DNA of 64,000 bases from an uncultured Flavobacteriales bacterium. Lineage in GTDB: Bacteria; Bacteroidota; Bacteroidia; Flavobacteriales_F; PHOS-HE28. Shown piece by piece: positions 1 through 64,000 of the stretch (within the stretch, counting starts at the first letter, position 1; each line of letters begins with the position of its first letter). Both the position numbers and the translations under genes were made by a program. Below the pieces are notes generated by a model. It had not been told where the DNA came from and searched no databases. It was given only the letters and a program-made list of their open reading frames with translations. Location of the stretch: the NCBI GenBank assembly GCA_937872175.1, contig CALMPI010000030.1, forward strand, positions 9,273 through 73,272. Direction: 5' to 3'.

Positions 1-210
1 GAAAGCTACCGCAGCGAGCTCGCCAGCCTCGACCTGGCCAAGCGCATCTTCGACCGCACCAGCATCAAGTTCACCAACGGCCTGGCCAGCAGCTTCGAGC
101 TCAACCAGGACCAGGGCCAGTACCTGCAGGCCCAACAGCTCTACGTGCAACGCCTGGCCGAACTGCTGATGGCCCGGGTGGACCTGCGCCGCAGCCTCGA
201 CCTCTACTGA
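1..210 (+). CDS. TolC family outer membrane efflux protein, 3' end (partial)
   Basis: Frame 1 is open to TGA at 208-210 (..LDLAKRIFDRTSIKFTNGLASSFELNQDQGQYLQAQQLY..). The amphipathic pattern matches a TolC C-terminus, and it lies directly upstream of the MFP and RND genes. Confidence 0.75.
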   Translation, partial: ESYRSELASLDLAKRIFDRTSIKFTNGLASSFELNQDQGQYLQAQQLYVQRLAELLMARVDLRRSLDLY

Positions 211-247
211 TCCGCAACCCCGCACCGCCCCACGGGCACCGACCCCC

Positions 248-1405
248 ATGAAACAGACGATCGTGTTGATGACGATGGCGGCCCTGCTGGCCGCCTGCGG
301 CGCCGCCCCCGCCCCCGGTGAGGTGGGCCGCAAGCGCGCCGAGCGCGACTCCCTGAAGGCCGCTTACGATGACCTCGGCCTGCGCATCCGTGAGATCGAG
401 GACTGGCTGGCCGCCAACGACACCGCCGTGAAGCGCGACCTGCCCATGGTGACGGCGCAGCCCGTGCGCATCAGCCGCTTCGACCACTATGTGGACGTGC
501 ATGGCAGCGTGAAGGCCGACCGCGCCGCAGCGCTGTACGCCATGGGCGGCGGCCGCGTGCGCGCCCTGCACGTGAGCGTGGGCGATCGCGTGCGCCAAGG
601 AGATCTGCTCATCAGCCTGGACAACGACATCGTGCGCGAGCAGATCGCCCAGGCCCGCACCGGCTACGAGCTGGCGAAGACCGCCTTCGAGAAGCAGGAC
701 CGCCTGTGGAAGCAGCAGATCGGCAGCGAGATGCAGTGGCTGCAGGCCAAGGCCCAGATGGAACAGGCCAAGGCCGGCGTGGACGCGCTGGAGGAGCAGC
801 AGCGCCTGAGCAACATCACCGCACCCTTCGATGGGGTGGTGGACGACATCATGGTGCGCGTGGGCGACATGGCCGCCCCGCAGATGCCCGCCGCCCGTGT
901 GGTGGACCTGTCCGGCGCCCAGCTGGAGGCCGACATGCCCGAGAACTACCTGGGCCGCATCCACAAGGACGCCCCCGCCCTCGTCCGCTTCCCCTCGCTC
1001 GACACCACCTTCGAGGCCCATGTGGAGCATGTCGGCGCCTACATCGACCCGGCCAACCGCACCTTCAAGCTCGTGGTGCACGTGCCCAAGGGCGGCGGCT
1101 ACATCCGCCCCAACCTGCTGAGCGACATCAGCGTGCTGGACCACAGCATCGACAGCGCCATCGTGGTGCCCAACGCCGCGGTGCTGGAGGACGTCAGCGG
1201 ACAGGACTATGTGTTCGCCCTGACCCCCGGTGCCGGTGACGAGGCCCGCGCCGCCAAGCTGCCCGTGCGCCGCGTGAGCGAGTACAAGGGCCTGATCTGC
1301 ATCGAACCCCTGGAGCGCGGCACCCTGCGCGACGGTGCACAGGTCGTCGTGGAAGGCGCCCGCAACGTGAGCAACGGCCAGCTGGTGCGCCTGGCCGCCC
1401 TGTAA
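248..1405 (+). CDS. Efflux RND transporter periplasmic adaptor subunit (lipoprotein)
   Basis: Lipobox LLAAC, lipoyl-like GDRVRQGDLL, coiled hairpin, ITAPFDGVV, IDPANRTF and IVVPNAAV motifs. Confidence 0.93.
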   Translation: MKQTIVLMTMAALLAACGAAPAPGEVGRKRAERDSLKAAYDDLGLRIREIEDWLAANDTAVKRDLPMVTAQPVRISRFDHYVDVHGSVKADRAAALYAMGGGRVRALHVSVGDRVRQGDLLISLDNDIVREQIAQARTGYELAKTAFEKQDRLWKQQIGSEMQWLQAKAQMEQAKAGVDALEEQQRLSNITAPFDGVVDDIMVRVGDMAAPQMPAARVVDLSGAQLEADMPENYLGRIHKDAPALVRFPSLDTTFEAHVEHVGAYIDPANRTFKLVVHVPKGGGYIRPNLLSDISVLDHSIDSAIVVPNAAVLEDVSGQDYVFALTPGAGDEARAAKLPVRRVSEYKGLICIEPLERGTLRDGAQVVVEGARNVSNGQLVRLAAL

Positions 1406-1447
1406 GCGACCCGCCCCGCCACCGCCCCGGCCACCAACGCATCCGTC

Positions 1448-4400
1448 ATGAACGCACACGACATCGAGAAGGACCTCCACGGCCCCGAACGCCAGTTCGC
1501 CATCACCACCTGGGCCGTCAACAACCGCACGACGGTCATCGTCCTCACGCTGCTCATCTGCCTCGTGGGCATCTACTCCTACATCGTGATGCCCAAGGAG
1601 AGCTTCCCGGAGGTCATCACCCCCGAGGTGTTCGTGGGAACCCCCTACAACAGCAGCTCGGTGGTCGACATCGAGAAGCTCATCACCAAGCCCCTGGAGA
1701 AGGAGATCAACACCATCAGCGGCGTCGACGAGATCAAGAGCACCAGCGTGCCCAACTACTCGGGCATCAACGTGAAGTTCAACTACAACGTCACGCCCAC
1801 CGAGGCGCTGCGCAAGGTGAAGGACGCGGTGGACAAGGCCCGCGGCGATGCCAACTTCCCCCGCGACCTGCCGGCCGAGCCCAACGTGTTCGAGATGAAC
1901 TTCAGCGAGCTGATGCCGGTGATGAACATCAACATCAGCGGCGACTACCCGCTCGATCAGCTGCACAGCTACGCCAAGCACCTGGAGGACCGCATCGAGA
2001 ACCTGCCGGAGATCAACAAGGTGGAGATCCGCGGGGTGCCCGAGCGCGAGATGCGCGTGAGCGTGGACCTCGCCCGCCTGGAGGCCCTCGAGCTGGGCTT
2101 CAACGACGTGGCCATGGCCCTGCAGATGGAGAACCTCACCATGAGCGGCGGTGAGCTGCTCGTGGGCTCCCAGCGCCGCGCCGTGCGCGTCATCGGCGAG
2201 TTCAAGGACGTGGAGCAGGTGCGCGACATCGTGGTGAAGAACGAGTTCCGGCGCGAGGTGCGGCTGGGCGACATCGCCGACGTGGCCTTCGCCTACAAGG
2301 AGGCCGAGAGCTTCGCCCGCGAGTACGGCAAGCCCGTGGTGATGCTCGACGTGATCAAGCGCGCCGGCGAGAACCTGCTCACCGCCAGCGACAAGATCAA
2401 CGCCATCATCGCCGAGGACCACGGCCGCGTGCTGCCCGCCGACCTGGTGATCACCAAGACCGGCGACCAGAGCGACCAGACCCGTGCCAGCGTGGACGAG
2501 CTGATGAACCACATCGTGCTGGGTGTGCTCCTCGTGGTGGGCGTGCTCATGCTCTTCCTCGGCCTGCGCAACGCCGTCTTCGTCGGCCTGGCGATCCCCA
2601 TGAGCATGTTCATCTCGTTCACCGTGCTCAACGCCTTCGGCGTCACGCTGAACATCATGGTGCTCTTCTCGCTCATCCTCGCCCTGGGCCGCCTGGTGGA
2701 CGACGGCATCGTGATCGTGGAGAACATCTACCGCCACATGAGCAACGGCGAGCCTCCGCTGAAGGCCACCCGACTGGCGGTGGGGGAGGTGACCCTGCCC
2801 ATCAGCACCGCCACCCTGGCCACCGTGATGGTCTTCGTGCCCCTGCTCTTCTGGCCCGGCATCATGGGCGCCTTCATGAAGTGGATGCCCATCACCTTCA
2901 TGATCGCACTGGGCAGCTCGCTCTTCGTGGCCCTGGTGGTGAACCCCGCCCTGGCCTCCAAGTTCATGAAGGTGAACGAGGCGCCGCCCACCATGCGCCG
3001 CACCTGGCGCACCGCCGGCATCCTGATGGCCGTGGGCACGGGCCTGGCCGCCCTCGGCCTCGGCACCGGCATGAACGGTGTCTTCGGCCTGGGCACCTTG
3101 TCGCTCTTCCTCGGGGTGCTCGCGCTGGTCTTCACCAAGTGGATCGTGCCGGCCACCGAGTGGTTCCAGAACAGCTGGCTGCCCCGCCTGGAGGACCGCT
3201 ACGAGCGCTTCCTGCGCTACGCCCTGGCCAAGCGCCATCCGCGCACCTTCTTCCTGGGCACCATCGGCCTGCTCATCGCCGCCTTCATGCTCATCGGCAT
3301 CGCACCGCCCAAGACCCTCTTCTTCCCGGTGAACGAGCCCCAGTACATAAACGTGTTCATCGAGGCGCCCATCGGCACCGACATCCTGAAGACCGACAGC
3401 GTGGCCCGCATCGTGGAGGCCCAGGTGATGGCGGTGATCGACGGCCCGGCGTACACCGAGGAACGCACCGTGACCCTGCCCGACGGCAGCACCCGCACCG
3501 AGCGGATGAACAAGCTCGTGAACTCGGTGATCACCCAGGTGGGCCGCGGCACCAGCGACCCCGGCAGCGGCGAGATGGAGCTGAGCGCCACCCCGCACAA
3601 GGCCCGCATCCAGATCAGCTTCGTGAAGTTCGTGGACCGCCACGGCATCAGCACCAACGATGTGCTCGAGGACCTGCAGGAGCGCGTGCAGGGCTACCCC
3701 GGCGTGCTCGTCTCGGTGGTGAAGAACGCCGACGGTCCGCCCGTGGGCAAGCCCGTCAACATCGAGATCAGCGGCGACGACATCGAGGGCCTGCTGGCGG
3801 AGGCCGAGCGGGTGAAGGCCTTCATCGACGCGCGCAACGTGCCCGGTGTGGAGGCCCTGCGCATCGACATCGACCGCGCCAAGCCGGAGATGCCCATCAC
3901 CATCGACCGCGCCAAGGCCCGCCTCTTCAACGTGAGCACCTACGCCATCGCCGACGCCATCCGCACCGCCCTTTTCGGCAAGGAGGTGAGCACCTACCGC
4001 ATCGACGGCGACGACGATGATTACGAGATCAACGTGCGCCTGAAGGACGAGTACCGCTACGACCCGCAGCGCCTGATGGACATGAAGATCACCTTCCGCG
4101 ACATGCTCACCGGCCAGATCCGCCAGGTGCCCATCAGCGCCGTGGCCACCGCCGAGCGCGGCAGCAGCTTCAGCGCCATCAAGCGCAAGGACCTCAAGCG
4201 CGTGGTCACCGTCAGCAGCAACGTCATCGCCGGCTACAACAACAACGAGGTGGTGCAGCAGGTGAAGGACGAGATGGCCTCCGGATTCCGCCTCGACGAG
4301 CGCTTCAACATGCGCTTCACCGGTGAGCAGGAGGATCAGGCCAAGGACATGGGCTTCCTGTTGTCCGCCTTCCTGGTGGCCATCTTCATCGTGTTCCTCA

Positions 4401-5020
4401 TCATCGTGGCCCAGTTCAACAGCATCAGCTACCCGGCCGTGGTGCTCAGCACGGTGATCTTCTCCACCATCGGGGTCTTCCTGGGCCTGGTGGTGTTCCG
4501 CATGGAGTTCGTGGTGCTGATGACCATGCTGGGCATCATCTCGCTGATCGGCGTGGTGGTGAACAACGCCATCGTGCTCATGGACTTCGCGCGCCTGCTC
4601 TTCGCACGCAGCAGGCGCCAGCTGGGCCTGGAGGAGGACGGGGTGCTGCCCATCGCCGAGAGCCGCGAAGCCCTGGTGCTGGCCGGCAAGACGCGTCTGC
4701 GCCCCGTGCTGCTCACCGCGGTCACCGCCATCCTGGGCCTGCTTCCGCTGGCCATCGGCCTCAACTTCAACTTCTTCACCCTCTTCTCGGAGCTGGATCC
4801 GCACATCCACATGGGCGGGGACAACAGCATCTTCTGGAGCCCGCTGAGCTGGGCGGTGATCTTCGGCCTCACCTTCGCCACCTTCCTCACCCTGATCATG
4901 GTGCCCGTGATGCTGCTGATCATCGCCAAGATCAAGCACCGCCGCTGGGCGAAGCGCCAGCGACCGGTGGCGCCCGTTGCGCCGGTGCGACCCGATCCGG
5001 ACGGCGCGGTCACCGCCTGA
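1448..5020 (+). CDS. Efflux RND transporter permease (AcrB/AcrD/AcrF family)
   Basis: 1190 aa with PKESFPE, LGRLVDDGIVIVENIYR, GVVVNNAIVL and RLRPVLLTA motifs and two blocks of TM helices. Confidence 0.95.
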   Translation: MNAHDIEKDLHGPERQFAITTWAVNNRTTVIVLTLLICLVGIYSYIVMPKESFPEVITPEVFVGTPYNSSSVVDIEKLITKPLEKEINTISGVDEIKSTSVPNYSGINVKFNYNVTPTEALRKVKDAVDKARGDANFPRDLPAEPNVFEMNFSELMPVMNINISGDYPLDQLHSYAKHLEDRIENLPEINKVEIRGVPEREMRVSVDLARLEALELGFNDVAMALQMENLTMSGGELLVGSQRRAVRVIGEFKDVEQVRDIVVKNEFRREVRLGDIADVAFAYKEAESFAREYGKPVVMLDVIKRAGENLLTASDKINAIIAEDHGRVLPADLVITKTGDQSDQTRASVDELMNHIVLGVLLVVGVLMLFLGLRNAVFVGLAIPMSMFISFTVLNAFGVTLNIMVLFSLILALGRLVDDGIVIVENIYRHMSNGEPPLKATRLAVGEVTLPISTATLATVMVFVPLLFWPGIMGAFMKWMPITFMIALGSSLFVALVVNPALASKFMKVNEAPPTMRRTWRTAGILMAVGTGLAALGLGTGMNGVFGLGTLSLFLGVLALVFTKWIVPATEWFQNSWLPRLEDRYERFLRYALAKRHPRTFFLGTIGLLIAAFMLIGIAPPKTLFFPVNEPQYINVFIEAPIGTDILKTDSVARIVEAQVMAVIDGPAYTEERTVTLPDGSTRTERMNKLVNSVITQVGRGTSDPGSGEMELSATPHKARIQISFVKFVDRHGISTNDVLEDLQERVQGYPGVLVSVVKNADGPPVGKPVNIEISGDDIEGLLAEAERVKAFIDARNVPGVEALRIDIDRAKPEMPITIDRAKARLFNVSTYAIADAIRTALFGKEVSTYRIDGDDDDYEINVRLKDEYRYDPQRLMDMKITFRDMLTGQIRQVPISAVATAERGSSFSAIKRKDLKRVVTVSSNVIAGYNNNEVVQQVKDEMASGFRLDERFNMRFTGEQEDQAKDMGFLLSAFLVAIFIVFLIIVAQFNSISYPAVVLSTVIFSTIGVFLGLVVFRMEFVVLMTMLGIISLIGVVVNNAIVLMDFARLLFARSRRQLGLEEDGVLPIAESREALVLAGKTRLRPVLLTAVTAILGLLPLAIGLNFNFFTLFSELDPHIHMGGDNSIFWSPLSWAVIFGLTFATFLTLIMVPVMLLIIAKIKHRRWAKRQRPVAPVAPVRPDPDGAVTA

Positions 5021-5072
5021 TCGGGGTGGCATGATACCTTGGAGCGGCCGTCCGGTGGGCGGCCGCTTCCGC

Positions 5073-6545
5073 ATGCGCCGCCTTCTGCCCCTGCTCGCCG
5101 GTCCGGTCGTCGCCACGCTCGCCTATGCGCTGTTGCGGCACCTCGGCGCACAGCCCGCCGCCATGGCCGGCCTGGTGGCCTGGATGGCCCTCTGGTGGAT
5201 CACCGAGGCGGTCCCCATCCCCGTCACCTCCATCCTGCCCTTGCTGCTGTTCCCCGTGCTGGGCATCGATGACGTGCCCGCCACCGCCGCGCACTACGGC
5301 AAGGAGATCATCTTCCTGTTCCTCGGCGGCTTCATCATCGCGCTGGGCATCGAGCGCTGCGGGCTGCACCGCCGCATCGCCCTGCGCATCATGGCCGCCG
5401 TGGGGAGCTCCTCGTCACGCCTTGTGCTGGGCGTCATGGCCGCGTGCGCCCTGCTGAGCATGTGGATCAACAGCACCGCCGCCGTGCTGGTGATGCTGCC
5501 CATCGCCCTGAGCCTCGTCGACGATGAGGACGCGCCGGCCGAAGCGCGCAAGCGCCTCACCGTGCCCTTGCTGCTGGGCGTGGCCTACGGGGCCACCATC
5601 GGCGGCATGGCCACTCCGGTGGGCACCCCGCCCAACCTCGTCCTCATGGCGCTGTGGAAGCAGCTCTATCCCGGTCAGGATCCGATCGGGTTCGGACAAT
5701 GGATGGCCACCTGCCTGCCTTTGACGACCGTGTTCCTCGGCATCGCCTGGCTGCTGCTCACCCGGGTGGCCTTCACGCTCAAGGGCGATTCGCTCGGTGG
5801 CGCCGATGCGGTGCGCCAACGCTTGAACGCCCTCGGTCGTCCCTCGCGCGATGAACGGCTCGCAGGGGCCGTCTTCGCCTTGGTGGCCCTGTTGTGGATG
5901 ACGGGCGACTCGATCAAGCAGGGTGGGTCGGTGCTCTTCACCGGCTGGCGCGATCGTGCCGAAGCCGTGAAGGAGGTGAGCGATGCGGCCGTGGCCGTGA
6001 TGGGGGCGATGCTCCTCTTCCTGCTGCCTGCGAGCAAGCGCATGCGGCGAACGACCGATGCCTATGCCACGCACGAAGAGGGACGATCGCTCATGAGCTG
6101 GAGCTTCGCCGAGCGGCGCGTGCCCTGGGGTGTGCTGCTCCTCATCGGCGGGGGCTTCGCGCTGGCGGCAGGCGTTGACAAGGCGGGGCTCAGCACCATC
6201 ATCGGTGAACGCATGGTGGGCCTCGGCACGCTGCCGTTGCCCATGCTGGTGGCCGTCGTGGCGCTCATCGTGTGCCTCCTCAGCGAGCTGGGCAGCAACA
6301 CCGCCACCGCCAGCTTGGTGATCCCCATCCTCGCCGCCATGGCCACGCGCTGGGGCATGGACCCGCAACGCATCCTGTGGCCCGCCACGCTCGCCGCCAG
6401 CCTGGGCTTCATGCTGCCCGTGGCCTCGCCCATGCAGACCATCGTCTTCGGCACGGGTCGCATCCCGGTGAGGCAGATGGTGCGCGTGGGGGTGTGGATG
6501 GACCTGGTCGGCGTGATCCTGCTGATGCTGATCTTCGGATGGTGA
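5073..6545 (+). CDS. SLC13/DASS family sodium:di-/tricarboxylate or sulfate symporter
   Basis: WWITEAVPI, FLFLGGF, LSMWINST, IGGMATPVGTPPN, SELGSNTA and FMLPVASP motifs. Start placed at ATG 5073 rather than the ORF-track start. Confidence 0.92.
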   Translation: MRRLLPLLAGPVVATLAYALLRHLGAQPAAMAGLVAWMALWWITEAVPIPVTSILPLLLFPVLGIDDVPATAAHYGKEIIFLFLGGFIIALGIERCGLHRRIALRIMAAVGSSSSRLVLGVMAACALLSMWINSTAAVLVMLPIALSLVDDEDAPAEARKRLTVPLLLGVAYGATIGGMATPVGTPPNLVLMALWKQLYPGQDPIGFGQWMATCLPLTTVFLGIAWLLLTRVAFTLKGDSLGGADAVRQRLNALGRPSRDERLAGAVFALVALLWMTGDSIKQGGSVLFTGWRDRAEAVKEVSDAAVAVMGAMLLFLLPASKRMRRTTDAYATHEEGRSLMSWSFAERRVPWGVLLLIGGGFALAAGVDKAGLSTIIGERMVGLGTLPLPMLVAVVALIVCLLSELGSNTATASLVIPILAAMATRWGMDPQRILWPATLAASLGFMLPVASPMQTIVFGTGRIPVRQMVRVGVWMDLVGVILLMLIFGW

Positions 6546-6644
6546 TCCGGTGCCTGGCGCGATGCCGCGACGAGGACCCGGACCCTTGCCGGTAGCGGAT
6601 CACAGGATTTCTCCGCACCTTCGGTCATCCAAGCCTTTCCGCCC

Positions 6645-7631
6645 ATGCGCATTCCGCTCTTCTTCCTCGCGTGCCTCGCCGCACTGGGCGTTCACGCCAC
6701 CATCCACCGCGTGAACAACACCGGCATCGATGCCGACTTCACCGCATTGCAGGTGGCGCACGACGCGGCTGTTGATGGGGACACCCTCCATGTGGAGCCC
6801 AGCGGCACCAGCTATGGATCGTGCACCTTCATCAAGCCCTTGGTGGTCATCGGGCCGGGCTACTTTCTCTCGTTGAACGCAGGCTTGCAGGCCAATGCCG
6901 GTACAGCGATCACGGGGGCGCTGGTGTTCGAGGCCGGGTCTGAAGGATGCGTGGTGAGCGGCTTGGATGTGCAGGGACCGACCCAGGTGAAGGCCGGCTT
7001 CGTGCGCATTGAGCGGTGCCGGTTCTCAGGCGGCGGCATGGACCTGCATATCGCCTACAATTTCCCCGGGCTCAGCCTGTCGGGGATCGTGGTGAACGGA
7101 TGCCATGTGGCGAATACACTGAACGTGGGGGCGAATGGAAGTACGGTCCTCGACGTGACCATCAGCAACACCTATGCGCGGACGCTCAACCTTGCGAACG
7201 GCAGCGGCAACTCCGGTGAGGTCTTGAACTGCTACCTGGCCGGCAGTGGTACCACGGCCCTCTTCGGTGCCGCGGGTTACACGGTGACCAACTGCATCCT
7301 GGGGCCCCTGGTCTCTCCATCCGCTGCTGCGTTCGCCAACAACATCTTCGCCGGCGCTCCTGTGCCCGCCACCAATGGCAATGTGCTCAATGCGGACCTC
7401 GGCACCGTGTTCGTGGGCGGTTCCGGGGACGCGCAGTATCAATTGGCTGCGGGCTCAGTGGCCATCGGCGCAGGGTCGGGTGGTGTGGACTGCGGCCTGT
7501 TCGGTGGCGCGGAGCCCTACACGCTCAGCGGCATCCCACCGGTACCGAGCATCTTCTCCCTGACCGCACCCACCAGCACCGACCAGGGCACGCCGCTGCA
7601 GGTCACCATCGGTGCGCGCGCCAACGATTGA
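6645..7631 (+). CDS. Secreted parallel beta-helix protein without a T9SS CTD
   Basis: Signal peptide, then IHRVNN..ADF..LQ.AHD...GDTLHVE; Asn/Gly-rich beta-helix rungs; VDCGLFGG..PY.LSGIP near the end; terminates VTIGARAND. Confidence 0.75.
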   Translation: MRIPLFFLACLAALGVHATIHRVNNTGIDADFTALQVAHDAAVDGDTLHVEPSGTSYGSCTFIKPLVVIGPGYFLSLNAGLQANAGTAITGALVFEAGSEGCVVSGLDVQGPTQVKAGFVRIERCRFSGGGMDLHIAYNFPGLSLSGIVVNGCHVANTLNVGANGSTVLDVTISNTYARTLNLANGSGNSGEVLNCYLAGSGTTALFGAAGYTVTNCILGPLVSPSAAAFANNIFAGAPVPATNGNVLNADLGTVFVGGSGDAQYQLAAGSVAIGAGSGGVDCGLFGGAEPYTLSGIPPVPSIFSLTAPTSTDQGTPLQVTIGARAND

Positions 7632-7635
7632 TCCC

Positions 7636-8391
7636 ATGGCACGCGACATCCTCCTTCCCTTCTCGGTGGTGCTCGCCATGGGGGCCTCTGCGCAGGACCT
7701 TCAGCGTGGTGAGTACTTCCTCGATGTCGACCCGGGGTTCGGGAACGGCACACCGGTCACCTTCGCCCAGGCGCAGGAGGTGTCGCTGCCGGTCTCCGTC
7801 GATGTGAGCGCCCTTGCGCCCGGACCCCATGTGCTGGGGGTGCGCATGATCGACGATGCGGGCGATTGGGGCCTCACCAACCGCCGCTACTTCATGGTGA
7901 GGAGCATGGCCACCGGTGGCGATATCGTGCGGTTCGAACACTTCCTTGACACGGATCCAGGCTTCGGCAACGCCACGGCGCTCCCGGCAGGCCCCGCGCC
8001 CGAGGTGAGCGGCCTGTTGATGGACGTGCTCACCGATGGCCTTTCCGCCGGGCCGCACACCCTGTTCGTGCGGTCACTGTCATCCACGGGCGCATGGTCG
8101 CTCACCAACGCGCAGGTGTTCAATGTGGCCGTCGGCATCGAGGAGCTGAACGCATGGGGCATCATGGCCGGACCGAGCCCACTTCGCGACGAATTGGTGC
8201 TGCAACGCAACTCCGGGAATGAGGTGATCGATATAGGCCTGATCGACGCGCAGGGCAGAGGTCTTCAGGGGACAAGATGGCTGGGCGATCGCCTGGTGCT
8301 GCCCGTGCATGCGCTTGCGGCGGGCAACTACCTGTTGGTGCTTCGCTCGAGTGAACGTGCACCGCTGGTATTGAAGCTGTTGAAGGAGTAA
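7636..8391 (+). CDS. T9SS type A sorting domain protein with two (E/H)YF.D.DPG.GN Ig-like repeats
   Basis: Signal peptide; repeats EYFLDVDPGFGNG and EHFLDTDPGFGNA; CTD-like end (GPSP..D.L....IDAQGR....LAAGNYLL....KLLKE). Confidence 0.8.
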   Translation: MARDILLPFSVVLAMGASAQDLQRGEYFLDVDPGFGNGTPVTFAQAQEVSLPVSVDVSALAPGPHVLGVRMIDDAGDWGLTNRRYFMVRSMATGGDIVRFEHFLDTDPGFGNATALPAGPAPEVSGLLMDVLTDGLSAGPHTLFVRSLSSTGAWSLTNAQVFNVAVGIEELNAWGIMAGPSPLRDELVLQRNSGNEVIDIGLIDAQGRGLQGTRWLGDRLVLPVHALAAGNYLLVLRSSERAPLVLKLLKE

Positions 8392-8458
8392 GGTCCCGCC
8401 GACCGCTCGGGCTCACCGGCTCTTTGCGCATCGGTCTCCTTCTGGCGATCTTGTGGCG

Positions 8459-10237
8459 ATGCGTACCGGCCTGCTGCTCCTTCAGATCATGCTGCTCGCG
8501 TGCGGGCGCCAGGGTTACGCACAAGCGGGCCACCTGCAGGCCCTGCGGGCTGCCGGCAAGTTCGATTCGCTTGAGATCGAGACGCGCGCCCTGCTCGCGG
8601 CGCATGCCGAGCCGGACGAGGCACGCTACGACGCCCTCTACCACCTCGCCTTCGCCCGCAGCGGAATGGATGACCCTGCGGATGCGCTGCGCAACGGCCA
8701 GGAGGCCCTGCTGATCGCCCGTGACCTGAAGGACAGCATCCGCATCATGGGCTCGCTGTACCAGCTCGTGAAGTTCAACGTGGAAGCGCGGCATTACGAG
8801 GAGGCCGACCGCCTGCGGTACGAGCTGCTGGCGCTGGCAAAGGTCTATGGCAAGGATGCCCGGCAATTGGCGCTGGCGCACAACGCCGTGGGCAGCCTGC
8901 ACAGCCGCGAGCTGCGACACGACTCTGCGGAGCATCACTACCGGGAAGGCCTTCGGGTGATGGGCGATGCGGATGAGCCACTGGTCCGTCTGGCGCTGAT
9001 CGGGAATCTGGCCGGGACATTGGGTGAGACCGGCCGGCATGCGGAAGCGATCGCCCTGCACCGGCAGGCCTTGGCCTTGGTGGACAGCGCGGATCTGTCC
9101 AACCGAGCCTGGTCGCTGCGCACCCTGGCCCAATCACTGATCCACGCCGGGCGGTACAAGGAGGCCCTCGCGACGATGCACGAGGGTGACTCGCTCAACC
9201 GGCTCGGTGGCAATGCGCTCGACCTGGCCATCGACTTCGCCGAGCTGCGCGCCGACGCGCTCGATTCGCTGGGTGACCACCGCGGCGCGTACGCCATGGT
9301 GAAGCTCGCGCGCGACCTGCAGGACACCCTGTTCGCACGAAGCCTGGATGAGCAATACCTCGAATTGGAGAAGCGGTTCGAGACGCGGCTGAAGGAGGAG
9401 GAGATCCAGCGGTTGGATGCGGAAGCCCGCGAACGCGAGGAGCGCCTGCGCGTGCGCAACGTGCAACTGTACGGAAGCCTGGCGCTCGCCATGCTCGCGC
9501 TCGGAGCGGCGGCGCTGGTGTGGCGCAACCTGCGGGAGAAGCGGAGGTATTCGGCGACGCTTGAGCGGCTCAATGCCGAACTGAAGGACCAGAAGGCGCG
9601 CATCGAGGAGATCAACCGGCTGCTGCAGCTGAAGGTGCTGCGCACGCAGATGAACCCGCACTTCATCTACAACTGCCTGCATGCCATCGGCAACCTGGTG
9701 CGCCGCGGCGATGCCGTGGGCGCGGCCAGCTACCTCGACGGCTTCGCCCGTCTGCTGCGCATGGTGCTCGACCACAGCGTGAAGGACCGGGTGCCCTTGA
9801 GCCAGGAGATGGATCTCCTGCGCCAATACCTGAAGCTCGAATCCCTGCGCTTCGCGGATGGACTGGACTACGAGGTGGATGCCGAGCCGAGCTTGCTGGA
9901 GGAGGATGATGTGGTGCCCGCCCTGGTGGTGCAGCCCTTTGTGGAGAACGCCATCTGGCATGGCCTGGCCACCAAGGAGGGTACGAAGCGCGTGAAGGTG
10001 CGCTTCACCGAGCGCCAGGGTCGCGTGGTGTGCTCGGTGGAGGACAACGGCGTGGGCCGCAGCGCCGCACCGAGGCGCGCACATGCCGACGGCAGCCCGA
10101 GCATGGGCCTGCAGCTCACCAGCGAGCGCCTGCAGCTGCTCACCTTTCGAATGCAGGAGCAGGGGCGGATCACCTTCACCGACCTCTTGGAGAACGGTGC
10201 ACCTTCAGGAACGCGCGTCGATGTGGTGCTGGGCTAA
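8459..10237 (+). CDS. TPR-containing sensor histidine kinase, LytS/His_kinase type
   Basis: Extracytoplasmic TPR-like helices, TM, QMNPHFIYNCL H-box, VQPFVENAIWHG, EDNGVG and SMGL. Confidence 0.92.
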   Translation: MRTGLLLLQIMLLACGRQGYAQAGHLQALRAAGKFDSLEIETRALLAAHAEPDEARYDALYHLAFARSGMDDPADALRNGQEALLIARDLKDSIRIMGSLYQLVKFNVEARHYEEADRLRYELLALAKVYGKDARQLALAHNAVGSLHSRELRHDSAEHHYREGLRVMGDADEPLVRLALIGNLAGTLGETGRHAEAIALHRQALALVDSADLSNRAWSLRTLAQSLIHAGRYKEALATMHEGDSLNRLGGNALDLAIDFAELRADALDSLGDHRGAYAMVKLARDLQDTLFARSLDEQYLELEKRFETRLKEEEIQRLDAEAREREERLRVRNVQLYGSLALAMLALGAAALVWRNLREKRRYSATLERLNAELKDQKARIEEINRLLQLKVLRTQMNPHFIYNCLHAIGNLVRRGDAVGAASYLDGFARLLRMVLDHSVKDRVPLSQEMDLLRQYLKLESLRFADGLDYEVDAEPSLLEEDDVVPALVVQPFVENAIWHGLATKEGTKRVKVRFTERQGRVVCSVEDNGVGRSAAPRRAHADGSPSMGLQLTSERLQLLTFRMQEQGRITFTDLLENGAPSGTRVDVVLG

Positions 10238-10246
10238 CTTGTGGCC

Positions 10247-10984
10247 ATGATCTCCGCCCTGCTCATCGACGATGAGGTCCAGGCCCGCGATCACCTGCGG
10301 GCACGACTGGCCGAGGTGGCGCCAGAGGTGCAGCTTCGGGACGAGGCCACCAACATCGTGGACGGTGCCGCATTGATCGCAGCGCATCAGCCGCAGCTCG
10401 TCCTCCTCGATGTGGAGATGCCCGGTGGCGATGGCTTCGAGCTGCTGCGCAGGCTCGGCCATTGGGACTTCGACGTCATCTTCACCACGGCCCACCAGCA
10501 CTACGCCATCCAGGCCATCCGCTTCAGCGCGCTCGACTACCTGCTGAAGCCCGTGCAGGCCGATGAGCTGCGCGCCGCCATCGACCGGCACATGGAGCGG
10601 AAGGGTGCCGCGCCGGCGGAGGTGCAGCAGGGCTTCCTCGCCAACGTCGCGCAGCGCGATGAACAGGCTCTCAGGCTCACCCTTACGCATGCCGGACGCA
10701 CGCACGCCGTGGCTCCCGAGCAGATCGCCTGGTGCCAGGCCGCGGATAACTACACTCATCTTCATCTCGCCGATGACCGTCGCTTCATCAGTGCGCGCAC
10801 GTTGAAGGATTACGATGAGATGCTCGCGCCCTTCGGCTTCATCCGGGTGCACAAGAGCGCCCTGGTGAACCGCCGCCATGTGGACGGGCTCGATGCCGAG
10901 GGCCGGGTGCGGCTGCGCAACGGGGTGCGCGTGGAGGTGAGCCGCAGGCGTCTGGACGACGTGGCCCGGGAGTTGCGCCCCTGA
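10247..10984 (+). CDS. LytTR family response regulator (REC-LytTR)
   Basis: IDDE, LLDVEMP, DYLLKP, AADNYT and RVHKSALVN motifs; 10 nt after the kinase stop. Confidence 0.95.
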   Translation: MISALLIDDEVQARDHLRARLAEVAPEVQLRDEATNIVDGAALIAAHQPQLVLLDVEMPGGDGFELLRRLGHWDFDVIFTTAHQHYAIQAIRFSALDYLLKPVQADELRAAIDRHMERKGAAPAEVQQGFLANVAQRDEQALRLTLTHAGRTHAVAPEQIAWCQAADNYTHLHLADDRRFISARTLKDYDEMLAPFGFIRVHKSALVNRRHVDGLDAEGRVRLRNGVRVEVSRRRLDDVARELRP

Positions 10985-11072
10985 CCGCAGCCTCGGTCCC
11001 TTGCCGTTGCCTCGATCGGGCCACGCCGATCGGTGCGTGCGCGTGTATTTCGCAGGGCCAACACGCCTTGCC

Positions 11073-12836
11073 ATGTCCCACATCATCGAACAGGCCTTTC
11101 GGGCCATCTGTGCAGAACGCGCTTCAGCCTACGTCATCGCAGGCGTTCTTTGTACCGGTTGGGGAACCGCCACCGCGCAATCGTTGGAATGGGCAAGGGC
11201 ATTCGGCGGCTCCGCGAACGACAAGGGCTTTTGCGTCGCCACAGATGACGCTGGCAATGTGTACACTTCCGGCGTCTTCATCGGGGTCGTGGATATGGAT
11301 CCAGGAGCGGGCGTGAGCACCTTGACCGCGACAGGCAATTCGGACCACTTCGTGCAGAAGCTCGATGCATCCGGGGATTTCATCTGGGCCGTCCACTTCG
11401 CCGGCGCCAGCGCCTCTGCAGGCGAGGGTACTCCGGTCTCGGTGGATCCATGGGGGAACGTACTGGTGGCCGGGACCTTCACGAACACCGTCGATCTGGA
11501 TCCCGGGCCCGACACCAGCGAGTTCAGCTCGGTCGGTGGCGCTGATGTATTCGTGGTGAAGCTGGATGCTTCCGGCGGGCTCATCTGGGCGCGCTCATGG
11601 GGTGGTGCTTCCGGCAATGGAGACAATGTGTACGCGATCGCCTGTGACTCCGCTGGGAATGTGATCACTACAGGCACCTTCTGGGGGATAGCGGACCTCG
11701 ACCCGGGCCCTGGTGTGGTCAACCTCGGTGTTGCAGGGCAAGCGAGCGATGTCTTCGTGCAGAAGATGGACGCCTCAGGGAACCTTCTCTGGGCGCGGGG
11801 CTTCGGTGGGATCTCCGGCGATCAACCCGGCTCCGTGCGCATTGATAGGGCAGGGAACATCCTTGCGGTGGGGAGATTCCAGGAGACGGTCGACTTCGAC
11901 CCCGGGGCTGGGATCCATGAACTGGTCAGCGCAGGGCTTTACGATGCCTTCATACAAAAGCTGGACGCCGATGGCGAATTCGTCTGGGCCCGGCGGATCG
12001 GTGGTGATTCGTTCGACTTCGGCAATGCGGTCGCTTTGGATGATCAGGACGATGTGCTGGTCACCGGTTCCTTCTTCGGCTTCGTGGACCTCGATCCGGG
12101 GACCGGCTCCGATACGCTTTATTCCGGCGGTGATGTCGCCGGCTTCGTACTGAAGCTGGCCGCGGACGGATTCTATCAATGGGGACGGTCCTTGGGCAAG
12201 GTCGACCCCGATGCGATCCTCGTTGATGCGGATGGGCGGGTGGTCACCTCGGGCGACTTCTCCCAGTCGGTGGACTTCGATCCCGGCCCCGGAACGGGCT
12301 ACCTGGATTCGGAGGGCGCCGGTGATATCTTCCTCCAGAGGATGGATGGATCCGGCATTTTCATTTCGGCGCAACGATTCGGTGGATCACTGGATGAATC
12401 GGCCGGGCAGAGCATGGCACTGGCCCCATCCGGCGCCCTACTGATGACCGGTACGTTCCGAGGCACGGTGGATCTCGATCCCGGACCAGGGACCAATACC
12501 ATCGTCTCCTCCGGATTCCAGGACGTACTGGTGATGAAGCTCGCAGGGTCCTCGTCCGGTATGGCAGATCTGGAGAATGTCGATGCATTGCAGGTTCTTC
12601 CCAACCCGGCCAACGACCGTGTGCGGATCGAAGTGGATGACACGCTGATCGGCGAACGAGCGACCATCGCGCTCTTCGATGCCACCGGCAGACGGGTGCT
12701 CGCCGAGGAGAACAGGGCCCTGGCCACGCTGACCGAGATCGCGCTGCCGGCGCAGCTGCATGAAGGCGTGTACGTGTTGGTGCTGGGTGCCGAAGGTCGA
12801 GCAGCAAGGAGCGCGCGGGTGGTGGTGAAGCGATAG
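11073..12836 (+). CDS. SBBP-repeat beta-propeller protein with T9SS type A CTD
   Basis: Repeated units D..GN....G.F...VD.DPG.G.....G..D.F..KLD..G...WA; CTD LPNPAND.V....FDATGR...GVYVL...VVVKR. Confidence 0.88.
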   Translation: MSHIIEQAFRAICAERASAYVIAGVLCTGWGTATAQSLEWARAFGGSANDKGFCVATDDAGNVYTSGVFIGVVDMDPGAGVSTLTATGNSDHFVQKLDASGDFIWAVHFAGASASAGEGTPVSVDPWGNVLVAGTFTNTVDLDPGPDTSEFSSVGGADVFVVKLDASGGLIWARSWGGASGNGDNVYAIACDSAGNVITTGTFWGIADLDPGPGVVNLGVAGQASDVFVQKMDASGNLLWARGFGGISGDQPGSVRIDRAGNILAVGRFQETVDFDPGAGIHELVSAGLYDAFIQKLDADGEFVWARRIGGDSFDFGNAVALDDQDDVLVTGSFFGFVDLDPGTGSDTLYSGGDVAGFVLKLAADGFYQWGRSLGKVDPDAILVDADGRVVTSGDFSQSVDFDPGPGTGYLDSEGAGDIFLQRMDGSGIFISAQRFGGSLDESAGQSMALAPSGALLMTGTFRGTVDLDPGPGTNTIVSSGFQDVLVMKLAGSSSGMADLENVDALQVLPNPANDRVRIEVDDTLIGERATIALFDATGRRVLAEENRALATLTEIALPAQLHEGVYVLVLGAEGRAARSARVVVKR

Positions 12837-12850
12837 GATACCTTTCAAGT

Positions 12851-14098
12851 ATGAGGTACCGGCCCCTCCTTTTCGTTGTGCTGTTCGCAGCCTGTTCCTC
12901 ACCCAGGAAGGAGGCGCCTGAACACACCCTCCCCCCCGAATGGGCGCCGCACGAAGCCGTCTGGTTCACCTACACCGGTATCGCCATCGACACCGTGCTG
13001 GACCGGATGCTCATGGAGCTCGATACAACGACGCTCGCGGTCTGCGTCATCGATGGGGACAGCATCGCGCAGCGGATCCGCGCACGGTGGGACAGCCTGG
13101 GAATCGCGCCGGACCGCTACCGCGTGGAGATCGCCGTGGACAGCCTGCTCTCGCCCGTGGTGCGCGATGCAGGTCCGATCTTCCTCCGCAAACCCGATGG
13201 AACGCTCGCCGTGCTGGATGCCGATTGGAATTACTACGGCGACCTCGACAACCTGGTCGGTTCGCCGGACCATCTGCTCGCCTTCGAGGATAGCTTTCCC
13301 ACCATGCTGGCGCGAAGAATGGGGCTGCCTGTGGTGCACAGCGACCTGGTGATCGAAGGCGGAGCCGTGGAGGTCAACGGCGCCGGAGTGCTCCTGCAGG
13401 TGGAGGCCGTGACGATGCAGCGCAACCCCGGATGGAGCAGGGACAGCATGGAGCATGAGCTGAAGCGGGTGCTCGGCGTGCGCGACATCATCTGGCTGAA
13501 GGAAGGGCCCGCCGATGACATGTGGTACCTCGAGCCCCGCATCCACGGCAACGTCTTCAACCAGGGAACCGGCGGGCATGTGGACGAGTTCTGCCGTTTC
13601 GTGAACGACAGCACCGTGCTGCTGGCCTGGCCCGATGAGGCCGACCTCACGGACAGCGTGCAGCTCATCACCGGTCAGCGGATGGACGTGAACCTGCGCA
13701 TCCTCGAGCGGTTCCGTGACCGAGAAGGCCGTGCGCTGAACATCATCAAGGTGCCCACGCCGGATACCGAGTTCCACGACCACGTGTTGACCTCGCGGCG
13801 CAGCTATGACCGAATGCTGATGATGCGCTATGAGGACCTGCACGAAGGCGACAGCATCCGCTACATCCCGGCAGCGAGCTACCTCAACTTCCTGATCACG
13901 AACGGACGTGTCTTCGCACCCGCGTATTGGCACGAAGGCAAGCCATCATCCATGAAAGAGAAGGATGCGCGAGTGCTCGAGGTGCTGAACAAGCTGTTCC
14001 CCGACCGTTCGGTGGTGCAGGTGGATCCGCGCGCGATCAACTGGCGGGGTGGTGGGGTGCATTGCTGGACACAGCAGCAGCCGTTGGTGAAGGAATAG
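12851..14098 (+). CDS. Agmatine/peptidylarginine deiminase family lipoprotein
   Basis: Lipobox LFAAC, LPPEWAPH, RDAGP, EGGAVE.NG.G, GHVDEFCRF, SYLNFLI.N and the catalytic GGGVHCWTQQ. Confidence 0.9.
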   Translation: MRYRPLLFVVLFAACSSPRKEAPEHTLPPEWAPHEAVWFTYTGIAIDTVLDRMLMELDTTTLAVCVIDGDSIAQRIRARWDSLGIAPDRYRVEIAVDSLLSPVVRDAGPIFLRKPDGTLAVLDADWNYYGDLDNLVGSPDHLLAFEDSFPTMLARRMGLPVVHSDLVIEGGAVEVNGAGVLLQVEAVTMQRNPGWSRDSMEHELKRVLGVRDIIWLKEGPADDMWYLEPRIHGNVFNQGTGGHVDEFCRFVNDSTVLLAWPDEADLTDSVQLITGQRMDVNLRILERFRDREGRALNIIKVPTPDTEFHDHVLTSRRSYDRMLMMRYEDLHEGDSIRYIPAASYLNFLITNGRVFAPAYWHEGKPSSMKEKDARVLEVLNKLFPDRSVVQVDPRAINWRGGGVHCWTQQQPLVKE

Positions 14099-14114
14099 AC
14101 CGACCTTCGGTGCG

Positions 14115-15323
14115 ATGAGCGCCCCCGCCACCCAACGCACCGAGCTCCTCGACGCCCTGCGTGGCTTCGCCCTCTTCGGCGTGGTGTGGAGCAACTACGC
14201 GGTGCTCTCGGTCTGGATGTTCATGGATCCGCACGCGCGATCCGCACTGCCCGGTGCCTTCCTCGATGAGCCGCTCAAGGCCTTCCACACCATCCTCATC
14301 GACGGTAAGTTCTACTCGATCTTCTCCCTGCTCTTCGGCATCGGGTTCGGCTTCTTTCTCGCCAAGGGGAAGGACGGCCTCTGGCGCTTCTACCGCCGGA
14401 TGCTCATCCTGCTCGTGATCGGCTGGCTGCACCTGCGTTACCTGTGGGCCGGCGACATCCTCTTTCTCTACGCGGTGCTCGGCTTGCTGCTGCCGCTGTT
14501 CCGCGGGCTGGGTGACCGTGCGCTTCTCCTCACTGCCGCCGCGCTCATCCTGTCGCCGATCGCCATCGACGCCGCCGTGGTGCTCACCCAGGCCCGCTTC
14601 GACCCGGTGGCGCCCTGGGTCCGGGCGCTGGAGGCCAGCGATGCCACGTATGGCAACAGCACGTTCGACGCCTTCCTCGCAGCGCCGCAAGGAGGCTGGA
14701 AGGCGTTCACGGAGATGAACGCCCGGGGCTGGCTCTTCCGCTTCGTGCATCTGGTGGAGAGCAACCGCATCCCGAAGGTGCTCGGCATCTTCCTTCTGGG
14801 CCTGTGGGTCTCGCGCCGTCGGCTCTTCGTGGATGTGGATCGACACGGCACCTTGTTGAAGCGCCTCTGCATCGGCGGCTTCGCGCTGGGCCTGCCCGCG
14901 TCGGCGCTCCTGTGGTGGGCCGAGGAGCACGCTGGATATCCGCCGGAGCCCTCTTCCTTGCTGCGGACCACGAGCTACGCGCTGAGCGTGGTGCCCCTGG
15001 CCATCGCGTTCGCGAGCGCGTTCGCCCTGCTCTGGCGCAACGATGCGTGGAGGCCGCGGTTGCAGGTGCTGGCGCCCATGGGCCGCATGGCGCTCACGAA
15101 CTACCTGATGCAGACGATCATCGCCCTGGCGCTCTTCACCGGCGTGGGAATGGGGTGGGGCACGCGCGTGAGCGCGGTGTCGTTCGAGGCGATGGCCCTG
15201 GCCGTCTTCATCGTGCAGGTGATCTGGAGCCGCTGGTGGCTGGCGCGGTTCCAGTTCGGCCCCTTCGAGTGGGCCTGGCGTTCGCTCACCTACGGGAAGT
15301 TGATGCCGATGCGGAAGGGCTAG
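14115..15323 (+). CDS. DUF418 family membrane protein
   Basis: LDALRGFALFG, KFYSIFSLLFGIGF, GDILFLYA, GRMALTNYLMQ and GPFEWAWR motifs. Confidence 0.92.
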   Translation: MSAPATQRTELLDALRGFALFGVVWSNYAVLSVWMFMDPHARSALPGAFLDEPLKAFHTILIDGKFYSIFSLLFGIGFGFFLAKGKDGLWRFYRRMLILLVIGWLHLRYLWAGDILFLYAVLGLLLPLFRGLGDRALLLTAAALILSPIAIDAAVVLTQARFDPVAPWVRALEASDATYGNSTFDAFLAAPQGGWKAFTEMNARGWLFRFVHLVESNRIPKVLGIFLLGLWVSRRRLFVDVDRHGTLLKRLCIGGFALGLPASALLWWAEEHAGYPPEPSSLLRTTSYALSVVPLAIAFASAFALLWRNDAWRPRLQVLAPMGRMALTNYLMQTIIALALFTGVGMGWGTRVSAVSFEAMALAVFIVQVIWSRWWLARFQFGPFEWAWRSLTYGKLMPMRKG

Positions 15324-15913
15324 GGCGGCAGCGGCCCATGGTAGCTCACGCAAGGTGTGCTGTACCACGGGCATTGGTCGAAGAGCGGCAGTTCCACGTG
15401 CGTCGTGTCACCGCCACGAATGGTGACCACGCCAAAGGGTCCGTGCAGCCAACGGTCCAAGCAGGCCTTGTCGATCGCATCGGTGTGCAGGGTCGACCGG
15501 CCATGTTCCTTCAGCAATTGCTGGTAGCGCCGTTCGTCCACACGGTCCTGGTCCAGCAGCAGGTAATACCCGGCGGGCAGGCTGAGTGTTCCATGACCCG
15601 TGGCATCGGTGCGGATGGTATCCACGATCGGCCGCTGCAGCTCGTTCGGCGCCATGACGCCGGAGCTGTCCGGCGCGGCGGCGCGCAGGTACATCGCCCC
15701 CCGCCACGGCATGGGGCGCGGCATGCCTTCGGGGCCGGGATCGGCGCCACCGCAGTAGGGTGCGGTGTAGGTGGCGTGAAGGTGGAGGACGCCGGACCCA
15801 CGCCCGCCATTCCATGGATACACCTCGCCGCGGTCGGTCGTGCGGGTTGTGGAGCAGGCTACAAGCACCAGCGCCGGGCCAAAAAGAACGCAGAGGAACT
15901 TATCCGTGTTCAT
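15320..15913 (-). CDS. Hypothetical lipoprotein
   Basis: Signal peptide ending LVAC; four Cys besides the lipobox Cys (PYCGGA, KAC, DQCPW..PCV). The start codon is embedded in the ACACGGAT repeat, so the start is uncertain. Confidence 0.6.
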   Translation of the reverse strand: MNTDKFLCVLFGPALVLVACSTTRTTDRGEVYPWNGGRGSGVLHLHATYTAPYCGGADPGPEGMPRPMPWRGAMYLRAAAPDSSGVMAPNELQRPIVDTIRTDATGHGTLSLPAGYYLLLDQDRVDERRYQQLLKEHGRSTLHTDAIDKACLDRWLHGPFGVVTIRGGDTTHVELPLFDQCPWYSTPCVSYHGPLPP

Positions 15914-15930
15914 CCGTGTCCATCCGTGGT
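15901..15930. repeat. Three tandem 10-nt units with ATCCGTG core
   Basis: tatccgtgtt catccgtgtc catccgtggt, read directly. Confidence 0.85.
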
Positions 15931-15936
15931 CCTCCC

Positions 15937-16347
15937 TCACACCGTGGCGATCACCTTCAGCTCAATGGCGATCGGCGTGGGCAGGCAGTTGATCTCCAAG
16001 GTGGTGCGGCAGGGCGGGTCCTTCTCGAAGTATTCCTTCCACAACCGGTTGTACGTGGGGAAATCGTCCTTCATGTTGGTGAGGTACACGGTCACGTCCA
16101 CGATCTTCTCCCAGCTGCTGCCGCTGTCCTCCAAGATCCACTTCACGTTCTGGAACACGCTGCGCACCTGCGTCTCGATGTCGTAGGAGGCGATGGTGCC
16201 GTCCGCATTCAGCTCCACGCCAGGGATCTTCTTGGTGCCGCGCTCGCGCGGACCCACGCCGCTGAGGAAGAGCAGATCGCCCACGCGGCGGGCATGCGGG
16301 TAGTGGCCGACGGGCTCGGGGGCTTTGTTGGAGGAGATGCTGGACAT
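15937..16347 (-). CDS. RidA/YjgF family protein, possibly 2-aminomuconate deaminase-like
   Basis: APEPVGHYPHARRVGDLLFLSGVGP, VDVTVYL and PCRTTLEINCLPTPIAIELKVIA motifs. Confidence 0.9.
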   Translation of the reverse strand: MSSISSNKAPEPVGHYPHARRVGDLLFLSGVGPRERGTKKIPGVELNADGTIASYDIETQVRSVFQNVKWILEDSGSSWEKIVDVTVYLTNMKDDFPTYNRLWKEYFEKDPPCRTTLEINCLPTPIAIELKVIATV

Positions 16348-16424
16348 GGTGCGAAGGTCGGATTTCGGTATGTTCGATCGAACCTTTACCGGGTCCGTGG
16401 GTCCCACCCGTCCATGCGTGCACC

Positions 16425-17747
16425 ATGAACAAGCGCCCTGTCCCTTTGATGATCGTGTTCGGACTGGTGGGTTTCGCCCCTGCCCAACCCACACTGCTCC
16501 CCTTCCTCGGCATCGGCGGTCTGCCTTCGGACACTGATCCCATTTGCACCCTGCCGAACCAGACGCCGTCCATCACGAGCTGCGGCAGGCCCGAAGGCGA
16601 GCAGGCGGCCGACTTCACCCTGTACGACAAGGACGGCAACGCCTTCCACCTGGAGGATGCCCTGTTGCTGGGAAAGCCGGTGCTCATGATCAGCGCCAGC
16701 TATACCTGCCCGGTGTTCCGCAACAAGGTGGCCGTGATCAACGATGTGGTGAGCTTGTATGGGAACCAGCTTACCACCATCATCGTGTACACGCCCGAGG
16801 CCCATCCCTACCTGGACATCAGCCCGTACTTCGGCGCGGTGAACACGGGGCAGGAGAACATGAACGCGGGCATCCTGTACGAGCAGCCGGAGACGTACGG
16901 CGAGCGGAAGGCCGTGCTGCAGGACATGCTGGACAGCATGCAGATCGCTGCGCCCGTATATCTCGATGGTCCGTGCAACACCTGGTGGAACTACTACGGC
17001 CCGCAGCCGAACAACGCCTACCTGATCGATACCAGCGGCACCATCTTCCGCCATCACGACTGGCTGCACAGGAACGACGACGACATCTACTGCGACATCG
17101 ATTCGCTGCTCGGGCTGCCGACCAGTTGCGCGCAGAGCTTCGGCGGCAGCTTCACGGTGCAGATGGTCAGCAACGACACCATCTGGGGCGATGCGGGCAC
17201 GACCATTTCCGGCCACGCCACGCTCGCCAACCCCACCACCGAGGACTGCCTGGTGCGCATCGTGAAGCTGCAGGTGAACATGCCCGGCGGTTGGACCAGT
17301 TCGCTCTGTGCGGACATCTGCTACCTGCCTGATGTGGATACCGCGATCATGGTGCTGCCCGCCGGCAGCACCATGGACTTCTACTATTATTTCTACACCA
17401 CCTCGGCCGGCACGGGCTATACACGCGTGGGCTTCCGGAACGAGAACGACTTCAGCAACAACGCTCAGCGGAATTTCTGGGCCGTGGCCGAGCCGGCGAA
17501 CGGTATCGGAGAGCACGCGGCGGGCATGTCGTGGAGCATCGCTCCGAACCCTGTCGGCGACCGCTTCTCCATCCTGGGGGATGGCGCGATCGATGGGGCC
17601 CTGATCACCGATGCGCTGGGACGGCCGGTCACCCGGGTGCTCGGACGCAGCGCCGATCTCTCGTGGGTGCCGGCGGGCCTGTACTGCGCAGCCCCCCTCC
17701 GCTCGGGGCGGGTGGTGGGACCGGCCATCCGATTCGTGAAGGAGTGA
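16425..17747 (+). CDS. Secreted iodothyronine deiodinase-like (thioredoxin-fold, Cys form) protein with T9SS CTD
   Basis: Signal peptide; PVLMISASYTCPVF, YTPEAHP and D..CN....YGPQPNNAYLID match deiodinase motifs; IAPNP..D CTD ending RFVKE. Confidence 0.75.
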   Translation: MNKRPVPLMIVFGLVGFAPAQPTLLPFLGIGGLPSDTDPICTLPNQTPSITSCGRPEGEQAADFTLYDKDGNAFHLEDALLLGKPVLMISASYTCPVFRNKVAVINDVVSLYGNQLTTIIVYTPEAHPYLDISPYFGAVNTGQENMNAGILYEQPETYGERKAVLQDMLDSMQIAAPVYLDGPCNTWWNYYGPQPNNAYLIDTSGTIFRHHDWLHRNDDDIYCDIDSLLGLPTSCAQSFGGSFTVQMVSNDTIWGDAGTTISGHATLANPTTEDCLVRIVKLQVNMPGGWTSSLCADICYLPDVDTAIMVLPAGSTMDFYYYFYTTSAGTGYTRVGFRNENDFSNNAQRNFWAVAEPANGIGEHAAGMSWSIAPNPVGDRFSILGDGAIDGALITDALGRPVTRVLGRSADLSWVPAGLYCAAPLRSGRVVGPAIRFVKE

Positions 17748-18045
17748 TCCTGCGGAACGCGGCGAAGCCCCGTCCCCGGGGCCTCGTCGTTCACATCCGC
17801 CGCATGCGCCTGCGGTGCCCTCACCGTCTCCGCCCTCCCGGGCCCGGCGCATGCCGACCGCTCTGCTCGAACGGTCCGATCAAGCAACAACCTGGAGCGC
17901 GCATCGGTTCATTTACCAAGGTCGGGCGCCCATGTGAACAGCATGTTCGGCCAGCCTTAGGGTTCCTCGTGGACCGCATGAGTTATCCACCGCGTGTCCA
18001 CCGTTCGGCGGACGATCTTTGCATTCCCGACCAAGCACCGACCCC

Positions 18046-19029
18046 ATGCGCTACCGCCGCCTCGGCCACGCCGGCCTCCAAGTCTCCGAACTGTCCCTGG
18101 GCTCCTGGCTCACCTTCGGCAAGCAGATCACCGACGACACCGCCGAGGCGCTGATGAAGCTCGCCTACGACAGCGGCGTCAACTTCTTCGACAACGCCGA
18201 GATCTATGCCCGCGGCGAGAGCGAGCGTGTGATGGGCCGCATCCTGAAGAAGATGGAGTGGCCGCGCGACACCTGGACGGTGAGCAGCAAGGTGTTCTTC
18301 GGGACCGGTGGCAAGCTGCCCACGCAGGTGGGCCTGCACCGCAAGCACGTGGTGGAGGCCTGCCATGCGGCGCTCAAGCGGCTGCAGGTCGACCACCTGG
18401 ACCTCTACTTCTGCCACCGCCCCGACCCCGCCACGCCCATCGGCGAAACGGTGTGGACCATGCACCAGCTGATCATGCAGGGCAAGGTGATGTACTGGGG
18501 CACCAGCGAGTGGAGCGCCGTGGAGATCAAGGAGGCTCACGCCTTCGCGCAGGCGCACCACCTGATCGGCCCCGTGATGGAGCAGCCGCAGTACAACCTG
18601 TTCCACCGCGCCAAGGTGGAGGAGGAGTTCGCGGCGCTCTACGAGTCCGTGGGCCTGGGCACCACCATCTGGAGCCCGCTGGCCAGCGGCATCCTCAGCG
18701 GCAAGCACACGATGGAGGGCGACGCGTCGTCGCGCCTGCGCATGGCCGGCCTGGAGTGGCTGAAGGAGCGCGAACTGAACGAGGCGCGGCTGAAGAAGGT
18801 GAACGAGCTGAAGGCCATCGCGCAGGAGCTGGGCCTCTCGCTCCCGGTGTTCGCCGTCGCGTGGTGCCTGAAGAACCCGCGGGTGAGCACGGTGATGCTC
18901 GGTGCCAGCAAGGTGCCGCAGCTGGAGGAGAACCTGAAGGCCGTGGAGGCGCAGGACCTGCTGACCCCCGAGGTGCTGGCCAAGGTGGAAGCCACGCTGG
19001 CCGGGGAGAAGCTCAGCACCTGGTCCTGA
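18046..19029 (+). CDS. Aldo/keto reductase (Kv-beta-like subfamily)
   Basis: YRRLG..GL.VSELSLGSWLTFG, FFDNAEIY, DLYFCHRPD, YWGTSEW, EQPQYN and WSPLASGIL motifs. Confidence 0.96.
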   Translation: MRYRRLGHAGLQVSELSLGSWLTFGKQITDDTAEALMKLAYDSGVNFFDNAEIYARGESERVMGRILKKMEWPRDTWTVSSKVFFGTGGKLPTQVGLHRKHVVEACHAALKRLQVDHLDLYFCHRPDPATPIGETVWTMHQLIMQGKVMYWGTSEWSAVEIKEAHAFAQAHHLIGPVMEQPQYNLFHRAKVEEEFAALYESVGLGTTIWSPLASGILSGKHTMEGDASSRLRMAGLEWLKERELNEARLKKVNELKAIAQELGLSLPVFAVAWCLKNPRVSTVMLGASKVPQLEENLKAVEAQDLLTPEVLAKVEATLAGEKLSTWS

Positions 19030-19036
19030 GCCCGCG

Positions 19037-19105
19037 CGTTCACACGGATCCCACCGACGTTCGCCCGGAGGCCCGTCGTCCGCTCGGTCCGTTGAGGTAG
19101 GTTGC
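19037..19105 (+). promoter_or_regulatory. Putative LytTR direct-repeat operator plus -7 promoter box
   Basis: CGTTCACACG (19037) and CGTTCGCCCG (19058), 21 nt apart; TAGGTTGC at 19098. Confidence 0.6.
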
Positions 19106-19127
19106 TGGTCCATTCAACCTTCTTCCC

Positions 19128-21299
19128 ATGAGACCGCACCGTCTGCTGCTCACCATGGCCATCGCTGCTCCCGTCCTTTCGGGTGCGCAGACCCTGGAGT
19201 GGGCCCACGCCATCGGCGGCAATTCCGCGGACCGCACGTTCAGCGTGGCCGTGGATGATGCCGGCAACGTGCTCACCGTGGGCACCTTCAGCCTGTCGAT
19301 GGACCTCGACCCCGGTCCCGGTGTCTTCACCGTCTCCTCGGTGAGCGATCTGGACGTCTTCATCCGCAAGGTCGATGCCGCCGGCACCTTCCTTTGGGGC
19401 GGCTCCTTCGGAAGCGTTTCGTTCGATGAGGCACGCTCCGTGACCACCGATGCGAACAACAACGTGATCGTCACCGGCCTGTTCCGCGGCACCGTGGACG
19501 TGGACCTGGGCGCCGGCGTCACCACCCTCACCGCCGGCGTGTCCACCGATGCGTTCGTGGTGAAGTACGCAGCAACGGGCGCGCTCCTCTGGGCCCGGCA
19601 GGTGGGAGGCACCATCGCCGACGAGGGCCGTGCCGTGGCCGTGGATGATGCCGGGAATGTGCTCATCACCGGCTTTTTCTCGGGAACCGTGGACCTGGAC
19701 CCCGGCACCGGCGCACAGCCCGCCACGGCCACCGGCTTCCAGGACGTGTTCGTCATGAAGCTCGACCCCTCGGGGAACCTGTTGTGGGCGCATGGCATCG
19801 GTGGGACGGGCACGGATACCGGGAACGGCATCGCCACGGATCCTTCAGGTGCGGTGCTGATCACCGGTCAGTTCCAAGGGACGGTCGACTTCGATCCCGG
19901 CACGGGCACGGCCGCGCTCACCGCGGCCGGGGATCTGGACATGTTCGTGCTGAAGCTCACTTCCAGCGGAGCCCTTGAATGGGCAGGTCGGATCGGTGGC
20001 GCCTTGGTCGACCGCGCCAATCGGATCGCGACGGACCTCAGCGGGGCGTGCTACATCACGGGCGACCTGGAAGGGGACATCGATGTGGACCCCGGGCCCG
20101 CCACCGTCACGGTGTCCCCGGTGGGGTCCATGGACGGTGTGCTCGTGAAGCTGGATGGCAGCGGCGTGTTCCAATGGGCCGTGCACCTGGCCGGCTCCGG
20201 CAGCACCCTGGAGACCTGCGACGATGTGGCCGTTGATCCTGCGGGCCATGTGTATGTCACCGGCCGCGTGGGTTCTCCGATGGACATCGACCCTGGTCCG
20301 GGCAGCACGGTGCTCACCTCCGTGGCCTCCACCGACGTCCTCACCGTCAGCTACACCACCACGGGCACCTTGCGCTGGGGCTTCGCCGTCGGTGGTGCCT
20401 CCATCGATCACGGGCGCGCCATCGCGATCGGTCCCGCCGGCGAGGTGGTGGTGGGGGGTGAGTTCAACACCAGCGTCGACATGGACCCCGGCGCGGCCAC
20501 CACCACGATCGCCGGACCGGGCCAGCACGGGTTCGCTGCGAAGTACGCCCAGCCCGGCTGCAGGCAGGGACTGCTGGCCCTGAAGGTGCTGCTCGAAGGC
20601 CCGTACGACATAGGGACCGGACTGATGGCCGACCCCCTGCGGGCCCTGGGCCTGCTGCCTTTCAACGAACCCTACACGGCCATGGGCCATGCTCCGTCCG
20701 GCGCGCTCTCCACGGCTCCGGGCGTGCTCGCCGTCAGCGGTCCCGATGCGATCGTGGACTGGGTGCTGGTGGAACTGCGCGATCCTGTGCAACCCGCCGT
20801 GGTGGTCGATGCGCGTTCGGCGCTGCTGCAACGCGACGGCGATGTGGTGGACGTGGATGGCAGCTCCCCGGTGTTGTTCTGCGACCAGGACGACGTGCCT
20901 TTCAAGGTGGCCGTACGCCACCGCAATCACCTGGGCGTGATGACCGCGGCGGACCATGTCCTCTCGGGCATCCCGCTGAGCATCGACCTCAGCCTGGGGA
21001 CCACGGCGGTCTTCGGGACCGGTGCCCGGCATACGGTGGGCGGGGTCGAGCTCCTCTGGCAGGGCAATGTGCGCTACGACGGGGTGGTGAAGTACACCGG
21101 GACGAACAACGATCGCGACCCCATCCTCGTGCGTATCGGTGGGCTGGTGCCCACCGCGACCCTCAACGGCTATTGGCCCGAGGATGTGAACATGGACGGC
21201 ACCGTGAAGTACGCCGGGGCCGGCAACGACCGCGACCGTGTGCTGCTCACCATCGGCGGCTCGGTGCCCACGGCCACACGGCCCCAGCAGCTTCCGTGA
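19128..21299 (+). CDS. SBBP-repeat beta-propeller protein with C-terminal dockerin-like (duplicated Ca-binding) region
   Basis: Signal peptide, about 7 propeller repeats, then LKVLLEGPY..DWVLVELRD..RHRNHLG and two DGxVKYxGxxNDRD repeats; no type A CTD. Confidence 0.85.
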   Translation: MRPHRLLLTMAIAAPVLSGAQTLEWAHAIGGNSADRTFSVAVDDAGNVLTVGTFSLSMDLDPGPGVFTVSSVSDLDVFIRKVDAAGTFLWGGSFGSVSFDEARSVTTDANNNVIVTGLFRGTVDVDLGAGVTTLTAGVSTDAFVVKYAATGALLWARQVGGTIADEGRAVAVDDAGNVLITGFFSGTVDLDPGTGAQPATATGFQDVFVMKLDPSGNLLWAHGIGGTGTDTGNGIATDPSGAVLITGQFQGTVDFDPGTGTAALTAAGDLDMFVLKLTSSGALEWAGRIGGALVDRANRIATDLSGACYITGDLEGDIDVDPGPATVTVSPVGSMDGVLVKLDGSGVFQWAVHLAGSGSTLETCDDVAVDPAGHVYVTGRVGSPMDIDPGPGSTVLTSVASTDVLTVSYTTTGTLRWGFAVGGASIDHGRAIAIGPAGEVVVGGEFNTSVDMDPGAATTTIAGPGQHGFAAKYAQPGCRQGLLALKVLLEGPYDIGTGLMADPLRALGLLPFNEPYTAMGHAPSGALSTAPGVLAVSGPDAIVDWVLVELRDPVQPAVVVDARSALLQRDGDVVDVDGSSPVLFCDQDDVPFKVAVRHRNHLGVMTAADHVLSGIPLSIDLSLGTTAVFGTGARHTVGGVELLWQGNVRYDGVVKYTGTNNDRDPILVRIGGLVPTATLNGYWPEDVNMDGTVKYAGAGNDRDRVLLTIGGSVPTATRPQQLP

Positions 21300-21344
21300 C
21301 CGACCCGACCGCTCCGGGACAGCGCTCCTGGCGAACTTGGCACC

Positions 21345-23150
21345 GTGCGCGCCTCGCTCCTTCTCCTCCTTCTCCTGGTCGGCGGGCCGGTCCGGGCCCA
21401 GGTGGACAGCCTGCGCGAGGCGCTGAACGGTGAGACCGTGGACACGCTCCGGCTCGCCATGCTCGACCGGCTGGCGAGCGCCCACCTCTTCAAGGATCCC
21501 GACTCGGCGCTGCACTATGGACAGCGGATGTTCGACCTCGCGGAGGAGCTCGGTGTGGGCTGGCGAAGTGCCAGGGCGCTGAACCTCATGGGCAGGGCCC
21601 ATCACCTGAAAGGCGCCCATGCCCCTGCACTGGCCTGTTTCCACGATGCCCTCCGGAGGTTCGAGCGGTCGGGCAACCGACGTTCGGTGGCCGCCACACG
21701 ATCGAACATCGGCAGCCTCTACACCGACGAGGGCCGACTGGAAAAGGCGATCGAGGCCTATCGCGCTTCGATGGCGGCCTATCACGAGGTGGGTGATGTG
21801 ATCTGGGAGATGGGTGCGGCGTATGGGTTGGCGGAGGTGTATGAGCGGATGGGGGAGGACGACAGTGCACAGGCCCTCTACGGCCGTGCTGCCGATGTGC
21901 TCGCCCGCATCGATGCCCGCGAACATGCCGCGATGGCCCGCCTTGAACAGGCCCGCCTCGTCCTTGGTCTCCATCGCGACTCGCTCGCGGAGGCGTTCTA
22001 CCGCGATGCCCTCGCCCTGTTGGGCGCATCGGACAACGACTTCGCCCGGTGCAGCATCCTGTCCGGCCTCGCCCGTGCCCTGGTGCGACTGGGGCGAGAT
22101 GCGGAGGCGCGTCCCCTTTTCCTTCTGGCGCTCCGGATCGCCGGCCGAAGTGACTTCCGCCAGGAGCTCGCCGACCTTGGCCTGGCGCTCTCCCGGCTCT
22201 GTGAACGCGCCGGCGAACCGGACAGTGCCTTGTCCTATCTGAAGCTGCACCTGCAGTGGAGGGACAGCCTGTTCTCCGCCGAACGGGCACGGGCCATCGT
22301 GGAGGTGCAGGAGCGGTTCGACAGCGAGCGCAAGGATGTGGCGATCGCGCATCAGCAGGCCCTGCTCGATCGCCGCTCCACCCTCATCCGCGTCGTCGCC
22401 GCCGCTGCGGCCATGCTGCTGCTGGCCGCTCTTCTCGCCTGGCGTGCCTACCGCTTGAAGAAACGCACGAGCGATCTTCTCGCCGGCCGGAACGCGCTCA
22501 TCGGAGCCGCCCTCAAGGAAAAGGAGCTGCTGCTCCACGAACTGCATCACCGGGTGAAGAACAACATGCAGACCGTGGGCAGCCTGCTGCGGCTGCAGGC
22601 CCGCGAGGAGTCCGATCAGGGCACCCGCGCCGCACTGCACGAGGCCATGATGCGTGTCAAGAGCCTGGCCCTCGTCCATCAGGACCTGTATCGTGACGCC
22701 TCATTGACCGGCGTGCACATGGACGCCTACATCGGGAAGCTCGCCCGGGGACTGCTCCGCAGCCACGCCATGGACCAGCGCATCGCGCTGGCCCTGGATG
22801 TGCAGCCCGTGCGCCTGCAGGTGGACAGCGCCGTGCCGCTGGGCCTCATCCTCAACGAGCTCATCACCAACGCCCTCAAGCACGCCTTCCCGTCCACCCC
22901 CGGGCGGGGCGCGCACGACGATACGCTTGCCATCGCACTGCGCGACCAAGGCGACCTGCTCGTTCTGGAGGTGCGTGACAACGGCGTGGGTTACCGTGCC
23001 CACAACCCCGCCGGCCCGGACGATGCCCAGCGCCTTTCGGGCACCGGCATCCTGGCCACCTTCGCCGAGACGCTCCGCGCCGAATGGACCGTGCTCAGCA
23101 ACGGGGGCACCACGGTGCGTTTCGCCGTGCGCAACTTCGCCCGTGCCTGA
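21345..23150 (+). CDS. TPR-containing sensor histidine kinase (HisKA_2 type)
   Basis: GTG start, signal/TM, TPR-like helices, TM, ELHHRVKNNMQ, NELITNALKHAF and DNGVG. Confidence 0.92.
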   Translation: MRASLLLLLLLVGGPVRAQVDSLREALNGETVDTLRLAMLDRLASAHLFKDPDSALHYGQRMFDLAEELGVGWRSARALNLMGRAHHLKGAHAPALACFHDALRRFERSGNRRSVAATRSNIGSLYTDEGRLEKAIEAYRASMAAYHEVGDVIWEMGAAYGLAEVYERMGEDDSAQALYGRAADVLARIDAREHAAMARLEQARLVLGLHRDSLAEAFYRDALALLGASDNDFARCSILSGLARALVRLGRDAEARPLFLLALRIAGRSDFRQELADLGLALSRLCERAGEPDSALSYLKLHLQWRDSLFSAERARAIVEVQERFDSERKDVAIAHQQALLDRRSTLIRVVAAAAAMLLLAALLAWRAYRLKKRTSDLLAGRNALIGAALKEKELLLHELHHRVKNNMQTVGSLLRLQAREESDQGTRAALHEAMMRVKSLALVHQDLYRDASLTGVHMDAYIGKLARGLLRSHAMDQRIALALDVQPVRLQVDSAVPLGLILNELITNALKHAFPSTPGRGAHDDTLAIALRDQGDLLVLEVRDNGVGYRAHNPAGPDDAQRLSGTGILATFAETLRAEWTVLSNGGTTVRFAVRNFARA

Positions 23151-23887
23151 TGGACGCCTTGCACCTGGTGATCGTGGAGGACGATGCAGTGATCGCCGCC
23201 GACCTTGCCGCCCTGTTGCACGACCTTGGCCACCGCATCGCCGCCACGTGCCCGGATGCGACCACGGCGCTTCAGGCGATCGCCGTGCATCGGCCGGATC
23301 TTGTCCTGCTGGACATCAACCTTGGCCAGGGGCGCGATGGGGTCCATGTCGCCGACCACCTCAATGCGGTGGAGCAGGTGCCCTTCGTTTTCATCACCGG
23401 GCATACCGACCAGCGCACCCTGGATCGCGTGAAGGCCACCCGGCCCGCCGGCTTCATCATCAAGCCGTTCGACGAGGACGACCTGCGCACCCAGATCGAG
23501 ATCGCCGTTGCGCGCCACGCCGCGCAGGTCGATGTGGGCACCCACCCCGGCGGTGACCGGCAGGGATCACGTAACGCCGAGGTGCTTTTCGTGCGCGACA
23601 AGGGCCGGCTGGCGAAGGTGCCTGTGCAGGAGATCCGCTTCGTGGAGGCCGACAACAACTACGTGGTCATTCATACCGCCGACCGCCGCTACGTGCTCGC
23701 CCGCTCCCTCAATAGCATGGAGGAGCACCTGGCGTCGTCCCATTTCGTGCGCATCCATCGCCGCTACCTGGTCGACGTTCGGCGCATCACCGCGCTGCGC
23801 GAACGGGAGGCCCTGCTCGGCGATGTCGTTCTTCCCGTTGGCAAGACGCACAAGGAGGCGCTTCGCCTGCGCTGGGAGCAACGATGA
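23150..23887 (+). CDS. REC-LytTR response regulator
   Basis: TGATG coupling to the kinase; VEDD, LLDINL, FIIKPF, FVRDKG, EADNNY and RIHRRYLV motifs. Confidence 0.94.
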   Translation: MDALHLVIVEDDAVIAADLAALLHDLGHRIAATCPDATTALQAIAVHRPDLVLLDINLGQGRDGVHVADHLNAVEQVPFVFITGHTDQRTLDRVKATRPAGFIIKPFDEDDLRTQIEIAVARHAAQVDVGTHPGGDRQGSRNAEVLFVRDKGRLAKVPVQEIRFVEADNNYVVIHTADRRYVLARSLNSMEEHLASSHFVRIHRRYLVDVRRITALREREALLGDVVLPVGKTHKEALRLRWEQR

Positions 23888-24001
23888 TCATATGCACCTG
23901 CACAATCGTGGCCGCACGCGCGCGGTCCTTGGATGCGGTCGGGTCCCGCTCAACATCCCGACGCGGTGGGCTGAAGGAGGGCCGCGGGTGATCACGCTTC
24001 A

Positions 24002-24373
24002 GGCACCACCATCCGGAGCCCGCTGGCCAGCGGCATCCTCAGTGGCAAGCATGTGCTGGAGGGCGATACCTCGTCGCGGCTGCGCATGGCCGGGCTGGAT
24101 CGGCTGAAGGAGCGCGAGCTGAACGAGGCGCGCTTGCGGAAGGTGAACGAGCGGAAGGCCATCGCAACTGAACTGGGTCTTTGGTTGCCCGTGTTCGCCA
24201 TCGCCCGGTGCCTGAAGAACGCGCGCGTGAGCATGGTGATGCTCGGCGCCGGCAAGGTGCCGCTGCTGAAGGAGAACATGAAGGCCGCGGAGGCGCAGGA
24301 CCTGCTGACCCCCGAGGTGCTGGCCCAGGTGGAAGGCACGCGGGCGGGGGAGAAGCTCAGCACGTGGACCTGA
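24002..24373 (+). pseudogene. Degenerate duplicate of the 3' third of the aldo/keto reductase gene (direct repeat of 18658-19029)
   Basis: Ungapped 372-nt match with about 48 mismatches by hand count; lacks the 5' two-thirds; three Trp codons changed TGG to CGG. Confidence 0.9.
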
Positions 24374-24490
24374 GCCCGCCCGGGCGACGCCCTCGGGCGG
24401 ACATGGACAGGTGTGCGCCCGCCCCTGGAGCACGCGATCTGCCCGGCTTGATGACCCAGGTACTGATGAGATGACCGAACTTGCGCAGCC

Positions 24491-25231
24491 ATGACGGCCG
24501 TCCGCATCCTTATCGTTGAAGATGAACCGCTCATCGCGGAGGACCTGCGTGCGCACCTGGAGGAGCTGGGCTACGAAGTGGCCGCCGCGTGCGACAATGC
24601 CCTGGATGCCATGGCGGAGATCGCCGCCGCAGCGCCTGACCTGCTGCTGCTGGACATCAACCTGGGCGATGGGGCGGATGGCGTGCAGCTGGCCGAGAAG
24701 GTGAGCGCGAAGCACCGCGTGCCCTTCATCTTCGTCACCAGCCACAGCGACAAGGCCACGCTCGACCGTGTGAAACCCCTGCGACCGGCGGGATTCATCA
24801 TCAAGCCCTTCGACGAGAACGACCTGCGCGCGCAGATCGAGCTGGCGCTTGCCCGGTTCGCCAACGATGTGGAGGCGACCGCGGCGCCCACCGAAGCACA
24901 GCGCAACGAGTTCGTGATCGCCGACAGCATCTTCATCCGCGAGAAGGGCAAGCTCGTGAAGGTGGCCATGGATGACATCCACTACGCCGAGGCGGACGAC
25001 AATTACGTGACGCTCTTCACGCCCGCGAGGAAGTATGTGATCACCAGCACGCTCGCGGCGGTCGAACGGAAGCTCGGGAGCGTGCACCACCTCCGCATCC
25101 ACCGCAGCTACCTGGTGGACACGCGCCGCATCACCGCTGTGGAGGATGGCTATGTGCGCCTCGGGGCGCTGAGCCTGCCCGTGGGCAAGACCCACCGCGA
25201 GGCGCTGATGGCCCGGATCAGGACCTTGTGA
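24491..25231 (+). CDS. Orphan REC-LytTR response regulator
   Basis: VEDE, LLDINLG, FIIKPFDE, FIREKG, EADDNY and RIHRSYLV motifs; no adjacent kinase. Confidence 0.95.
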   Translation: MTAVRILIVEDEPLIAEDLRAHLEELGYEVAAACDNALDAMAEIAAAAPDLLLLDINLGDGADGVQLAEKVSAKHRVPFIFVTSHSDKATLDRVKPLRPAGFIIKPFDENDLRAQIELALARFANDVEATAAPTEAQRNEFVIADSIFIREKGKLVKVAMDDIHYAEADDNYVTLFTPARKYVITSTLAAVERKLGSVHHLRIHRSYLVDTRRITAVEDGYVRLGALSLPVGKTHREALMARIRTL

Positions 25232-25283
25232 CGCTCACCCGGCCCATGGGCCTGTTGACGTGATCGTGCTCGTCCTTGACCGG
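25232..25283 (+). promoter_or_regulatory. Possible degenerate LytTR repeat pair
   Basis: CGCTCACCCG (25232) and TGTTGACGTG (25253) at 21-nt spacing; CGTCCTTGACCGG (25271) recurs exactly at 50140. Confidence 0.35.
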
Positions 25284-25338
25284 ATCGGGGCCCGGAGACG
25301 TTTCCGCGAAGGCTTGCTTGCGGCCAAACCTCCGACCC

Positions 25339-26973
25339 ATGCGCACGATACCGACCCTCATGATGATCGGATGCTTCGGCATGGCGCAGGCGCAGATGAG
25401 CGGAGTTTACACCGTAGGACCTGCTGGAGCCATTCCTGCCCCTGACTACACCTCTCTTGCTGCGGCTTGTTCTGCGCTGATGCAGACCGGTGTTTCCGGG
25501 GCGGTGGACATAGAGATCATGGATGGGACCTACACGGAAACGATCACCCTGGGCACGGTGCCTGGTGTATCGGCCACGAACCGGATCAAGATCACTTCAC
25601 AAAGCGGGAGCAAGAGCGCTGTGACGTTCGCGGTGGATTGCCGTCTTCCGGGTTCTTTCCGGATCAACTGTCCGTATGTCCTCGTAACTGACCTGACCAT
25701 ACATCAGCTCACCTATGGCGCAGCGAACACGAACTCAGGGGTGTTCCTAGGAGCGGATCATCTATTGTTGAAGGACTGTGAGGTGGAATGTCTGGACTGT
25801 GGGGTGAACTACTGGTCTGGCCTGGTCGGTGCACAAGGCGGCAACATCAGGATAAAGGGCAACACCCTGCTGGGGAATGGAGGGGCGACCCATGGTATCA
25901 CCGTGACCGATTCTTCGGACCCTGAGATACTCGAGAACGAGATCGTGGAGTGCCAATGGGGTGTTTCGGCCACCTATGGCAACGACGTGGTCACGGTGCT
26001 GGATAACACGATCCGGGAGTGCAACTACGGGATCAGGATCCAGGGTGGTTCCGATCATGTGGTGGCGCGCAATCATCTCTATGGAGCGTCCTTGACCGCA
26101 GGGATACAGGTGTCGAATTCCGATGGCGATGATCTGCATGTGGACATCAACAACAATATGATCAGCGTCAGGAGGATGGCTCCTATTTATACAGGAACGA
26201 TCGCAGGCATCAGCATCATCCCCGCGGCGAACAGCGCGCCTACGGGCCTCCTCTCCGGTCGGATATCGCACAACAGCATGGTCTGCAGTTCGGATCAACA
26301 GAACGTCAGTGGCATTCATGTGCGCATGACCTCTGCGAACGGCCTTTCCCTGCTCTCCAATTCCATCAAGCTCATGGGCACCGGCATGGTGGGCATCGAC
26401 CTGGTGGATTCGCTCTGCCAGGTCTGGCCTGCATCGGATCACAACAACGTGTACAGGATGGGCGCAGGCAATATGTTCGGGATCTTCGCCACACACGATC
26501 AGATCGCCGCGCAAACGGGCATGGAAGCCCACTCCATCAGCGCGAACCCGTGGTACTTCAGCAACACGGACCTGCACATCAAGGACATGTCGGCGAACAT
26601 CAACCGCGCGCTCGTCGATCTGAGCCTTTCCGTGGACTTCGACAAGGACCCCAGGCAGTACTATGACATCCCGTACGACATCGGCGCGGACGAGCATGGC
26701 GACCTCGGACTGAAGTCGGTGGTGGAGATGGAGCCCTCCCTGCTGGCCGTCGAGGAGTTCCGGGCCTATCCCAACCCTGCGGACGACCATGTGCTGCTCG
26801 AGCCACGACCGCACGGCGGCGTTGAGGTGTTCAGCACCACGGGGCAGCGCATCGCTGTCCTGTCGGTCGAGGGAATGGGCGTGGCGCTGGGCGAGCTGCC
26901 CAACGGCACGTACATCCTCCGCTGGACCTCGGATGAAGGCGGGCACGCCGTTCCGATCGTGGTGCGGCACTGA
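25339..26973 (+). CDS. Secreted right-handed beta-helix protein with T9SS CTD
   Basis: QMSGVYTVG..DY.S...AC.AL...GVSG.V.I.I.DGTY start; Asn-ladder repeats; YDIGADE; YPNPA.D CTD. Confidence 0.85.
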   Translation: MRTIPTLMMIGCFGMAQAQMSGVYTVGPAGAIPAPDYTSLAAACSALMQTGVSGAVDIEIMDGTYTETITLGTVPGVSATNRIKITSQSGSKSAVTFAVDCRLPGSFRINCPYVLVTDLTIHQLTYGAANTNSGVFLGADHLLLKDCEVECLDCGVNYWSGLVGAQGGNIRIKGNTLLGNGGATHGITVTDSSDPEILENEIVECQWGVSATYGNDVVTVLDNTIRECNYGIRIQGGSDHVVARNHLYGASLTAGIQVSNSDGDDLHVDINNNMISVRRMAPIYTGTIAGISIIPAANSAPTGLLSGRISHNSMVCSSDQQNVSGIHVRMTSANGLSLLSNSIKLMGTGMVGIDLVDSLCQVWPASDHNNVYRMGAGNMFGIFATHDQIAAQTGMEAHSISANPWYFSNTDLHIKDMSANINRALVDLSLSVDFDKDPRQYYDIPYDIGADEHGDLGLKSVVEMEPSLLAVEEFRAYPNPADDHVLLEPRPHGGVEVFSTTGQRIAVLSVEGMGVALGELPNGTYILRWTSDEGGHAVPIVVRH

Positions 26974-27019
26974 GCGGTCGCGGACCGGTAGGGACGGAAC
27001 CTTGGCGCCGGTCCTCTGA

Positions 27020-27088
27020 CGTTCACCCGATCAGGGGAGGCGTTCACCCGATCGAAAGGCTGTTCGCGCCCGCGATCCCGGACGTTCG
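27020..27088 (+). promoter_or_regulatory. Putative LytTR direct-repeat operator
   Basis: CGTTCACCCGATC exactly repeated at 27020 and 27041; TGTTCGCGCC at 27061; GACGTTCG at 27081. Confidence 0.65.
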
Positions 27089-27097
27089 TGGTGCCCC

Positions 27098-28435
27098 ATG
27101 TCCACCACCATGCGCGATCGGCTCCTGCTCCTGCTTGCTGTGCTCGGCCTCGCCGTGCTTGCGGTCCACGCCCAGCCATCCGATGCCCAGATCATCAAGG
27201 ACCTCACCAAACCCGGTGTGCTCAAGGTGGAGCTTGCGCCCGGTCCCACGACGAAGGAGTGGCACAGCGCGCATGGACAGTACATGTGGGACCGTGTGGC
27301 GTACGTCACGCGGAACGCCGGGGTGGCCGAGTATCCGGAGGCCACGGTGAAGATCACCGGGATCGCCCGCTACCACTATGGGGCCAGCACCAGCTTCCGG
27401 GAGTTCAAGGTGGCGGAGAACGAGTACTTCGGCCTGCCGGCCCCCCGCAAGGACGAGATGCTCGGGATGATCCGCGAGCGCTACCTGCAATTCCTCGGAC
27501 ACCGCGCGGGCAAGATGGTCGGCGACCTGCACTACCTGCGCATCCCCGAAGGCGAGGGCGTCATCTGGCATACGCCGCTCTCGTTCACCATACCGGTGGA
27601 GGTCGAGTACGACGCCAAGACCAGCAACGTGCACCTCACCACCATCCGGGAGAAGATCGATACCCGCTTCTACCGCGATGCCGTGAACGCGCCGTGGAAG
27701 GAGAACATCGTCTCCATCGGGCGCGACCGCACCGAAGGCGGGCAGCGCACGTTCCCTGTGGAGGAGCTCCGGGCCATGCCCACGTTCCGCGACCAGCTGG
27801 AGGAGCAGCAGGCGCGCACCGAGCTGGCCGCCCTCGGCGAGGTGAGCATCCCTGAGTTCAAGAGCGACATGGAGGTGTTCCTGCATACGCACAAGCTTCT
27901 GCGGGAGAGCAACGCCACGGAGTTCGAGGCGTACCTTATGCGCATGCTCGCGCCATCCCATTTCGTGGAGGGCAGCGCCACGCGGCTCACACCGCAAGGT
28001 GCCGAGCTGATCAACAGGGCCGTGGCCGCCGCGTTCGGCGGAAAGAGCACGTACGCCGAGCAGTACTGCCCCGATCCCGGTGTGAAGCACCGGCAGCAGG
28101 ACGCCATCGAGATCTGGAACGCCACGCAGGACAAGCATACCCGCATGCACATCGGTCGGTTCGGCGGCGGCTGGAAGAACGGGCAGAAGGTGGGCGAACA
28201 GTACAAGTTCATCGCCCTCGAGGTGTGGATGTGGACCGACGCGGACAACATCGCACGCATCCGCAGCTATGAACCCGGCATGCTGTGCAAGCCGCTGGGA
28301 GCGGTCGGATCGTCCGCTGAGAAGGCGGGTGCGCCCTCCCCGGAACCGACCTCGGGCGGAGGCTCCCAGCAGGGCTCGGGCAACGAACTGATGAAGAAGG
28401 GAAAAGGACTCCTGAACAAACTCACCACCCCATGA
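27098..28435 (+). CDS. Hypothetical secreted protein
   Basis: Clear signal peptide (LLLLLAVLGLAVLAVHA-QPSD), host-like codon usage, overlaps the next gene by 4 nt. No family recognised. Confidence 0.8.
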   Translation: MSTTMRDRLLLLLAVLGLAVLAVHAQPSDAQIIKDLTKPGVLKVELAPGPTTKEWHSAHGQYMWDRVAYVTRNAGVAEYPEATVKITGIARYHYGASTSFREFKVAENEYFGLPAPRKDEMLGMIRERYLQFLGHRAGKMVGDLHYLRIPEGEGVIWHTPLSFTIPVEVEYDAKTSNVHLTTIREKIDTRFYRDAVNAPWKENIVSIGRDRTEGGQRTFPVEELRAMPTFRDQLEEQQARTELAALGEVSIPEFKSDMEVFLHTHKLLRESNATEFEAYLMRMLAPSHFVEGSATRLTPQGAELINRAVAAAFGGKSTYAEQYCPDPGVKHRQQDAIEIWNATQDKHTRMHIGRFGGGWKNGQKVGEQYKFIALEVWMWTDADNIARIRSYEPGMLCKPLGAVGSSAEKAGAPSPEPTSGGGSQQGSGNELMKKGKGLLNKLTTP

Positions 28436-30279
28436 GGCACCTCTCCGCATTGCTCGCCCTCCTGTGCGCACCACTGTTCTCCATCGCGCAGCTCACGGGC
28501 ACCAGGACCGTTGGCGGGACCAGCCCGGACTACGCCACCATCACCGCTGCGGTGGACGCGCTCATGAGCCAGGGCGCCACGGGCAACGTCACCTTCAATA
28601 TCCGACCCGGCACCTACACGGGCCAGTACGTGGTAGGACCTGTACCTGGCGCTCCAGGCACCATCACCTTCCGCAACGAAACGAACGGCGCACAAGCGGT
28701 GAACCTCGAATACGATGCCAACAGCACCACCGACAACTTCATCTTTCGCCTCGAAGGCGCGCAAGGCGTGGTGCTGGAGAAGCTCACCTTCCGTCCGCTC
28801 GACTACGACCACGCACGGGCCGTGCATTTCATCAACGGGCTCACCGGGCTCACCATCGAGCAGTGCGTCTTCCACGGCAGCACCAACCCATCGGGTTCGG
28901 CCTCCTTCGAACGCATCCTGGTGCATTGCGATCAGTTCACCATCAACACGGACAACAACCCGCAGGATGTGCTGATCCTGGACAACAGCTTCTTCAACGG
29001 CAATACCGCGATCGAGCTCGATGCCTATGGCTTCAATGGCGCGCGCAGCGCGGGACTGATCATCAGCGGCAACGAGTTCCGCCAGCAGGTGGGCACGGGC
29101 ATCCGCCTCAACCATTGCATCGGTTCGATCGGCGACAATGCCTTCAGCACCACGGTGGGTAATTGGTACGTGGGCATCCGCACCACCTTCTTCGACGGCG
29201 GAAGCCAGATCCGCCGGAACGACATCCAGGCCTACGCCACCAACGGCTGCACGGGCATCGAGGTGGGCAACACGCAGAGCACCACCGGCAACATGATCAG
29301 CAACAACATGGTGTACGTGAACGGCACCGGCGATGTATGGGGCCTGGCCGTGTACAACCTGTGGGACATGAAGATCGTGCACAACAGCGTGCTGGTGGCC
29401 GCGGGCAACCAGTTCCAGAGCTACGCCTTCCACCACCTGAGCAACTTCCCCGATGGGCAGGACGCATTGGTGCGGAACAACATCTTCGCCAACAATGCCG
29501 GTGGCTACGCCTACTACGTCCCGGTGGCGGCGAACGTGGCCATCGAGGATCACAACGACCTGTTCACCACCGGCAGCACCATCAGCAATGTAGCGGGCAA
29601 CGAGTACCTCACCATCCCGGCGCACCAGGCTGGCACGGGGCAGGGAGCGGGCGATACGGACATCGATCCCGTGTTCCCCATCCAGCCCGATCTTCACCTG
29701 AACAACTGCGCCATGGACAGCATGGGCGAATACTTCTTCGTGGTGGCGAGCGATATCGATGGTGATGCACGCGGCAACCCCTTGTGCGACATGGGTGCCG
29801 ATGAGTACACCGCGAGCACCAATGCGATGCAGGCCCCCACCATCACCATCCTCAGCAGCGACCTGCCCTACCAGCTGGGACTGGGCGCATCGTTCAATGC
29901 CTACCAATGGAGCACCGGGGACAACACGCCCACCACCACGATCACCGCCGGAGGCACCTACAGTTGCGATGTGCTGGACGCCAACTTCTGTTCGTTCAGC
30001 ATCAACATCACGGTGGTGGTGAACATCAATACCGGGGTCGCGGAGGCCGCCAATCCGGATGCGGTGCTGTTCCCAAACCCCGCGATGGAGACGATCACCG
30101 TGAGCGGTGCTGCTGCCGGAGCGGCCTACACACTGATCGACGCCAGTGGCCGTGTGCTGCGCGAAGGCCGTTTACCGACGACCGCGATGCTCGATGTGCG
30201 CGACCTGTCGCCCGGCGTGCATGTGCTGCGGCTGTTGGATGGCGGGTCCGTTCGCACCGCCCGCTTCGTGAAGCAGTAA
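28432..30279 (+). CDS. Secreted right-handed beta-helix protein with T9SS CTD
   Basis: QLTGTRTVGG..PDYATI.AA..AL...G..GNV.F.IRPGTY; beta-helix rungs; DMGADE; LFPNPA CTD ending RFVKQ. Confidence 0.87.
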   Translation: MRHLSALLALLCAPLFSIAQLTGTRTVGGTSPDYATITAAVDALMSQGATGNVTFNIRPGTYTGQYVVGPVPGAPGTITFRNETNGAQAVNLEYDANSTTDNFIFRLEGAQGVVLEKLTFRPLDYDHARAVHFINGLTGLTIEQCVFHGSTNPSGSASFERILVHCDQFTINTDNNPQDVLILDNSFFNGNTAIELDAYGFNGARSAGLIISGNEFRQQVGTGIRLNHCIGSIGDNAFSTTVGNWYVGIRTTFFDGGSQIRRNDIQAYATNGCTGIEVGNTQSTTGNMISNNMVYVNGTGDVWGLAVYNLWDMKIVHNSVLVAAGNQFQSYAFHHLSNFPDGQDALVRNNIFANNAGGYAYYVPVAANVAIEDHNDLFTTGSTISNVAGNEYLTIPAHQAGTGQGAGDTDIDPVFPIQPDLHLNNCAMDSMGEYFFVVASDIDGDARGNPLCDMGADEYTASTNAMQAPTITILSSDLPYQLGLGASFNAYQWSTGDNTPTTTITAGGTYSCDVLDANFCSFSINITVVVNINTGVAEAANPDAVLFPNPAMETITVSGAAAGAAYTLIDASGRVLREGRLPTTAMLDVRDLSPGVHVLRLLDGGSVRTARFVKQ

Positions 30280-30281
30280 GC

Positions 30282-30599
30282 ATGCGAGCCGATGCGGTCT
30301 TCGTGCGCGACGGGTCACAGCATGTGCGGCTCCCGGTGAGCGACATCCTGTTCATCGAGGCGGACGATAATAGCACGCATGAACACACCTCGCAGCGCCG
30401 CTATACCGTGCCGCGTATGCTGAAGGATGTGCTCGATGAGCTCCCGCCAGGGCGAGTGGAGCGCATACACCGCAGCTATGCCGTGAACCTCGATCGCGTG
30501 AAGGCCGTCAGTGACAAAGGCATGCATGTGGGCGACCGGTGGCTGCCCATCGGTAGGAGCTTCCGCGATGAGGTGAGGAAACGGTTGTGGCTGCTGTGA
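30282..30599 (+). CDS. Stand-alone LytTR DNA-binding domain protein
   Basis: AVFVRDG...RLPVSDILFIEADDN..RIHRSYAVN...LPIGRSFR; no receiver domain; ATG 2 nt after the upstream stop. Confidence 0.8.
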   Translation: MRADAVFVRDGSQHVRLPVSDILFIEADDNSTHEHTSQRRYTVPRMLKDVLDELPPGRVERIHRSYAVNLDRVKAVSDKGMHVGDRWLPIGRSFRDEVRKRLWLL

Positions 30600-30605
30600 G
30601 GGCGC

Positions 30606-31574
30606 TCACCGCGCCACCAGTTCAACTCTCCGGTTCAGTTGTTTTCCTGCATCAGTCCTGTTGGAACTCACCGGCGCCAGCGGCCCCACGCCATGCGCAT
30701 CGAGGCGTGTCACTGCCACAGCATGCTCGGTGACGAGGATCCGTGCCACCTCCGCAGCACGGCGCTTGCTCAGGTCCAGGTTGTGCTCCAGCGAACCGGT
30801 CATATCCGTGTGGCCCACGATGAAGACCTTCAGCTCGGACATCATGTTCAGCAACTTCCCGATCTCGGCGATGATCGGCCTCGAGGAGGCCTGCACCGTG
30901 GCTTTGTCGGTATCGAAGAGGATGTCATTGAGGGCCACTTTGCCGTGCTGCTCGATCTGCTGCTTCATCCATTCGGCGTTCACCTTGATCTTGTCGGTGG
31001 CGATGCCCACCTCCTCGATGATGTCCACGAGCATCACTTTGACCTCGCTCGTGTACTGCGATCCCACCACCACCACATGCACGGGTGTGCCTTTGTCGCT
31101 CATGGTTGCGGCCAGGTAGAAGCTGCCCGCACTGGTGGCCGAGCCCTTCAGCAAGTTGATGCCCACGCTCGGCGGGAAATCATTGCGGGCGAAGTGAACA
31201 CCGATCATGGTGCGGCTGCCGATCTCCGGCGAGGTGGACTTGTCCTGCTGGCCTTCAGCAAGCATGTTGACACCCGCACGCTTCAATGCGCCTTGGTAAT
31301 TGAGGAAGAGGTCGCGCAGCGAGACCGTACCGCTGATGGTGTAGTAGAGCCGCGTGCGCTTGCCCTTCACATTGGTCCATGCATCGATCGTTTTGTAGCC
31401 GGCGACCGGTCCCCGCGCGATGGCGTAATCGACATGGTTCATCACTTCGCACCAGGTAAGTACCGCATCGGGGTAGCGCGTGATCATCGGATGGTCCTTG
31501 CAGCCGTTCGCGTCCTGGGCATTCGCGATCGTTGCGCAGAGGAGCAGGATAAGTGCGAGGAATGCGTTTCGCAT
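30606..31574 (-). CDS. OmpA family protein (N-terminal DUF4892-like domain plus OmpA C-terminal domain)
   Basis: Signal peptide, KDHPMITRYP, ILFDTDKA, GHTD, LSKRRA and NRRVELV motifs. Confidence 0.9.
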   Translation of the reverse strand: MRNAFLALILLLCATIANAQDANGCKDHPMITRYPDAVLTWCEVMNHVDYAIARGPVAGYKTIDAWTNVKGKRTRLYYTISGTVSLRDLFLNYQGALKRAGVNMLAEGQQDKSTSPEIGSRTMIGVHFARNDFPPSVGINLLKGSATSAGSFYLAATMSDKGTPVHVVVVGSQYTSEVKVMLVDIIEEVGIATDKIKVNAEWMKQQIEQHGKVALNDILFDTDKATVQASSRPIIAEIGKLLNMMSELKVFIVGHTDMTGSLEHNLDLSKRRAAEVARILVTEHAVAVTRLDAHGVGPLAPVSSNRTDAGKQLNRRVELVAR

Positions 31575-31608
31575 GACGGGGCCGAATGGATCGATCTTGA
31601 TCGACGTG

Positions 31609-32628
31609 TTATTGGATCACCAGGCGCGTGCTGCGCATCTCTGTGCCGCTGGCCGTGCTGAGCCGTACCAGGTAGGTGCCTGCTACGAGGTGGCCCGTTG
31701 CGATGGTCGTTTCGCCGGCGGAAGTCACCAGCACTGAGCGGCCCAGCGCATCGATGACCTCAGCACGAAGACCGCTCGTGTTCGTGATGCCTACGATGGT
31801 CACTGCTGTTCCCTGTGCCGCAGGCGAAGGATGGATGCGGACGTTCTCCAACCCGTGCTCATTCACTGCCGATGAGCCCACGAAAATGGGATCCTTGTCG
31901 TACCACACTTGTTCGCTGAAACCGAATCCGTCGAAGTCGATGTCAATCAACAGCAGCCAGAAGCGATGGTCGGACGAGACCCATGCCCACTGCTTGCTGG
32001 TGTTCACGGTGGTATTGCCGAAGATGGTGTTGTTCTGCACACGGTCCATGCGGTAGCGCACGGCGTTCGTGTAAGTACCCGTGGGCAGGATCAGGGTGCC
32101 GTAGCCATCGGCTTCCAGCTCCACAGTGCCGTTCATGGTGCCCACAAAGCCCGCTGCGCTGAAGGTGCCGCTGTACGTATCGCTGAACTGGTCGCCGTAG
32201 GTGTACGGCAGCTCGATCACGCGCTCCAGATCCACGTTCATCAAGTATTTCGCCGTGTCCTCGGGCGGCGGGCCGATGAGAATGGTGCTGCCTTCGCTCT
32301 GCAGTTCGGATGAACTCACCACGTAATAGGTGTACGCGTTGTCCCAGGTGATCCCGCAGAGACCCGAGTTGGGGAAGTCAGCGACGTACGGCGTGGAAGC
32401 GGGATCAACGAATAGGATCTCCTCCTCGGCGAATTCGGTGAGGCCGCTGAAGTCCCAGGTCTGCATCGCGCCCGTGCTGGCGTTCAGCGCGACCGTGTCG
32501 ATCGGATCGGAACAGCGGCCAATGGTGGCCACATCGCCGATCACCGGGATGTTCAACTGGGTGATGTTCGGCTGGGCGAATAGCGCGACCGGCGCGATGG
32601 CGCAGGCGAAGAGTAGCGTTGGTTTCAT
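31609..32628 (-). CDS. T9SS type A sorting domain protein
   Basis: Signal peptide, QTWDFSGL, ADGYGTLILPTGTY, IHPSPA..DALGR..AGTYLV CTD. Confidence 0.85.
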   Translation of the reverse strand: MKPTLLFACAIAPVALFAQPNITQLNIPVIGDVATIGRCSDPIDTVALNASTGAMQTWDFSGLTEFAEEEILFVDPASTPYVADFPNSGLCGITWDNAYTYYVVSSSELQSEGSTILIGPPPEDTAKYLMNVDLERVIELPYTYGDQFSDTYSGTFSAAGFVGTMNGTVELEADGYGTLILPTGTYTNAVRYRMDRVQNNTIFGNTTVNTSKQWAWVSSDHRFWLLLIDIDFDGFGFSEQVWYDKDPIFVGSSAVNEHGLENVRIHPSPAAQGTAVTIVGITNTSGLRAEVIDALGRSVLVTSAGETTIATGHLVAGTYLVRLSTASGTEMRSTRLVIQ

Positions 32629-32702
32629 GGAAGTGTGATTATGCGGGGCAAACGTATCGGCACCGTTCGCCACTGTCCATTACCCATTTGGGTGGATCCA
32701 CA

Positions 32703-33320
32703 TCACACCAACCGGTCCCGCATCGCCAGCCGTACCGCCTCGGCCCGTGTATGCACATGCAGCTTCACATAGATGCTCTTGATGTGCGCCTTCACCGTGT
32801 TGGTACTGATGAAGAGCGCATCGGCGATGCTGCGGTAGTTCTCTCCGTTGCAGAGGCGGGCCAGTACCTCGGTCTCGCGGTCGCTGAGGCCGGGTTCGCT
32901 CTTGGGCTGGAAGGAGCGCACCAGCAGGCGCGCGATGCCGGGCGAGATCACCGATCCGCCACCGCGCACTTCGCGGATGGCGTCGAGGATCTCCTGCGGC
33001 GTGGCGTGCTTGTGCAGGTAACCTGTGGCGCCAGCACCCAACGACCGGAACACGCTCTCTTCATCGTCCATTGCCGTGAGCATGATGAAGTCCGTGTCGA
33101 GCAATTGATCCTTCAGCTTGCGCACGCATTCGATCCCGCTGAGGCCGGGCAACTGGATGTCCATGAGCACGGCGTCGGGCTCAGCATCCGGCAGGGCCGT
33201 GATCGCCTCTTCCGCGCTCGCATATGCGCCACGCAACACGAATCCATCGGTTGCATCGATCACCGCGCAAATGGCCTCGCGTGCGCCGCGGTCATCCTCC
33301 ACCACGGCCACGGTGATCAT
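32703..33320 (-). CDS. NarL/LuxR family response regulator
   Basis: VVEDD, LMDIQLPG, GYLHK and LSDRETEVL..HIKSIY.KLHV motifs; an alternative start exists at 33335. Confidence 0.94.
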   Translation of the reverse strand: MITVAVVEDDRGAREAICAVIDATDGFVLRGAYASAEEAITALPDAEPDAVLMDIQLPGLSGIECVRKLKDQLLDTDFIMLTAMDDEESVFRSLGAGATGYLHKHATPQEILDAIREVRGGGSVISPGIARLLVRSFQPKSEPGLSDRETEVLARLCNGENYRSIADALFISTNTVKAHIKSIYVKLHVHTRAEAVRLAMRDRLV

Positions 33321-33551
33321 GCGTGGAACGTCCATGCCGGGAAAGTACGGTGGTGGATCGCGCGGCGCTCCTGACCACCCGCCTGGGCGGTGACCGAACG
33401 CACCACGTGAGGGGGGCATAGGTGATCATGCAGGCATTCCTATCGCTGTGCGGAAGACGGGCATGTACCTGCTCGAGGCCGGAGATCAAGCAGTGCGCGT
33501 TGCGTATTGCGCCTACGGTGGGGCGGCGCGTCGCTTAGCAGCGTGCCAGCC

Positions 33552-34190
33552 TCAGCGCGCATCCGGAAATGCCACCCGGATGGCTTCTTGGCGTGAATGC
33601 ACCTGCAGTTTCTCGTAGATGCTTCGAACATGGGTCCGCACGGTGTTGATGCCCACACCATGCCTGTCCGCGATCTGCTTGTACAAGAGCCCTGCGGCGA
33701 GGCCGTCGAGTACTTCCTGCTCGCGTTCGGTGAGCACGGTCTGTCGGATGCTGGGGGCCATCTCCTTGTGCAGCGAGGCCACCACCAGCCGCGCGATGGC
33801 CGGTGTCATGGGCGAACCCCCGCGATGGATCTCGCATACGGCATCAGTCAGCTCCACACCAGGGGCGCTCTTCACCAGGTACCCGGTGGCACCGGCGCAT
33901 AGGGCCTGAAAGATGATCGCCGGGTTCTCGAACACAGTGCTGATCAGGAATTGCATGGAGGGCTTGCGGGGCTTCGCAAGGCGCACGCAGTCCACCCCGT
34001 TGGTGCCGGGCATGCCGATGTCCATCACGACCACTTCAGCGTCGAGCTCATCCACGGCGTCAAGGAAGGCATCACCGCTCCGGTAGGAGGCAAGCAATTC
34101 GATCCGCCGATCGGCGCTCAACGAAGCCGACAGGATCGCCCGAAGGGTGTTGTCATCTTCCACGATGACGGTCTTTATTCGCGCGCCCAT
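33552..34190 (-). CDS. NarL/LuxR family response regulator
   Basis: VEDD, VMDIGMP, GYLVK and LTEREQEVL..HVRSIYEKLQV motifs. Confidence 0.94.
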   Translation of the reverse strand: MGARIKTVIVEDDNTLRAILSASLSADRRIELLASYRSGDAFLDAVDELDAEVVVMDIGMPGTNGVDCVRLAKPRKPSMQFLISTVFENPAIIFQALCAGATGYLVKSAPGVELTDAVCEIHRGGSPMTPAIARLVVASLHKEMAPSIRQTVLTEREQEVLDGLAAGLLYKQIADRHGVGINTVRTHVRSIYEKLQVHSRQEAIRVAFPDAR

Positions 34191-34229
34191 GGCTTCCGGA
34201 TCACAAGATAACCCGGAGGCGATAGGTGC

Positions 34230-36089
34230 TCAGAGAGCGCCGCGGGCGAGCACGCTCGTGGCACCTTGCGCGCTCTCGATGCTGAACGTTCCGCCCAATG
34301 CGCTGATGCGCTCCTGCATGTTCCGAAGCCCATGGCCCTGTGCTGGGCTCAGCGAGAAGCCGACCCCGTTGTCGGTCACCTGGATCCGATAGGCACCTTC
34401 TGTGATGGAGACCAGAACCGAGATCCTGGTAGCGCTGGAATGCTTCAGGGCATTGTGGGCGGCTTCACGCACCACGAGGTACACGGCGCGGCGCACATCG
34501 GGTCTCAGTGGCCGATCGAGCCGTGCTGCGTTAAGGTCCAGGTGAAGCTGAGCAGGGGCGCCAGCGAACATGCGGGTGATGCGGTCCCGGATCTGGTCCA
34601 GCAGGCCACCCACCGTATCCGCTCCAGGATCCACCGCCCACACCACATCGTTCAGCCCTTCCTTCAACGAACGCGCCTCCGCGCTCATCAATTCGAGCGA
34701 CACCTCTTCGGGGAGTGTGCCCTCCTGAGCGGTGCGAAGCATGTCGCCCATCAGGGCCAGCTTGGTGAGGTTGCCGCCCAGCTCATCATGGATGTCACGG
34801 GCGATCCGTGTGCGCACTGCTTCGGCCTCGCGTTCACGCTCCGTACGGACCAGTTGCTCCTGGGTCCCCACCAGCTGTCGATTGGTCCGCGCCAGTTCCG
34901 CTGCGTAGCGCTTGCCTCTTCGCACCGCGAGGAACAGGAGCACACCTGCGATAAGCAGGACCACGCAGGCGATCGATGCGATGATCAACACACGACGCTG
35001 GGCAGTAAGCGCTGCTGCAGCGGCCTCCTGCTCGGCCATCATCGTGATGCGCTCCTGGAATGCGGCAGTGCGACGGGCTTCATCAATGCCCAAGTGCAGC
35101 TTGACCTCGGCCAACGCCGTATCGGCGGCCATGCGGCTTGCGCGCAGATCGCCGAGCCTGTGGTACACGGTGGACAGAAGTTGTGCGATGGCATATCGAC
35201 CCGCATGCAGTCCGTGAGCCACTGCAAAGCTGTCCGCTCGCTGCAGGTATCGCAACGCATCCTCCGGTCGATCGAGCGCCATGAGGTAGCGCGCCTCCAT
35301 CAATTGCATGCGGCTGGTATTGATGCCGGAGGGTTCCCCACCGAACGCGTCGCGTGCCCGCAACAGGTGGAACGCGGCTGAATCCATGTCCCCTGCTTCC
35401 AGGTGGATGCGGAAACAGCCGTCGTGCGCATCGAACGCGGTGATCGGAGCACGGTCCTCTACCTGAAGGGCGATCGCCTTGCGCCACAGCAAAAGCGCAC
35501 TGTCAGGGGCATCGGCCCGGTACAGCTGTTGGGCGAGCTCGCTGTAGGCCTGGGCCAGCGGCACGGTTCCATCCTTCGGGGTCAAGGCCAGGCAACGGCG
35601 CGCCCATGCCAGCGCACGCTGGTTGTCCTCGATCATGGCGCATTGCAACGAAAGGTGCTGACATGCCCCGGCCGCTTGAACGCTATCCCCGGTCTCCAGC
35701 GCCGTGCTGTACATGCGCTCGCTGTTATACATCGCGGCTTCCAGATCACCCTGGTAGGTCAGCGCATCGCCCAGCAGTCCATAGCTGTCGATCAAATGCT
35801 TGCCCACCCGGTCCCGCGCCTTGCCCGGGGAGAGCTTAGCGCGATCAGCCTCGGCAACAGCTACTGCACGCCGGAGCACGTCCACTTGCCGTTCGATCTC
35901 CAGGCGCATGCTGAAGATCACGGCCAGCCGGTTCATCTGCACCAGACCGGTGGTATCGCCCGCTGCGTGGTCCTGTTGCCAGACCCCAACAACCAAGAGC
36001 AAGCTATCGGTATTGGTGCGCTGGGCTGAAGCTGCCAGGACACCCCCACAGAAACAGGCGATCGAGAACGGGCGCAGAAGACGCATCAT
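34230..36089 (-). CDS. TPR-containing sensor histidine kinase (HisKA_3 type)
   Basis: Signal peptide, helical repeats, TM, RIARDIHDELG, EAAHNALKHS, DNGVGF and GHGL motifs. Confidence 0.9.
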   Translation of the reverse strand: MMRLLRPFSIACFCGGVLAASAQRTNTDSLLLVVGVWQQDHAAGDTTGLVQMNRLAVIFSMRLEIERQVDVLRRAVAVAEADRAKLSPGKARDRVGKHLIDSYGLLGDALTYQGDLEAAMYNSERMYSTALETGDSVQAAGACQHLSLQCAMIEDNQRALAWARRCLALTPKDGTVPLAQAYSELAQQLYRADAPDSALLLWRKAIALQVEDRAPITAFDAHDGCFRIHLEAGDMDSAAFHLLRARDAFGGEPSGINTSRMQLMEARYLMALDRPEDALRYLQRADSFAVAHGLHAGRYAIAQLLSTVYHRLGDLRASRMAADTALAEVKLHLGIDEARRTAAFQERITMMAEQEAAAAALTAQRRVLIIASIACVVLLIAGVLLFLAVRRGKRYAAELARTNRQLVGTQEQLVRTEREREAEAVRTRIARDIHDELGGNLTKLALMGDMLRTAQEGTLPEEVSLELMSAEARSLKEGLNDVVWAVDPGADTVGGLLDQIRDRITRMFAGAPAQLHLDLNAARLDRPLRPDVRRAVYLVVREAAHNALKHSSATRISVLVSITEGAYRIQVTDNGVGFSLSPAQGHGLRNMQERISALGGTFSIESAQGATSVLARGAL

Positions 36090-36201
36090 GCGAAGGTCGC
36101 ACTTGGCGGTGAGCGAGGGATGGGCCTGGCATAGCATGAAGATGCTAGGTGACTTCCGCCTCTGATGAACTCCATTTGTGGACCGATCATCAGGCCACAC
36201 C

Positions 36202-38004
36202 ATGCAACGAAAGCTCCTCACCCTGCTCCTGCCCGCATGCGTTGTCATGGGAGCACATGCCCAAGCCCCGAACCTCTTGAACTATCAAGCTGCTGCGCGC
36301 GACGGTGGCGGCGTGGTGCTGATGAACACGCCCCTCACGGTGCGCTTCACGATCCGCGTGGGGAGTGCCACCGGAACGAACGTGTATCGCGAAACGCATG
36401 GCGTGACCACCAATGCCTTTGGCCTGTTCGATGCCCAGGTGGGTGGTGGCACCGTGGTGAGCGGCAGCTTCGCTTCGATCGGCTGGGGAAGCAACAGCCA
36501 CTGGCTGCAGGTGGAGGTGAACCCTGGCGGCGGCTATGTGGACCTTGGCGCACAGCAGCTGGTGAGCGTGCCCTATGCGAAGTATGCCGAGACGAGCGGC
36601 GGCGGATCAAGCGGTTGGGGATTGACCGGCAATTCGGGCACGGATCCCAACACGGATTTCATCGGCACGAGTGATGCACAACCCTTGGTCTTCAAAGTGA
36701 ACGGCGCCGAAGCCGGCAGGATCGGGCTGATCGGCTCTGGGAACACCAGCTTGGGAGCGAGCACACTTGCCGCGAACACCACTGGTACCAGCAACACGGC
36801 CATGGGAAGCGGTGCCATGCAGAACAACACATCCGGCGACCACAACACGGCGGTCGGTACCGGTGCTTTGTACGTGAACACCAGCAGCAACAACACAGCA
36901 CTGGGTTCTTTGGCGTTGGCTGGAAACACGACCGGGACGGAGAATACGGCCGTAGGTAAGGACGCGCTGTTCGGCAACACGAACGGCGAGGAGAACACGG
37001 CCATTGGTGTGTCATCACTGGAGAACAACATGGATGGCACGAAGAATACGGCGGTAGGCGCGAAGGCTTTGCGGTTCAATACTTCGATCCGCAATACTGC
37101 GACCGGCGCCAGTGCTCTTCAGTACAACGTGACTGGCCAACAGAACACGGCCGTTGGTGCGAGCGCAATGGCAGGCAACACCACTGGTTCCAACAATACG
37201 TCGGTCGGTGATGCGTCCCTGTACTTCAATAACTTGGGGTCGAACAATACTGCATGCGGCAAATCGGCACTTTTATACAACAACGGCGACTACAACGTGG
37301 GAGTAGGCAGTGCTGCCTTGTCCGATAATCTCAGCGGTCACGACAATGTGGCCATAGGAGTGGAAGCGATGTCCGGAAACAACACTGGTAACTACAACAC
37401 GGCGCTGGGCAACTATGCATTGGGTACCCTTACGAATGGCATTGACAATATCTCGATAGGATGGGGATCAGGGACAACGGGCAGCTTCAGTAACACCATC
37501 AACATCGGCAACTATGGTTACCTGAACGCCTTCGGTAACCAGGCGTTCATCGGCAACCTGAGCACCATTTGGAATGGAGGCAACGTCACGTGGTCCACCT
37601 ATTCGGATGAACGCGTCAAGACCGATGTACGCGACGATGTACACGGCCTGGATTTCATCACACGCCTGCGACCGGTCACCTACCATCGCGATATCGACCG
37701 GCAGGCCGAACTCACCGGGAACAAGTCGACACGGGACTACCCAGAGAAGTATGCCATCGAGCGGATCAAGTTCAGTGGCTTCCTGGCCCAGCAAGTGGAA
37801 CAGGCGGCGCAAGAGGTCGGCTATGACTTCAGCGGAGTGACCCCGCCCCCGAATGAGAACCAGTTGTACACCGTGAGCTACGAGCAGTTCGTGGTGCCGT
37901 TGGTGAAGGCAGTGCAGGAACAGCAGGTACTCATCGTGGAACTTCAGCACGAACTGGCTCGGCTGCGTGAAGTGGTGGAGGCAACGGACCCCGCGAAGCG
38001 ATGA
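36202..38004 (+). CDS. Fibre-like protein: about 15 NTAxG beta-roll repeats plus C-terminal peptidase S74 / intramolecular chaperone domain
   Basis: Signal peptide, NYQAAAR N-terminal domain, NTAxGxxAL repeats of 16-17 aa, SDERVK..GLDFITRLRPVTY..GFLAQ..YEQFVVPLVKAVQE and a coiled coil. Confidence 0.88.
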   Translation: MQRKLLTLLLPACVVMGAHAQAPNLLNYQAAARDGGGVVLMNTPLTVRFTIRVGSATGTNVYRETHGVTTNAFGLFDAQVGGGTVVSGSFASIGWGSNSHWLQVEVNPGGGYVDLGAQQLVSVPYAKYAETSGGGSSGWGLTGNSGTDPNTDFIGTSDAQPLVFKVNGAEAGRIGLIGSGNTSLGASTLAANTTGTSNTAMGSGAMQNNTSGDHNTAVGTGALYVNTSSNNTALGSLALAGNTTGTENTAVGKDALFGNTNGEENTAIGVSSLENNMDGTKNTAVGAKALRFNTSIRNTATGASALQYNVTGQQNTAVGASAMAGNTTGSNNTSVGDASLYFNNLGSNNTACGKSALLYNNGDYNVGVGSAALSDNLSGHDNVAIGVEAMSGNNTGNYNTALGNYALGTLTNGIDNISIGWGSGTTGSFSNTINIGNYGYLNAFGNQAFIGNLSTIWNGGNVTWSTYSDERVKTDVRDDVHGLDFITRLRPVTYHRDIDRQAELTGNKSTRDYPEKYAIERIKFSGFLAQQVEQAAQEVGYDFSGVTPPPNENQLYTVSYEQFVVPLVKAVQEQQVLIVELQHELARLREVVEATDPAKR

Positions 38005-38480
38005 AGGCCGCTTGGATCATACTGTTCGCTCTGCTTCTGCAGTCCGTAGCGGCTCAAGTGCAGTTGGAGCGCAGCCTGCTGGCCACTGCTGGCCGCACAT
38101 CGAGCGCCGCCGGTATTTCACTGGATGCATCACTGGGCGATCTCGTCACGATGACCTCCGTAAGCTCCGGCCTGATCATCTGCCAGGGCTTTCAACAGAC
38201 CGTACCCGATTTCACCACCGCTTTGAACGAAGAGGTAGGCAGCGGCATCACGTTGTACCCGAATCCAGCGCGGGACGATCTGTTCGTGCGATCTGCGGGC
38301 GTTGCCATCGGCACGTTGACCTTGTCCGATGCAGCGGGCCGGGAGATGCCTGTCCGTATTCTGCGGCGCGATGACGGATACGCGCTGGACCTTTCAGGGC
38401 TCGCCGAAGGCCCCTATTTCCTCCGCATCCATCTCGACCAGCACCTTCCAATGGTGGTCAAGGTCATTAAGCAACACTGA
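38001..38480 (+). CDS. Small T9SS type A sorting domain protein
   Basis: Overlaps the fibre gene by 4 nt; signal peptide, QVQLERSLL..SLGD..QGFQQ, then LYPNPA CTD. Confidence 0.85.
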   Translation: MKAAWIILFALLLQSVAAQVQLERSLLATAGRTSSAAGISLDASLGDLVTMTSVSSGLIICQGFQQTVPDFTTALNEEVGSGITLYPNPARDDLFVRSAGVAIGTLTLSDAAGREMPVRILRRDDGYALDLSGLAEGPYFLRIHLDQHLPMVVKVIKQH

Positions 38481-38500
38481 ACGAGTATTTCCTCCGAGTG

Positions 38501-39706
38501 ATGGACACAACACGCAACCACGCAACCCTGACCCTCCGTCTCGCGTTCCTTCCGCTGCTGATCACCGCGGGCCTGTGCCCGGGCATCGCGCAAGACTATG
38601 GCCAGCGCATCATCTATTCCCGGCTTCAGGGGAACCTGCCGCAGGTCCGATTGAACGATGGAGGAGGTACGGACACGCTGCTGATCGCTTCCGCCGCAAT
38701 ACCGCAACTGGTGATGGAAGGCCGCTACCTGCTCTATTTGTCCGGCACCACAGCCCTCAACGGTCTCGACAACATATTGCTCGGAGGGCAATGGATGCGT
38801 CGCACGTTGGCCACCGGCGCTGAGTTCACGATGTTCAATAGCAGCGACTACACGCAGGGGTATGACATGTTCCTCAGTGATAGCACCAGCGCCGTAGCAT
38901 ATGCCTGCAACATTTACAACAACAGCTTCGACAATGCTACCGTGCTGGGCACCATGACCGTGGACTGCAACGACGACTTTCCGCGTATCCGACAGAGTGA
39001 CGAGCTGGTCGTGGGCCACAACGTCTTCACCTCGCTCTTCACCGTGCAACGGAACGGCACCGCGCGGACCGCCATTCCCAATACCCTGGAGTACGACACC
39101 TGGCCGACCTGGTCGCCGGATGGCCAATGGATCCTGTTCGGGCGGAGCAATGGGATGTACGCTGCTGGAGCTGGCTATGGCTTCAATGTGGTGAACTACT
39201 ACAAGATCAAGCAGAGCGGCGACAGCCTCACGCAACTTACCTGGAACCTTCCAACGGACAGCGCCACGTTCACCGGTAACGCCATCTGGACTGAGAACGG
39301 GCAAAGCATCATTGTCGCCGGAACCCGCAACGGACGCTATGGCCTGATGGAGATCGCGGCTGATGGCAGCATGTGGTCGGACACCATCCCCACCGCTCCC
39401 GGCGGGCCGATCTTCTACCTGACCGGTGCACGACCTTATGGGCTGAGCGTGGGGATCGTTGAGCCATGGAGCGCTAGAACGCACGTACAGGTGTTCCCGA
39501 ATCCGACCTCGGGCGATGTGACGCTTATCGGCATGGAGTGGGGCCAGAGCGTTGCGGTGTATGATGCACTGGGCCGGTATAGTCCCGTTGCAGCCAGGCG
39601 CTCAACCGGTGGATCGATCGAGCTTGGCGTATCCGCCTTGCCCGCAGGGGTGTACTTCATCCGAAGCAAGGATGGATCGTTCATTGCGCGCGTCATTCGG
39701 GAGTGA
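38501..39706 (+). CDS. TolB/PD40-like beta-propeller protein with T9SS CTD
   Basis: PTWSPDGQWILF, LTQLT and VFPNPT..VYDALGR..LPAGVYFI motifs. Confidence 0.82.
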   Translation: MDTTRNHATLTLRLAFLPLLITAGLCPGIAQDYGQRIIYSRLQGNLPQVRLNDGGGTDTLLIASAAIPQLVMEGRYLLYLSGTTALNGLDNILLGGQWMRRTLATGAEFTMFNSSDYTQGYDMFLSDSTSAVAYACNIYNNSFDNATVLGTMTVDCNDDFPRIRQSDELVVGHNVFTSLFTVQRNGTARTAIPNTLEYDTWPTWSPDGQWILFGRSNGMYAAGAGYGFNVVNYYKIKQSGDSLTQLTWNLPTDSATFTGNAIWTENGQSIIVAGTRNGRYGLMEIAADGSMWSDTIPTAPGGPIFYLTGARPYGLSVGIVEPWSARTHVQVFPNPTSGDVTLIGMEWGQSVAVYDALGRYSPVAARRSTGGSIELGVSALPAGVYFIRSKDGSFIARVIRE

Positions 39707-39858
39707 ACCAGTGGTGAACACAGGGCCGGTGATGGGTGAGCGGAACGAATGGTGTTCTACGCACCGTTCGTTCGCGTTGGTTGGAGCAACACGCACCGAT
39801 CAGATGCAAAGGGCTTGAAGATGGGCAGCGCTTCCGGTCCTAGGGCTACTTTCGTCGG

Positions 39859-40614
39859 ATGACCAAACGACCGGCCTTGCTCAGGATCGCGCTTTTCTTC
39901 GGCATCGCCCTGTTGCTCTCCTGGTACTTCCGGATACACGTACCGCATTGGTTCGAGGCCCTCGAATTGCCCCTTGGTCTTACGCCGTTCAAGTACCTGC
40001 TCGAAGGCATCGGCCCGTTGGCGGGGGCGTTGGTGGTGATGGCATTGTTCCGCTCGCCACGTCGTGTAACGCTCTTTGGCAGTTCGTGGAAATGGAGCGT
40101 GTTGATGGCCATGCTACCCGTTGTCCTGTTCGCCGTGATCGGGATCGAGGACACGCAAGCCGGAAGCAACCGCCACTTCCACGGCGCCATCATCGGTGCG
40201 GTGTCCATGGGGTATGTGGTGTTCGAGGAATTCGGCTGGCGGGGTTACCTGCTGGACGAGGTACGTGGCATGGGCATCGGCGGGATCTGGGTGCGCGCCC
40301 TTCTCATTGGTGTGCTGTGGTACGCCTGGCACCTCACCCCGTTCAACGCGGCTTCCATAGGCGAACACGCGGTGTTCATGGGTCTGCTGATCTTCGGCAG
40401 CTGGGGTTTCGAGCGCATCTCGGATACCACGGGTTCCGTGGTCTCCGTGGCTTGCTTCCATCTCCTGGGCAGCTTGCTCAGCACCAACGCGCTGATTCAG
40501 GATGGCATGAGCGGTACGAGTCGCATGCTCATCTTCGGGATCTGCTTGGTCACCTGGATCGCCATGGTGAGCAAATGGCCGGGTCGTGATCGTGCGCCTG
40601 GAGGCACGTCCTGA
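39859..40614 (+). CDS. CPBP family intramembrane metalloprotease (CAAX protease type II)
   Basis: FEEFGWRGYL, W.AWH and A.FH motifs with multiple TM helices. Confidence 0.9.
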   Translation: MTKRPALLRIALFFGIALLLSWYFRIHVPHWFEALELPLGLTPFKYLLEGIGPLAGALVVMALFRSPRRVTLFGSSWKWSVLMAMLPVVLFAVIGIEDTQAGSNRHFHGAIIGAVSMGYVVFEEFGWRGYLLDEVRGMGIGGIWVRALLIGVLWYAWHLTPFNAASIGEHAVFMGLLIFGSWGFERISDTTGSVVSVACFHLLGSLLSTNALIQDGMSGTSRMLIFGICLVTWIAMVSKWPGRDRAPGGTS

Positions 40615-40844
40615 ACGGTGATCGTGATCGGTCGCGTTGCTGCCTTGGTCGGTCCTGCTATGTAAGACCAGGTGGATGGACCGGCATTGATCAGTAGTTG
40701 GGATCAAACACCATCAACTCGGCGCACCTCAGGCGCGAAGGCGAATCACGATTCGAGCGACCGCGCCCTCCGACCGCAGGTTCACCGGACGATCGCCGCA
40801 GGCCCCGTGGCTTGTTTGTCACCTGCGAGCTGGTGGCACAAGAA

Positions 40845-41040
40845 TGCGCCTTGCTGTTGCCGATAGCCATGAGCAAACTGAGCGCCGCCGCGTGAGAGGC
40901 AACGCCGAACTCCGTTTCTACACGAGCGGAAGCACGTTGCGTTCGATGTCCACCATGCCGTCCACGCACACGTTCACAATGACGAGCAGGGTGAACCGCG
41001 TCCAGTTGGCGCGGAGGCCGGGGGCGGAAGTAGTGTTCAT
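40845..41040 (-). pseudogene. Frameshifted 5' fragment of an MFS transporter
   Basis: MNTTSAPGLRANWTRFTLLVIVNVCVDGMVDIERNVLPLV* (stop 40918-40920) continues in another frame as ETEFGVASHAAALSLLMAIGNSKA. This resembles, from memory, an MFS N-terminus GLR.NW.QF.LLV.VN..VG.MVG.ER..LP..AE.EFG. Confidence 0.55.
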
Positions 41041-41256
41041 CACGCATGCATATGTTGATGCCGGACGCTAGCAGTGCCGCGAACGCCAAGATCATAGCGC
41101 CGACCTTGAATTCCGCACTGCGGATCGTCACCTTCGGGATGAGGTTCTTGCCGCATCGCTCGGCGATCCGCGTGCGAAGGCATGCCGAGAATGAACAACC
41201 AGATCGGAACACATACCGCTTCCAATAGGTATTCCGGCCTGCTCTGCTGAACGTGA

Positions 41257-44200
41257 TCAGACATGGATCCGCAATCGCACTTCGGTGCCGGTGCCTGGCG
41301 CGCTGCTGAACTCCAGCTCCGCACCGATGCCTTTCGCCCGTTCCGGCATGGTGCGCGCACCGTAGCTGTCGGGCTTCGCCGCAGCGGGATCGAAGCCCTT
41401 GCCATCGTCCTTCAGGCGGAAAAGAATGCGGCCTGCATCGTGCTGCACCGCTAGTGTGCAGTGCTCCGCATCGGCATGCTTCGCACAATTGTTCATCGCT
41501 TCCTTCATGATCAGCGTGATCGCGCGGCGTTGCTCCATGTGAAGCTTCACGTCCTTCATCGTGTCGTTCCGTCCTTCGAGTTGGAAGCGCGTCTCGGTGC
41601 GATCGAAGAGCGTCAGCGCGAAGGCCGACAAACGATCGAGCACATCGAGCAGGGTGTCGCGGCCCGGGTCCATGCTCCAGATCAGGTCGCGGATGCCGGC
41701 GGAGAGTTCGCGTTGCGCTTGCTCGATGTGCTCCAGGTGAGCCGCTGTCGCAGGATCGCTGCTCGTGCGCTGTTTCGCCAAGCCCGTGTGCAAGCCGATG
41801 CGCGTGAGCTTGGCACCGCTCTCATCGTGGAAATCGGCGGCACTGCGCCGACGGAAGTCCTCGCGTTCCAGGCTGCGCGCCTCGGCGATCCGCAGCCCTG
41901 TCTGCAATTCGCGTGTGGCTTCGCGCAGGCGATAGCGGTACCACGCATAACCGAGCGCGACGAGCACCAACGCATAGAAGGCGTAGGCGTACCACGTGCG
42001 CCACGGCGGTGCGCTGATGGTCAACGCAAGCGTAGCGCCCTCCTCGTTCCACACACCATCGTTGTTGCTGCCCTGCACGCGCAGCACATACTCGCCGGGA
42101 TCGAGATTGGTATAGGTGACGCTGCTGCGCGAGCCGGCTTCGGTCCAATCCTCATCGAAGCCTTCGAGCGTGTACCGATAGCGATTGCGTTCCGGTGCGA
42201 TGAAGTTGAGCGCTGCGAACTCGAAGCCGATCACCTTCTCGCGCCACGAGAGGTCGATGCGTTCGAGGGCATGCACGGCGCGAGCCAGCGCGAAGCCCGT
42301 TGCGCCGGAACAGCGCAGCGGCACCGCTTCGTTGTTCAGCAGGAAGCGGGTGATGCGCACCGGTGGAGCAACGCGATTGCTGACCAATTCCTCCGGCGCG
42401 AACCAGTTCAAGCCCTGCGGGCCGCCGAAGTAGAGCGTTCCATCCGCAGCGCGCAGGTATGCGTTCTGGTTGAACTCTTCGCCCAATAAACCGTCGGATC
42501 GTGCGAGCGTGCGAACAACCGTTCCGGTTCTTCGATCCAATTGCGCAAGCCCGCCATTGGTGCTCAGCCACAGTCGATCGCCATCGGCGAGGATCCCGTA
42601 GACCACTTCGTTGGGCAATCCGATCGAGCGACCATATCGATTGAATATCCCTTCAGGCGCATGCCCTGCCATGATCACGTTCCGCAAGCTGTCGTTCAGC
42701 GGGCGACGTGTTCGACAGAGGCCGTTGGCCGTGCCCACCCATAGGTGCTTTCCTTCATCGAGGTAAGTACAGAGCACCAGGTCGTCGCTCAAGCTACCCA
42801 TGTCCTCCGGGCTACGGCGCACCGCGCCGAATCTGTTGCTCATGGGATCGAACAGCAATAGTCCACCTCCCGCGCTGCCCATCCAGAGGAAGCCCGCATC
42901 ATCCTCCATCACCGTGAAGAGGTAGGGATGCGGCGCCGCTCCTTCACCGGTGGCGGGCGAGCAGGTCACTACGCCATCGGCGCCGATGCTGCACAGACCC
43001 GCGCCGCCCGTGGCGATCCAGGTGCGGCCATCGCGAGCAGTATGCAGGCCATGCACGATCGCGCTTCGTTGCGGATCGGTGGATGCTGCGGCAACGATCC
43101 GGTGGAATCGAGGCGAAGGAGCTTCGCCGCGCACCACTTGAACACCACCGCCCAGGGTGCCGACAAGGATCTCGCCTTGCGCATTTCGCGCGAGCGAGAG
43201 AACATAATCCGCGCTAAGGGATCGGGGATCACGCGGGTTGTTCCGATGGACCTTCACCGTTGCGTTCGAGCGGTCCCAAATGGAAAGACCGGCAGGCGAT
43301 CCGATCCAGAGCTTGTCGCCATCCTCGAGCAGACAGGTCACGCTCGCGTGCGGAAGTGAAACAGGGTCACCGGGCACGTGCGGCAGGCCATGTACCACGG
43401 GCTCCACTTGGTCGATGCGATCGAGGCCGTTGCGCGTGCCCACCCAGATCTCGCCGCCTTTTCCCGCGTGCAGTGAGAGGACATGGTCATCGGCCAAGCT
43501 GCGCGGATCATTCGGATCGTGGCGATGCAGCGTCACGCGGCCTTGCGGGTCGCGGTGGATCAGTCCGTGCGTCGTGCCCACCCACGCATGGCCGTTGTGG
43601 ATCAGCATGCAATGGAAGCCGGTACGTGGATCGGCACCGCGCACCGATCCCGCTACGACCAGCAGCTCTTCGGCTCCATTGGCCGGATCGATGCGCACGA
43701 GCCGGTGCCTGTCGAGCATGTAAGTGGCCTCGCCCACGCGGGCCAGCGCGGTCACTTCCGTTCCAGGGGATATGGTGCGCAGGCCGCCGGTGCGGAAGTC
43801 GAGCGCCGACAGTCCTACGGAGGTCCGGAGCAACAAATGGTCTTCATCACCTGGAGCCATCGCGCCGATCAAGTCGCCCTTCACGAAAACATCCTTCAGC
43901 ACCTGCGTCACGGTTCCTGTTGCACGGTCGATCCGATCGAGCCCTGTGCTGGTGCGCACCCACAGCGTACCAGCGGGATGCTCCAAGAGGCCTACGACCC
44001 GATCACCGGAAAGGCCGCTGCCCCGACGATGATTCGAGATCATGCCGGTCGCCGGATCCAACCGATCGAGCCCACCGCCGAAAGTGCCGACCCACAAACC
44101 ACCATCGGCATCCTCCAATAAGCTCCAGATGTAGTTGTTCGCAAGGCTGTTGCTCCTGTCCGAATGGCGGTAGGAAAGCACGCTGCGGCCATCGAACCGA

Positions 44201-44391
44201 TCGAGCCCATCCTGCGTGCCGAACCATAGGAAGCCGTGGTGGTCCTGTACGATCGCGTTCACCGAGTTCTGTGAAAGGCCGTTGGCGATGGTGAGGTGAT
44301 GGAAGATGCCCGCAGCGGCGTGCGCGAACGCGGCGTGTGCCAGGACCGACAGGGCGATGCTAAGGGCAAGCCGCGTCTTTCGTCCCGACAT
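41257..44391 (-). CDS. Two-component sensor kinase with Reg_prop beta-propeller, Y_Y_Y and HisKA_3 domains
   Basis: GLSQNSV..QDHHGFLWFGTQDGL repeats, LDPGEYVLRVQGSN, PPW.TW, DFHDESG, KEAMNNCAKHA and DDGKGF; start 44391 or 44409. Confidence 0.93.
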   Translation of the reverse strand: MSGRKTRLALSIALSVLAHAAFAHAAAGIFHHLTIANGLSQNSVNAIVQDHHGFLWFGTQDGLDRFDGRSVLSYRHSDRSNSLANNYIWSLLEDADGGLWVGTFGGGLDRLDPATGMISNHRRGSGLSGDRVVGLLEHPAGTLWVRTSTGLDRIDRATGTVTQVLKDVFVKGDLIGAMAPGDEDHLLLRTSVGLSALDFRTGGLRTISPGTEVTALARVGEATYMLDRHRLVRIDPANGAEELLVVAGSVRGADPRTGFHCMLIHNGHAWVGTTHGLIHRDPQGRVTLHRHDPNDPRSLADDHVLSLHAGKGGEIWVGTRNGLDRIDQVEPVVHGLPHVPGDPVSLPHASVTCLLEDGDKLWIGSPAGLSIWDRSNATVKVHRNNPRDPRSLSADYVLSLARNAQGEILVGTLGGGVQVVRGEAPSPRFHRIVAAASTDPQRSAIVHGLHTARDGRTWIATGGAGLCSIGADGVVTCSPATGEGAAPHPYLFTVMEDDAGFLWMGSAGGGLLLFDPMSNRFGAVRRSPEDMGSLSDDLVLCTYLDEGKHLWVGTANGLCRTRRPLNDSLRNVIMAGHAPEGIFNRYGRSIGLPNEVVYGILADGDRLWLSTNGGLAQLDRRTGTVVRTLARSDGLLGEEFNQNAYLRAADGTLYFGGPQGLNWFAPEELVSNRVAPPVRITRFLLNNEAVPLRCSGATGFALARAVHALERIDLSWREKVIGFEFAALNFIAPERNRYRYTLEGFDEDWTEAGSRSSVTYTNLDPGEYVLRVQGSNNDGVWNEEGATLALTISAPPWRTWYAYAFYALVLVALGYAWYRYRLREATRELQTGLRIAEARSLEREDFRRRSAADFHDESGAKLTRIGLHTGLAKQRTSSDPATAAHLEHIEQAQRELSAGIRDLIWSMDPGRDTLLDVLDRLSAFALTLFDRTETRFQLEGRNDTMKDVKLHMEQRRAITLIMKEAMNNCAKHADAEHCTLAVQHDAGRILFRLKDDGKGFDPAAAKPDSYGARTMPERAKGIGAELEFSSAPGTGTEVRLRIHV

Positions 44392-44479
44392 GGCGATCGC
44401 ATGGTTCATGTCTCAAAGGAAGGGAGATCACCTCGCGCAGGCATCGTGCGGAACAGGTCGCATTTCCGCAACTTGCGCC

Positions 44480-46264
44480 ATGCGCTTCCCCATCCTGGCT
44501 GTGTTGTTGATCGCTGCGCAGGCCCACGCCCAGCTTGACAGCCTGCTGCGCGTGCGCGACGCACTGGCGCGGGACACATCGCGCCTGCCCGTGCTCACCG
44601 AGCTGTTGAGGGCGACCGTGTTCAACGACCCGGACAGCGCACTCGTCTTTGCCCGGGAGTACAGGGCCATCGCCGAGCGGAGCGGGATCGACCTCGAGAT
44701 CGGCAAAGGGCACAACTACACGGGCATGTGCCATACGAGCCTCAGCGACCATGACAACGCGCTCCGGCACTACCTGGCCGCGTTGACCCATTTCGAACGC
44801 GGAGGCGACCCCTGGTACACGGCCATGGCGCACAACAACATCGGCACCGTGCACGAGAAGCTGCGCCGCTTCGACAAGGCGGCGGCCGAGTATGAGATGG
44901 CCTTGAAGGGGTTCCGGAGCATCCCGGATTCCGTGTGGATGGCGAACGTGTCCAACAACATGGGGAACATCCTTTACGAACAGAGGGGATTCGACCGGTC
45001 CGTGGCGTACTACCGGCAGGCGGACACGATCCTGACCGCCCTGGGGTTCGATCGCTATGCCGCCACCACGCGGATGAACCTGGCCAACGCCTTGGACGAG
45101 CTTGGGCGGAGCGCGGAGGCACTGGACATCCTGCGGAGCGCCATGGCCATCATGCCCGTGGGCGAGGATGAGAACACCCGGGCCAACATGCTGGCCGACC
45201 TCGGGCGCCTGCATGGCAAAGCAGGCGATCAGGACAGTGCGCTGCTGCACATGCGCGAGGGTCTTGCGCTGGCCACCGCGGTGCAGGCCGGCGATGTGCA
45301 GGCGAACGCCCACGAGTTCCTCAGCGCGTGGTTCGAGGAACGGGGCCGGCTGGACTCGGCCCTCTTCCACTTCAAGCGGGCCACCGCGTTGCACGACACC
45401 ATCCTGGGCGCTGAACGAAGCGCGCAGGTCGCCGAGATGCAGGAGAAGTATGAGAGCGGAAGGAAGGACGCGCTCATCGCGGAGAACAGGGCGCAGCTCG
45501 AACGCCGGGCCCTCACCATCAAGGCCATAGCCGCAGGGGCCCTGCTGCTGCTCGGGGTCGCGCTCTTCGCCTACCGGGCCTATCGCCTCAAGCGGAAGGG
45601 CGAACGCGAGGTGATGGCCCAGAAGAAGGTGATCGAGGCGCAGTTGATGGAGAAGGAACTGCTGCTGCGCGAGATCCATCACCGTGTGAAGAACAACCTG
45701 CAGACCGTGAGCAGTCTGCTCAGCATCCAGGGCCGCGGGATCACCGACGCCAGGGCGAAGGAGGCGGTGAACGACAGCCGCCTGCGCGTGAAGAGCATGG
45801 CGCTCATCCACCAGGACCTCTATCGCGAGGGCGACCTCACCGGCGTGGCGATGCCGGCCTATGTGGAGAAGCTCGTCCACGGCCTGATCACCAGCTACGG
45901 CATGACCGGTCGCGTGCGCGCCGATCTGCGCGTGGCACCGGTGAGCCTGGACGTGGACACCGCCGTGCCGATCGGGCTCATCCTGAACGAGCTCGTCACC
46001 AACGCGCTCAAGTATGCCTGGCCCGATGCTCGAACGGGCGTGCTGTCCATCGTTGTGCAGGAGACCGACGGGGCGTTGGTGGTGGAGGTGGCCGATGATG
46101 GCGTGGGCGTCGCCGATCCGGAGACGATCTCCGCGGACGGAACGGGCTTCGGACTGGGCATGATCCGCACGTTCGCCAACAAGCTCAAGGCGGAGCACAG
46201 CATCAGCGGGGCGCGTGGCACCACGGTGCGGCTCGTTGTGCGCAACTACACGCGCACCGGCTGA
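44480..46264 (+). CDS. Orphan TPR-containing sensor histidine kinase (HisKA_2 type)
   Basis: Signal peptide, canonical TPRs (AMAHNNIG.., MANVSNNMG..), TM, EIHHRVKNNLQ, NELVTNALKY, DDGVG and GFGL; no adjacent regulator. Confidence 0.93.
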   Translation: MRFPILAVLLIAAQAHAQLDSLLRVRDALARDTSRLPVLTELLRATVFNDPDSALVFAREYRAIAERSGIDLEIGKGHNYTGMCHTSLSDHDNALRHYLAALTHFERGGDPWYTAMAHNNIGTVHEKLRRFDKAAAEYEMALKGFRSIPDSVWMANVSNNMGNILYEQRGFDRSVAYYRQADTILTALGFDRYAATTRMNLANALDELGRSAEALDILRSAMAIMPVGEDENTRANMLADLGRLHGKAGDQDSALLHMREGLALATAVQAGDVQANAHEFLSAWFEERGRLDSALFHFKRATALHDTILGAERSAQVAEMQEKYESGRKDALIAENRAQLERRALTIKAIAAGALLLLGVALFAYRAYRLKRKGEREVMAQKKVIEAQLMEKELLLREIHHRVKNNLQTVSSLLSIQGRGITDARAKEAVNDSRLRVKSMALIHQDLYREGDLTGVAMPAYVEKLVHGLITSYGMTGRVRADLRVAPVSLDVDTAVPIGLILNELVTNALKYAWPDARTGVLSIVVQETDGALVVEVADDGVGVADPETISADGTGFGLGMIRTFANKLKAEHSISGARGTTVRLVVRNYTRTG

Positions 46265-46275
46265 CGGGGCACGGA

Positions 46276-46345
46276 CGTTCACCCGCCGGTGGGCCGCGTT
46301 CACCCGATCGGGCTGGACCGCTGGCGACGGCTTCGGGGATCTTGC
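46276..46345 (+). promoter_or_regulatory. Putative LytTR direct-repeat operator plus -7-like box
   Basis: CGTTCACCCG at 46276 and 46297 (the latter CGTTCACCCGATC, identical to 27020 and 27041); GATCTTGC at 46338. Confidence 0.65.
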
Positions 46346-46363
46346 AGGGTCCATCCCTTCGCC

Positions 46364-49300
46364 ATGTCCCGCCCCTGTCGCCCCCTGTCCGTCGCTGTGC
46401 TGCTTTCCGCCTGCACCCCTGCGCTGGCACAGCTCAGTGGCACGTACACCATCGACGGGAGCGGAGCCGGCGATTACCTCTCCTTCGGCGCGGCCATCGA
46501 TGACCTGAACGCGCTTGGTGTGAACGGCCCGGTGCTGTTCGAGGTGACCGACGGATCTTACTCCGGCCGTGCGACCATCGGGGCGGTGGCCGGTGTGTCC
46601 GCCGTGAACACGGTGACCTTCCGCGGGCAAAGCCTCGACAGCTCGTTGGTGACCTGGAGCGAGGCCAGCTACACCTCCATCCCCTCGCTGGGCCACAACA
46701 GCCTGCTGCGCCTGGACGGTGCCCGGTACATCACACTGGAGCACATGACCCTGCAACGCACGGGCACCGACCAGTATGCGCACGTGGTGGTGATCGACGG
46801 GTCCACGGCACATGTCACCGTGCGGCACTGCAGGCTGCGCGGCCCCACGAACTTCACCGCCGCGGTGCAGGACCGCAACGTGATCCACTGCGCCAGCGGC
46901 ACCGTGCAGGCGGACATCCGGTTCGAGGCCGATCGCATCGAGCATGGCAACCATGGCCTCTATTGGTGGGCCACTGCGGGCGAGGCCGATGAAGTGAGCC
47001 TGGAGGGCTGCGATCTCCACGAGGCGCGCGTGTGGTTCCAAGGGATCACCGGACAGGTGCATTTGCTGGGCAACACCTCCTTCCACACCCAGGCAGCGAA
47101 TTGTGTGACCGCCCTGAGCCTGAGCGGGGATGTGGACATCAGCCGCAACACGCTGCGCTCCGTTGGGCTCTACACCACCCTGGCCCTGCAGCAGCTCGCC
47201 GGGACAGCTGCCCAGCCCATCCGAGTGGCGAACAACATGGTGATCGGGAGCAACAGCACCGTGAGCCTGGTGTTCTGTGACCGGGTTGATCTGTTGCACA
47301 ACAGCGTGTCGGGTGCAGGCAACATCTCCAATGGGAACACGGCCATCCGGATGTTGAACAACAGCTGGTACCGCGACCTGGGCTACGCGCTCACCGTGGG
47401 TGCCACGGCCACCGTGATCGCTTCGGACCACAACTGCTACCACACGGTGTCCGGTGCCGCCGTCAGCTGGTCCGGTGGCCACACGGCCCAGGCCTCCCTT
47501 ACGGCAGCCACCGGTCTCGACGCCAACAGCCTCTTCATGGACCCGGTCTACGTGGACCCGCTCACCGACCTCCACATCCAAACCACCTCCCCTTGCAGTG
47601 GCACGGGGACGCTCGCGGCGGGCGTGACCGATGATCGGGATGCGGAGCTGCGACCGCGCCCCGCGCTGAGCGACCCGGACATCGGAGCGGATGAAACGGA
47701 CGAGTACTGCTTCACCCTCAACGGGACCTACACCATCGGCCCGTCCGTCGGTGCGGACTTCCCCACGTTCAGCGCGGCCGTGCTGAAGCTGAGCATCTGC
47801 GGCATCACCGGGCCGGTCCTCTTCCTGGTGGAGGACGGGGTGTACACCGAGGCCATCAGCCTGCCGGCCATCACCGGGACGTCCTCCACCAACACGGTGA
47901 CCTTCCGCGGCAATGGGGCGGACAGCACGGCGGTCACCCTGCGCTATCCCGCCACGGCCACCTCAGCGCCCATCGATCACGTGGTGCGCATGGAGGGCGC
48001 CGATCACGTGGCCTTCGAGCGCATCACCCTGGAGCGGTACGGCGTGGCGTCCTATGGGACCATCTTCCGCTTCCGTTCCGGTGGTGGCACGCCCAACGAC
48101 CCCTCCACGCACATCCGCTTCACCGGCTGCCGTTTCCTGCGCACGGGTGCGATCGGCTTCAACAGCGTGATGGTCAGCGCGGCCAATTCCCCGGCCCTCA
48201 ACGAAGTGGGTACGGTCTTCGAGGGGAACTACTTCAACGGTGGGGTCTATGCGTTCGGGAACCCGGGCAATGCGGGGGATGAGTGGACCATCACGAACAA
48301 TGTGGTCGAGAACGTGCAAGGTGGCATCACCGTGTTCCAGGCTTCGTCCGTCACCATTTCCGGGAACCGGGTCACCATGCTCGGGAACAGCCTGTTCCCG
48401 GCCATCAAGGTGACCTGCGGCTGCGATGCGGCGATCGATGACAACCGGGTGCTGACCAGGGGGACCGCCCTGGAGCTCACCGTGGCCGCCACCGCCGGTG
48501 CTCCGGCCTGGGTCACGAACAACACCCTCATTTCGGACCTGTTCGCCGGGCACGCCCTGCGGATCCTCGGCCTGAACAACCACGTTCGGATCGTGCACAA
48601 CTCCGTGAGCGCATACTCCGGCCGCGCGCTGTTCGCGAGCGCCGCCGCTGGTTCGTCGGACCTCTGGCTGCTGAACAACATCCTGGCGAGCCGCTTCAGC
48701 CATCCGCTGGATGCCCCCTCCGGGGCCGCGTTCAGCGACGTGCGCCACAACCTGCTGCAGAAGGCGGCCAGCACCCTGGCCACGTGGAACGGCGCCTCCG
48801 TCACCACCCTGACCGCGCTGCAGTCCGTGAGCGGCATGTTCGCCAACAGCTTCGCCGGCGCTTCCTGCTATTTCGATCCAGCGAGCGACCTCCACTCCTA
48901 CAGCATGGAGGCCGATGGCGCCGCACTGCCCTTCGCCCTCTTCCCCACGGACATGGATGGCGAGCCGCGGAGCACCACCACACCGGACATCGGCGCGGAT
49001 GAGTTCCAACCGCAATTGTGGTCGGCCACCGATGATCTCTGCGTGCCCGCCGACCCCATCACGAGCACCGGCACGGGTACCGACCAATGGATCTACAAGG
49101 ACCGCAAGGTGGTGGCGCGCTTCAACGACAACGGGCAGCCCCTGGGGATCGTGCAGTTCGGCGTGTTCCTCAACAGCGGTCCGGTGCGCCAGAGCCTCAT
49201 CGGCCAGCACTACCTGGACCGCAACTGGCACTTCACCACCTCCCTGCCCATGTCCGGCACCGCCATCGTCCGGCTCTTCCACAGCGCCGATGAGTTCGCC

Positions 49301-50068
49301 GACTATGCCGCGGCCGACCCCGTGGTGAACGTGTATGCCGATGCCGGCGTGGCCCACTACGCCGGGCCCATGGAGGACTGCGCGCTGCTGAACAACCCGG
49401 CCGGCAACGTGTGGATGCCCACCTTCCCGGCATCCCCTGCGCTGGAGCCGCGCATACAGTCCACCGGTGGCACCCATGGCTACACCGCCCTGCTCGGCGC
49501 CGACGGCGAGCTCTACATCACCATCATGGGTGCTCCGCTGCCCGTCGAACTCCTCACCTTCACCGGACATCGCATCAACGAGCGCGAAGTGCGGCTCGAC
49601 TGGTCCACCGCCACCGAGCACAACAACGCGGGCTTCGAAGTGTGGCGCATGATCGAGGGCGAGGACGACTTCACCGAAGTGGGCTGGGTGGACGGCGAGG
49701 GCGACAGCCAGCAGCGCACGGACTACATCCATGTGGATGCGAACGCCACCGGCCGCCAGAGCTACTACAAGCTCAGGCAGGTGGATCATGATGGGCAGCA
49801 GGTGTGGACGGCCGTGGTGCCGGTGGCGGGTGCGCAGGCCGGCGCGCAGCTGGTGGCGTATCCGAACCCGGCCACGGACCACGTGCGGGTGGAGGGAGCG
49901 ACCGGCGAAGCACGCATGGCGCTCTTCGATGCCGCGGGCCGCATGGTGCGTGGATGGTCACCGGCGCCCCGCATCGACGGCCTGGCCGGGCTGCACCGCG
50001 GCTGCTACACCCTGGTCGTGGAGCGCGCGCCCGGGGCGAGGAGCGTGCTGCGCGTCATGCTGCAGTGA
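46364..50068 (+). CDS. Large secreted protein with two tandem beta-helix modules, PLPVEL/FN3-like domain and T9SS CTD
   Basis: Two modules, each starting L.GTYTI and ending DIGADE; PLPVELLTF..LDWSTATEHNN.GFEV; YPNPA CTD. Confidence 0.88.
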   Translation: MSRPCRPLSVAVLLSACTPALAQLSGTYTIDGSGAGDYLSFGAAIDDLNALGVNGPVLFEVTDGSYSGRATIGAVAGVSAVNTVTFRGQSLDSSLVTWSEASYTSIPSLGHNSLLRLDGARYITLEHMTLQRTGTDQYAHVVVIDGSTAHVTVRHCRLRGPTNFTAAVQDRNVIHCASGTVQADIRFEADRIEHGNHGLYWWATAGEADEVSLEGCDLHEARVWFQGITGQVHLLGNTSFHTQAANCVTALSLSGDVDISRNTLRSVGLYTTLALQQLAGTAAQPIRVANNMVIGSNSTVSLVFCDRVDLLHNSVSGAGNISNGNTAIRMLNNSWYRDLGYALTVGATATVIASDHNCYHTVSGAAVSWSGGHTAQASLTAATGLDANSLFMDPVYVDPLTDLHIQTTSPCSGTGTLAAGVTDDRDAELRPRPALSDPDIGADETDEYCFTLNGTYTIGPSVGADFPTFSAAVLKLSICGITGPVLFLVEDGVYTEAISLPAITGTSSTNTVTFRGNGADSTAVTLRYPATATSAPIDHVVRMEGADHVAFERITLERYGVASYGTIFRFRSGGGTPNDPSTHIRFTGCRFLRTGAIGFNSVMVSAANSPALNEVGTVFEGNYFNGGVYAFGNPGNAGDEWTITNNVVENVQGGITVFQASSVTISGNRVTMLGNSLFPAIKVTCGCDAAIDDNRVLTRGTALELTVAATAGAPAWVTNNTLISDLFAGHALRILGLNNHVRIVHNSVSAYSGRALFASAAAGSSDLWLLNNILASRFSHPLDAPSGAAFSDVRHNLLQKAASTLATWNGASVTTLTALQSVSGMFANSFAGASCYFDPASDLHSYSMEADGAALPFALFPTDMDGEPRSTTTPDIGADEFQPQLWSATDDLCVPADPITSTGTGTDQWIYKDRKVVARFNDNGQPLGIVQFGVFLNSGPVRQSLIGQHYLDRNWHFTTSLPMSGTAIVRLFHSADEFADYAAADPVVNVYADAGVAHYAGPMEDCALLNNPAGNVWMPTFPASPALEPRIQSTGGTHGYTALLGADGELYITIMGAPLPVELLTFTGHRINEREVRLDWSTATEHNNAGFEVWRMIEGEDDFTEVGWVDGEGDSQQRTDYIHVDANATGRQSYYKLRQVDHDGQQVWTAVVPVAGAQAGAQLVAYPNPATDHVRVEGATGEARMALFDAAGRMVRGWSPAPRIDGLAGLHRGCYTLVVERAPGARSVLRVMLQ

Positions 50069-50198
50069 CGGTGGCCCCCCGACGGAGGCTGTGCGGGCGC
50101 CGCGCGCGATGCATCGATCGCGGCAGCGGCCTCGAAGCGCGTCCTTGACCGGTGCGTTCCTTTGTCCGGGCCGGTCTTCACAGGCCTTCATGGGCGGC

Positions 50199-50268
50199 CG
50201 TTCGGCCCGATCGCCTGGTCGTTCACCCCAGATCGCGCACGCCGTTCGCGGCGGCCTGTTTAGGTTGC
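50199..50268 (+). promoter_or_regulatory. Putative LytTR direct-repeat operator plus -7 promoter box
   Basis: CGTTCGGCCC (50199), CGTTCACCCC (50220) and CGTTCGCGGC (50243); TAGGTTGC at 50261. Confidence 0.6.
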
Positions 50269-50291
50269 GGCGACCCGAACCACACGCACCC

Positions 50292-52475
50292 ATGCGCACA
50301 GCACGCCACTTCGCCACGCTTCCGGCCATCCTTCTGCTCCTGCACGCACCCGCCCAATCGCTCGACTGGGCGCACCAGGTGGGTTCCACGCAGGCGGATG
50401 TATCCCTCGCGGTCACCACCGGTGCCGCCGCCTCCGTGATCACCGTGGGCTACTTCGCGCTCACGGCGGACCTGGACCCCGGGGCGGGCACCTTCACCGT
50501 CACCAGCAACGGCAGCAGCGATGTGTTCATCCAGGCGTTGGACAGTGCAGGCGGCTTCCTGTGGGGCGGCTCCTTCGGCGCGGGTGGCGCCGACCAGGCC
50601 ATGGGCGTGGCGGCCGATGCGGCGGGCAATGTGTATGTGACCGGGCGCGTGAGCGGCACCGTGGACATCGACCCCACGGCCGGCACGGATGTGCGCGTCA
50701 CCGCCAACACCAGCTTCGATGTGTTCGTGGTGAAGCTCAGCCCCGCCGGCGACTACCTGTGGGGCCGCCTGCTCGGCGGCAACGGCAACGACTTCGGCTA
50801 CGACGTGGCCGTGGACGGCGACGGCAACTGCATCATCGGCGGGGTGCTCGGCTTCACCAGCGACATCGACCCCGGACCCGGCGTGGTGAACGCCGGCGGC
50901 AACGGCCAGCAGGACGCCTTCGTGCTGAAATTGAACGCCGCCGGCGACTTCGTGTGGGGCTTCGCCGTGGGCGGCACCGCGAACGACCTCGCGTATGGCG
51001 TGGCGGTGGATGGCGCCGACAACGTGTTCGTCTGCGGCGAGTTCCGCAACACGGTGGACTTCGACCCGAGCGCTGGCGTGCTCAGCCGCACCAGTGGCGG
51101 ATCGGACGATGCCTTCCTGCTGAAGACGAACAGCAGCGGCGCCGTGCAATGGGCCTTCGGCTTCGGCAGCACCGGCAGCGAGCGCGCGCAGGCCGTGGCC
51201 GTCGGGCCCGATGGGGCGCCCGTCCTCACCGGCCGTTTCACCAGCACCGTGGACTTCGATCCGGGGGCCGGCAGCTTCCTCCTGGCCGGCGACTTCAGCG
51301 AGCCCGCCTTCGTGGCCAAGCTGAACAGCGATGGCACCTTCGCCTGGGCCTTCATGCTCAAGAGCTTCCTCAACGAAGGCATGGACGTGGCGGTGGACAG
51401 CCTCAACAACGCGTACGTGTGCGGCAGCTTCGGCAACATCACCAACAACCCGCTGGACCTCGACCCCGGCACGGGCGTCACCCCCATCAGCGCCAACGGC
51501 GGTGGCGATGCCTTCCTTGCCAGCTACGGCCCGAGCGGCGGCTTCCTCTGGGGTTTCGGCCTGGGCAGCGCGCAGAACGACATCGCGCATGCCGTCGCGC
51601 TCGGCACGCGCGGGCGCATCCAGCTCGCCGGCGTCTTCCTGCAAACGCTCGATGCCGACCCCGGGCCCAATACGGCGTTGCTGGTTCCGCTCGGCTTTTC
51701 TGACGGCTTCACCATCCAATACACCAAACCCGATTGCGCCGGCGTCTTCGTCCGCCTCAAGGCCATCCTGGGCGCCGTGCACACACCGGCCGACTTCCTG
51801 GCCATGTCCGATCCGCTCCGGACGGCCGGGCTCATCCCCCTGGAGGAGCCGTACACGGCCATGGGCTTCACCCTGGAACAGCCCGCCGCGACCACTCCTC
51901 TGGTGTTGAGCTGGACCCTTTCCAGCGCCATCGTGGACTGGGTGCTGGTGGAGCTGCGCGATCCCGTGGACCCCACCCAGGTGCTGGCCCGCAGGGCGGC
52001 CCTGTTGCAGCGCGATGGCGATGTGGTCGAAGTGGACGGCGTGGCGCCCGTCGGCTTCTGTCTCCTCCCGGGCGACTACCATGTGGCGCTCCGCCACCGC
52101 AATCACCTGGGCGTGATGACCGCTGCGCCCGTGGCCCTGGGCAACACCCCGCTCACCATCGACCTCACCCTGCCGGCCACACCGGTCTTCGGCACCGATG
52201 CCCGCAGGGATGTGAACGGCACCCAGGTGCTCTGGCCCAATAACACCCGCTTCGACAATACGGTGAAATACACCGGAGCGGCCAATGACCGGGATGCCAT
52301 CCTCGTGCGCATCGGCGGGATCATCCCCACCGCCACCGTCGCGGGCTACTGGCCCGAGGATGCCAACATGGATGGCGTGGTGAAGTACACCGGTGCGGCC
52401 AACGACCGGGACCCGATCCTGACGACCATCGGACCGCCGCTGCCCACCGGCACCCGCACCGAACAGCTGCCCTGA
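50292..52475 (+). CDS. SBBP-repeat beta-propeller protein with C-terminal dockerin-like region (paralog of 19128-21299)
   Basis: Same architecture: QSLDWAH.., propeller repeats, DWVLVELRD, RHRNHLG, two VKYTGAANDRD repeats, ends R.EQLP. Confidence 0.86.
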   Translation: MRTARHFATLPAILLLLHAPAQSLDWAHQVGSTQADVSLAVTTGAAASVITVGYFALTADLDPGAGTFTVTSNGSSDVFIQALDSAGGFLWGGSFGAGGADQAMGVAADAAGNVYVTGRVSGTVDIDPTAGTDVRVTANTSFDVFVVKLSPAGDYLWGRLLGGNGNDFGYDVAVDGDGNCIIGGVLGFTSDIDPGPGVVNAGGNGQQDAFVLKLNAAGDFVWGFAVGGTANDLAYGVAVDGADNVFVCGEFRNTVDFDPSAGVLSRTSGGSDDAFLLKTNSSGAVQWAFGFGSTGSERAQAVAVGPDGAPVLTGRFTSTVDFDPGAGSFLLAGDFSEPAFVAKLNSDGTFAWAFMLKSFLNEGMDVAVDSLNNAYVCGSFGNITNNPLDLDPGTGVTPISANGGGDAFLASYGPSGGFLWGFGLGSAQNDIAHAVALGTRGRIQLAGVFLQTLDADPGPNTALLVPLGFSDGFTIQYTKPDCAGVFVRLKAILGAVHTPADFLAMSDPLRTAGLIPLEEPYTAMGFTLEQPAATTPLVLSWTLSSAIVDWVLVELRDPVDPTQVLARRAALLQRDGDVVEVDGVAPVGFCLLPGDYHVALRHRNHLGVMTAAPVALGNTPLTIDLTLPATPVFGTDARRDVNGTQVLWPNNTRFDNTVKYTGAANDRDAILVRIGGIIPTATVAGYWPEDANMDGVVKYTGAANDRDPILTTIGPPLPTGTRTEQLP

Positions 52476-54299
52476 ATGCGCCGCATGCCCGGGTCGATGG
52501 TGGCCGTCCCCTCCGGGTGGCGTGCCATCGTGCTGCCGTGGGTATTGCTCGGCGCCCTGTCCCTTCCCGCCCAGGTGGACAGCCTGGAACGCGTGCTGGC
52601 CGGGCTGCCGCAGGACACCTCGCGACTGCGGGTGCTGCGTGCGTTGTTCCATGCCGAGGTCTTCCGCAGGCCCGCCCGGGCCTCGACGCATGCCGAGGCC
52701 TTCGCCGCGCTGGCCGATGCCGGCGGCACCGCGCGTCAGCGCGCTCAGGCGCAGGCCATGCTGGGCCAGGCGCTCTACGTGCGTGGCGATGGCCTGCGCG
52801 CCCTGCCGCACTTCCAACGGTCACTGGCCACCTATCGCGCCGAGGGCCTCATCGGGGAGGCCGGCCTGGTGCAGGCCAACATCGCCAGCATCCTGGCCGA
52901 TGCCCGCCATTGGAACGAGGCCCGCATGGCGTATGCGCGCGCGCTGGCCGACCTCGAACAGGCCGGCGAGCACGAATGGGCCGCCGGAGCGGAGGGTGAA
53001 CTGGCCCAGGTGCTCCAGCTGCTGGGGCGGCACGACAGCGCCGCGCTGCACTACCGGCGTTCGGCCGAGGCCCTCGAACGCCACGGCATGGCCCGCCATG
53101 CGCACGAGATCCTGCTCGACGAGGCCGGTGCCCTCTTCCGCTCGGGCCGCACCACGGAGGCCGTCGACCGGTTCCGCGCCCTTGACAGCGCATCCGTCGG
53201 TGTCCCCGCACCCCTGGTCCTCATCCGGCTCCTCCTGCGCTCGGGCCGCTGGTCGCTCGCGCACGACCAGCCCGCCGACGCGGACAGCCTCCTGCGCCGC
53301 GCCCTGCGCCTGGCCGTGGACGGGGGCTTCGTGCTGGAACGCACGCTGGTGCACGAGGCCCTGAGCGACCTGGAGGTGGCCCTTGGCCGACCGGACAGCG
53401 CGCTGGCCCAGCTGCGCCGCTTCATCCAATGGAACGACACCCTGGACGCGCGCTCCGATGCCGCCGCCATCCTCGCCCTCGAACGCCGCGCCAGCGACGC
53501 GCTCTCCAAGGCCGAGCTGGAGCACCGCGCCGCCGTCATCGCCCGCCAGCGCACGCAGCTCGTCCTGGTGGGCGCGGCGGTGCTCCTTCTGGCCGCCATC
53601 GCCTTCGCCCTGGCCTTCGTGCTGCGACGCGAGCGCCGCCATCGCAACGCCCTGGCCGACCGCACCCGCGCGCTCGAGGATGCCCTTCAGGCCAAGGGCC
53701 TCCTGCTGCGCGAGATCCACCACCGGGTGAAGAACAACCTGCAGATCGTGAGCGGGTTGCTGCGCGCGCAGCTCCGCGCCATACGCGATCCCGCCGTGCG
53801 AGCGCCCGTGCGCGACGGCCTCGACCGCATCCGCAGCATGAGCCTCATCCACCAGGACCTCTACCACCACGACGGCGTGCAGGGCATCGAGATGGCCCCC
53901 TACGTGGAACGCCTTGCGCAAGGCCTGCGGCGAAGCCATGCCGTGGACGAGGACCACGTGGCCATCCACCTCGACGTGGCACCCCTGTGGCTCGATGTGG
54001 ACACGGCCATCCCGCTCGGTCTCGTCATCAACGAGCTCATCACCAACGCCCTCAAGCATGCCTTCCCCGACGGGCGCAAGGGCCGCATCGAGGTGAGCCT
54101 GCACCACGAGCGCGATGGTCTGCTCCTCACCGTCGCCGACGATGGCGTGGGCCTGCCCGAGCCCCTTCCCGCAGGGGCCGATGGCTCCGGTCTTGTGCTC
54201 GTGCGCACCTTCGCGGAGAAGCTCAAGGCCGAACAACACGTGCGCACCGGACCGGGCACCACCGTACGCCTGCGCATACACCTGCCGCCCCGAAGCTGA
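52476..54299 (+). CDS. TPR-containing sensor histidine kinase (HisKA_2 type)
   Basis: AQVDSL after the signal region, TPR-like helices, TM, EIHHRVKNNLQ, NELITNALKHAF and DDGVG; exact start uncertain. Confidence 0.9.
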   Translation: MRRMPGSMVAVPSGWRAIVLPWVLLGALSLPAQVDSLERVLAGLPQDTSRLRVLRALFHAEVFRRPARASTHAEAFAALADAGGTARQRAQAQAMLGQALYVRGDGLRALPHFQRSLATYRAEGLIGEAGLVQANIASILADARHWNEARMAYARALADLEQAGEHEWAAGAEGELAQVLQLLGRHDSAALHYRRSAEALERHGMARHAHEILLDEAGALFRSGRTTEAVDRFRALDSASVGVPAPLVLIRLLLRSGRWSLAHDQPADADSLLRRALRLAVDGGFVLERTLVHEALSDLEVALGRPDSALAQLRRFIQWNDTLDARSDAAAILALERRASDALSKAELEHRAAVIARQRTQLVLVGAAVLLLAAIAFALAFVLRRERRHRNALADRTRALEDALQAKGLLLREIHHRVKNNLQIVSGLLRAQLRAIRDPAVRAPVRDGLDRIRSMSLIHQDLYHHDGVQGIEMAPYVERLAQGLRRSHAVDEDHVAIHLDVAPLWLDVDTAIPLGLVINELITNALKHAFPDGRKGRIEVSLHHERDGLLLTVADDGVGLPEPLPAGADGSGLVLVRTFAEKLKAEQHVRTGPGTTVRLRIHLPPRS

Positions 54300-55006
54300 T
54301 GAAGCGCGACCTGCAGGTGTTGATCGTGGAGGACGAGCCCTTCATCGCCGAGGACCTCGCCACGATGCTCGGTGACCTGGGCCATGTCGTCAGCGGACGT
54401 GCGCGCGATGCCGAGGAGGCCCTGCATCTGCTTCGGTCGCGACCCCCGGACCTTGTGCTGCTGGACATCCGCCTGGGCGATGGACCGGACGGCTTCGCGG
54501 TGGCCGCATCGCTCCAGGAGCGCGGCATCCCCTTCCTCTACGTCACCTCCCATACCGATGCCGACACCCTCGCCCGCATGGGCGAGACCCGCCCGGCAGG
54601 CTTCATCCGCAAACCGTTCGATGAGGAGGACCTGCGCGCCCAGCTGGCCGTGGCCCTCACCCGCGCCGCGCCCACGGCTGCCGCCGACCTGTTCGTGCGC
54701 GACAAGGGCCGCCTGGTGCGCCTGCCCGTCAGCGAGGTGCTCTTCGCCGAGGCCGACGACAACTATGTGATCCTGCACACCGCCGAGCGCAGGCATGTGC
54801 TCGTGGCCACGCTGGCCCACATTCAGCAGCGGCTCGGTGCAACGGGCTTCGCACGGGTGCACCGCTCCTATCTGGTCAACCTCCACCGCGTGTCCGCCCT
54901 GCACGATGGGCATGTGCTCGTGGGTCCGCATCGGGTGCCCGTGGGCCGCACGCACCGCGATGCGTTGAAGGCGCGCCTGCGCATCGGGGGCACCGGCGAC
55001 CGGTGA
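54299..55006 (+). CDS. REC-LytTR response regulator
   Basis: TGATG coupling; VEDE, LLDIRLG, FIRKPFDE, FVRDKG, EADDNY and RVHRSYLV motifs. Confidence 0.94.
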   Translation: MKRDLQVLIVEDEPFIAEDLATMLGDLGHVVSGRARDAEEALHLLRSRPPDLVLLDIRLGDGPDGFAVAASLQERGIPFLYVTSHTDADTLARMGETRPAGFIRKPFDEEDLRAQLAVALTRAAPTAAADLFVRDKGRLVRLPVSEVLFAEADDNYVILHTAERRHVLVATLAHIQQRLGATGFARVHRSYLVNLHRVSALHDGHVLVGPHRVPVGRTHRDALKARLRIGGTGDR

Positions 55007-55167
55007 CCGCGCGTTGCGCTCACGGCAGCTGTGCGGCGCGCACCGCCGTGGGCGTGCTGCAACCGATCGTCCGCAGCACGATGTCCCGATCACTTGGTGC
55101 GCTGGTGCGTTTCCGACGGTCTTCATCTGGCGTTCCGCGGGCTACCTTCGTTGGCCCGCCCCCGCAC

Positions 55168-55437
55168 ATGAACTTCCGCGCCGCGCCCACACCACGGGCC
55201 ATTCCCTGGCTCCTCCTGATCGCGGTGGCGCTCGCCTGCATCGCCCTGCTCATCGACATCCTCGATGGACGGACCAGCAAGATCCTGGGGACCTTGGGTC
55301 TGACCCTTGGGCTCGCCGGCCTTGCGGCGCAGCGGCTCACAGGCAGACCGATCTTCCGTGCCGTGGCCGTTGCGGGCTTCCTGGCCTTTGTGCTCATGAC
55401 CGTTCACCGGGCCGGCGTGTACCAGGGCTGGTGGTAG
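55168..55437 (+). CDS. Small hypothetical membrane protein (about 3 TM)
   Basis: Three hydrophobic segments; -7-like TACCTTCG at 55143. Confidence 0.65.
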   Translation: MNFRAAPTPRAIPWLLLIAVALACIALLIDILDGRTSKILGTLGLTLGLAGLAAQRLTGRPIFRAVAVAGFLAFVLMTVHRAGVYQGWW

Positions 55438-55685
55438 TCCGGGTCGCCCGTCATCCTTAGGTCCGCACACCGCCGGCCAGGGTAGGACCCGCCGAACGAG
55501 GCCAGGCGGTGGGCCCTGGTGCCGGCATGGCCGGGCGACCCCGCCCAGGATGGCATCCACCCCCGCCTCCTGCCGCCACTTACGCCCCGCCCCCGGCCAC
55601 CTGCTCGGCCGGGCTCACGCACCCCCTGCCTCCGGGGCTTGCTTTGACCCACCAACGACACGGAAAACCCCAACACCCCAACGCC

Positions 55686-56201
55686 ATGACCCTCCAGCCC
55701 CACATCCGCCGCACCCTCATCCAGGCCACCCTCATCGCCGCCTGCATCACCCTCAGCATCGCCGCCGGCGCGCAGACCTTCGTCACCTTTTCGGGTGATG
55801 TGCGCATGCCCGACCAGGACCTGCACCCCGTGCGCATGACCGTGAGCGATGGCCACGAGACGATGGACGTGGTGCTGGGCCGCAACGGTGCGTACAGCTT
55901 CCACATCCCGGTGAGCGAGCGCGTGACGCTCACCCTCGAAAGCCCCGGCCACATCACCAAGGAAGTGACCATCGACACGCACGGTGTGCCCGAGGCCAAA
56001 GGGCTGTTCGCCCGCGCCGTGCGCGTGGCCTTCGACCTGGAGCTGGAGCGCCAGCCCGATGACCTGCATCTCTGCTATGCCGGCCCGGTCGGCCACATCG
56101 CCTTCACGGAGAACGACGGCATCACCGTGCCCGTGATCCGCCCGGTGGAACAGGACCTCTCCATCACCGAGCTGCGCGCCGAGGCCACCAGCGCCCGGTG
56201 A
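55686..56201 (+). CDS. Hypothetical secreted beta-rich protein
   Basis: Signal peptide ending AGA-Q, host-like codon usage, followed by a terminator. Confidence 0.75.
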   Translation: MTLQPHIRRTLIQATLIAACITLSIAAGAQTFVTFSGDVRMPDQDLHPVRMTVSDGHETMDVVLGRNGAYSFHIPVSERVTLTLESPGHITKEVTIDTHGVPEAKGLFARAVRVAFDLELERQPDDLHLCYAGPVGHIAFTENDGITVPVIRPVEQDLSITELRAEATSAR

Positions 56202-56221
56202 ACCGGATCGCCGCATGCGGA

Positions 56222-56245
56222 AAAGGGCGCCTTCGGGCGCCCTTT
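56222..56245. terminator. Bidirectional rho-independent terminator
   Basis: AAAGGGCGCC-TTCG-GGCGCCCTTT perfect hairpin between convergent genes. Confidence 0.85.
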
Positions 56246-56264
56246 CGCGTTGTGGTGCGGTGGT

Positions 56265-58676
56265 TCAGAACAACACCCGGTACATGGGGATCGGGAAGAA
56301 GCCCAGCTGGTACTCCGTGGCCAGCTTGCCGGTGCGGTCGTCGTAGTACTGCGTGTAGATGTTGCGCCGGCCGGTGACGTTCTGCAGATCGATGCCCGCC
56401 TCGTGCGTGGCCTTCCGGCCCGAGCGGCGGTACATCAGCTTCAGGTCGGTGCGGAAGTAGTCGAGGTAGCGCTCGCTGTTCGTGCGCTCCTCGATCAGCA
56501 CCTGCTCCCCTTCGGCGATCGACGCGTCCAGGTCGATCGGCGTGTAGCGCCGCCCTCCGGCATAGGTCGCCTTCAGGTCCACCACGATGTGGCTGTTGCC
56601 CTTGCCCAGCTTCCATTCCTTGCCCGCCAGCGCATTGAACACATAGTTGCCGTCGAAGGCCGACGAGCGCCACACCCCGTCGCTGCCCATCACCTCGCTG
56701 CGGAAGAGCGAGGCGGTCACCAGCGCGTAGAAGCCCTGGTCATACGTGCGTTCGGCCGTGATCTCCAGGCCATAGTTGCGGCCCAGGCCCTTGTTCACCA
56801 GCTGCGTGGCGTCAGGCGTGCCGAAGTCGGCACCGGCGTTCAACATGCTGAAGGTGCTGGGCACGGACTCCACCGGCGCGCCGAACAGGTATTGGTAGTA
56901 GGCCTCGGTGCGCAGGCGCATCGTGCTCCCGAAGCGCTGCTCATAGCTCGCCACGGCATGGTGGCTGCGCGTGAGGTCGAGGCCCATGTTCCCGCCGTCG
57001 CTGCCGTCGCGCTCGGTGGTGTAGTACACCGGCAGGGGTTGGGTCTGTCCGTGCAGGCCGTAGCCCAGGCCGAAGGTGCCCTGGTCGCTCACCCGGTACG
57101 TGAGGCCGAAGCGCGGCTCCATCGCCGTGCTGCTGTTCAGGTCAAAGAGCTGGCCATGCAGGCCGAGGGTGGTGGACAGGCGGTCGGTGAAGCTGTGCTT
57201 CCAGGTGGCGTAGGCCTGGTAGAGCGTGCTGGCCCCATCGCCCTGCTTCAACTGCACCCAGCGGTCGCCCAGCGGTGACAGGGCGAAGTAGCGCTCCTCG
57301 AACCCGGCCACGGCGTGGTTCGCCATCACCCCCACGTGCACGTTGTCCCGCGCACCGAACCGCCGGCGCAGCACGAAATGCACCTGGTAGCTGTTCTGCT
57401 CGCCGCGCTGCGTGTACACCGGATCGGTGTCCAGCAGCGGATAGCCGTTGGCCGCATCGCCCCAGGTGAGCGAATCGGCGATGTTCTCCTCCAGCTGGTG
57501 CGTGGCGGCCACCACCAGGCGGTAGCTGGTGTTCGGGTCGAAGAAGTAGGTGTGCGAGGCGCCGACGACCCCCGTGCGCGAGCGGTTGTAGATGTCGCGC
57601 TCCGCGGAGCCGTACAGCTCGTTCTCGTTGGCCGCGCTCAGATCGGTCTCGCGGCCCAGCAGGTCCACTCCGCTCTTGCCGCCCAGGCCGAAGAGCGTGA
57701 AGCGACCGGCCTTGGCCGTGGGCAGGTCGAGCTTGAAGCTCAGGTCCTGGTACTTGGGTACCGCGCTGCCCGTGCCGAAGTCGAGGCCGATGGCCTGGAA
57801 CGCCTGCAGGGTGCTGTAGCGGTAGTTCACCAGGTAGCTGGCACGTGAACGCCGGTCGATGGGCCCCTCGGCGCCGAGCTCGAAGCCGTTGAAGCCGAGC
57901 TGGCCGAGGAACTCGTGCTTCTCGTCGTTGCCGCTGCGCATGAACAGATCGAAGGCGCCGCTCAGGGCGTTGCCGTAGCTCGACGGGAAGGCGCTGGTCA
58001 TGAAGTCGCTCTTCGCCAGCACGTTGTTGTTGAGGATGCTCACCGGGCCGCCCGTGCTGCCGAAGGAACTGAAGTGGTTGGGGCTCGGGATGTCCACCCC
58101 CTCCAGGCGCCAGAGCAGGCCGGCGGGCGAGTTGCCGCGGATGATGATGTCGTTGCGGCCGTCGTTGGCCCCGCTCACCCCCGCGAAGTTGGTGGCCATC
58201 CGCGCGGGGTCCCCGCGGCTTCCGGCGAAGCGCTGGCTCAGCTCCGCATCGAAGGTGCGCGCGCTCAGGGTGGTCATCTCGTTGTTGAGCGCGTTGCGGT
58301 CCTGTTCCGCGGCGCGGATGGTGACCTCCTGGAGCTGTTCCACGCTCGGGGCCAGCTCCAGGTCGAGCACCAGCTCCTTGCCGGCCACCACCAGAAGCGG
58401 GGCGGTGCTCAGCGGCTGGTACCCCATCGCCGCCACCTGCAGCACCGCCCGGCCCAGCGGCACGGCCGCAAGGGTGAAGCGGCCCTCCTCGTCGGTGGAG
58501 GTGCCCAGCGTGGGCTGGCTGCCGGCCACCACCACATTGGCCATGAACACGGGGTAGCCGCTCTCCTGGTCCAGCACGCGGCCGCGAACGGTCTGCGTGC
58601 CCTGCGCGTGCGCAGCGGTGGGCGTGGCGGTCATGAGGATCGGGACGAGCAGAAGGGGAGCGAAGTGCAGGCGCAT
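56265..58676 (-). CDS. TonB-dependent receptor with carboxypeptidase-like regulatory N-terminal domain
   Basis: Signal peptide, QTVRGRVLD, DPARMATNFAGV, IIIRGNSP..WRLEGVDIP.PNHF; ends YRVLF. Confidence 0.92.
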   Translation of the reverse strand: MRLHFAPLLLVPILMTATPTAAHAQGTQTVRGRVLDQESGYPVFMANVVVAGSQPTLGTSTDEEGRFTLAAVPLGRAVLQVAAMGYQPLSTAPLLVVAGKELVLDLELAPSVEQLQEVTIRAAEQDRNALNNEMTTLSARTFDAELSQRFAGSRGDPARMATNFAGVSGANDGRNDIIIRGNSPAGLLWRLEGVDIPSPNHFSSFGSTGGPVSILNNNVLAKSDFMTSAFPSSYGNALSGAFDLFMRSGNDEKHEFLGQLGFNGFELGAEGPIDRRSRASYLVNYRYSTLQAFQAIGLDFGTGSAVPKYQDLSFKLDLPTAKAGRFTLFGLGGKSGVDLLGRETDLSAANENELYGSAERDIYNRSRTGVVGASHTYFFDPNTSYRLVVAATHQLEENIADSLTWGDAANGYPLLDTDPVYTQRGEQNSYQVHFVLRRRFGARDNVHVGVMANHAVAGFEERYFALSPLGDRWVQLKQGDGASTLYQAYATWKHSFTDRLSTTLGLHGQLFDLNSSTAMEPRFGLTYRVSDQGTFGLGYGLHGQTQPLPVYYTTERDGSDGGNMGLDLTRSHHAVASYEQRFGSTMRLRTEAYYQYLFGAPVESVPSTFSMLNAGADFGTPDATQLVNKGLGRNYGLEITAERTYDQGFYALVTASLFRSEVMGSDGVWRSSAFDGNYVFNALAGKEWKLGKGNSHIVVDLKATYAGGRRYTPIDLDASIAEGEQVLIEERTNSERYLDYFRTDLKLMYRRSGRKATHEAGIDLQNVTGRRNIYTQYYDDRTGKLATEYQLGFFPIPMYRVLF

Positions 58677-58725
58677 GGCAGGTCGTTTCGGGTGCAAAGG
58701 AGCTTGCTGACGGCCATGCGACGCG

Positions 58726-58739
58726 TTGACCTGGGTTAA
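58726..58739. promoter_or_regulatory. Crp/Fnr-type palindrome upstream of the TonB-dependent receptor
   Basis: TTGAC-CTGG-GTTAA, 50 nt upstream of the receptor start, immediately downstream of a Crp/Fnr gene. Confidence 0.6.
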
Positions 58740-58797
58740 GAATACAGCGGTGGGAGGAACGGTCGGATCGCGGGATGAGCGTCCGATCGGCGGGACA

Positions 58798-59424
58798 TCA
58801 TCGGCCGCCGCGGGCCACCCGCGCCCGGATCCGGCTGAGGCTCTCGGGCTTCACCCCCAGGTATGAGGCGATGTGGCGCTGAGGCACCCGCTGCATCACC
58901 TTGGGGCGCTCGCGCATCAGGTCCAGGTAGCGCTGCTCGGCGCTGTCCAGCAGAAAGGAGCGGTTGCGCCGCGAGACCGACAGAAAGATCTCCTCGGCGA
59001 TGCGCCGGCCCATGCGTTCCGCTCCGGGGTCGGCGGCGTAGAGCCGCTGCATGGCCTCCCGGTGCAGGGCCAGCAGCAGGGTGGGCTCCAGCGCCTCCAG
59101 GTGGAGCTGCGTGGGCCGCCGGGTCAGGAAGCTCTCGTAGTCGGTGGTGTAGCTGCCTTCGAAGAAGAACTGCTGGGTGATCTCCTCACCGTCCTTCAGA
59201 AAGTAGGCGCGCACCAGCCCCCGCCCGATGAACCACACGTGCTCACAGACCTCCCCGTCCTGCAGCAGCACCCCGCCCTTCGCCAGGGTGGCGGGCACCA
59301 GCGCGCTCATCAGCCGGTCCATCACGGCGTCGTCCACCTCCACGATGCGCTGTGTGAACGCGCGCAGCTGCGCACGCGCCGCCGCAAGCCCGGCGTGATC
59401 GCGGACGGGCTCACCGGCTTCCAC
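58798..59424 (-). CDS. Crp/Fnr family transcriptional regulator
   Basis: GEVC..VWFI.RGLVR.Y, FFFEG, EQRYL.L and PQRHIASYLGVKPESLSRIR; GTG start uncertain. Confidence 0.92.
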   Translation of the reverse strand: MEAGEPVRDHAGLAAARAQLRAFTQRIVEVDDAVMDRLMSALVPATLAKGGVLLQDGEVCEHVWFIGRGLVRAYFLKDGEEITQQFFFEGSYTTDYESFLTRRPTQLHLEALEPTLLLALHREAMQRLYAADPGAERMGRRIAEEIFLSVSRRNRSFLLDSAEQRYLDLMRERPKVMQRVPQRHIASYLGVKPESLSRIRARVARGGR

Positions 59425-62239
59425 TGCGGTAGGCCTTGGAGGACAGCACCTCCTTCATGACGTCCATCCGGCGCAGGTCCTCCTCCTTCACCTCCCCGCC
59501 GTTCACCAGGCTGCGCACCAGGGTGGCCGCATCCTCCGTCTGCCCCGTGCGGTGCAGGTAGCAGGCCTTCACCAGCTGCGTGTAGCGGTACAGCGGGTCG
59601 GCGGCCTGGGCCCGGTCGATGTGGTCACGCGCCAGAGGCAGCATATCGTTCAGCACATAGAGGTACGCCAGGTCCGCCAGGATGGTGACGTCGTTCTTGA
59701 GCGCGGGGTTCTTCTCGTACACCAGGTTGAGCTGCTCCAGCGCCTGGCGGGCATCGCCGGTGCGGCGCAGGCACTCGGCGCGCCAGCGGGCGGCCTCCAC
59801 GTCGTCGCGGATCCGCAGGCTCTCGTCGAACTGCGGCACCGCCTCCTTGAGGTTGTCGGCCAGCATCGCCGCCCGGCCCATCTGCTTCTTCGCCTCCGCC
59901 TTGTCCTTGCCCAGTTGGATGGACCGGTCGAAGCACTTCACCGCGGCCTCGTCGCTGCGCAGCGCCTGGTACACCAGCCCCAGCTCGTAGTGCAGCTCCG
60001 CGTTGTTCCTGTCCGCGTCCACGGCCTGCTCGCCCAGGTCCTTCGCCTCGGAGAGCCGGCCCGAGGTGCGGGCGATGCGCGACAGCATCGACAGGACCTC
60101 GGCGTTGCGCCGCTCCTCCTTCAGCACCGCCTTCAACAGGCTCTCCGCATTGGCCGCATCGCCCACGGCGTAGTACGCCCGGGCCTTGCCCAGCATCGCC
60201 CCGTGCTTCATGCGCTCCACGTTGTTGCGCAGGATCACATCGAAGTCCTCCATGGCCTGCGTGTGCTCGCCCAGACCCAGCCGGCAGTGGCCCCGTTCGA
60301 GGATGCCGACGAAGGGGGTCACCGAGCTCGCGATGTACTGGTCGAGGTCGTGGATGGCCTCCGCGTAGCGGTCGATGCGCATCAGGTTGCGCGCCTTTTC
60401 CAGTCGCAGTTCGGGCTGGTCGTCGCGCAGCGCGCAGGCCACCCGGAAATGGCGGTCCGCCTCCGCGTTGGCGTTGAGCGCCTGCAGTTCGTGCGCCTTC
60501 TCCAGGTGATGCGCCGCCCGTTCGTGCAGCACCGTGCGCTGCGCCTCATCCAACCCGATGGACCGCCCCCGCTCCAGGCTGCGTTCGCCGGCGGCGATGC
60601 TGTCGAGCTCGAACAGGGCGAGGCCCTTCTCCACATGGCAGCGCGCGCAGTCCTCATCGATCGCGAGCGCCTCGGCGAGGTGGTCCAGCGCCTCGCGCGG
60701 CCGGGCGGCCATCAGGTGGATCACCCCCTGCTGGTAGCGCGTCTCCAGGTCGAAGGGCCAGCGGGCCCGGGTCTCCTCCAGCAGGGCGATCGCCTCGGTG
60801 CACTTCCCCTGGTCCTGGCACAGCAGCAGCGCCAGCCGATGGTCGTAGCCGGGGTTCCAGCGGTCCTTCAGCCGCAGCGTGTACAGGTCGCTGGCGGCGG
60901 TCTGCCGGTCGGCGGGCACGGTGCTGCGCTCCAGCAGCGAGGCCCGCAGGTCGCGCGCGGGCACATGGTCGGGCATGCGCTCCAGCAGCGCGCCCAGGAG
61001 CTGCAGCGCCTGGCCGTTCTGCTTGCGCGCGATGAGGATGCGGGCGTGCAGCAGGGTCAGGTCGGGGTCGTCGCTCCGGCCTGCGCCGGTGCGGGCGGCC
61101 TGCACCTCCGCCAGGGCCTTGTCCAGGTCGCCCAAGCGATAGAGCTTCTCGCGCTCGGCCTGCTTGGCGGCAAGGGCGCGCAGCCCGTCGATGCGGGCCT
61201 TCACCGTGGCGTCGCCCGGCTTCACACGCTCGGCACGCTCGAAGGCGGCGATGGCGCGGTCGTAGCAGCGGAGCGTGGTGAGGACACCGCCCTCCTCGAT
61301 GGCGGCGGCGGCCTCGGCCTCATCCTTCACCCGCTTGCGCTCCATGGCGCGCTTCACCTCGTTGATCAGCACCAGCGGCTCCACGGCCAGCGGGTCCAGG
61401 GTGCGCGCCTGCTCGAAGAGGGTCATGGCGCTCTCATGGTCGCCCCGCTCCAGCAAGCTCCGCCCGGTCGATACCGCATCGGCATAGGCCTTGCGGCGCT
61501 GGGCCCGCTCCTCCTCGTCCCGGCGCAGCGCCTGGTCGAAGGAGCCGCGGTACTCGGCCAGCGCCCGGCTCAGCTCGCCCAGCTCGCCCCGCCCCGCCCG
61601 CGCCAGGGAGTCGATGTCCTGTTCCATCAGGGCCTCCGCGAACGCCGAACCCGGTGCGAAGAAGTTGTCCGTCGCGATGGCCACGTCCCATCCCCCTTCG
61701 GGGCGCCGCTCGGCCACCAGCTCCAGCACGCGAAGGTGCCGCGCATAGCTCCTTGTGCTGGAGCTGTTGCGCCCCAGGAAGCGCAGCTCGTACAGCACCT
61801 GGGTGAAGGCCTGGTCCGTGATCGCCGGTTCGCGCTTCTTCAGCAACCGCGCCTCCACCGCGGTGCCCAGCGGGTCGGTGCTCTGGAAGTAGAGCAGCAG
61901 GTCGTTCATGTACTCGGCGAGCGGGCGGTCGCGGCCGGCCGTGCGGGCGTCGTTGCCCGGGTCCACGTTGTCCTCGATGCGCACCTGCGGGCCCAGGAAC
62001 ATGCGGTCGCGGCCCGGCTCGCACGCGTTCGCGATCAGCTGCTGCACGAGCATCGCGCTCTCGTCATCCGCCGCGTCCATCCCCGCCACGTTGTCCAGCA
62101 GGGCGATGTAGCGTTTGAAGAGGCTCTCCGCGTGCGCGTTGATCAGGCCCTTGTCCTTCAGGGAAAGGGTGTCGCCGGTGCCCGCCCGCGATGCGGTCGT
62201 GCACAGCACCGTGGCCGTGATGAGCAGTGCGCGCAGCAT
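59411..62239 (-). CDS. Secreted multi-TPR protein with an uncharacterised N-terminal domain
   Basis: Signal peptide, about 200-aa alpha/beta domain, coiled coil, then many TPR-like repeats. Confidence 0.85.
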   Translation of the reverse strand: MLRALLITATVLCTTASRAGTGDTLSLKDKGLINAHAESLFKRYIALLDNVAGMDAADDESAMLVQQLIANACEPGRDRMFLGPQVRIEDNVDPGNDARTAGRDRPLAEYMNDLLLYFQSTDPLGTAVEARLLKKREPAITDQAFTQVLYELRFLGRNSSSTRSYARHLRVLELVAERRPEGGWDVAIATDNFFAPGSAFAEALMEQDIDSLARAGRGELGELSRALAEYRGSFDQALRRDEEERAQRRKAYADAVSTGRSLLERGDHESAMTLFEQARTLDPLAVEPLVLINEVKRAMERKRVKDEAEAAAAIEEGGVLTTLRCYDRAIAAFERAERVKPGDATVKARIDGLRALAAKQAEREKLYRLGDLDKALAEVQAARTGAGRSDDPDLTLLHARILIARKQNGQALQLLGALLERMPDHVPARDLRASLLERSTVPADRQTAASDLYTLRLKDRWNPGYDHRLALLLCQDQGKCTEAIALLEETRARWPFDLETRYQQGVIHLMAARPREALDHLAEALAIDEDCARCHVEKGLALFELDSIAAGERSLERGRSIGLDEAQRTVLHERAAHHLEKAHELQALNANAEADRHFRVACALRDDQPELRLEKARNLMRIDRYAEAIHDLDQYIASSVTPFVGILERGHCRLGLGEHTQAMEDFDVILRNNVERMKHGAMLGKARAYYAVGDAANAESLLKAVLKEERRNAEVLSMLSRIARTSGRLSEAKDLGEQAVDADRNNAELHYELGLVYQALRSDEAAVKCFDRSIQLGKDKAEAKKQMGRAAMLADNLKEAVPQFDESLRIRDDVEAARWRAECLRRTGDARQALEQLNLVYEKNPALKNDVTILADLAYLYVLNDMLPLARDHIDRAQAADPLYRYTQLVKACYLHRTGQTEDAATLVRSLVNGGEVKEEDLRRMDVMKEVLSSKAYRSGSR

Positions 62240-62243
62240 CCGG

Positions 62244-63017
62244 TCACAGGCCCAGCACATGCGTCCAGAGGTACTGAAGTTTGTCGCCCTCGCTCATCCG
62301 GTCGGCGCGCACCACGTTCCAGCCGGACGGGGTGAAGTCCCTGGCGCGGAGCGGCGGCGGCCGGTACTCCACCTGCAGGGTCCAGCCCGGCACCTGCAGC
62401 AGGTGCATCGTCACCCGTTCGATCGCCAGGATCCGGAGGCCACCGCGCAGGAGCGCCTCCTGCAGCTCGAAGAGCCCCGAGATGCCCGGCGGGCCGATGT
62501 AGGGATACACGCCGGGTCGTCCTTCATCATCGATCCGCAGGAGGTCGATGAAGCCGTACTCGTGGCTCTTGGAATCGATGTAGAGCTGGGTGCCCGGTGC
62601 GATGCGCGCCAGGTCGGTGCCGAGGATCGACCATTTGCGGGCGGCGCCCACCTGCTCGCGCACCAGCCAGAAGCCCACCGACGAGGTGTCGCCGCCGCTC
62701 CAGGTGTGGCACACCACATGGGCCAGCCAGGGCGTGCCGTCCAGCTGCAGTTCCGAGGCCGCCCCGCGCGCCAGCATGTCGCTCACGAAGGCCTCGCGCG
62801 TGCCCGCGTCCAACGTCGCGGCCATCAGGCTGTGCAACAAGGTCCCCCGGTCGGGCGCGGCCACCCCGTCGGGCACCTGGCCCGTGTACCGGCCGTTGAA
62901 GCGGTCGCGGAACTCGTTGAACTGCTTCACGCACAGCTCGTACTGCTGGTCGGCCGTTTGCGCGGCCACCGGAGCGATCGCCAGCACCAGGGCGGCAAGG
63001 GTGATGCGGCGACTCAT
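62244..63017 (-). CDS. Hypothetical secreted protein
   Basis: Signal peptide (LAALVLAIAPVAA-Q), VKQFNEFRDRFN; overlaps the upstream gene by 4 nt. Confidence 0.8.
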   Translation of the reverse strand: MSRRITLAALVLAIAPVAAQTADQQYELCVKQFNEFRDRFNGRYTGQVPDGVAAPDRGTLLHSLMAATLDAGTREAFVSDMLARGAASELQLDGTPWLAHVVCHTWSGGDTSSVGFWLVREQVGAARKWSILGTDLARIAPGTQLYIDSKSHEYGFIDLLRIDDEGRPGVYPYIGPPGISGLFELQEALLRGGLRILAIERVTMHLLQVPGWTLQVEYRPPPLRARDFTPSGWNVVRADRMSEGDKLQYLWTHVLGL

Positions 63018-64000
63018 TCGGCCATGGTGCTCACCACCCCGATGTCGCCCAGGAACACGTCCCAGAGCCGCTCGGTGCGGCCCTCCACCACCTTCTCGTA
63101 GGTGCGCAGCTTGATCTGGATGTTCTTGTTGGTGATGTCGCTGTAGTACACCTGGCCGTCCACCATGCCCTGGAACCGCTGCTGCAGCGAGACCACGGCC
63201 GTGTAGCTGCCGTCCGGCTGCAGCTCGAAATCGCTCACGTACTGGATGTCGGCCCATTCGATGGTCACCGCATCGTATTTCAGGTAGCGCAGGTGCGTGC
63301 TCAGGTACTTGTGCACCGGATGCGCCTTGGAGGCGCCGGAGGCCACGTTGCTCACGTGCACCAGGTTGTCCGGCCGCTCGAACAGGCCGATGGCCTGCTC
63401 CACCGCCTTGTCCTTCACGATGGCCGAGAGCTCCTTGTTCGTGATCTGCGCGATGTACCCGCTGAGCCGGCGCGTCTTTTCCAGCGCCACATCCTTGAAG
63501 TAGGTGAAGTCGAGCTCCGCCTTGCCGCTCTCGCTCACCGTGCGCTCGAAGCGCGGTGCGATCCACGTCTCGGAGTAGCGCACCGTGCGCGGCTCGGCCA
63601 CCGGCGGGCAGCGCGAGGCGTCGTTGAGCGCGCTCACCACCCCCGCATCCGCCAGCAGGTCCTTCAGCCGGTCGGCCGGCGCGGTGAACTCCACCAGCCC
63701 GGGCGAGAGCACACCGGCCAGCTCGCTGCGCGGCACGTTCACATCGCCCGCCGCCGTGCGGATCGTGAGCCGGTCGTCGTCCCACCGCACGATGGTGCCT
63801 TTCAACACCTGCTGGTCCACCCGCACCAGCGCGTTGCACGCCGCCCCGCCCTGGGCGAACGCCGCGAGCGGCTCACCACAGGGACGGGTGTGCACCGTGA
63901 GCGCACCGTCCACCACGCACAGCACCTCGCCGCACGGCACCGAGCTGGGGCCCTTGCGCAGCCCGCTCGTCACCAGCACATCGATGCGGTCCGCCGCCAC
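63014..64000 (-). CDS. Hypothetical protein, 5' partial
   Basis: Open to the window edge, host codon usage; C-terminal domain ..LKYDAVTIEW.DIQYVSD..QQRFQG..WDVFLGDIGV. Confidence 0.8.
   Translation of the reverse strand: MAADRIDVLVTSGLRKGPSSVPCGEVLCVVDGALTVHTRPCGEPLAAFAQGGAACNALVRVDQQVLKGTIVRWDDDRLTIRTAAGDVNVPRSELAGVLSPGLVEFTAPADRLKDLLADAGVVSALNDASRCPPVAEPRTVRYSETWIAPRFERTVSESGKAELDFTYFKDVALEKTRRLSGYIAQITNKELSAIVKDKAVEQAIGLFERPDNLVHVSNVASGASKAHPVHKYLSTHLRYLKYDAVTIEWADIQYVSDFELQPDGSYTAVVSLQQRFQGMVDGQVYYSDITNKNIQIKLRTYEKVVEGRTERLWDVFLGDIGVVSTMAE

Follow-up and report, generated by a model that had tools for sequence, protein, structure and literature searches.

A mosaic region with four periplasmic TPR-sensor two-component systems, probably a variable clade-specific regulon of secreted-protein genes

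Published operators of LytTR-type regulators consist of two ~9-bp repeats with a spacer of 11 - 13 bp, situated just upstream of the -35 element, and are associated with positive autoregulation (PMC6193735). AgrA binds its direct repeats as a dimer (PMC4227749). In the systems closest to the locus described here, AgrCA of Staphylococcus aureus, ComDE of Streptococcus pneumoniae, PlnBCD and YpdAB, the REC-LytTR gene lies directly behind the kinase gene, two direct repeats with a phase of ~21 bp precede the promoters of the system itself and of neighboring exported products, and the operon starts with a gene for a secreted product. All of this has a counterpart in the present locus. FimS/FimR of Porphyromonas gingivalis resembles it in being a Bacteroidota system in which a kinase with an extracytoplasmic TPR domain controls surface-protein genes. 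A further similarity is found in LuxP/LuxQ, TorT/TorS and HptA/HptS, where the gene for an exported protein of ligand-binding type is immediately upstream of, and co-transcribed with, the kinase gene.

The region studied, 6.6 - 55 kb of the window (the whole stretch of 64,000 nucleotides that was analysed), belongs to an uncultured Flavobacteriales bacterium from activated sludge. Gene content was assessed by Pfam and NCBIfam scans and by inspection of the N termini and transmembrane (TM) segments. An earlier note on this DNA had described an array with five TPR kinases, a single propeller kinase and a total of seven regulators. These genes are real, and the gene orders drawn in that note are all physically present. 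Its estimate of about 14 exported proteins also stands, with 16 signal peptides counted, but that of about 10 type A CTDs was too high. Seven proteins have this domain at a Pfam E-value below 1e-3 (starts 11073, 25339, 28432, 31609 on the minus strand, 38001, 38498 and 46364), and the protein at 7636-8391 has a weak match (E 0.19) and resembles the CTD of 38001 by BLAST, giving a T9SS type A CTD total of 7 - 8. The scans detected no type A CTD in 16425-17747. The propeller proteins of the two main triplets of cargo, TPR kinase and LytTR regulator (19128 and 50292) lack a T9SS CTD and carry another C-terminal domain of ~245 residues instead. No Pfam family was found in the proteins at 6645-7631 and 7636-8391, and the exported 445-residue protein unk445 could not be assigned to a family by either scan. 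Wherever the layout of a TPR kinase was inspected, a signal peptide and the TPR domain precede a single TM segment, with the kinase behind it, which makes the TPR domain periplasmic. The paralogs are related far above chance, with identities of 37 - 47% for the SBBP proteins, 35 - 38% over the full length of HK2, HK4 and HK5, and 46 - 51% for LytTR2, LytTR3 and LytTR4.

Table 1. Features of the region between 6.6 and 55 kb (positions in the window).
Feature	Position	Strand	Basis or remarks
Two exported proteins	6645-8391	+	6645-7631 without CTD; 7636-8391 with weak type A CTD
HK1	8453-10237	+	Signal peptide, periplasmic TPR, one TM, LytS-type His_kinase PF06580 + HATPase
LytTR1 response regulator, REC + LytTR	10241-10984	+	Pfam
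Putative LytTR1 operator, CCG[CT][AT]GCCTCG[AG]TC x2, 19-bp phase	10990-11016	+	Paired direct repeat
SBBP beta-propeller protein with T9SS type A CTD	11073-12836	+	TIGR04183 28.5 bits, cutoff 23
Putative operator GTTCAC-N15-GTTCGC, 21-bp phase	19038-19064	+	64 nt before SBBP723 ATG
SBBP723	19128-21299	+	Signal peptide; 7-blade SBBP propeller aa 22-474; tail aa ~476-723
HK2, periplasmic TPR + HisKA_2	21345-23150	+	Pfam, N-terminal/TM inspection
LytTR2 regulator	23150-23887	+	Start overlaps HK2 stop (TGATG)
LytTR3, orphan regulator	24491-25231	+	Pfam; synteny
BH565, beta-helix protein with type A CTD	25339-26973	+	Pfam; synteny
Putative operator, three GTTC[AG]C half-sites, 21- and 20-bp phase	27021-27067	+	Before unk445
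Putative operon unk445-CTD615-LytTR-only	27098-30599	+	Pfam, NCBIfam, gene junctions
CTD615, 615-aa beta-helix-like T9SS cargo	28432-30279	+	
LytTR-only protein, 105 aa	30283-30599	+	
Lineage-specific lower-GC block, 13.7 kb	30606-44409	.	GC, Pfam, synteny
Two REC-LuxR regulators	32703, 33552	-	
TPR kinase	34230-36248	-	Weak TPR + HisKA_3 (Pfam)
Propeller kinase	41257-44409	-	Reg_prop/Y_Y_Y (Pfam)
HK4, orphan TPR + HisKA_2 kinase	44480-46264	+	Pfam
Putative operator GTTCAC-N15-GTTCAC	46277-46303	+	Before BH1259
BH1259, 1234-aa beta-helix T9SS cargo	46364-50068	+	CTD E 3e-4
Putative operator, half-sites GTTCGG, GTTCAC, GTTCGC	50200-50249	+	Before SBBP914
SBBP914, 727 aa	50292-52475	+	SBBP723 paralog with same tail type (paralog comparison)
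HK5, TPR + HisKA_2	52476-54299	+	ATG directly after SBBP914 stop
LytTR4 regulator	54299-55006	+	TGATG overlap with HK5
Four REC-LytTR regulators	starts 10241, 23150, 24491, 54299		

The best explanation, to which we give a probability of about 0.6, is that the region constitutes a variable, clade-specific regulon of four ordinary two-component systems driving neighboring secreted-protein genes. These systems would be HK1/LytTR1, HK2/LytTR2, HK5/LytTR4 and the split pair HK4/LytTR3, each combining a periplasmic TPR sensor with a LytTR-type regulator. On a periplasmic signal the kinase would phosphorylate its own regulator, whose dimer would bind the direct repeats, paired at a phase of 21 or 19 bp, immediately ahead of neighboring promoters and presumably activate them. 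One set of targets would be the regulators' own operons, and since their first gene encodes an exported SBBP protein with an X-dockerin-like anchoring tail, the result would be positive feedback. The other set would be neighboring operons that encode beta-helix and propeller proteins secreted by the T9SS. In this model the secreted proteins would be outputs, located at the surface or outside the cell, with exposed heads that are swapped by recombination, and not ligands of the neighboring sensors.

The regulators are probably connected to the cargo genes by the repeats. The pattern GTTCRC-N15-GTTCRC has three exact matches in the window compared to 0.03 expected, and ten matches with at most one mismatch compared to 1.43 expected. 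All exact matches are intergenic, on the plus strand, and 60 - 76 nt ahead of secreted-protein genes. The LytTR1-type pair occurs once in the window (0.01 expected). In total, five secreted-protein units have upstream repeats: SBBP723, unk445, BH1259, SBBP914 and the cargo that follows LytTR1. The geometry fits that published for LytTR regulators (PMC6193735; PMC4227749). In the loci of relatives (L numbers), 6 of 7 exact matches are at orthologous positions. The SBBP723-type operator is also present in L081, L082, L164 and L085 (1 mismatch), that of unk445 ahead of the L167 ortholog, and that of BH1259 in L165 and L167, and the LytTR1-type repeat is kept in L169, L170 and L171 despite different downstream cargo. 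A paired repeat was not detected in L083 or in M2 of L165 and L167. Conservation of LytTR-type repeats before the cargo genes supports the earlier proposal of control over adjacent cargo, and a regulatory link from the regulators to the exported-protein genes beside them is very probable.

It is highly improbable that the clustering is a coincidence of a hypervariable neighborhood, with repeats that are not operators and regulators that act elsewhere. Close relatives clearly reveal the region as a mosaic, and Bacteroidota are rich in two-component systems and in CTD proteins anyway. However, the repeats exceed chance expectation ~100-fold, lie strictly between genes, in the correct orientation and at a constant distance from the start codons, and are conserved across genomes even where the flanking genes differ. 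Furthermore, the repeat is missing at all three SBBP genes that have no two-component system.

Both SBBP-TPR kinase-LytTR triplets look autoregulated, judging by these repeats. In relatives, the SBBP gene abuts or overlaps the kinase gene. A TPR kinase follows the SBBP-720 gene in 12 of 15 modules, and the whole triplet is found in differing genomic contexts (L081 compared to the window and L165). The tight, often overlapping junction of the two genes is also compatible with a stoichiometric partner, that is, a co-sensor.

The tail of SBBP723 and SBBP914 is an undescribed domain. By AF2 models and Foldseek, which together with Pfam and NCBIfam defined the domains of SBBP723, it is X-module/dockerin-like. 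It ends in QLP. Like the XDoc of clostridial scaffoldin (C. thermocellum CipA), it is strictly C-terminal and consists of a β-sandwich and two Ca-loop/helix repeats. XDoc structures are the best Foldseek matches of the confident tail model, yet these are weak, with an E-value of 0.04, and no match reaches 1e-3. Unlike XDoc, the tail has no Pfam Dockerin match, its terminal QLP is nearly invariant, and its hosts are Bacteroidota. No cohesin was found in the window.

An alternative that we regard as doubtful is three-component sensing, in which the SBBP/X-dockerin protein would serve the periplasmic TPR domain as co-sensor or as ligand in a loop of protein-based autoinduction or secretion reporting, similar to luxPQ (binding protein plus kinase) or to the inducer-kinase-LytTR operons comCDE and plnABCD. 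Most plausibly, the ligand would be the conserved tail with its QLP terminus, or a released fragment. The order of secreted product, kinase and LytTR regulator behind a LytTR-type repeat and the close gene junction agree with such a loop, as do the properties of TPR domains, which bind proteins and peptides and frequently recognize C-terminal peptides. Between orthologs, tail and kinase are equally conserved (92 - 97%), and the identity of the tail tracks that of the kinase (Spearman 0.84), but simple linkage suffices to explain this correlation. More than 13,000 representative proteins carry the domain, mostly away from kinases, and it therefore cannot be a module-specific ligand. Moreover, SBBP-720 genes persist without any kinase in three relatives, L167 contains a TPR-HisKA_2/LytTR pair without an SBBP gene, and an SBBP paralog was found in none of the 80 genome loci examined. 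The kinase-free genes, four tandem SBBP genes ahead of one kinase in L083, and replacement of the propeller independently of the TPR domain argue that SBBP is probably an output rather than a sensor.

The replacement is evident from the orthologous modules. M2 of the window and of L165 are 65% identical in the propeller and 95% in the TPR domain, and the corresponding values for L081 and L165 are 92% and 70%. Relative to L165, the propeller segment of SBBP914 has been swapped by recombination. By these identities, the propeller head is inherited independently of the TPR domain, so that cargo, at least its functional head, and sensor do not co-vary. The earlier note had taken all 48 kb for one modular system, in which each dedicated TPR sensor detects and auto-induces its own cargo, or responds to the cargo's target. 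The dense local packing of genes for TPR kinases, regulators and exported proteins favors this, as do the repeats, which tie regulators to cargo genes, and a co-directional backbone (LytTR3-unk445-CTD615-LytTRonly-BH-SBBP-HK5) that is conserved and found in L167. Nevertheless, we consider this account very improbable. Auto-induction is plausible for the two triplets, but recognition by each TPR sensor of its own cargo is not supported by the sequence comparisons. In other Bacteroidota (53 loci), a type A CTD is present in only 5 of the 93 immediate neighbors of TPR-HisKA_2/LytTR pairs, compared to at most 3 of 132 controls with any T9SS signal, so there is no general cargo association.

The position after LytTR1, occupied in the window by the protein at 11073-12836, is itself variable: in relatives it is taken by GBD_T9SS_assoc+CTD (1241 aa) or by DUF7948+SBBP (912 aa). 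HK1 orthologs, 55 - 92% identical, are present in many Flavobacteriales MAGs. In L169 and L170, CitMHS is directly ahead of the HK1 ortholog, which identifies 6645-8391 as an insertion outside the conserved unit. A second small insertion, BH565, separates LytTR3 from the unk445 operator and is missing in L167. Much of the presumed array consists of these two insertions and a larger one, the 13.7-kb block, which has a GC content of 58 - 63% compared to 65 - 70% and is missing from L165 and L167. It contains OmpA, a CTD cargo, two LuxR regulators, the HisKA_3 TPR kinase, an S74 fiber, two CTD proteins, a CAAX protease and the Reg_prop kinase. Three of the six cassettes drawn in the earlier note are thus not conserved as drawn, the third being 36089-31609, inside this block. 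Comparison with relatives indicates that the region is a mosaic rather than one system. The conserved core comprises two apparently autoregulated SBBP-kinase-LytTR operons, HK1-LytTR1 and the split pair HK4/LytTR3. In L167, the LytTR3 ortholog (87%) is directly behind a TPR kinase, to which the DHp region of HK4 is 91% identical, compared to 54 - 59% identity of that region to HK2 and HK5; hence HK4 is the probable partner of LytTR3. The order unk445-CTD615-LytTR-only is identical in L165 and L167, and the L165 ortholog of BH1259 is 90% identical. With sensors that are blind to cargo identity, the region would be a regulon specific to the clade rather than a novel machine for surveillance and secretion.

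The proposed regulon differs from each of the described systems. Compared to AgrCA, ComDE, PlnBCD and YpdAB, a single-TM kinase of HisKA_2 (or PF06580) type with a periplasmic TPR sensor of ~320 residues takes the place of the polytopic HPK10 peptide receptor, the first gene encodes a 720-residue propeller protein and not a peptide precursor, a processing ABC exporter is lacking, and the host is Gram-negative with T9SS cargo. The FimS model scores only 23 bits here (cutoff 600), the kinase core family is different, and FimR is of the OmpR type, whereas the present regulators are LytTR proteins. The stand-alone LytTR protein and the LytTR-type repeats of the locus are reminiscent of HdrRM/BrsRM (PMC6193735), but this protein has no adjacent membrane inhibitor gene and is encoded at the end of a cargo operon. 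In contrast to LuxP/LuxQ, TorT/TorS and HptA/HptS, the SBBP protein also occurs without a kinase, as many as four tandem copies can precede one kinase, and the head is replaced independently of the sensor.

All long, high-GC3 open reading frames of the window were scanned with Pfam and NCBIfam, and the gene inventory of the earlier note is borne out by these scans (see the table). The GC content of the window is 61-72%. Its sequence is present in activated-sludge metagenomes (DNA metagenomes and one marginal metatranscriptome), and its nearest relatives are assemblies named 'MAG: Flavobacteriales bacterium'. Signal peptides are found in 16 window proteins. Seven proteins combine the signal peptide with a T9SS type A C-terminal domain (CTD; PF18962/TIGR04183) at E<1e-3, and the product of 7636-8391 has a weak match to this domain; the same scans find none in the β-propeller (SBBP) proteins SBBP723 and SBBP914, in the product of 6645-7631 or in unk445. 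An exported thioredoxin-fold protein has weak deiodinase/AhpC-like matches (E about 3e-3), and Pfam detects no CTD in it, its last 109 residues included. The TPR kinases consist of a signal peptide, a TPR domain of ~320 aa, one transmembrane segment and a kinase core. Because the signal peptide and the TPR domain precede the sole transmembrane segment, the latter domain is periplasmic. All-against-all BLASTP identified four paralogue families.

Coordinates of the genes and segments discussed, with the paralogue families found by BLASTP; (-), minus strand
Feature	Handle	Position	Basis	Paralogue family
TPR-repeat kinases (n=5)	HK1	8453-10237	Pfam/NCBIfam	
	HK2	21345	Pfam/NCBIfam	HisKA_2 TPR kinases
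		34230 (-)	Pfam/NCBIfam	
	HK4	44480-46264	Pfam/NCBIfam	HisKA_2 TPR kinases
	HK5	52476	Pfam/NCBIfam	HisKA_2 TPR kinases
Reg_prop/Y_Y_Y kinase (n=1)		41257 (-)	Pfam/NCBIfam	
REC-LytTR regulators (n=4)	LytTR1	10241-10984	PF00072 + PF04397	
	LytTR2	23150	PF00072 + PF04397	regulators
	LytTR3	24491-25231	PF00072 + PF04397	regulators
	LytTR4	54299	PF00072 + PF04397	regulators
LytTR-only protein (n=1)	LytTRonly	30283-30599	Pfam/NCBIfam	
REC-LuxR regulators (n=2)			Pfam/NCBIfam	
SBBP proteins		11073		SBBP propellers
	SBBP723	19128-21299		SBBP propellers
	SBBP914	50292		SBBP propellers
Other proteins	BH565	25339-26973		β-helix N-domains
	CTD615	28432-30279		β-helix N-domains
	BH1259	46364-50068		β-helix N-domains
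	unk445	27098-28435		
Tails of SBBP723 and SBBP914		20538-21299, 51711-52475		
Replaced propeller-coding segments		19100-20690, 50100-51690		
Insertions		6645-8391, 30606-44409		
AKR 3' direct repeat		18658-18957, 24002-24301		
PAD_porph and DUF418 genes		12851-15323		
Thioredoxin-fold protein		16425-17747		
Peptidase_S74 and 159-aa proteins		36202-38480		
949-aa TPR protein		58798-62260 (-)		

The window contains two triplets, SBBP723-HK2-LytTR2 (triplet 1) and SBBP914-HK5-LytTR4 (triplet 2). Of 15 modules, 12 have an SBBP gene with the genes for a TPR-HisKA_2 kinase and then a LytTR regulator immediately 3' of it; in the relative's locus L083, four SBBP genes stand in tandem and the final one adjoins the kinase gene. 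The kinase is missing from three modules (L166, L172 and L173), their surroundings being otherwise unchanged. Homologs of SBBP723 form a separate family of ~720 aa in Flavobacteriales MAGs. The ortholog of triplet 2 in L081 (73, 76 and 83% identity) lies directly 3' of triplet 1, whereas in the window and in L165 it comes after BH1259, so its three genes relocate together. In L165 and L167 the backbone runs on a single strand as (HK)-LytTR3-unk445-CTD615-LytTRonly-(HK4)-BH1259-SBBP-HK5-LytTR4. Relative to it, BH565 and a 58-63% GC segment (30606-44409) are insertions in the window. Within this lower-GC insertion, and without phage genes in the vicinity, lies a gene for a protein that has a signal peptide and, at its C-terminus, a Peptidase_S74 (endosialidase chaperone) domain. 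The gene overlaps that of a 159-aa protein consisting of hardly more than a T9SS CTD. LytTRonly, a conserved protein of 105 aa, ends the unk445-CTD615 operon and is also present in L165, L167 and L168; no membrane inhibitor such as occurs in LytTR regulatory systems adjoins it. Just beyond the array at 6645-55006, a 949-aa protein that consists of TPR repeats over nearly its whole length adjoins a Crp-family regulator.

The HK1-LytTR1 pair is conserved across many MAGs with 55-92% identity. In relatives a CitMHS gene is directly 5' of HK1, so that 6645-8391 is an insertion. An exported protein is encoded 3' of LytTR1 in the window and in all three relatives read (L169-L171), yet theirs differs from that of the window, being either a GBD_T9SS_assoc protein of 1241 aa or a DUF7948+SBBP protein of 912 aa. 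A T9SS CTD match is present in this protein of L169 and L170; none is listed for L171. Downstream of the variable slot, the window, L169 and L170, but not L171, have genes for a PAD_porph lipoprotein (agmatine/peptidyl-arginine deiminase family) and a DUF418 membrane protein. These genes may share a transcription unit with the protein encoded downstream of LytTR1.

LytTR3 is an orphan regulator. The kinase adjoining its ortholog (L167:8166-10001) is 91% identical to HK4 in the DHp region, compared to 46% in the TPR domain and 61% in the ATPase domain. The DHp region sets the partner specificity of such kinases, which leads us to regard HK4 and LytTR3 as a probable split pair. The same comparison suggests that the sensor domain of HK4 was exchanged on a conserved transmitter. 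The 3' end of an aldo/keto reductase (AKR) gene is repeated in direct orientation on either side of triplet 1, with 86% identity over 300 nt. The second copy, a gene fragment, lies immediately 5' of LytTR3 at a site that in relatives contains a kinase gene and five others; the repeat marks a rearrangement that took away the neighboring kinase of LytTR3. The repeat also hints that LytTR3 could be the leftover of a tandem duplication of triplet 1. This was rejected because LytTR3 shares 87% identity with the L167 regulator, whose partner is a different kinase, but only 51% with LytTR2.

GTTC[AG]C half-sites, extended as C-GTTCAC-CCGATC, occur in pairs or triplets with a 21-bp phase 5' of SBBP723, unk445, BH1259 and SBBP914. 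Three exact GTTCRC-N15-GTTCRC pairs were observed compared to 0.03 expected, and ten compared to 1.43 when up to one mismatch was allowed. The exact pairs are all intergenic, on the coding strand and 60-76 nt 5' of a start codon. The repeats are found at orthologous positions in L081 (both triplets), L082, L164, L085, L165 and L167; they were not found 5' of the three kinase-less SBBP genes. A different pair, CCG[CT][AT]GCCTCG[AG]TC with a 19-bp phase, is positioned 3' of LytTR1. It is slightly shorter than canonical, unique within the window and retained in L169-L171 although the genes after it differ. The hallmark of LytTR regulators is two direct repeats of roughly 9 bp with an 11-13 bp spacer just upstream of the -35 element, and positive autoregulation (PMC6193735). 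The repeats of the window share this published geometry and are putative operators. HK1, HK2 and HK5 are directly upstream of their regulators, the junctions being overlapping or near-overlapping: HK2 and HK5 overlap their regulator genes as TGATG, and HK5 starts immediately after the stop codon of SBBP914. From the upstream position of the repeats, the SBBP-kinase-regulator operons are predicted to be positively autoregulated. The wiring that the earlier note had proposed, from a regulator to its neighboring exported protein, is thus supported at the level of DNA sequence by conserved repeats 5' of secreted-protein genes.

The propeller of SBBP723 resembles that of CylK and is followed by a tail of ~245 aa (residues about 476-723), which has no match in Pfam or NCBIfam, even at E<=1, and no PDB sequence match. 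In the full-length AF2 model the tail has a pLDDT below 50, but a deeper domain alignment of 82 sequences resolved it (pLDDT 94.6, pTM 0.91) as a β-sandwich with two dockerin-like Ca-loop repeats. Two D-x-N-x-D-G...NDRD..IL repeats are visible in the alignment. The closest fold matches are weak (E 0.04-0.25) and are to chains of an X-module with a type II dockerin (XDoc). The tail is strictly C-terminal; of 100 cases, 99 have Q-[LVI]-P as their last three residues. A search with its profile retrieved 13,102 representative proteins (E<=1e-3), whose N-terminal regions are very diverse and which often occur in arrays with type A CTD proteins. The tail is an undescribed C-terminal domain, and its modeled fold weakly points to an X-dockerin-like family. 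As for a cohesin partner, none of the window proteins scanned has a Pfam Cohesin match, and BH1259, CTD615 and unk445 have no PDB sequence similarity.

Between triplet 2 of the window and that of L165, the propeller is 65-67% identical, the sandwich 94%, the tail 97% and the TPR domain of the adjacent kinase 95-96%; for triplet 1 and L082 the values are 67, 91, 92 and 90%. Compared with close relatives, the nucleotide identity drops from about 90-93% to 54-83% exactly at the propeller-coding segment, and the signal peptide region, tail, kinase and regulator around it remain conserved. Positive selection or point-mutational diversification of the propeller was considered. However, dS is raised there as well (0.73 compared to 0.12 in the sandwich for triplet 2 and L165, 0.98 compared to 0.34 for triplet 1 and L082; 3-6 times the sandwich or flank value) and dN/dS is 0.2-0.3. 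The propeller has therefore been replaced by recombination and not positively selected.

Cargo and sensor do not co-vary. The window keeps the TPR domain of L165 but not its propeller, whereas triplet 2 of L081 shares the propeller allele of L165 (92%) and has a TPR domain just 70% identical. Propeller heads and TPR domains thus assort independently among orthologous modules, and the proposal that each TPR sensor detects its own neighboring cargo is unsupported. The tail, conserved together with the TPR domain, could itself be a co-sensor or ligand of the kinase, which as a whole is an unlikely explanation. Less likely still, the exported SBBP/X-dockerin protein, or a tail released or displayed during export, would be the signal for the periplasmic TPR domain, resulting in protein-based autoinduction or a sensor of 'surface-display load'. 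Were this true, the triplet would be a Gram-negative, T9SS-era counterpart of the peptide-pheromone inducer-kinase-LytTR systems and would govern a repertoire of surface propellers that recombination has diversified.

Outside the clade, the pair of a TPR-HisKA_2 kinase and a LytTR regulator is widespread, and its immediate neighbors are heterogeneous. Only 5 of 93 neighbors carry a type A CTD, compared to at most 1 of 132 control genes five to six genes away (type B CTD, 2 of 132). No SBBP or β-helix paralog was found near the distant HisKA_2 TPR kinases in 80 genome loci. With such neighbors absent and CTD proteins rare, a pan-Bacteroidota 'cargo-kinase-LytTR' rule, for which a neighborhood survey had been suggested, was rejected. 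Nor do the data lend support to a single 'surveillance-and-secretion system'. The reading we favor, with a probability of about 0.6, is that ordinary TPR-kinase/LytTR systems form a clade-specific regulon and drive variable surface proteins. The predicted targets of this regulon are proteins secreted to the surface; recombination exchanges their exposed propeller heads, while anchor, sensor and regulator stay fixed. The locus yields testable predictions, namely the operator motifs, four regulator-to-target assignments and the split kinase/regulator pair. Furthermore, it would place an unannotated X-dockerin-like family (about 13,000 representatives) under predicted two-component control in activated-sludge bacteria.

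Few signaling systems of Bacteroidota are as common, or as poorly understood, as those that pair a TPR-sensor kinase with a LytTR regulator. The literature searched contained no characterized example and no relevant study of TPR/LytTR/T9SS/SBBP combinations. FimS/FimR differs in that its partner is of the OmpR type, whereas here it is a LytTR regulator, and the FimS model NF053520 scores 23.3 bits here against a cutoff of 600. The comCDE and plnABCD systems have a dedicated ABC exporter, whereas no ABC/C39 exporter is present among the window proteins. Their kinase is a polytopic HPK10 protein, unlike the kinases described here with one transmembrane segment and a TPR ectodomain. Finally, their first gene encodes a small inducer-peptide precursor, whereas that of the triplets encodes a propeller protein of 723 or 727 aa.

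Follow-up and report, generated by a model that had tools for sequence, protein, structure and literature searches.

Apparent addition of a propeller-kinase-LytTR operon at an aldo/keto reductase gene tail in an uncultured Flavobacteriales genome

The 64,000-nt stretch of DNA analysed here (the window) carries a regulatory operon that lies between the intact 3′ end of an aldo/keto reductase gene (AKR) and a degraded second copy of that 3′ end. Our preferred reading, to which we give a probability of roughly 0.55, is that the operon was gained, and the resident tail shifted out of place, through one homologous crossover in the AKR tail together with one illegitimate junction at 24001/24002. The features that bear on this reading are as follows.

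18046-19029, + strand: intact AKR, left anchor of the variable region (Pfam Aldo_ket_red, E 8e-67)
18658-19035, + strand: repeat copy A, the functional AKR tail, comprising codons 213-336, the stop codon and GCCCGC (alignment, genome search)
19037-19105, + strand: regulatory region of the presumably inserted operon, conserved upstream of the propeller gene and of a paralogous operon
19128-21299, + strand: gene for a beta-propeller (SBBP) protein, first of the presumably added module (Pfam SBBP)
21345-23150, + strand: histidine kinase with TPR, HisKA_2 and HATPase domains (Pfam)
23084-23887, + strand: RR1, a REC-LytTR response regulator whose gene closes the module, start codon uncertain (Pfam)
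23888-24001, no strand: unique spacer that runs up to the junction at 24001/24002
24002-24379, + strand: repeat copy B, a displaced, headless AKR tail relic (pseudogene fragment), 212 N-terminal codons missing
24374-24490, + strand: native AKR-to-regulator spacer of the resident haplotype, collinear with the DNA behind the intact AKR in the closest relative
24491-25231, + strand: RR2, a REC-LytTR response regulator whose gene opens the resident "type II" block (Pfam)
25276-30602, + strand: rest of the resident block, with a beta-helix T9SS cargo gene, a gene at 27098-28435 and a T9SS cargo gene at 28432-30279, collinear with the closest relative

Junctions and haplotypes at the AKR stop codon

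The two repeat copies, 18658-19029 and 24002-24373, align without gaps over 372 nt with 48 mismatches (87.1% identity by repeat search, MAFFT and column count), as the first-pass annotation had roughly estimated by hand. The organism's own 4.3-Mb genome holds exactly two copies (E 8e-194 and 2e-128), which excludes chance. Both finish in TGG-NCC-TGA-GCCCGC, the common end noted earlier, and homology stops there: copy A runs on into the upstream region of the propeller operon and copy B into that of the regulator at 24491.

The comparison set comprises 131 genomes of the genus, including the present one (G000). AKR orthologs are found in 97 of the 131. The upstream side of AKR is syntenic genus-wide, whereas the downstream side differs in almost every genome. 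The AKR tail, the last conserved sequence before the hypervariable region that starts at the AKR stop codon, is the obvious homology anchor. The gene has a GC3 of 0.96, and its 5′ part is 97.2% identical to that of G060, the closest relative, in which the flanks of the region are 95-98% identical to ours (96.0-96.4% for the flanks compared alongside the AKR 5′ part).

In G060 the RR2 spacer and an RR2 ortholog follow the intact AKR without interruption, so that the empty site proposed in the first-pass annotation, AKR joined directly to the 24491 regulator without the module, does exist. Copy B and everything downstream of it to 30602 are collinear with G060, and RR2 itself is 95.5% identical at the nucleotide level (dS 0.13). 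The spacer at 24374-24490 opens with a GC-rich inverted repeat, CCGCCCG...CGGGCGG, which reads as a putative hairpin. G060 carries only one AKR tail, and no orthologs of the propeller, kinase and LytTR genes occur anywhere in this 99%-complete genome. As AKR is also followed directly by RR2 in G062 and G141, the type II arrangement is most simply the older state for the G000/G060 pair.

The alternative, type I haplotype of AKR, propeller gene, kinase and RR1 occurs in G090, G069 and G059, with 84-88% nucleotide identity over positions 18031-23883. These genomes share the junction after the AKR stop, TGAGCC.G...GTTCACACGGATCCC, and in them, too, the propeller gene comes directly after AKR, its product being 75-90% identical to ours in amino acid sequence. 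Kinase orthologs (88-90%) are found in these three genomes only among the 131, and the best match in G060 reaches 39%. Homology to the three ends at the RR1 stop codon, beyond which the DNA is different in each genome. None of them has RR2 behind the module, and none has a second AKR tail like copy B, although G059 contains a relic of about 45 nt. With an empty type II site in G060 and type I in three congeners, the window stacks two alternative versions of the hypervariable region.

The control region of the module belongs to the type I haplotype. Direct CGTTC boxes form a pair 21 bp apart (19037-19043 and 19058-19064), the first of which lies 8 nt past the AKR stop, where an operator had been placed in the earlier annotation. 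Ahead of the propeller gene the box region is conserved between G000, G090, G069 and G059, and it recurs in front of the paralogous operon, at about 50200-50290. Judging from the known spacing of LytTR repeats, the boxes are putative LytTR sites, and the TAGGTTGC element at 19098-19105 is a putative -7 box.

The right border of copy A is therefore the type I junction and that of copy B the type II junction, both known from relatives, which leaves 24001/24002 as the sole novel junction. On its left side we find no homology by alignment, in the own genome or in the genus genomes, and the 114-nt spacer before it (23888-24001) has no homolog in the own genome or the 130 others. We propose that the ancestor was type II as in G060, with an intact AKR followed by RR2 and the T9SS cargo genes, and that a closely related lineage supplied type I DNA (AKR tail, LytTR boxes, propeller gene, kinase and RR1), which paired with the AKR tail already in place and led to an addition instead of an exchange. 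The incoming fragment may have circularised and entered by a single Campbell-type crossover, which yields a direct repeat of the shared segment by construction, or it may have entered by homology-facilitated illegitimate recombination (HFIR). Either route would keep AKR intact and move the old 372-nt tail 5.3 kb downstream together with its native spacer and RR2, after which the displaced tail would have lost its function and drifted. Mechanistically this is an event of a known kind; its direction, the kind of intermediate and a donor among close relatives are what the comparison suggests. The polarity comes from parsimony with one close relative, and it counts against the proposal that the nearest sampled donor is only 88% identical and that the 114-nt spacer is without a match in the genus.

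The same single novel junction would be needed if the polarity were reversed, with a type I ancestor receiving an RR2 block that carried a donor AKR tail fragment, joined illegitimately 114 nt past RR1, and with a homologous crossover somewhere to the right. The divergence of the module from G090 and G059 (12%) is close to that of the flanking genes (11-28%) and compatible with vertical descent, and the 96% identity of the RR2 block to G060 fits import and vertical descent alike. We nevertheless consider this order of events unlikely, because it would require two events, given that RR2 comes straight after AKR not only in G060 but also in the more distant G062 and G141; the A-like last 130 nt of copy B (see below) are equally unexplained by it.

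An assembler might also have joined co-occurring type I and type II strains. The genome is probably metagenome-assembled (52 contigs, in a genus known almost entirely from MAGs), and the assembly of G042 breaks inside the AKR tail. An artefact is nonetheless very improbable: copy B, with more than 30 private changes under relaxed constraint, cannot be the working AKR tail of another strain; the junction at 24001/24002 has no misleading shared k-mer and is preceded by 114 nt found nowhere else; the longest run identical between copies A and B is only 37 nt; and the same architecture appears in independent assemblies.

Decay and descent of the second tail

Copy B is a relic under relaxed constraint. 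It has lost AKR codons 1-212 and retains 124 codons, an in-frame stretch that no stop interrupts. Of its four Trp codons three have been lost, each by a TGG to CGG (Trp to Arg) change (18670, 18757 and 18862 in copy-A numbering); these are the three disruptive changes picked out in the first-pass annotation. Its private changes comprise 22 nonsynonymous and 12 synonymous ones, with counts of 10/8/4 at codon positions 1/2/3, and omega is 0.63 as against 0.15 on the branch to copy A. The tree branch of copy B is about four times longer than that of copy A (0.15 versus 0.038), and copy B is only 82-87% identical to G060 although the backbone around it is 96-98% identical. Positions 24002-24373 are better annotated as a pseudogene fragment than as a gene.

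The suggestion that one copy might be a foreign allele does not hold for any sampled lineage. Over the whole repeat copies A and B are sisters and each other's closest relatives (98/91 support), and no sampled donor is closer than 88%. The affinity may change along the repeat, which is too short to place breakpoints firmly. Within the first 242 nt copy B agrees with G060 at 8 of the 11 sites where A and G060 differ, whereas in the last 130 nt A and B are 91% identical, B and G060 80%, and the A,B clade has support of 94/95. The segment is so short that AU tests leave the alternative placements standing (p 0.06-0.15). Synonymous divergence between A and B (0.26) exceeds the G000-G060 backbone dS of 0.09-0.16, and pN is below pS in copy B, which fits a functional period before displacement; taken together, the two tails look like alleles that split before the event.

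The last 130 nt of copy B, which are of the copy A type and not of the G060 type, stand against our preferred reading. If copy B is the resident tail, its A-like end implies either that the G060 tail was replaced after the split or that the DNA came from a conspecific whose tail was of the same type. A segmental duplication in situ accounts for this end more directly. The stretch from the AKR tail through RR1 would have been duplicated in tandem within one chromosome and the second operon copy deleted or replaced by the RR2 block; the sister relationship of A and B with their unique shared tail type (98/91) and the branch ratio of about 1:4, as expected for a constrained and a neutral copy of one sequence, agree with this. 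Yet it takes at least two steps, the second ending exactly at the AKR stop, and the AKR-RR2 junction is ancestral to judge from G060 rather than made by deletion. RR1 and RR2 are only about 50% identical and hence not products of the same duplication, and an A-B dS of 0.26 is above expectation for a duplication younger than the G000/G060 split. We regard such a duplication as distinctly improbable. The simple tandem duplication that the earlier annotation had offered fares no better, the LytTR genes being old paralogs (about 50% amino acid identity) and the outer junctions being inherited from two haplotypes seen separately elsewhere.

Relics behind other cassettes

The AKR stop codon is a hotspot, marked by tail relics behind other cassettes. 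On G058:C38, AKR is followed by one cargo gene and a 98-codon AKR-tail relic, and on G058:C7 a 165-nt relic lies about 8 kb downstream. On the metagenome contig L156 a cargo gene is accompanied by a 169-nt relic that includes a stop codon, and in G059 a small ORF and the relic of about 45 nt precede the propeller operon. Relic lengths are unequal (about 45, 165, 169, about 294 and 372 nt), and they start at five different positions of AKR, where we see no motif in common. On the right the relics stop at the natural end of the gene, and the right borders of the cassettes differ in every genome.

Integrase-mediated insertion in the 3′ end of a gene, with supply of a replacement end, is familiar from e14 and phage 21 in icd and from islands in tRNA genes, and the architecture here resembles it in that the insert leaves the target gene whole and has, beyond it, a displaced partial copy of the 3′ end. 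A mobile element with a replacement AKR tail, an att-like core and an integrase acting in trans would also fit the common finish of both repeat copies at TGAGCCCGC and the recurrence of relics at this locus. However, no integrase, transposase or other mobility gene appears when the called genes of 14000-55000 and the G058 cassette gene are searched with Pfam, and none is seen in the other cassettes, in line with the earlier remark that no integrase is nearby, and there is no att core and no phage or island gene here. The shared TGAGCCCGC is the point where haplotype homology stops, G060 and most relatives ending in TGGTGA, and the duplicated length varies by event, with neither a left-border motif nor a constant right cassette border. 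Site-specific integration is accordingly hard to credit. The landing-pad proposal of the first-pass annotation is thus retained in part: the empty site and the recurrent relics uphold the AKR tail as a homology anchor, while its att-like version finds no support and its tandem-duplication version is unlikely.

The relics also raise a broader, rather doubtful possibility, that cassettes stack at this hotspot independently of any recombinase, with the AKR tail as their constant point of entry. LytTR two-component operons and T9SS cargo genes would then move between genomes of the genus as short units bearing a piece of the AKR tail, possibly circles, each added in front of the previous one to leave a ladder of tail relics. 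Integron arrays are alike in that cassettes pile up beside one constant site, from which the older of them move outward; they differ in that IntI, attI and attC are absent here, the cassette borders are unlike each other, and integron cassettes are promoterless while this module brings its own promoter and operator. If true, stacking at the AKR tail would be an integron-like outcome reached by homologous recombination alone.

The closest counterpart in mechanism is HFIR or Campbell-type integration. In PMC5361080 and PMC3240628, one conserved segment anchors foreign DNA while the other end joins without homology and without a dedicated recombinase, and a circular substrate leaves the insert flanked by direct repeats of the homologous segment; PMC5361080 and works cited there (de Vries & Wackernagel 2002, Prudhomme 2002, Jackson 2009) present models that follow this logic. 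The window shares the direct repeat of the anchor around the insert, with copy A within an intact AKR, and relatives supply the empty site (G060) and the donor-type arrangement (G090, G069, G059). The difference is that in those accounts the process was shown experimentally in competent bacteria or with suicide plasmids, whereas comparative genomics of uncultured Flavobacteriales points to it here. Loci for rhs, cdiA and T6SS effector-immunity pairs are similar in outcome: PMC5361080 describes new modules that enter at conserved sequence and push the old module downstream with a truncated conserved piece, and repeated C-terminal displacement that produces strings of relics. Likewise, copy B precedes the native spacer and RR2, the relic of G059 precedes its propeller operon, and relics of varied length recur (G058 and L156 among them). 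At those loci, however, the toxin gene provides the anchor through its own conserved part, and its variable tip with an immunity gene forms the cargo; here an unrelated reductase of housekeeping type serves as anchor, whole LytTR two-component operons or T9SS cargo genes are brought in, and a toxin-immunity logic is not evident.

On our preferred reading, the locus offers a clean natural example in which empty site, donor-type arrangement and product are visible side by side. It would show that whole regulatory operons can be added to a bacterial chromosome, rather than swapped, without mobile-element machinery. The event can be dated roughly from the relic, which puts retention of the module at about the time since the two sister species separated, and tail relics of this kind could serve as a simple signature of gene gain in uncultured Bacteroidota.

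The repeat and its single new junction

The first-pass annotation described a cassette at 18658–24373 bracketed by a 372-nt direct repeat of the aldo/keto reductase (AKR) 3′ end, and proposed that it entered by recombination at this end or arose by tandem duplication. The repeat is real: 18658–19029 (copy A) and 24002–24373 (copy B) align without gaps, with 48 mismatches in 372 nt (87.1% identity), and across the full 4.3-Mb assembly, in which the window is C30:9273–73272, these two copies are the only ones found. The locus is laid out as follows.

18046–19029, intact AKR gene (Pfam E 8e-67), the final 124 codons of which are copy A
19037–19043 and 19058–19064, direct CGTTC boxes 21 bp apart, adjoining the AKR stop
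19098–19105, TAGGTTGC element, candidate −7 box
between copies A and B, SBBP beta-propeller gene, TPR/HisKA_2 histidine kinase, REC-LytTR regulator RR1 (23084–23887) and 114 nt of unique DNA
24002–24373, copy B, the same 124 AKR codons, in frame and stop-free, with the first 212 codons absent
24491–25231, RR2, second REC-LytTR gene, 3′ of copy B

Both copies end in TGG-NCC-TGA-GCCCGC, beyond which homology ceases. The right border of copy A is the normal junction of the type I arrangement (AKR-propeller-kinase-RR1), while that of copy B is the normal junction of type II, in which RR2 follows AKR directly. The sole new junction is 24001/24002, immediately 5′ of which lies the 114-nt spacer. The spacer has no homolog in the fetched loci, the own genome or 130 congeners, and to the left of 24002 the resemblance to AKR falls to 47% identity over 51 columns, the chance level in such GC-rich DNA. 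An assembler error at this junction is unlikely, as copy B bears changes typical of a relic, no k-mer at the junction recurs elsewhere, and the same architecture occurs in independent assemblies.

The boxes and the TAGGTTGC element are conserved in three type I congeners (G090, G069 and G059) and are also found upstream (~50200–50290) of a paralogous propeller-kinase-LytTR operon (~50290–55050). Known LytTR binding repeats have the same 21-bp spacing. The paired CGTTC boxes are thus candidate LytTR operators, and from their spacing it is reasonable to infer that RR1 autoregulates its own operon.

Relatives carrying either arrangement

The empty site predicted in the first-pass annotation is present in G060, the closest relative, with 96.4% nucleotide identity over 1–6558 and 96.0% over 55570–62176, 97.2% in the 5′ part of AKR, and a backbone dS of 0.09–0.16. 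Its intact AKR has a single tail, contiguous with a spacer and then RR2 without the module, and the locus is collinear with window 24374–30602 and 44521–55091; a kinase ortholog is found nowhere in G060 (best match 39%). RR2 also directly follows AKR in G062 and G141, so that by parsimony across the three genomes the module would have been added to a type II genome. Secondary loss in G060 through recombination between copies A and B was considered and rejected, since G060 has none of the private changes of copy B. G060 also retains the common TGGTGA ending, which both copies lack.

The type I arrangement in G090, G069 and G059 is 84–88% identical to window 18031–23883 and has the same post-stop sequence, lacking both an RR2 behind the module and a second AKR tail of similar length. 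Beyond the RR1 stop the DNA is different in each genome and alignable neither among these three nor with the window, so that the spacer is not assignable to a type I donor. The window thus holds the two alternatives in tandem. Neither an exact look-up of the AKR protein (no match) nor a metagenome scan (best match 87% aa) turned up a conspecific genome or contig.

Decay of copy B and the relationship of the two tails

With changes on the two branches polarised by four congeners (G128, G060, G123 and G121), the branch to copy B has accumulated 22 nonsynonymous against 12 synonymous changes (omega 0.63) and the branch to copy A 4 against 9 (omega 0.15). Changes clearly private to copy B fall on codon positions 1/2/3 as 10/8/4, three of its four Trp codons are now CGG, and its terminal branch in the maximum-likelihood tree is 0.15 versus 0.038 for copy A. 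Against G060, copy B is 82–87% identical, whereas the genes on either side are 96–98% identical. Copy B is a relic. All four of its private T-to-C changes (at the equivalents of 18670, 18757, 18862 and 18944) are TGG to CGG, three in Trp codons and one in GTG-G, with TGG context at only 14 of 46 T sites (hypergeometric p 0.006, in a test picked post hoc); this clustering could stem from a mutation bias that depends on context, or from coincidence.

Over all 372 nt, copies A and B are sisters (98/91), joined next by G128 and then by G060 with G123. The first 242 nt give an unresolved tree; of the 11 positions there at which copy A and G060 differ, copy B has the G060 base at 8. In the last 130 nt the two copies have a common type absent from every other genome (94/95), and G060 is just 80–84% identical to either. 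This final stretch of AKR is mosaic in all comparisons, as it should be if this is where crossovers swapping the cassettes behind AKR have to fall. Synonymous divergence between the copies (0.26) exceeds the backbone dS between the window's genome and G060, and pN is lower than pS in copy B, both values being only indicative given the few sites. Together these suggest that copy B, when it lost function, was already an allele distinct from copy A, and that the loss dates roughly to the split from G060. A foreign origin of copy B, from the lineages that bear the cassette, is not favoured: copy B clusters with copy A, G128 and G060, and constraining it to group with G090, G069 and G059 costs 21 lnL units (p-AU 0.055).

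Recurrent relics and the proposed route of entry

The genus comprises 131 species representatives of an uncultured, high-GC lineage known almost solely from metagenome-assembled genomes. On the 5′ side of AKR, the gene order of a RidA-like gene and the genes beside it is kept throughout the genus, while on the 3′ side the contents differ in almost every genome and include several types of LytTR two-component module and T9SS cargo proteins. Conservation thus ends with the AKR tail, and a hypervariable region begins beyond it.

Truncated AKR tails are also found behind other cargo beyond this window. In the congener G058, contig C38 carries AKR, one gene for a 488-aa secreted protein and a 98-codon relic, the last 198 nt of which are 93% identical to its own AKR tail, and contig C7 carries a 165-nt relic ~8 kb downstream. 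The metagenome scan yielded one further relic, 169 nt long and interrupted by an in-frame stop, which lies behind a cargo gene on contig Ga0209181_10000295, and G059 has a ~45-nt relic (ERARAGEQLGTWS, ending in a stop) 5′ of the propeller operon, with a small ORF inserted ahead of it. The longer relics (the window, G058 and the metagenome contig) terminate at or near the natural AKR 3′ end. Left borders of the relics lie at differing AKR positions and share no motif, which points to homology-driven events with variable endpoints and argues against a site-specific recombinase.

Several observations accompany these relics. The G059 ORF (G059:C3 ~2871700–2872360, between AKR and propeller) encodes 191 aa with a lipoprotein-like N-terminus (…VVLAACG…), and its start, ATGGTGA, overlaps the AKR stop. 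The two versions of the locus in the G058 assembly (L135 on C38, L141/L142 on C7) have the same DNA behind the relic and differ in cassette and relic length, and the AKR match of each is divided between two reading frames; the cause could be mixed strains within the bin, errors in sequencing or a true pseudogene. The G042 assembly breaks within the AKR tail (contig ends G042:C69:1–696 and G042:C100:109181–109354), a break consistent with a repeat or with strain variation at this position.

Other parts of the window vary as well. A 14-kb block at 30603–44520 is absent in G060 and G062, where 30602 joins ~44520 directly; it has a lower GC3 (0.72–0.80), neither mobility genes nor flanking repeats, and the following genes.

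30603–44520, regulators: two LuxR-type response regulators and two HisKA_3 kinases (one with Reg_prop/Y_Y_Y)
30603–44520, others: OmpA-like gene, T9SS cargo genes, S74-chaperone fibre protein and CAAX protease

Just 5′ of AKR, gene 16425–17747 (region 16363–17755; weak deiodinase/AhpC-like Pfam matches) is absent in G060 and G090 and present in G009 and on G058:C7, so that presence/absence polymorphism also extends to the left side of AKR. At 25800–26400 (coincident with a GC dip to 0.56), 28300–28900 and 29900–30600, identity to G060 falls to 58–80% inside genes otherwise 94–98% identical; in these stretches, internal domains of T9SS cargo proteins seem to have been swapped.

The central idea of the first-pass annotation, that the cassette came in through recombination at the AKR tail and that relatives have an empty site, is supported. 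Its att-like form is not, given variable relic borders without a motif and the lack of recombinase or transposase genes in 14000–55000 or in the scanned G058 cassette gene, nor does tandem duplication find support. The most economical account is one homologous crossover and one illegitimate junction: type I DNA from a closely related lineage would have paired with the resident AKR and crossed over in its tail, and the illegitimate junction would have completed the event, adding the module ahead of the resident tail without replacing the DNA behind it. A circularised fragment could have integrated through a single crossover (Campbell type), which predicts that the shared segment flanks the insert as a direct repeat, as observed; alternatively, homology-facilitated illegitimate recombination could have acted. 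Both routes fit, and the data do not separate them. The two processes are established, and the same logic has been proposed for displaced modules of T6SS, Rhs and CDI loci (PMC5361080 and references therein; PMC3240628).

The process is of a known kind; the one mildly unusual aspect is that it recurs at a single hotspot of an uncultured lineage. Recombination between copies A and B is still conceivable, their longest identical run being 37 nt; any such crossover would bring the damaging substitutions of copy B into AKR. In effect, the module is locked at its site.

Follow-up and report, generated by a model that had tools for sequence, protein, structure and literature searches.

A pair of direct repeats of the form CGTTCACCC-N12-CGTTCACCC(GATC) stands before four genes for signal-peptide proteins in the 64-kb window (the whole stretch of DNA analysed), keeps its phasing and its place in related genomes, and is linked to genes for LytTR proteins. 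We posit, with a probability of roughly 0.8, that this dyad is the operator of the local REC-LytTR regulators 23150, 24491 and 54299 (named by gene start), and probably also of the LytTR-only protein 30282. An earlier note had read the repeats as the operator of the HisKA_2/REC-LytTR paralogs; the LytTR genes, the 9+12 layout, conservation and contig linkage support that reading, from which we infer binding. The repeats and boxes were found on the sequence where the note had placed them:

19037..19070, + strand: operator 1, class C, imperfect, CGTTCACAC-N12-CGTTCGCCCGGAG
19098..19105, + strand: -7-like box TAGGTTGC (TAnnTTGY type), predicted TSS ~19110, ATG 19128
25232..25282, + strand: degenerate operator, CGCTCACCC at 25232, TGTTGACGT at 25253 and CCTTGACCG at 25274, in 21-nt steps
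27020..27053, + strand: operator 2, class A, perfect, CGTTCACCCGATC-N8-CGTTCACCCGATC
27081..27088, + strand: -7-like box GACGTTCG (class A consensus cAAGTTCGt), predicted TSS ~27093, ATG 27098, or 27110 as orthologues suggest
46276..46318, + strand: operator 3, class B, perfect, CGTTCACCC-N12-CGTTCACCCGATC
46338..46345, + strand: -7-like box GATCTTGC (class B consensus GGnAnTTGC), predicted TSS ~46350, ATG 46364
50199..50232, + strand: operator 4, class C, imperfect, CGTTCGGCC-N12-CGTTCACCCCAGA
50261..50268, + strand: -7-like box TAGGTTGC, predicted TSS ~50273, ATG 50292

The conserved core is the 9-mer CGTTCACCC (reverse complement GGGTGAACG), repeated across a 12-nt spacer as CGTTCACCC-N12-CGTTCACCCGATC, with a GATC tail on the promoter-proximal unit. 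The units are CGTTCACACG at 19037 and CGTTCGCCCG at 19058 in operator 1, CGTTCACCCGATC at both 27020 and 27041 in operator 2, CGTTCACCCG at 46276 and CGTTCACCCGATC at 46297 in operator 3, and CGTTCGGCCC at 50199 and CGTTCACCCC at 50220 in operator 4; as the earlier note had stated, they lie exactly 21 nt apart in all four pairs, and the words at 27020, 27041 and 46297 are identical. The dyad does not occur in the window by chance: CGTTC-N16-CGTTC matches four times against 0.09 expected, at least four matches were reached in 0/100 shuffles, and a looser pattern matches seven times against 0.28 expected. All four dyads are intergenic and on the + strand and, in 4/4 cases, lie 57-72 nt before the ATG of a gene for a signal-peptide protein; operator 1 begins 8 nt past the stop codon of an aldo/keto reductase gene, operator 2 immediately after a TGA. 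The weaker pair noted earlier at 25232/25253 is present but poor, with one mismatch in CGCTCACCC and four in TGTTGACGT, and scores below the PWM threshold used; CCTTGACCG at 25274 may be a third degenerate unit that continues it. This degenerate operator precedes a beta-helix T9SS gene (ATG 25339), and the relatives L021, L084 and L097 carry a perfect dyad in its place.

Beyond the window, the dyad is found at the orthologous place in some 30 MAG loci of related uncultured Flavobacteriales, where repeats and distances are constant and the spacer sequence varies. A consensus and information profile of 47 non-redundant sites, which come from related MAGs and are not phylogenetically independent, consists of two 9-mers, the GATC tail, an uninformative spacer and an A-nn-TT-n-G block at +41..+47; every column of CGTTCACCC, which appears twice per site, is conserved in 42-47 of the 47. 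The 21-nt spacing is represented by 53 pairs on the regulator's strand, compared with ~1.4 at any other distance in the 12-40 nt range and with three pairs on the opposite strand; a separate count gives 41 unit pairs 21 nt apart. Repeat 2 lies 64-72 nt from the ATG of a long ORF in nearly all sites. In L001 and L002 the orthologue of operator 1 has the same variant units, and the site orthologous to operator 4 reads CGTTCGGCCCGATCGCCCTGTCGTTCACCCCGAT in L006 and L035. Among 40 low-GC or distant loci the dyad was found in none, and an unanchored scan of metagenome contigs found the exact dyad on 23, 20 of which belong to this type of locus and carry a 24491-type REC-LytTR gene, a LytTR-only gene or orthologous cargo. 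In L083, L086 and L088 the gene upstream lies on the other strand; the dyad thus belongs with the promoter that follows it and not with the end of the gene before it. No RNA run was found to contain the window. Metatranscriptome contigs aligned to L021 are too sparse to place a TSS, and one contig crosses each operator, which read-through or DNA carry-over could explain.

The window brings together five operators, the fifth of them degenerate, with three REC-LytTR paralogues and one LytTR-only protein, in the following genes and operons:

19128..23887, + strand: putative autoregulated operon 1 (from Pfam, sequence, kinase topology and L001/L002 synteny)
19128-21299, + strand: secreted SBBP beta-propeller
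21345-23150, + strand: TPR-HisKA_2 kinase
23150-23887, + strand: REC-LytTR regulator, with TGATG coupling to the kinase gene
24491..25231, + strand: REC-LytTR regulator, predicted phospho-acceptor D55
27098..30599, + strand: target operon of operator 2, gene order kept in >15 loci
first gene of 27098..30599, + strand: secreted 445-aa protein of unknown family
28432-30279, + strand: T9SS type-A CTD protein
30282-30599, + strand: 105-aa LytTR-only protein
44306..46264, + strand: TPR-HisKA_2 sensor kinase, no adjacent regulator gene
46364 to 50068, + strand: 1234-aa secreted beta-helix protein
50292..55006, + strand: putative autoregulated operon 2
50292-52475, + strand: SBBP propeller
52476-54299, + strand: TPR-HisKA_2 kinase
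54299-55006, + strand: REC-LytTR regulator

Pfam PF04397 (LytTR) is found in the products of 23150, 24491, 54299 and 30282, whose LytTR domains show weak homology to that of AgrA (3BS1) and to 3D6W. The three paralogous regulators share invariant EAD-NYV, R-HR-YLV and PVG-TH motifs, and 24491 matches the NCBIfam models for BtsR and LytR with scores under their cut-offs. Genes for NarL-type regulators occur in the window as well. Each kinase combines a signal peptide, a periplasmic TPR region (~330 aa), one TM helix and a HisKA_2 core that is closest to PhyK-like kinases, its sensor part being weakly FimS-like; the best match (72%) of the 44306 kinase is the kinase after the LytTR-only gene in L015. 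Gene order links regulators and operators further: in relatives a perfect operator directly follows the stop of the 24491-type regulator gene, the LytTR-only gene is the last of an operator-driven operon (conserved in >12 loci), and in >10 genomes the next operator begins just a few bases past the stop codon of that gene.

The box downstream of the repeats was said earlier to follow the second one by 40-41 nt, which holds at 4/4 window sites, counted from the start of repeat 2 (40 nt for 19098 and 27081, 41 nt for 46338 and 50261), and to be -7-like; the full TAnnTTTG consensus of the Bacteroidota -7 element is not conserved. In the 47 sites, the A of the A-nn-TT-n-G block is conserved in 34, the TT in 36 and 46, and the G in 34, compared with 9 for the leading T and 16 for the third T of TAnnTTTG, so that the box reduces to nAnnTT(n)G; a -33 element is barely visible, as a weak cTG at +16..18. 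The box comes in two flavours, CAAGTTCG and TAGGTTGC/GGAAnTTGC, the latter of which (classes B and C) corresponds to TAnnTTGY, the F. psychrophilum variant 'SM5'. The Bacteroidota sigma-A -7 box spans -12 to -5, and the TAnnTTGY variant sits at the same place (PMC9723704). The conserved +40/41 block thus fits a Bacteroidota -7 box, if as a weak match, and serves here to predict the TSSs. Were the block to lie at -12 to -5, the repeats would occupy roughly -73/-65 and -52/-40, abutting the -33 region on its upstream side; this, given the predicted -7 box, would be the geometry of an activator. The leader regions display no unusual RNA folding (z = +0.87, -0.79, +1.11 and +0.47) and have no Rfam match.

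We propose that the TPR-HisKA_2 kinase phosphorylates its regulator, at the predicted acceptor D55, and that each repeat is then occupied by one regulator protomer, the two sitting head-to-tail on the same side of the helix at a distance of two turns. With the repeats placed just ahead of a weak -33 element, the dimer, once bound, would bring in sigma-A RNA polymerase where the promoter by itself is poor, and so turn on the gene that follows, which encodes a secreted and often T9SS-sorted protein; the mRNA would have a short leader (~14-19 nt). The operators at 27020 and 46276 would drive cargo operons, and those at 19037 and 50199 precede propeller-kinase-regulator operons, for which we therefore propose positive autoregulation.

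The operators are not all alike. The two propeller-kinase-regulator operons have systematically imperfect CGTTCG variants and the downstream targets perfect sites; a CGTTCG unit occurs in 8/12 class C sites vs 0/31 class A/B sites, and none of the class C sites is perfect. GCTGGAC (46312-46318, -33 region) after operator 3 is specific to class B, and about 8 of the 18 class A sites add a third degenerate unit 20 nt past repeat 2 (TGTTCGCGC at 27061-27069 beside operator 2), which overlaps the predicted -33/spacer and by its position could point to repression or a more complex occupancy. Cross-talk between the paralogues, which had been considered possible, must be qualified in view of these systematic differences between site classes. 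A tentative extension, which we hold to be rather unlikely in its full form, is a tiered and partly insulated network of LytTR paralogues in place of a single shared operator. In it, cassette operators would be read mainly by the regulator of the same cassette and perfect CGTTCACCC sites by the 24491-type regulator, the LytTR-only protein from the first target operon would act on the next operator in feed-forward or feedback, and the periplasmic TPR sensors could detect the secreted cargo or its tail, which would let secretion monitor itself much as in the case of PorA and PorXY.

The same operator could instead be a site of repression or competition by LytTR proteins, be it the REC-less LytTR-only protein or unphosphorylated regulator, with the third unit near -33 blocking the promoter. 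The location of that unit over the predicted -33/spacer in ~8/18 class A sites, 27061-27069 among them, would suit such a role, as would feedback by a protein whose gene comes last in an operator-driven operon at >12 loci. Yet neither of the two strongly conserved units reaches into the predicted core promoter, both lying upstream of it, the poor core elements are of the kind seen at activator-dependent promoters, the third unit is missing from class B, class C and many class A sites, and characterised LytTR regulators with the 9+12 layout are activators (PMC2766830), all of which makes repression improbable. Less probable still is that another DNA-binding protein or an alternative sigma factor reads the repeats and that the LytTR linkage reflects synteny only. 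Binding of the dyad by LytTR proteins is deduced from sequence, NarL-type regulators are at hand in the window, and the class B/C boxes match TAnnTTGY, which has been assigned to a non-consensus promoter class in F. psychrophilum (PMC9723704); but no DNA-binding proteins other than those of the LytTR type are found with the dyad consistently from locus to locus, direct 9+12 repeats are the mark of LytTR proteins and inverted repeats that of NarL/GerE proteins, and neither repeat has a conserved block at the -10/-35 distance that an ECF-type factor requires.

That dyads start 0-12 nt past stops, at the borders of modules rearranged between genomes, might also mark them as recombination or cassette-junction scars left by duplication and shuffling of cargo, kinase and regulator genes, or as an RNA element in read-through transcripts. 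We regard this as very unlikely: scars would not explain the fixed distance to the ATG and the -7-like box, the strict orientation, conservation of the dyad while flanking DNA diverges or the way it keeps to the gene after it where the gene before it differs, the window's ORFs include no recombinase gene, and an RNA element is at odds with the lack of excess RNA structure and of any Rfam match in the leaders.

Pairs of a TPR-sensor kinase and a LytTR regulator are very common in Bacteroidota, and the literature searched yielded no published operator or regulon for any such pair there. The architecture of the switch is textbook; for this bacterial group it did not appear in the literature searched. 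What the window offers is a precise, conserved binding-site prediction with defined targets (secreted beta-propeller, beta-helix and T9SS cargo) and predicted TSSs, which makes a signalling system of uncultured activated-sludge Flavobacteriales testable and, if true, shows how a LytTR activator is placed on the unusual -33/-7 promoter of Bacteroidota.

A canonical LytTR site has 9-bp direct repeats and a 12-bp spacer (PMC2766830, citing Nikolskaya & Galperin 2002), with SilA using a 10+11 layout (PMC2766830); the operators described here likewise have ~9-bp repeats, a 12-bp spacer (within the 11-13 bp allowed for the family) or 21-bp period and a LytTR gene in the locus. The AgrA, ComE, BlpR, PlnC and SilA boxes of Firmicutes resemble them in being imperfect direct repeats of 9-10 bp, spaced by 11-12 bp with a 21-bp period (PMC2766830). 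The GTT core is shared, too; in those systems a REC-LytTR dimer binds just upstream of the core promoter, an arrangement that is predicted here. At the AgrA operators of Staphylococcus aureus (agr P2/P3), one of the driven operons encodes the system itself, as proposed here for the propeller-kinase-regulator operons. Unlike the Firmicutes systems with their polytopic HPK10 receptor, the system here has HisKA_2 kinases with a periplasmic TPR sensor, a predicted promoter of the Bacteroidota -33/-7 type, a GC-rich repeat word (CGTTCACCC) and, as targets, T9SS and other secreted beta-propeller/beta-helix proteins; agr-like peptide quorum sensing does not fit the TPR-HisKA_2 kinases and the lack of AgrB/AgrD- or ComC/ComAB-like ORFs in the window. 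AlgR of Pseudomonas aeruginosa, a LytTR regulator of a Gram-negative, binds sites (CCGTTCGTC) whose core word, CGTTCG, is the variant found in class C operators; for the most part, AlgR sites are lone 9-mers whose position varies and is often remote, in contrast to the strictly phased 21-bp pair that abuts the predicted promoter here. The YpdA/YpdB (yhjX) and BtsS/BtsR (yjiY) systems of E. coli rely on 5TM-LytS/His_kinase (PF06580) kinases instead of TPR-HisKA_2 proteins, but their regulators are, as here, Gram-negative REC-LytTR proteins with paired direct repeats, and YpdB and BtsR activate one or a few promoters through direct-repeat operators.

A putative operator for LytTR proteins, real and well supported, recurs four times in the window as a pair of 9-mer direct repeats with a 12-nt spacer. 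These dyads, each with a 21-nt period, start at 19037, 27020, 46276 and 50199, all on the + strand, in short intergenic gaps, 0-12 nt past the stop of the preceding + strand gene. At a window G+C content of 65.6%, CGTTCACCCG with at most one mismatch occurs 18 times versus 7.3 expected, and CGTTC-N16-CGTTC matches four times, at these four dyads, versus 0.09 expected, with at least four matches in 0 of 100 shuffles. The dyad word, whose reverse complement is GGGTGAACG, appears as CGTTCACCCGATC at 27020, 27041 and 46297, an identity asserted in the earlier note and borne out by the sequence; the -7-like boxes named there do lie 40, 40, 41 and 41 nt downstream of the start of repeat 2, the promoter-proximal unit. 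The weaker pair that it placed at 25232/25253 is present but matches poorly (CGCTCACCC / TGTTGACGT), and a third degenerate unit at 25274 may continue it. Generic 21-nt periodicity was rejected as evidence: with 21 divisible by 3, 9-of-10 matches at 21 nt are numerous within coding regions, and the case for the dyad is therefore based on its specific word and not simply on the period. Pfam and NCBIfam scans gave the following + strand layout around the operators.

Gene layout around the putative operators
Before operator 19037, + strand: aldo/keto reductase-like gene, assigned from its truncated copy at 23975-24373; the full-length ORF has no Pfam match
19037, + strand: putative operator, before the SBBP beta-propeller gene
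19128-21299, + strand: SBBP beta-propeller
21345-23150, + strand: TPR-HisKA_2 kinase
23150-23887, + strand: REC-LytTR regulator
23975-24373, + strand: reductase 3' fragment, between regulators 23150 and 24491
24491-25231, + strand: REC-LytTR regulator
25232, + strand: degenerate putative operator, then a beta-helix protein with a T9SS CTD
27020, + strand: putative operator, then a 445-aa protein of unknown family, a T9SS-CTD protein and the LytTR-only gene
30282-30599, + strand: LytTR-only protein, 105 aa
Between 30282-30599 and 44306-46264: other genes
44306-46264, + strand: TPR-HisKA_2 kinase, before operator 46276
46276, + strand: putative operator, then a 1234-aa beta-helix protein
50199, + strand: putative operator, then an SBBP propeller, a TPR-HisKA_2 kinase and REC-LytTR regulator 54299-55006

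The cargo proteins begin with a signal peptide, and each kinase combines a signal peptide, a periplasmic TPR region of ~330 residues, a single transmembrane helix and, on the cytoplasmic side, a HisKA_2/HATPase core. Identity among the three REC-LytTR paralogues is 50-52%, and their LytTR domains have invariant motifs in common; the LytTR-only protein gives weak alignments with the LytTR domains of 3D6W and AgrA (3BS1). The 24491-type regulator is preceded in relatives by its own TPR-HisKA_2 kinase, in the order reductase-kinase-regulator; in the window the reductase 3' fragment and the propeller-kinase-regulator cassette precede it, and it is therefore left with no adjacent kinase. Kinase 44306-46264, in turn, stands without a neighboring regulator and is matched best (72%) by a kinase that follows the LytTR-only gene in a related locus, L015. 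Elsewhere, a repeat-rich region at 10985-11072 (GCCTCGATCGG...CACGCCGATCGG, box GTATTTCG) precedes an SBBP gene at 11073 and adjoins a fifth LytTR regulator (10238-10984), whose partner is a TPR-His_kinase (PF06580) sensor; since this region holds no CGTTCACCC dyad, it is probably a separate putative operator.

Queried with the three regulators, GTDB representatives (contigs of one genome per species) gave 76 loci, none of them from the window's own genome (best regulator match, 82%). Of these, ~36 come from uncultured Flavobacteriales MAGs of high GC content, for which wastewater or activated sludge is the usual source. Most of these ~36 loci have the dyad, on the same strand as the regulator, and all 40 distant or low-GC loci lack it. 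The 21-nt phase is strictly kept: when up to three mismatches per pair were tolerated, the regulator's strand held 53 pairs at 21 nt versus ~1.4 at each of the other spacings between 12 and 40 nt; the opposite strand held 3 at 21 nt. The consensus of 47 non-redundant sites is CGTTCACCC-N12-CGTTCACCCGATC, and their information profile is confined to the two 9-mers and the GATC tail, the spacer and the stretch after repeat 2 being uninformative, until a second conserved block appears (A at +41 in 34/47, T at +44 in 36/47, T at +45 in 46/47 and G at +47 in 34/47), followed by an A-rich patch at +55/56. At nearly all sites, the ATG of a long ORF lies 64-72 nt after repeat 2.

By synteny, the sites fall into three orthologous classes: class A directly follows the stop of the 24491-type regulator and putatively drives the gene orthologous to 27098; class B directly follows the LytTR-only gene and putatively drives a large beta-helix gene (46276 in the window); and class C stands ahead of SBBP-kinase-regulator operons (19037 and 50199 in the window). 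The GATC, a Dam/DpnII-type site, is the kept tail of the promoter-proximal repeat, found at 27029-27032, 27050-27053, 46306-46309 and most related sites; in class C it is shifted one base outward (CGTTCNNNCNGATC). Where relatives have a perfect class B operator, the window has, 4 nt past the LytTR-only stop, CGCTCACCG (30603-30611), which looks like a relic half-site from rearrangement; here and in related locus L010, a minus-strand OmpA-family gene abuts downstream of the LytTR-only gene. Among the distant low-GC homologues (L037-L065 and L067), there was no CGTTC dyad, and a screen for GTT-containing 10-mer pairs at 20-22-nt spacing yielded only scattered lineage-specific hints. One of these, GTTTTGTATG, occurs twice at 21-nt spacing in three Chitinophagaceae MAGs (L048 ~1784, L057 ~10821 and L061 ~2950, minus strand), just past the regulator gene and on its opposite strand; the regulators are 30-31% identical to those of the window, and the pair may serve this family of regulators as a lineage-specific operator.

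Because loci fetched by regulator are biased toward the regulator, a metagenome contig collection was scanned for exact CGTTCACCC-N12-CGTTCACCCGATC with no such anchor. In 20 of the 23 matching contigs, the dyad sits next to the 24491-type regulator, the LytTR-only gene and/or orthologous cargo. Contigs L092 and L096, of unclear context, and L099 were left out of the supporting set; L099, from a 71% GC organism, matches by chance, its copy of the same 13-mer falling in a 21-nt tandem coding repeat (CGTTCACCCGATCCCTGAGCC and variants at 6480-6700, a probable coding region), which shows that pattern scans need care. In L083, L086 and L088, the upstream neighbor is on the other strand and the distance from dyad to downstream gene is unchanged; the dyad is therefore part of the promoter downstream and not of the upstream gene end.

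The sigma-A -7 box of F. psychrophilum, TAnnTTTG, lies at -12 to -5, as does its TAnnTTGY variant (PMC9723704). Class A boxes (cAAGTTCGt) resemble the former, and class B and C boxes (GGAAnTTGC, TAGGTTGC, TAGCTTGT) the latter. With the box set at -12 to -5, we infer transcription starts near 19110, 27093, 46350 and 50273, with leaders of 14-19 nt, and the repeats would fall at about -73 to -65 and -52 to -40, directly upstream of a weak -33-like cTG. GCTGGAC (46312-46318), right after the GATC tail, recurs at most of the 13 class B sites, exactly in 10, is missing from classes A and C, and is probably a class-specific -33 region. Of two in-frame ATGs, 27098 and 27110, the latter is more likely the start of the 27098 gene, because it matches the usual repeat 2-to-ATG distance and the starts of orthologues, which begin MR.R...; ATG 27098 would have a predicted leader of only ~5 nt. 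No RNA run contains the window, parts of which occur only in wastewater DNA runs, and metatranscriptome contigs on a relative (L021) are few and short and place no start.

The cross-talk proposed earlier among the paralogues can be refined, as class C operators differ consistently from those of classes A and B. Perfect operators make up 0/12 of class C versus 28/31 of class A/B, and a CGTTCG unit occurs in 8/12 versus 0/31 (Fisher p ~3e-6 and 3e-8 for the two contrasts, from sites without phylogenetic independence). Orthologues retain the particular variants: that of 19037 recurs in L001 and L002, and that of 50199 in L006 and L035. Two readings fit: the word preferred by the cassette regulators may differ slightly, which would insulate them in part, or autoregulatory sites may be held at low strength. 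Class A varies in another way: a third degenerate unit, TGTTCGCGC at 27061-27069, lies 20 nt after repeat 2, over the predicted -33/spacer region, and such a unit is present at ~8/18 class A sites, the window's included (in L011, L024 and L028, for example, it is GGCGTTCAC); the remaining sites have unrelated sequence there.

LytTR regulators dimerize on 9-bp direct repeats with 12 bp between them, or 10 and 11 bp for SilA (PMC2766830). The dyad has exactly the 9-bp repeats and 12-bp spacer, and this canonical layout, its conservation and the neighbors of the anchor-free matches uphold the reading of the element as a putative LytTR operator. Poor core elements combined with an upstream-abutting dimer site are a hallmark of activator-dependent promoters, and on this ground we propose a chain, drawn from anatomy and conservation, in which a periplasmic TPR kinase would phosphorylate the regulator at D55, the regulator dimer would bind the dyad and recruit RNA polymerase, and polymerase would transcribe the secreted-protein operon; the propeller-kinase-regulator operons would be positively autoregulated. 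LytTR proteins might instead act on the dyad as repressors, but where the conserved units lie makes this less likely.

It is unlikely that another DNA-binding protein, or a sigma factor, recognizes the repeats: only LytTR proteins recur consistently as neighbors, and no block stands at -10/-35 distance from the repeats. An ECF-type promoter built from the repeats was likewise rejected, neither repeat having a conserved -10-like block at the right distance. The fixed promoter geometry contradicts a reading of the repeats as a recombination scar or as an RNA element, as do the lack of recombinase genes and leader regions with no Rfam match and no excess folding; on the last two grounds an RNA element was rejected.

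No defined LytTR operator for Bacteroidota emerged from the literature searched. The putative operator falls in the LytTR direct-repeat class on all the sequence criteria examined, and it would work like the AgrA, ComE and SilA operators. Sensing is where the system departs from agr: peptide genes are absent, and the kinase is of the TPR-HisKA_2 type.
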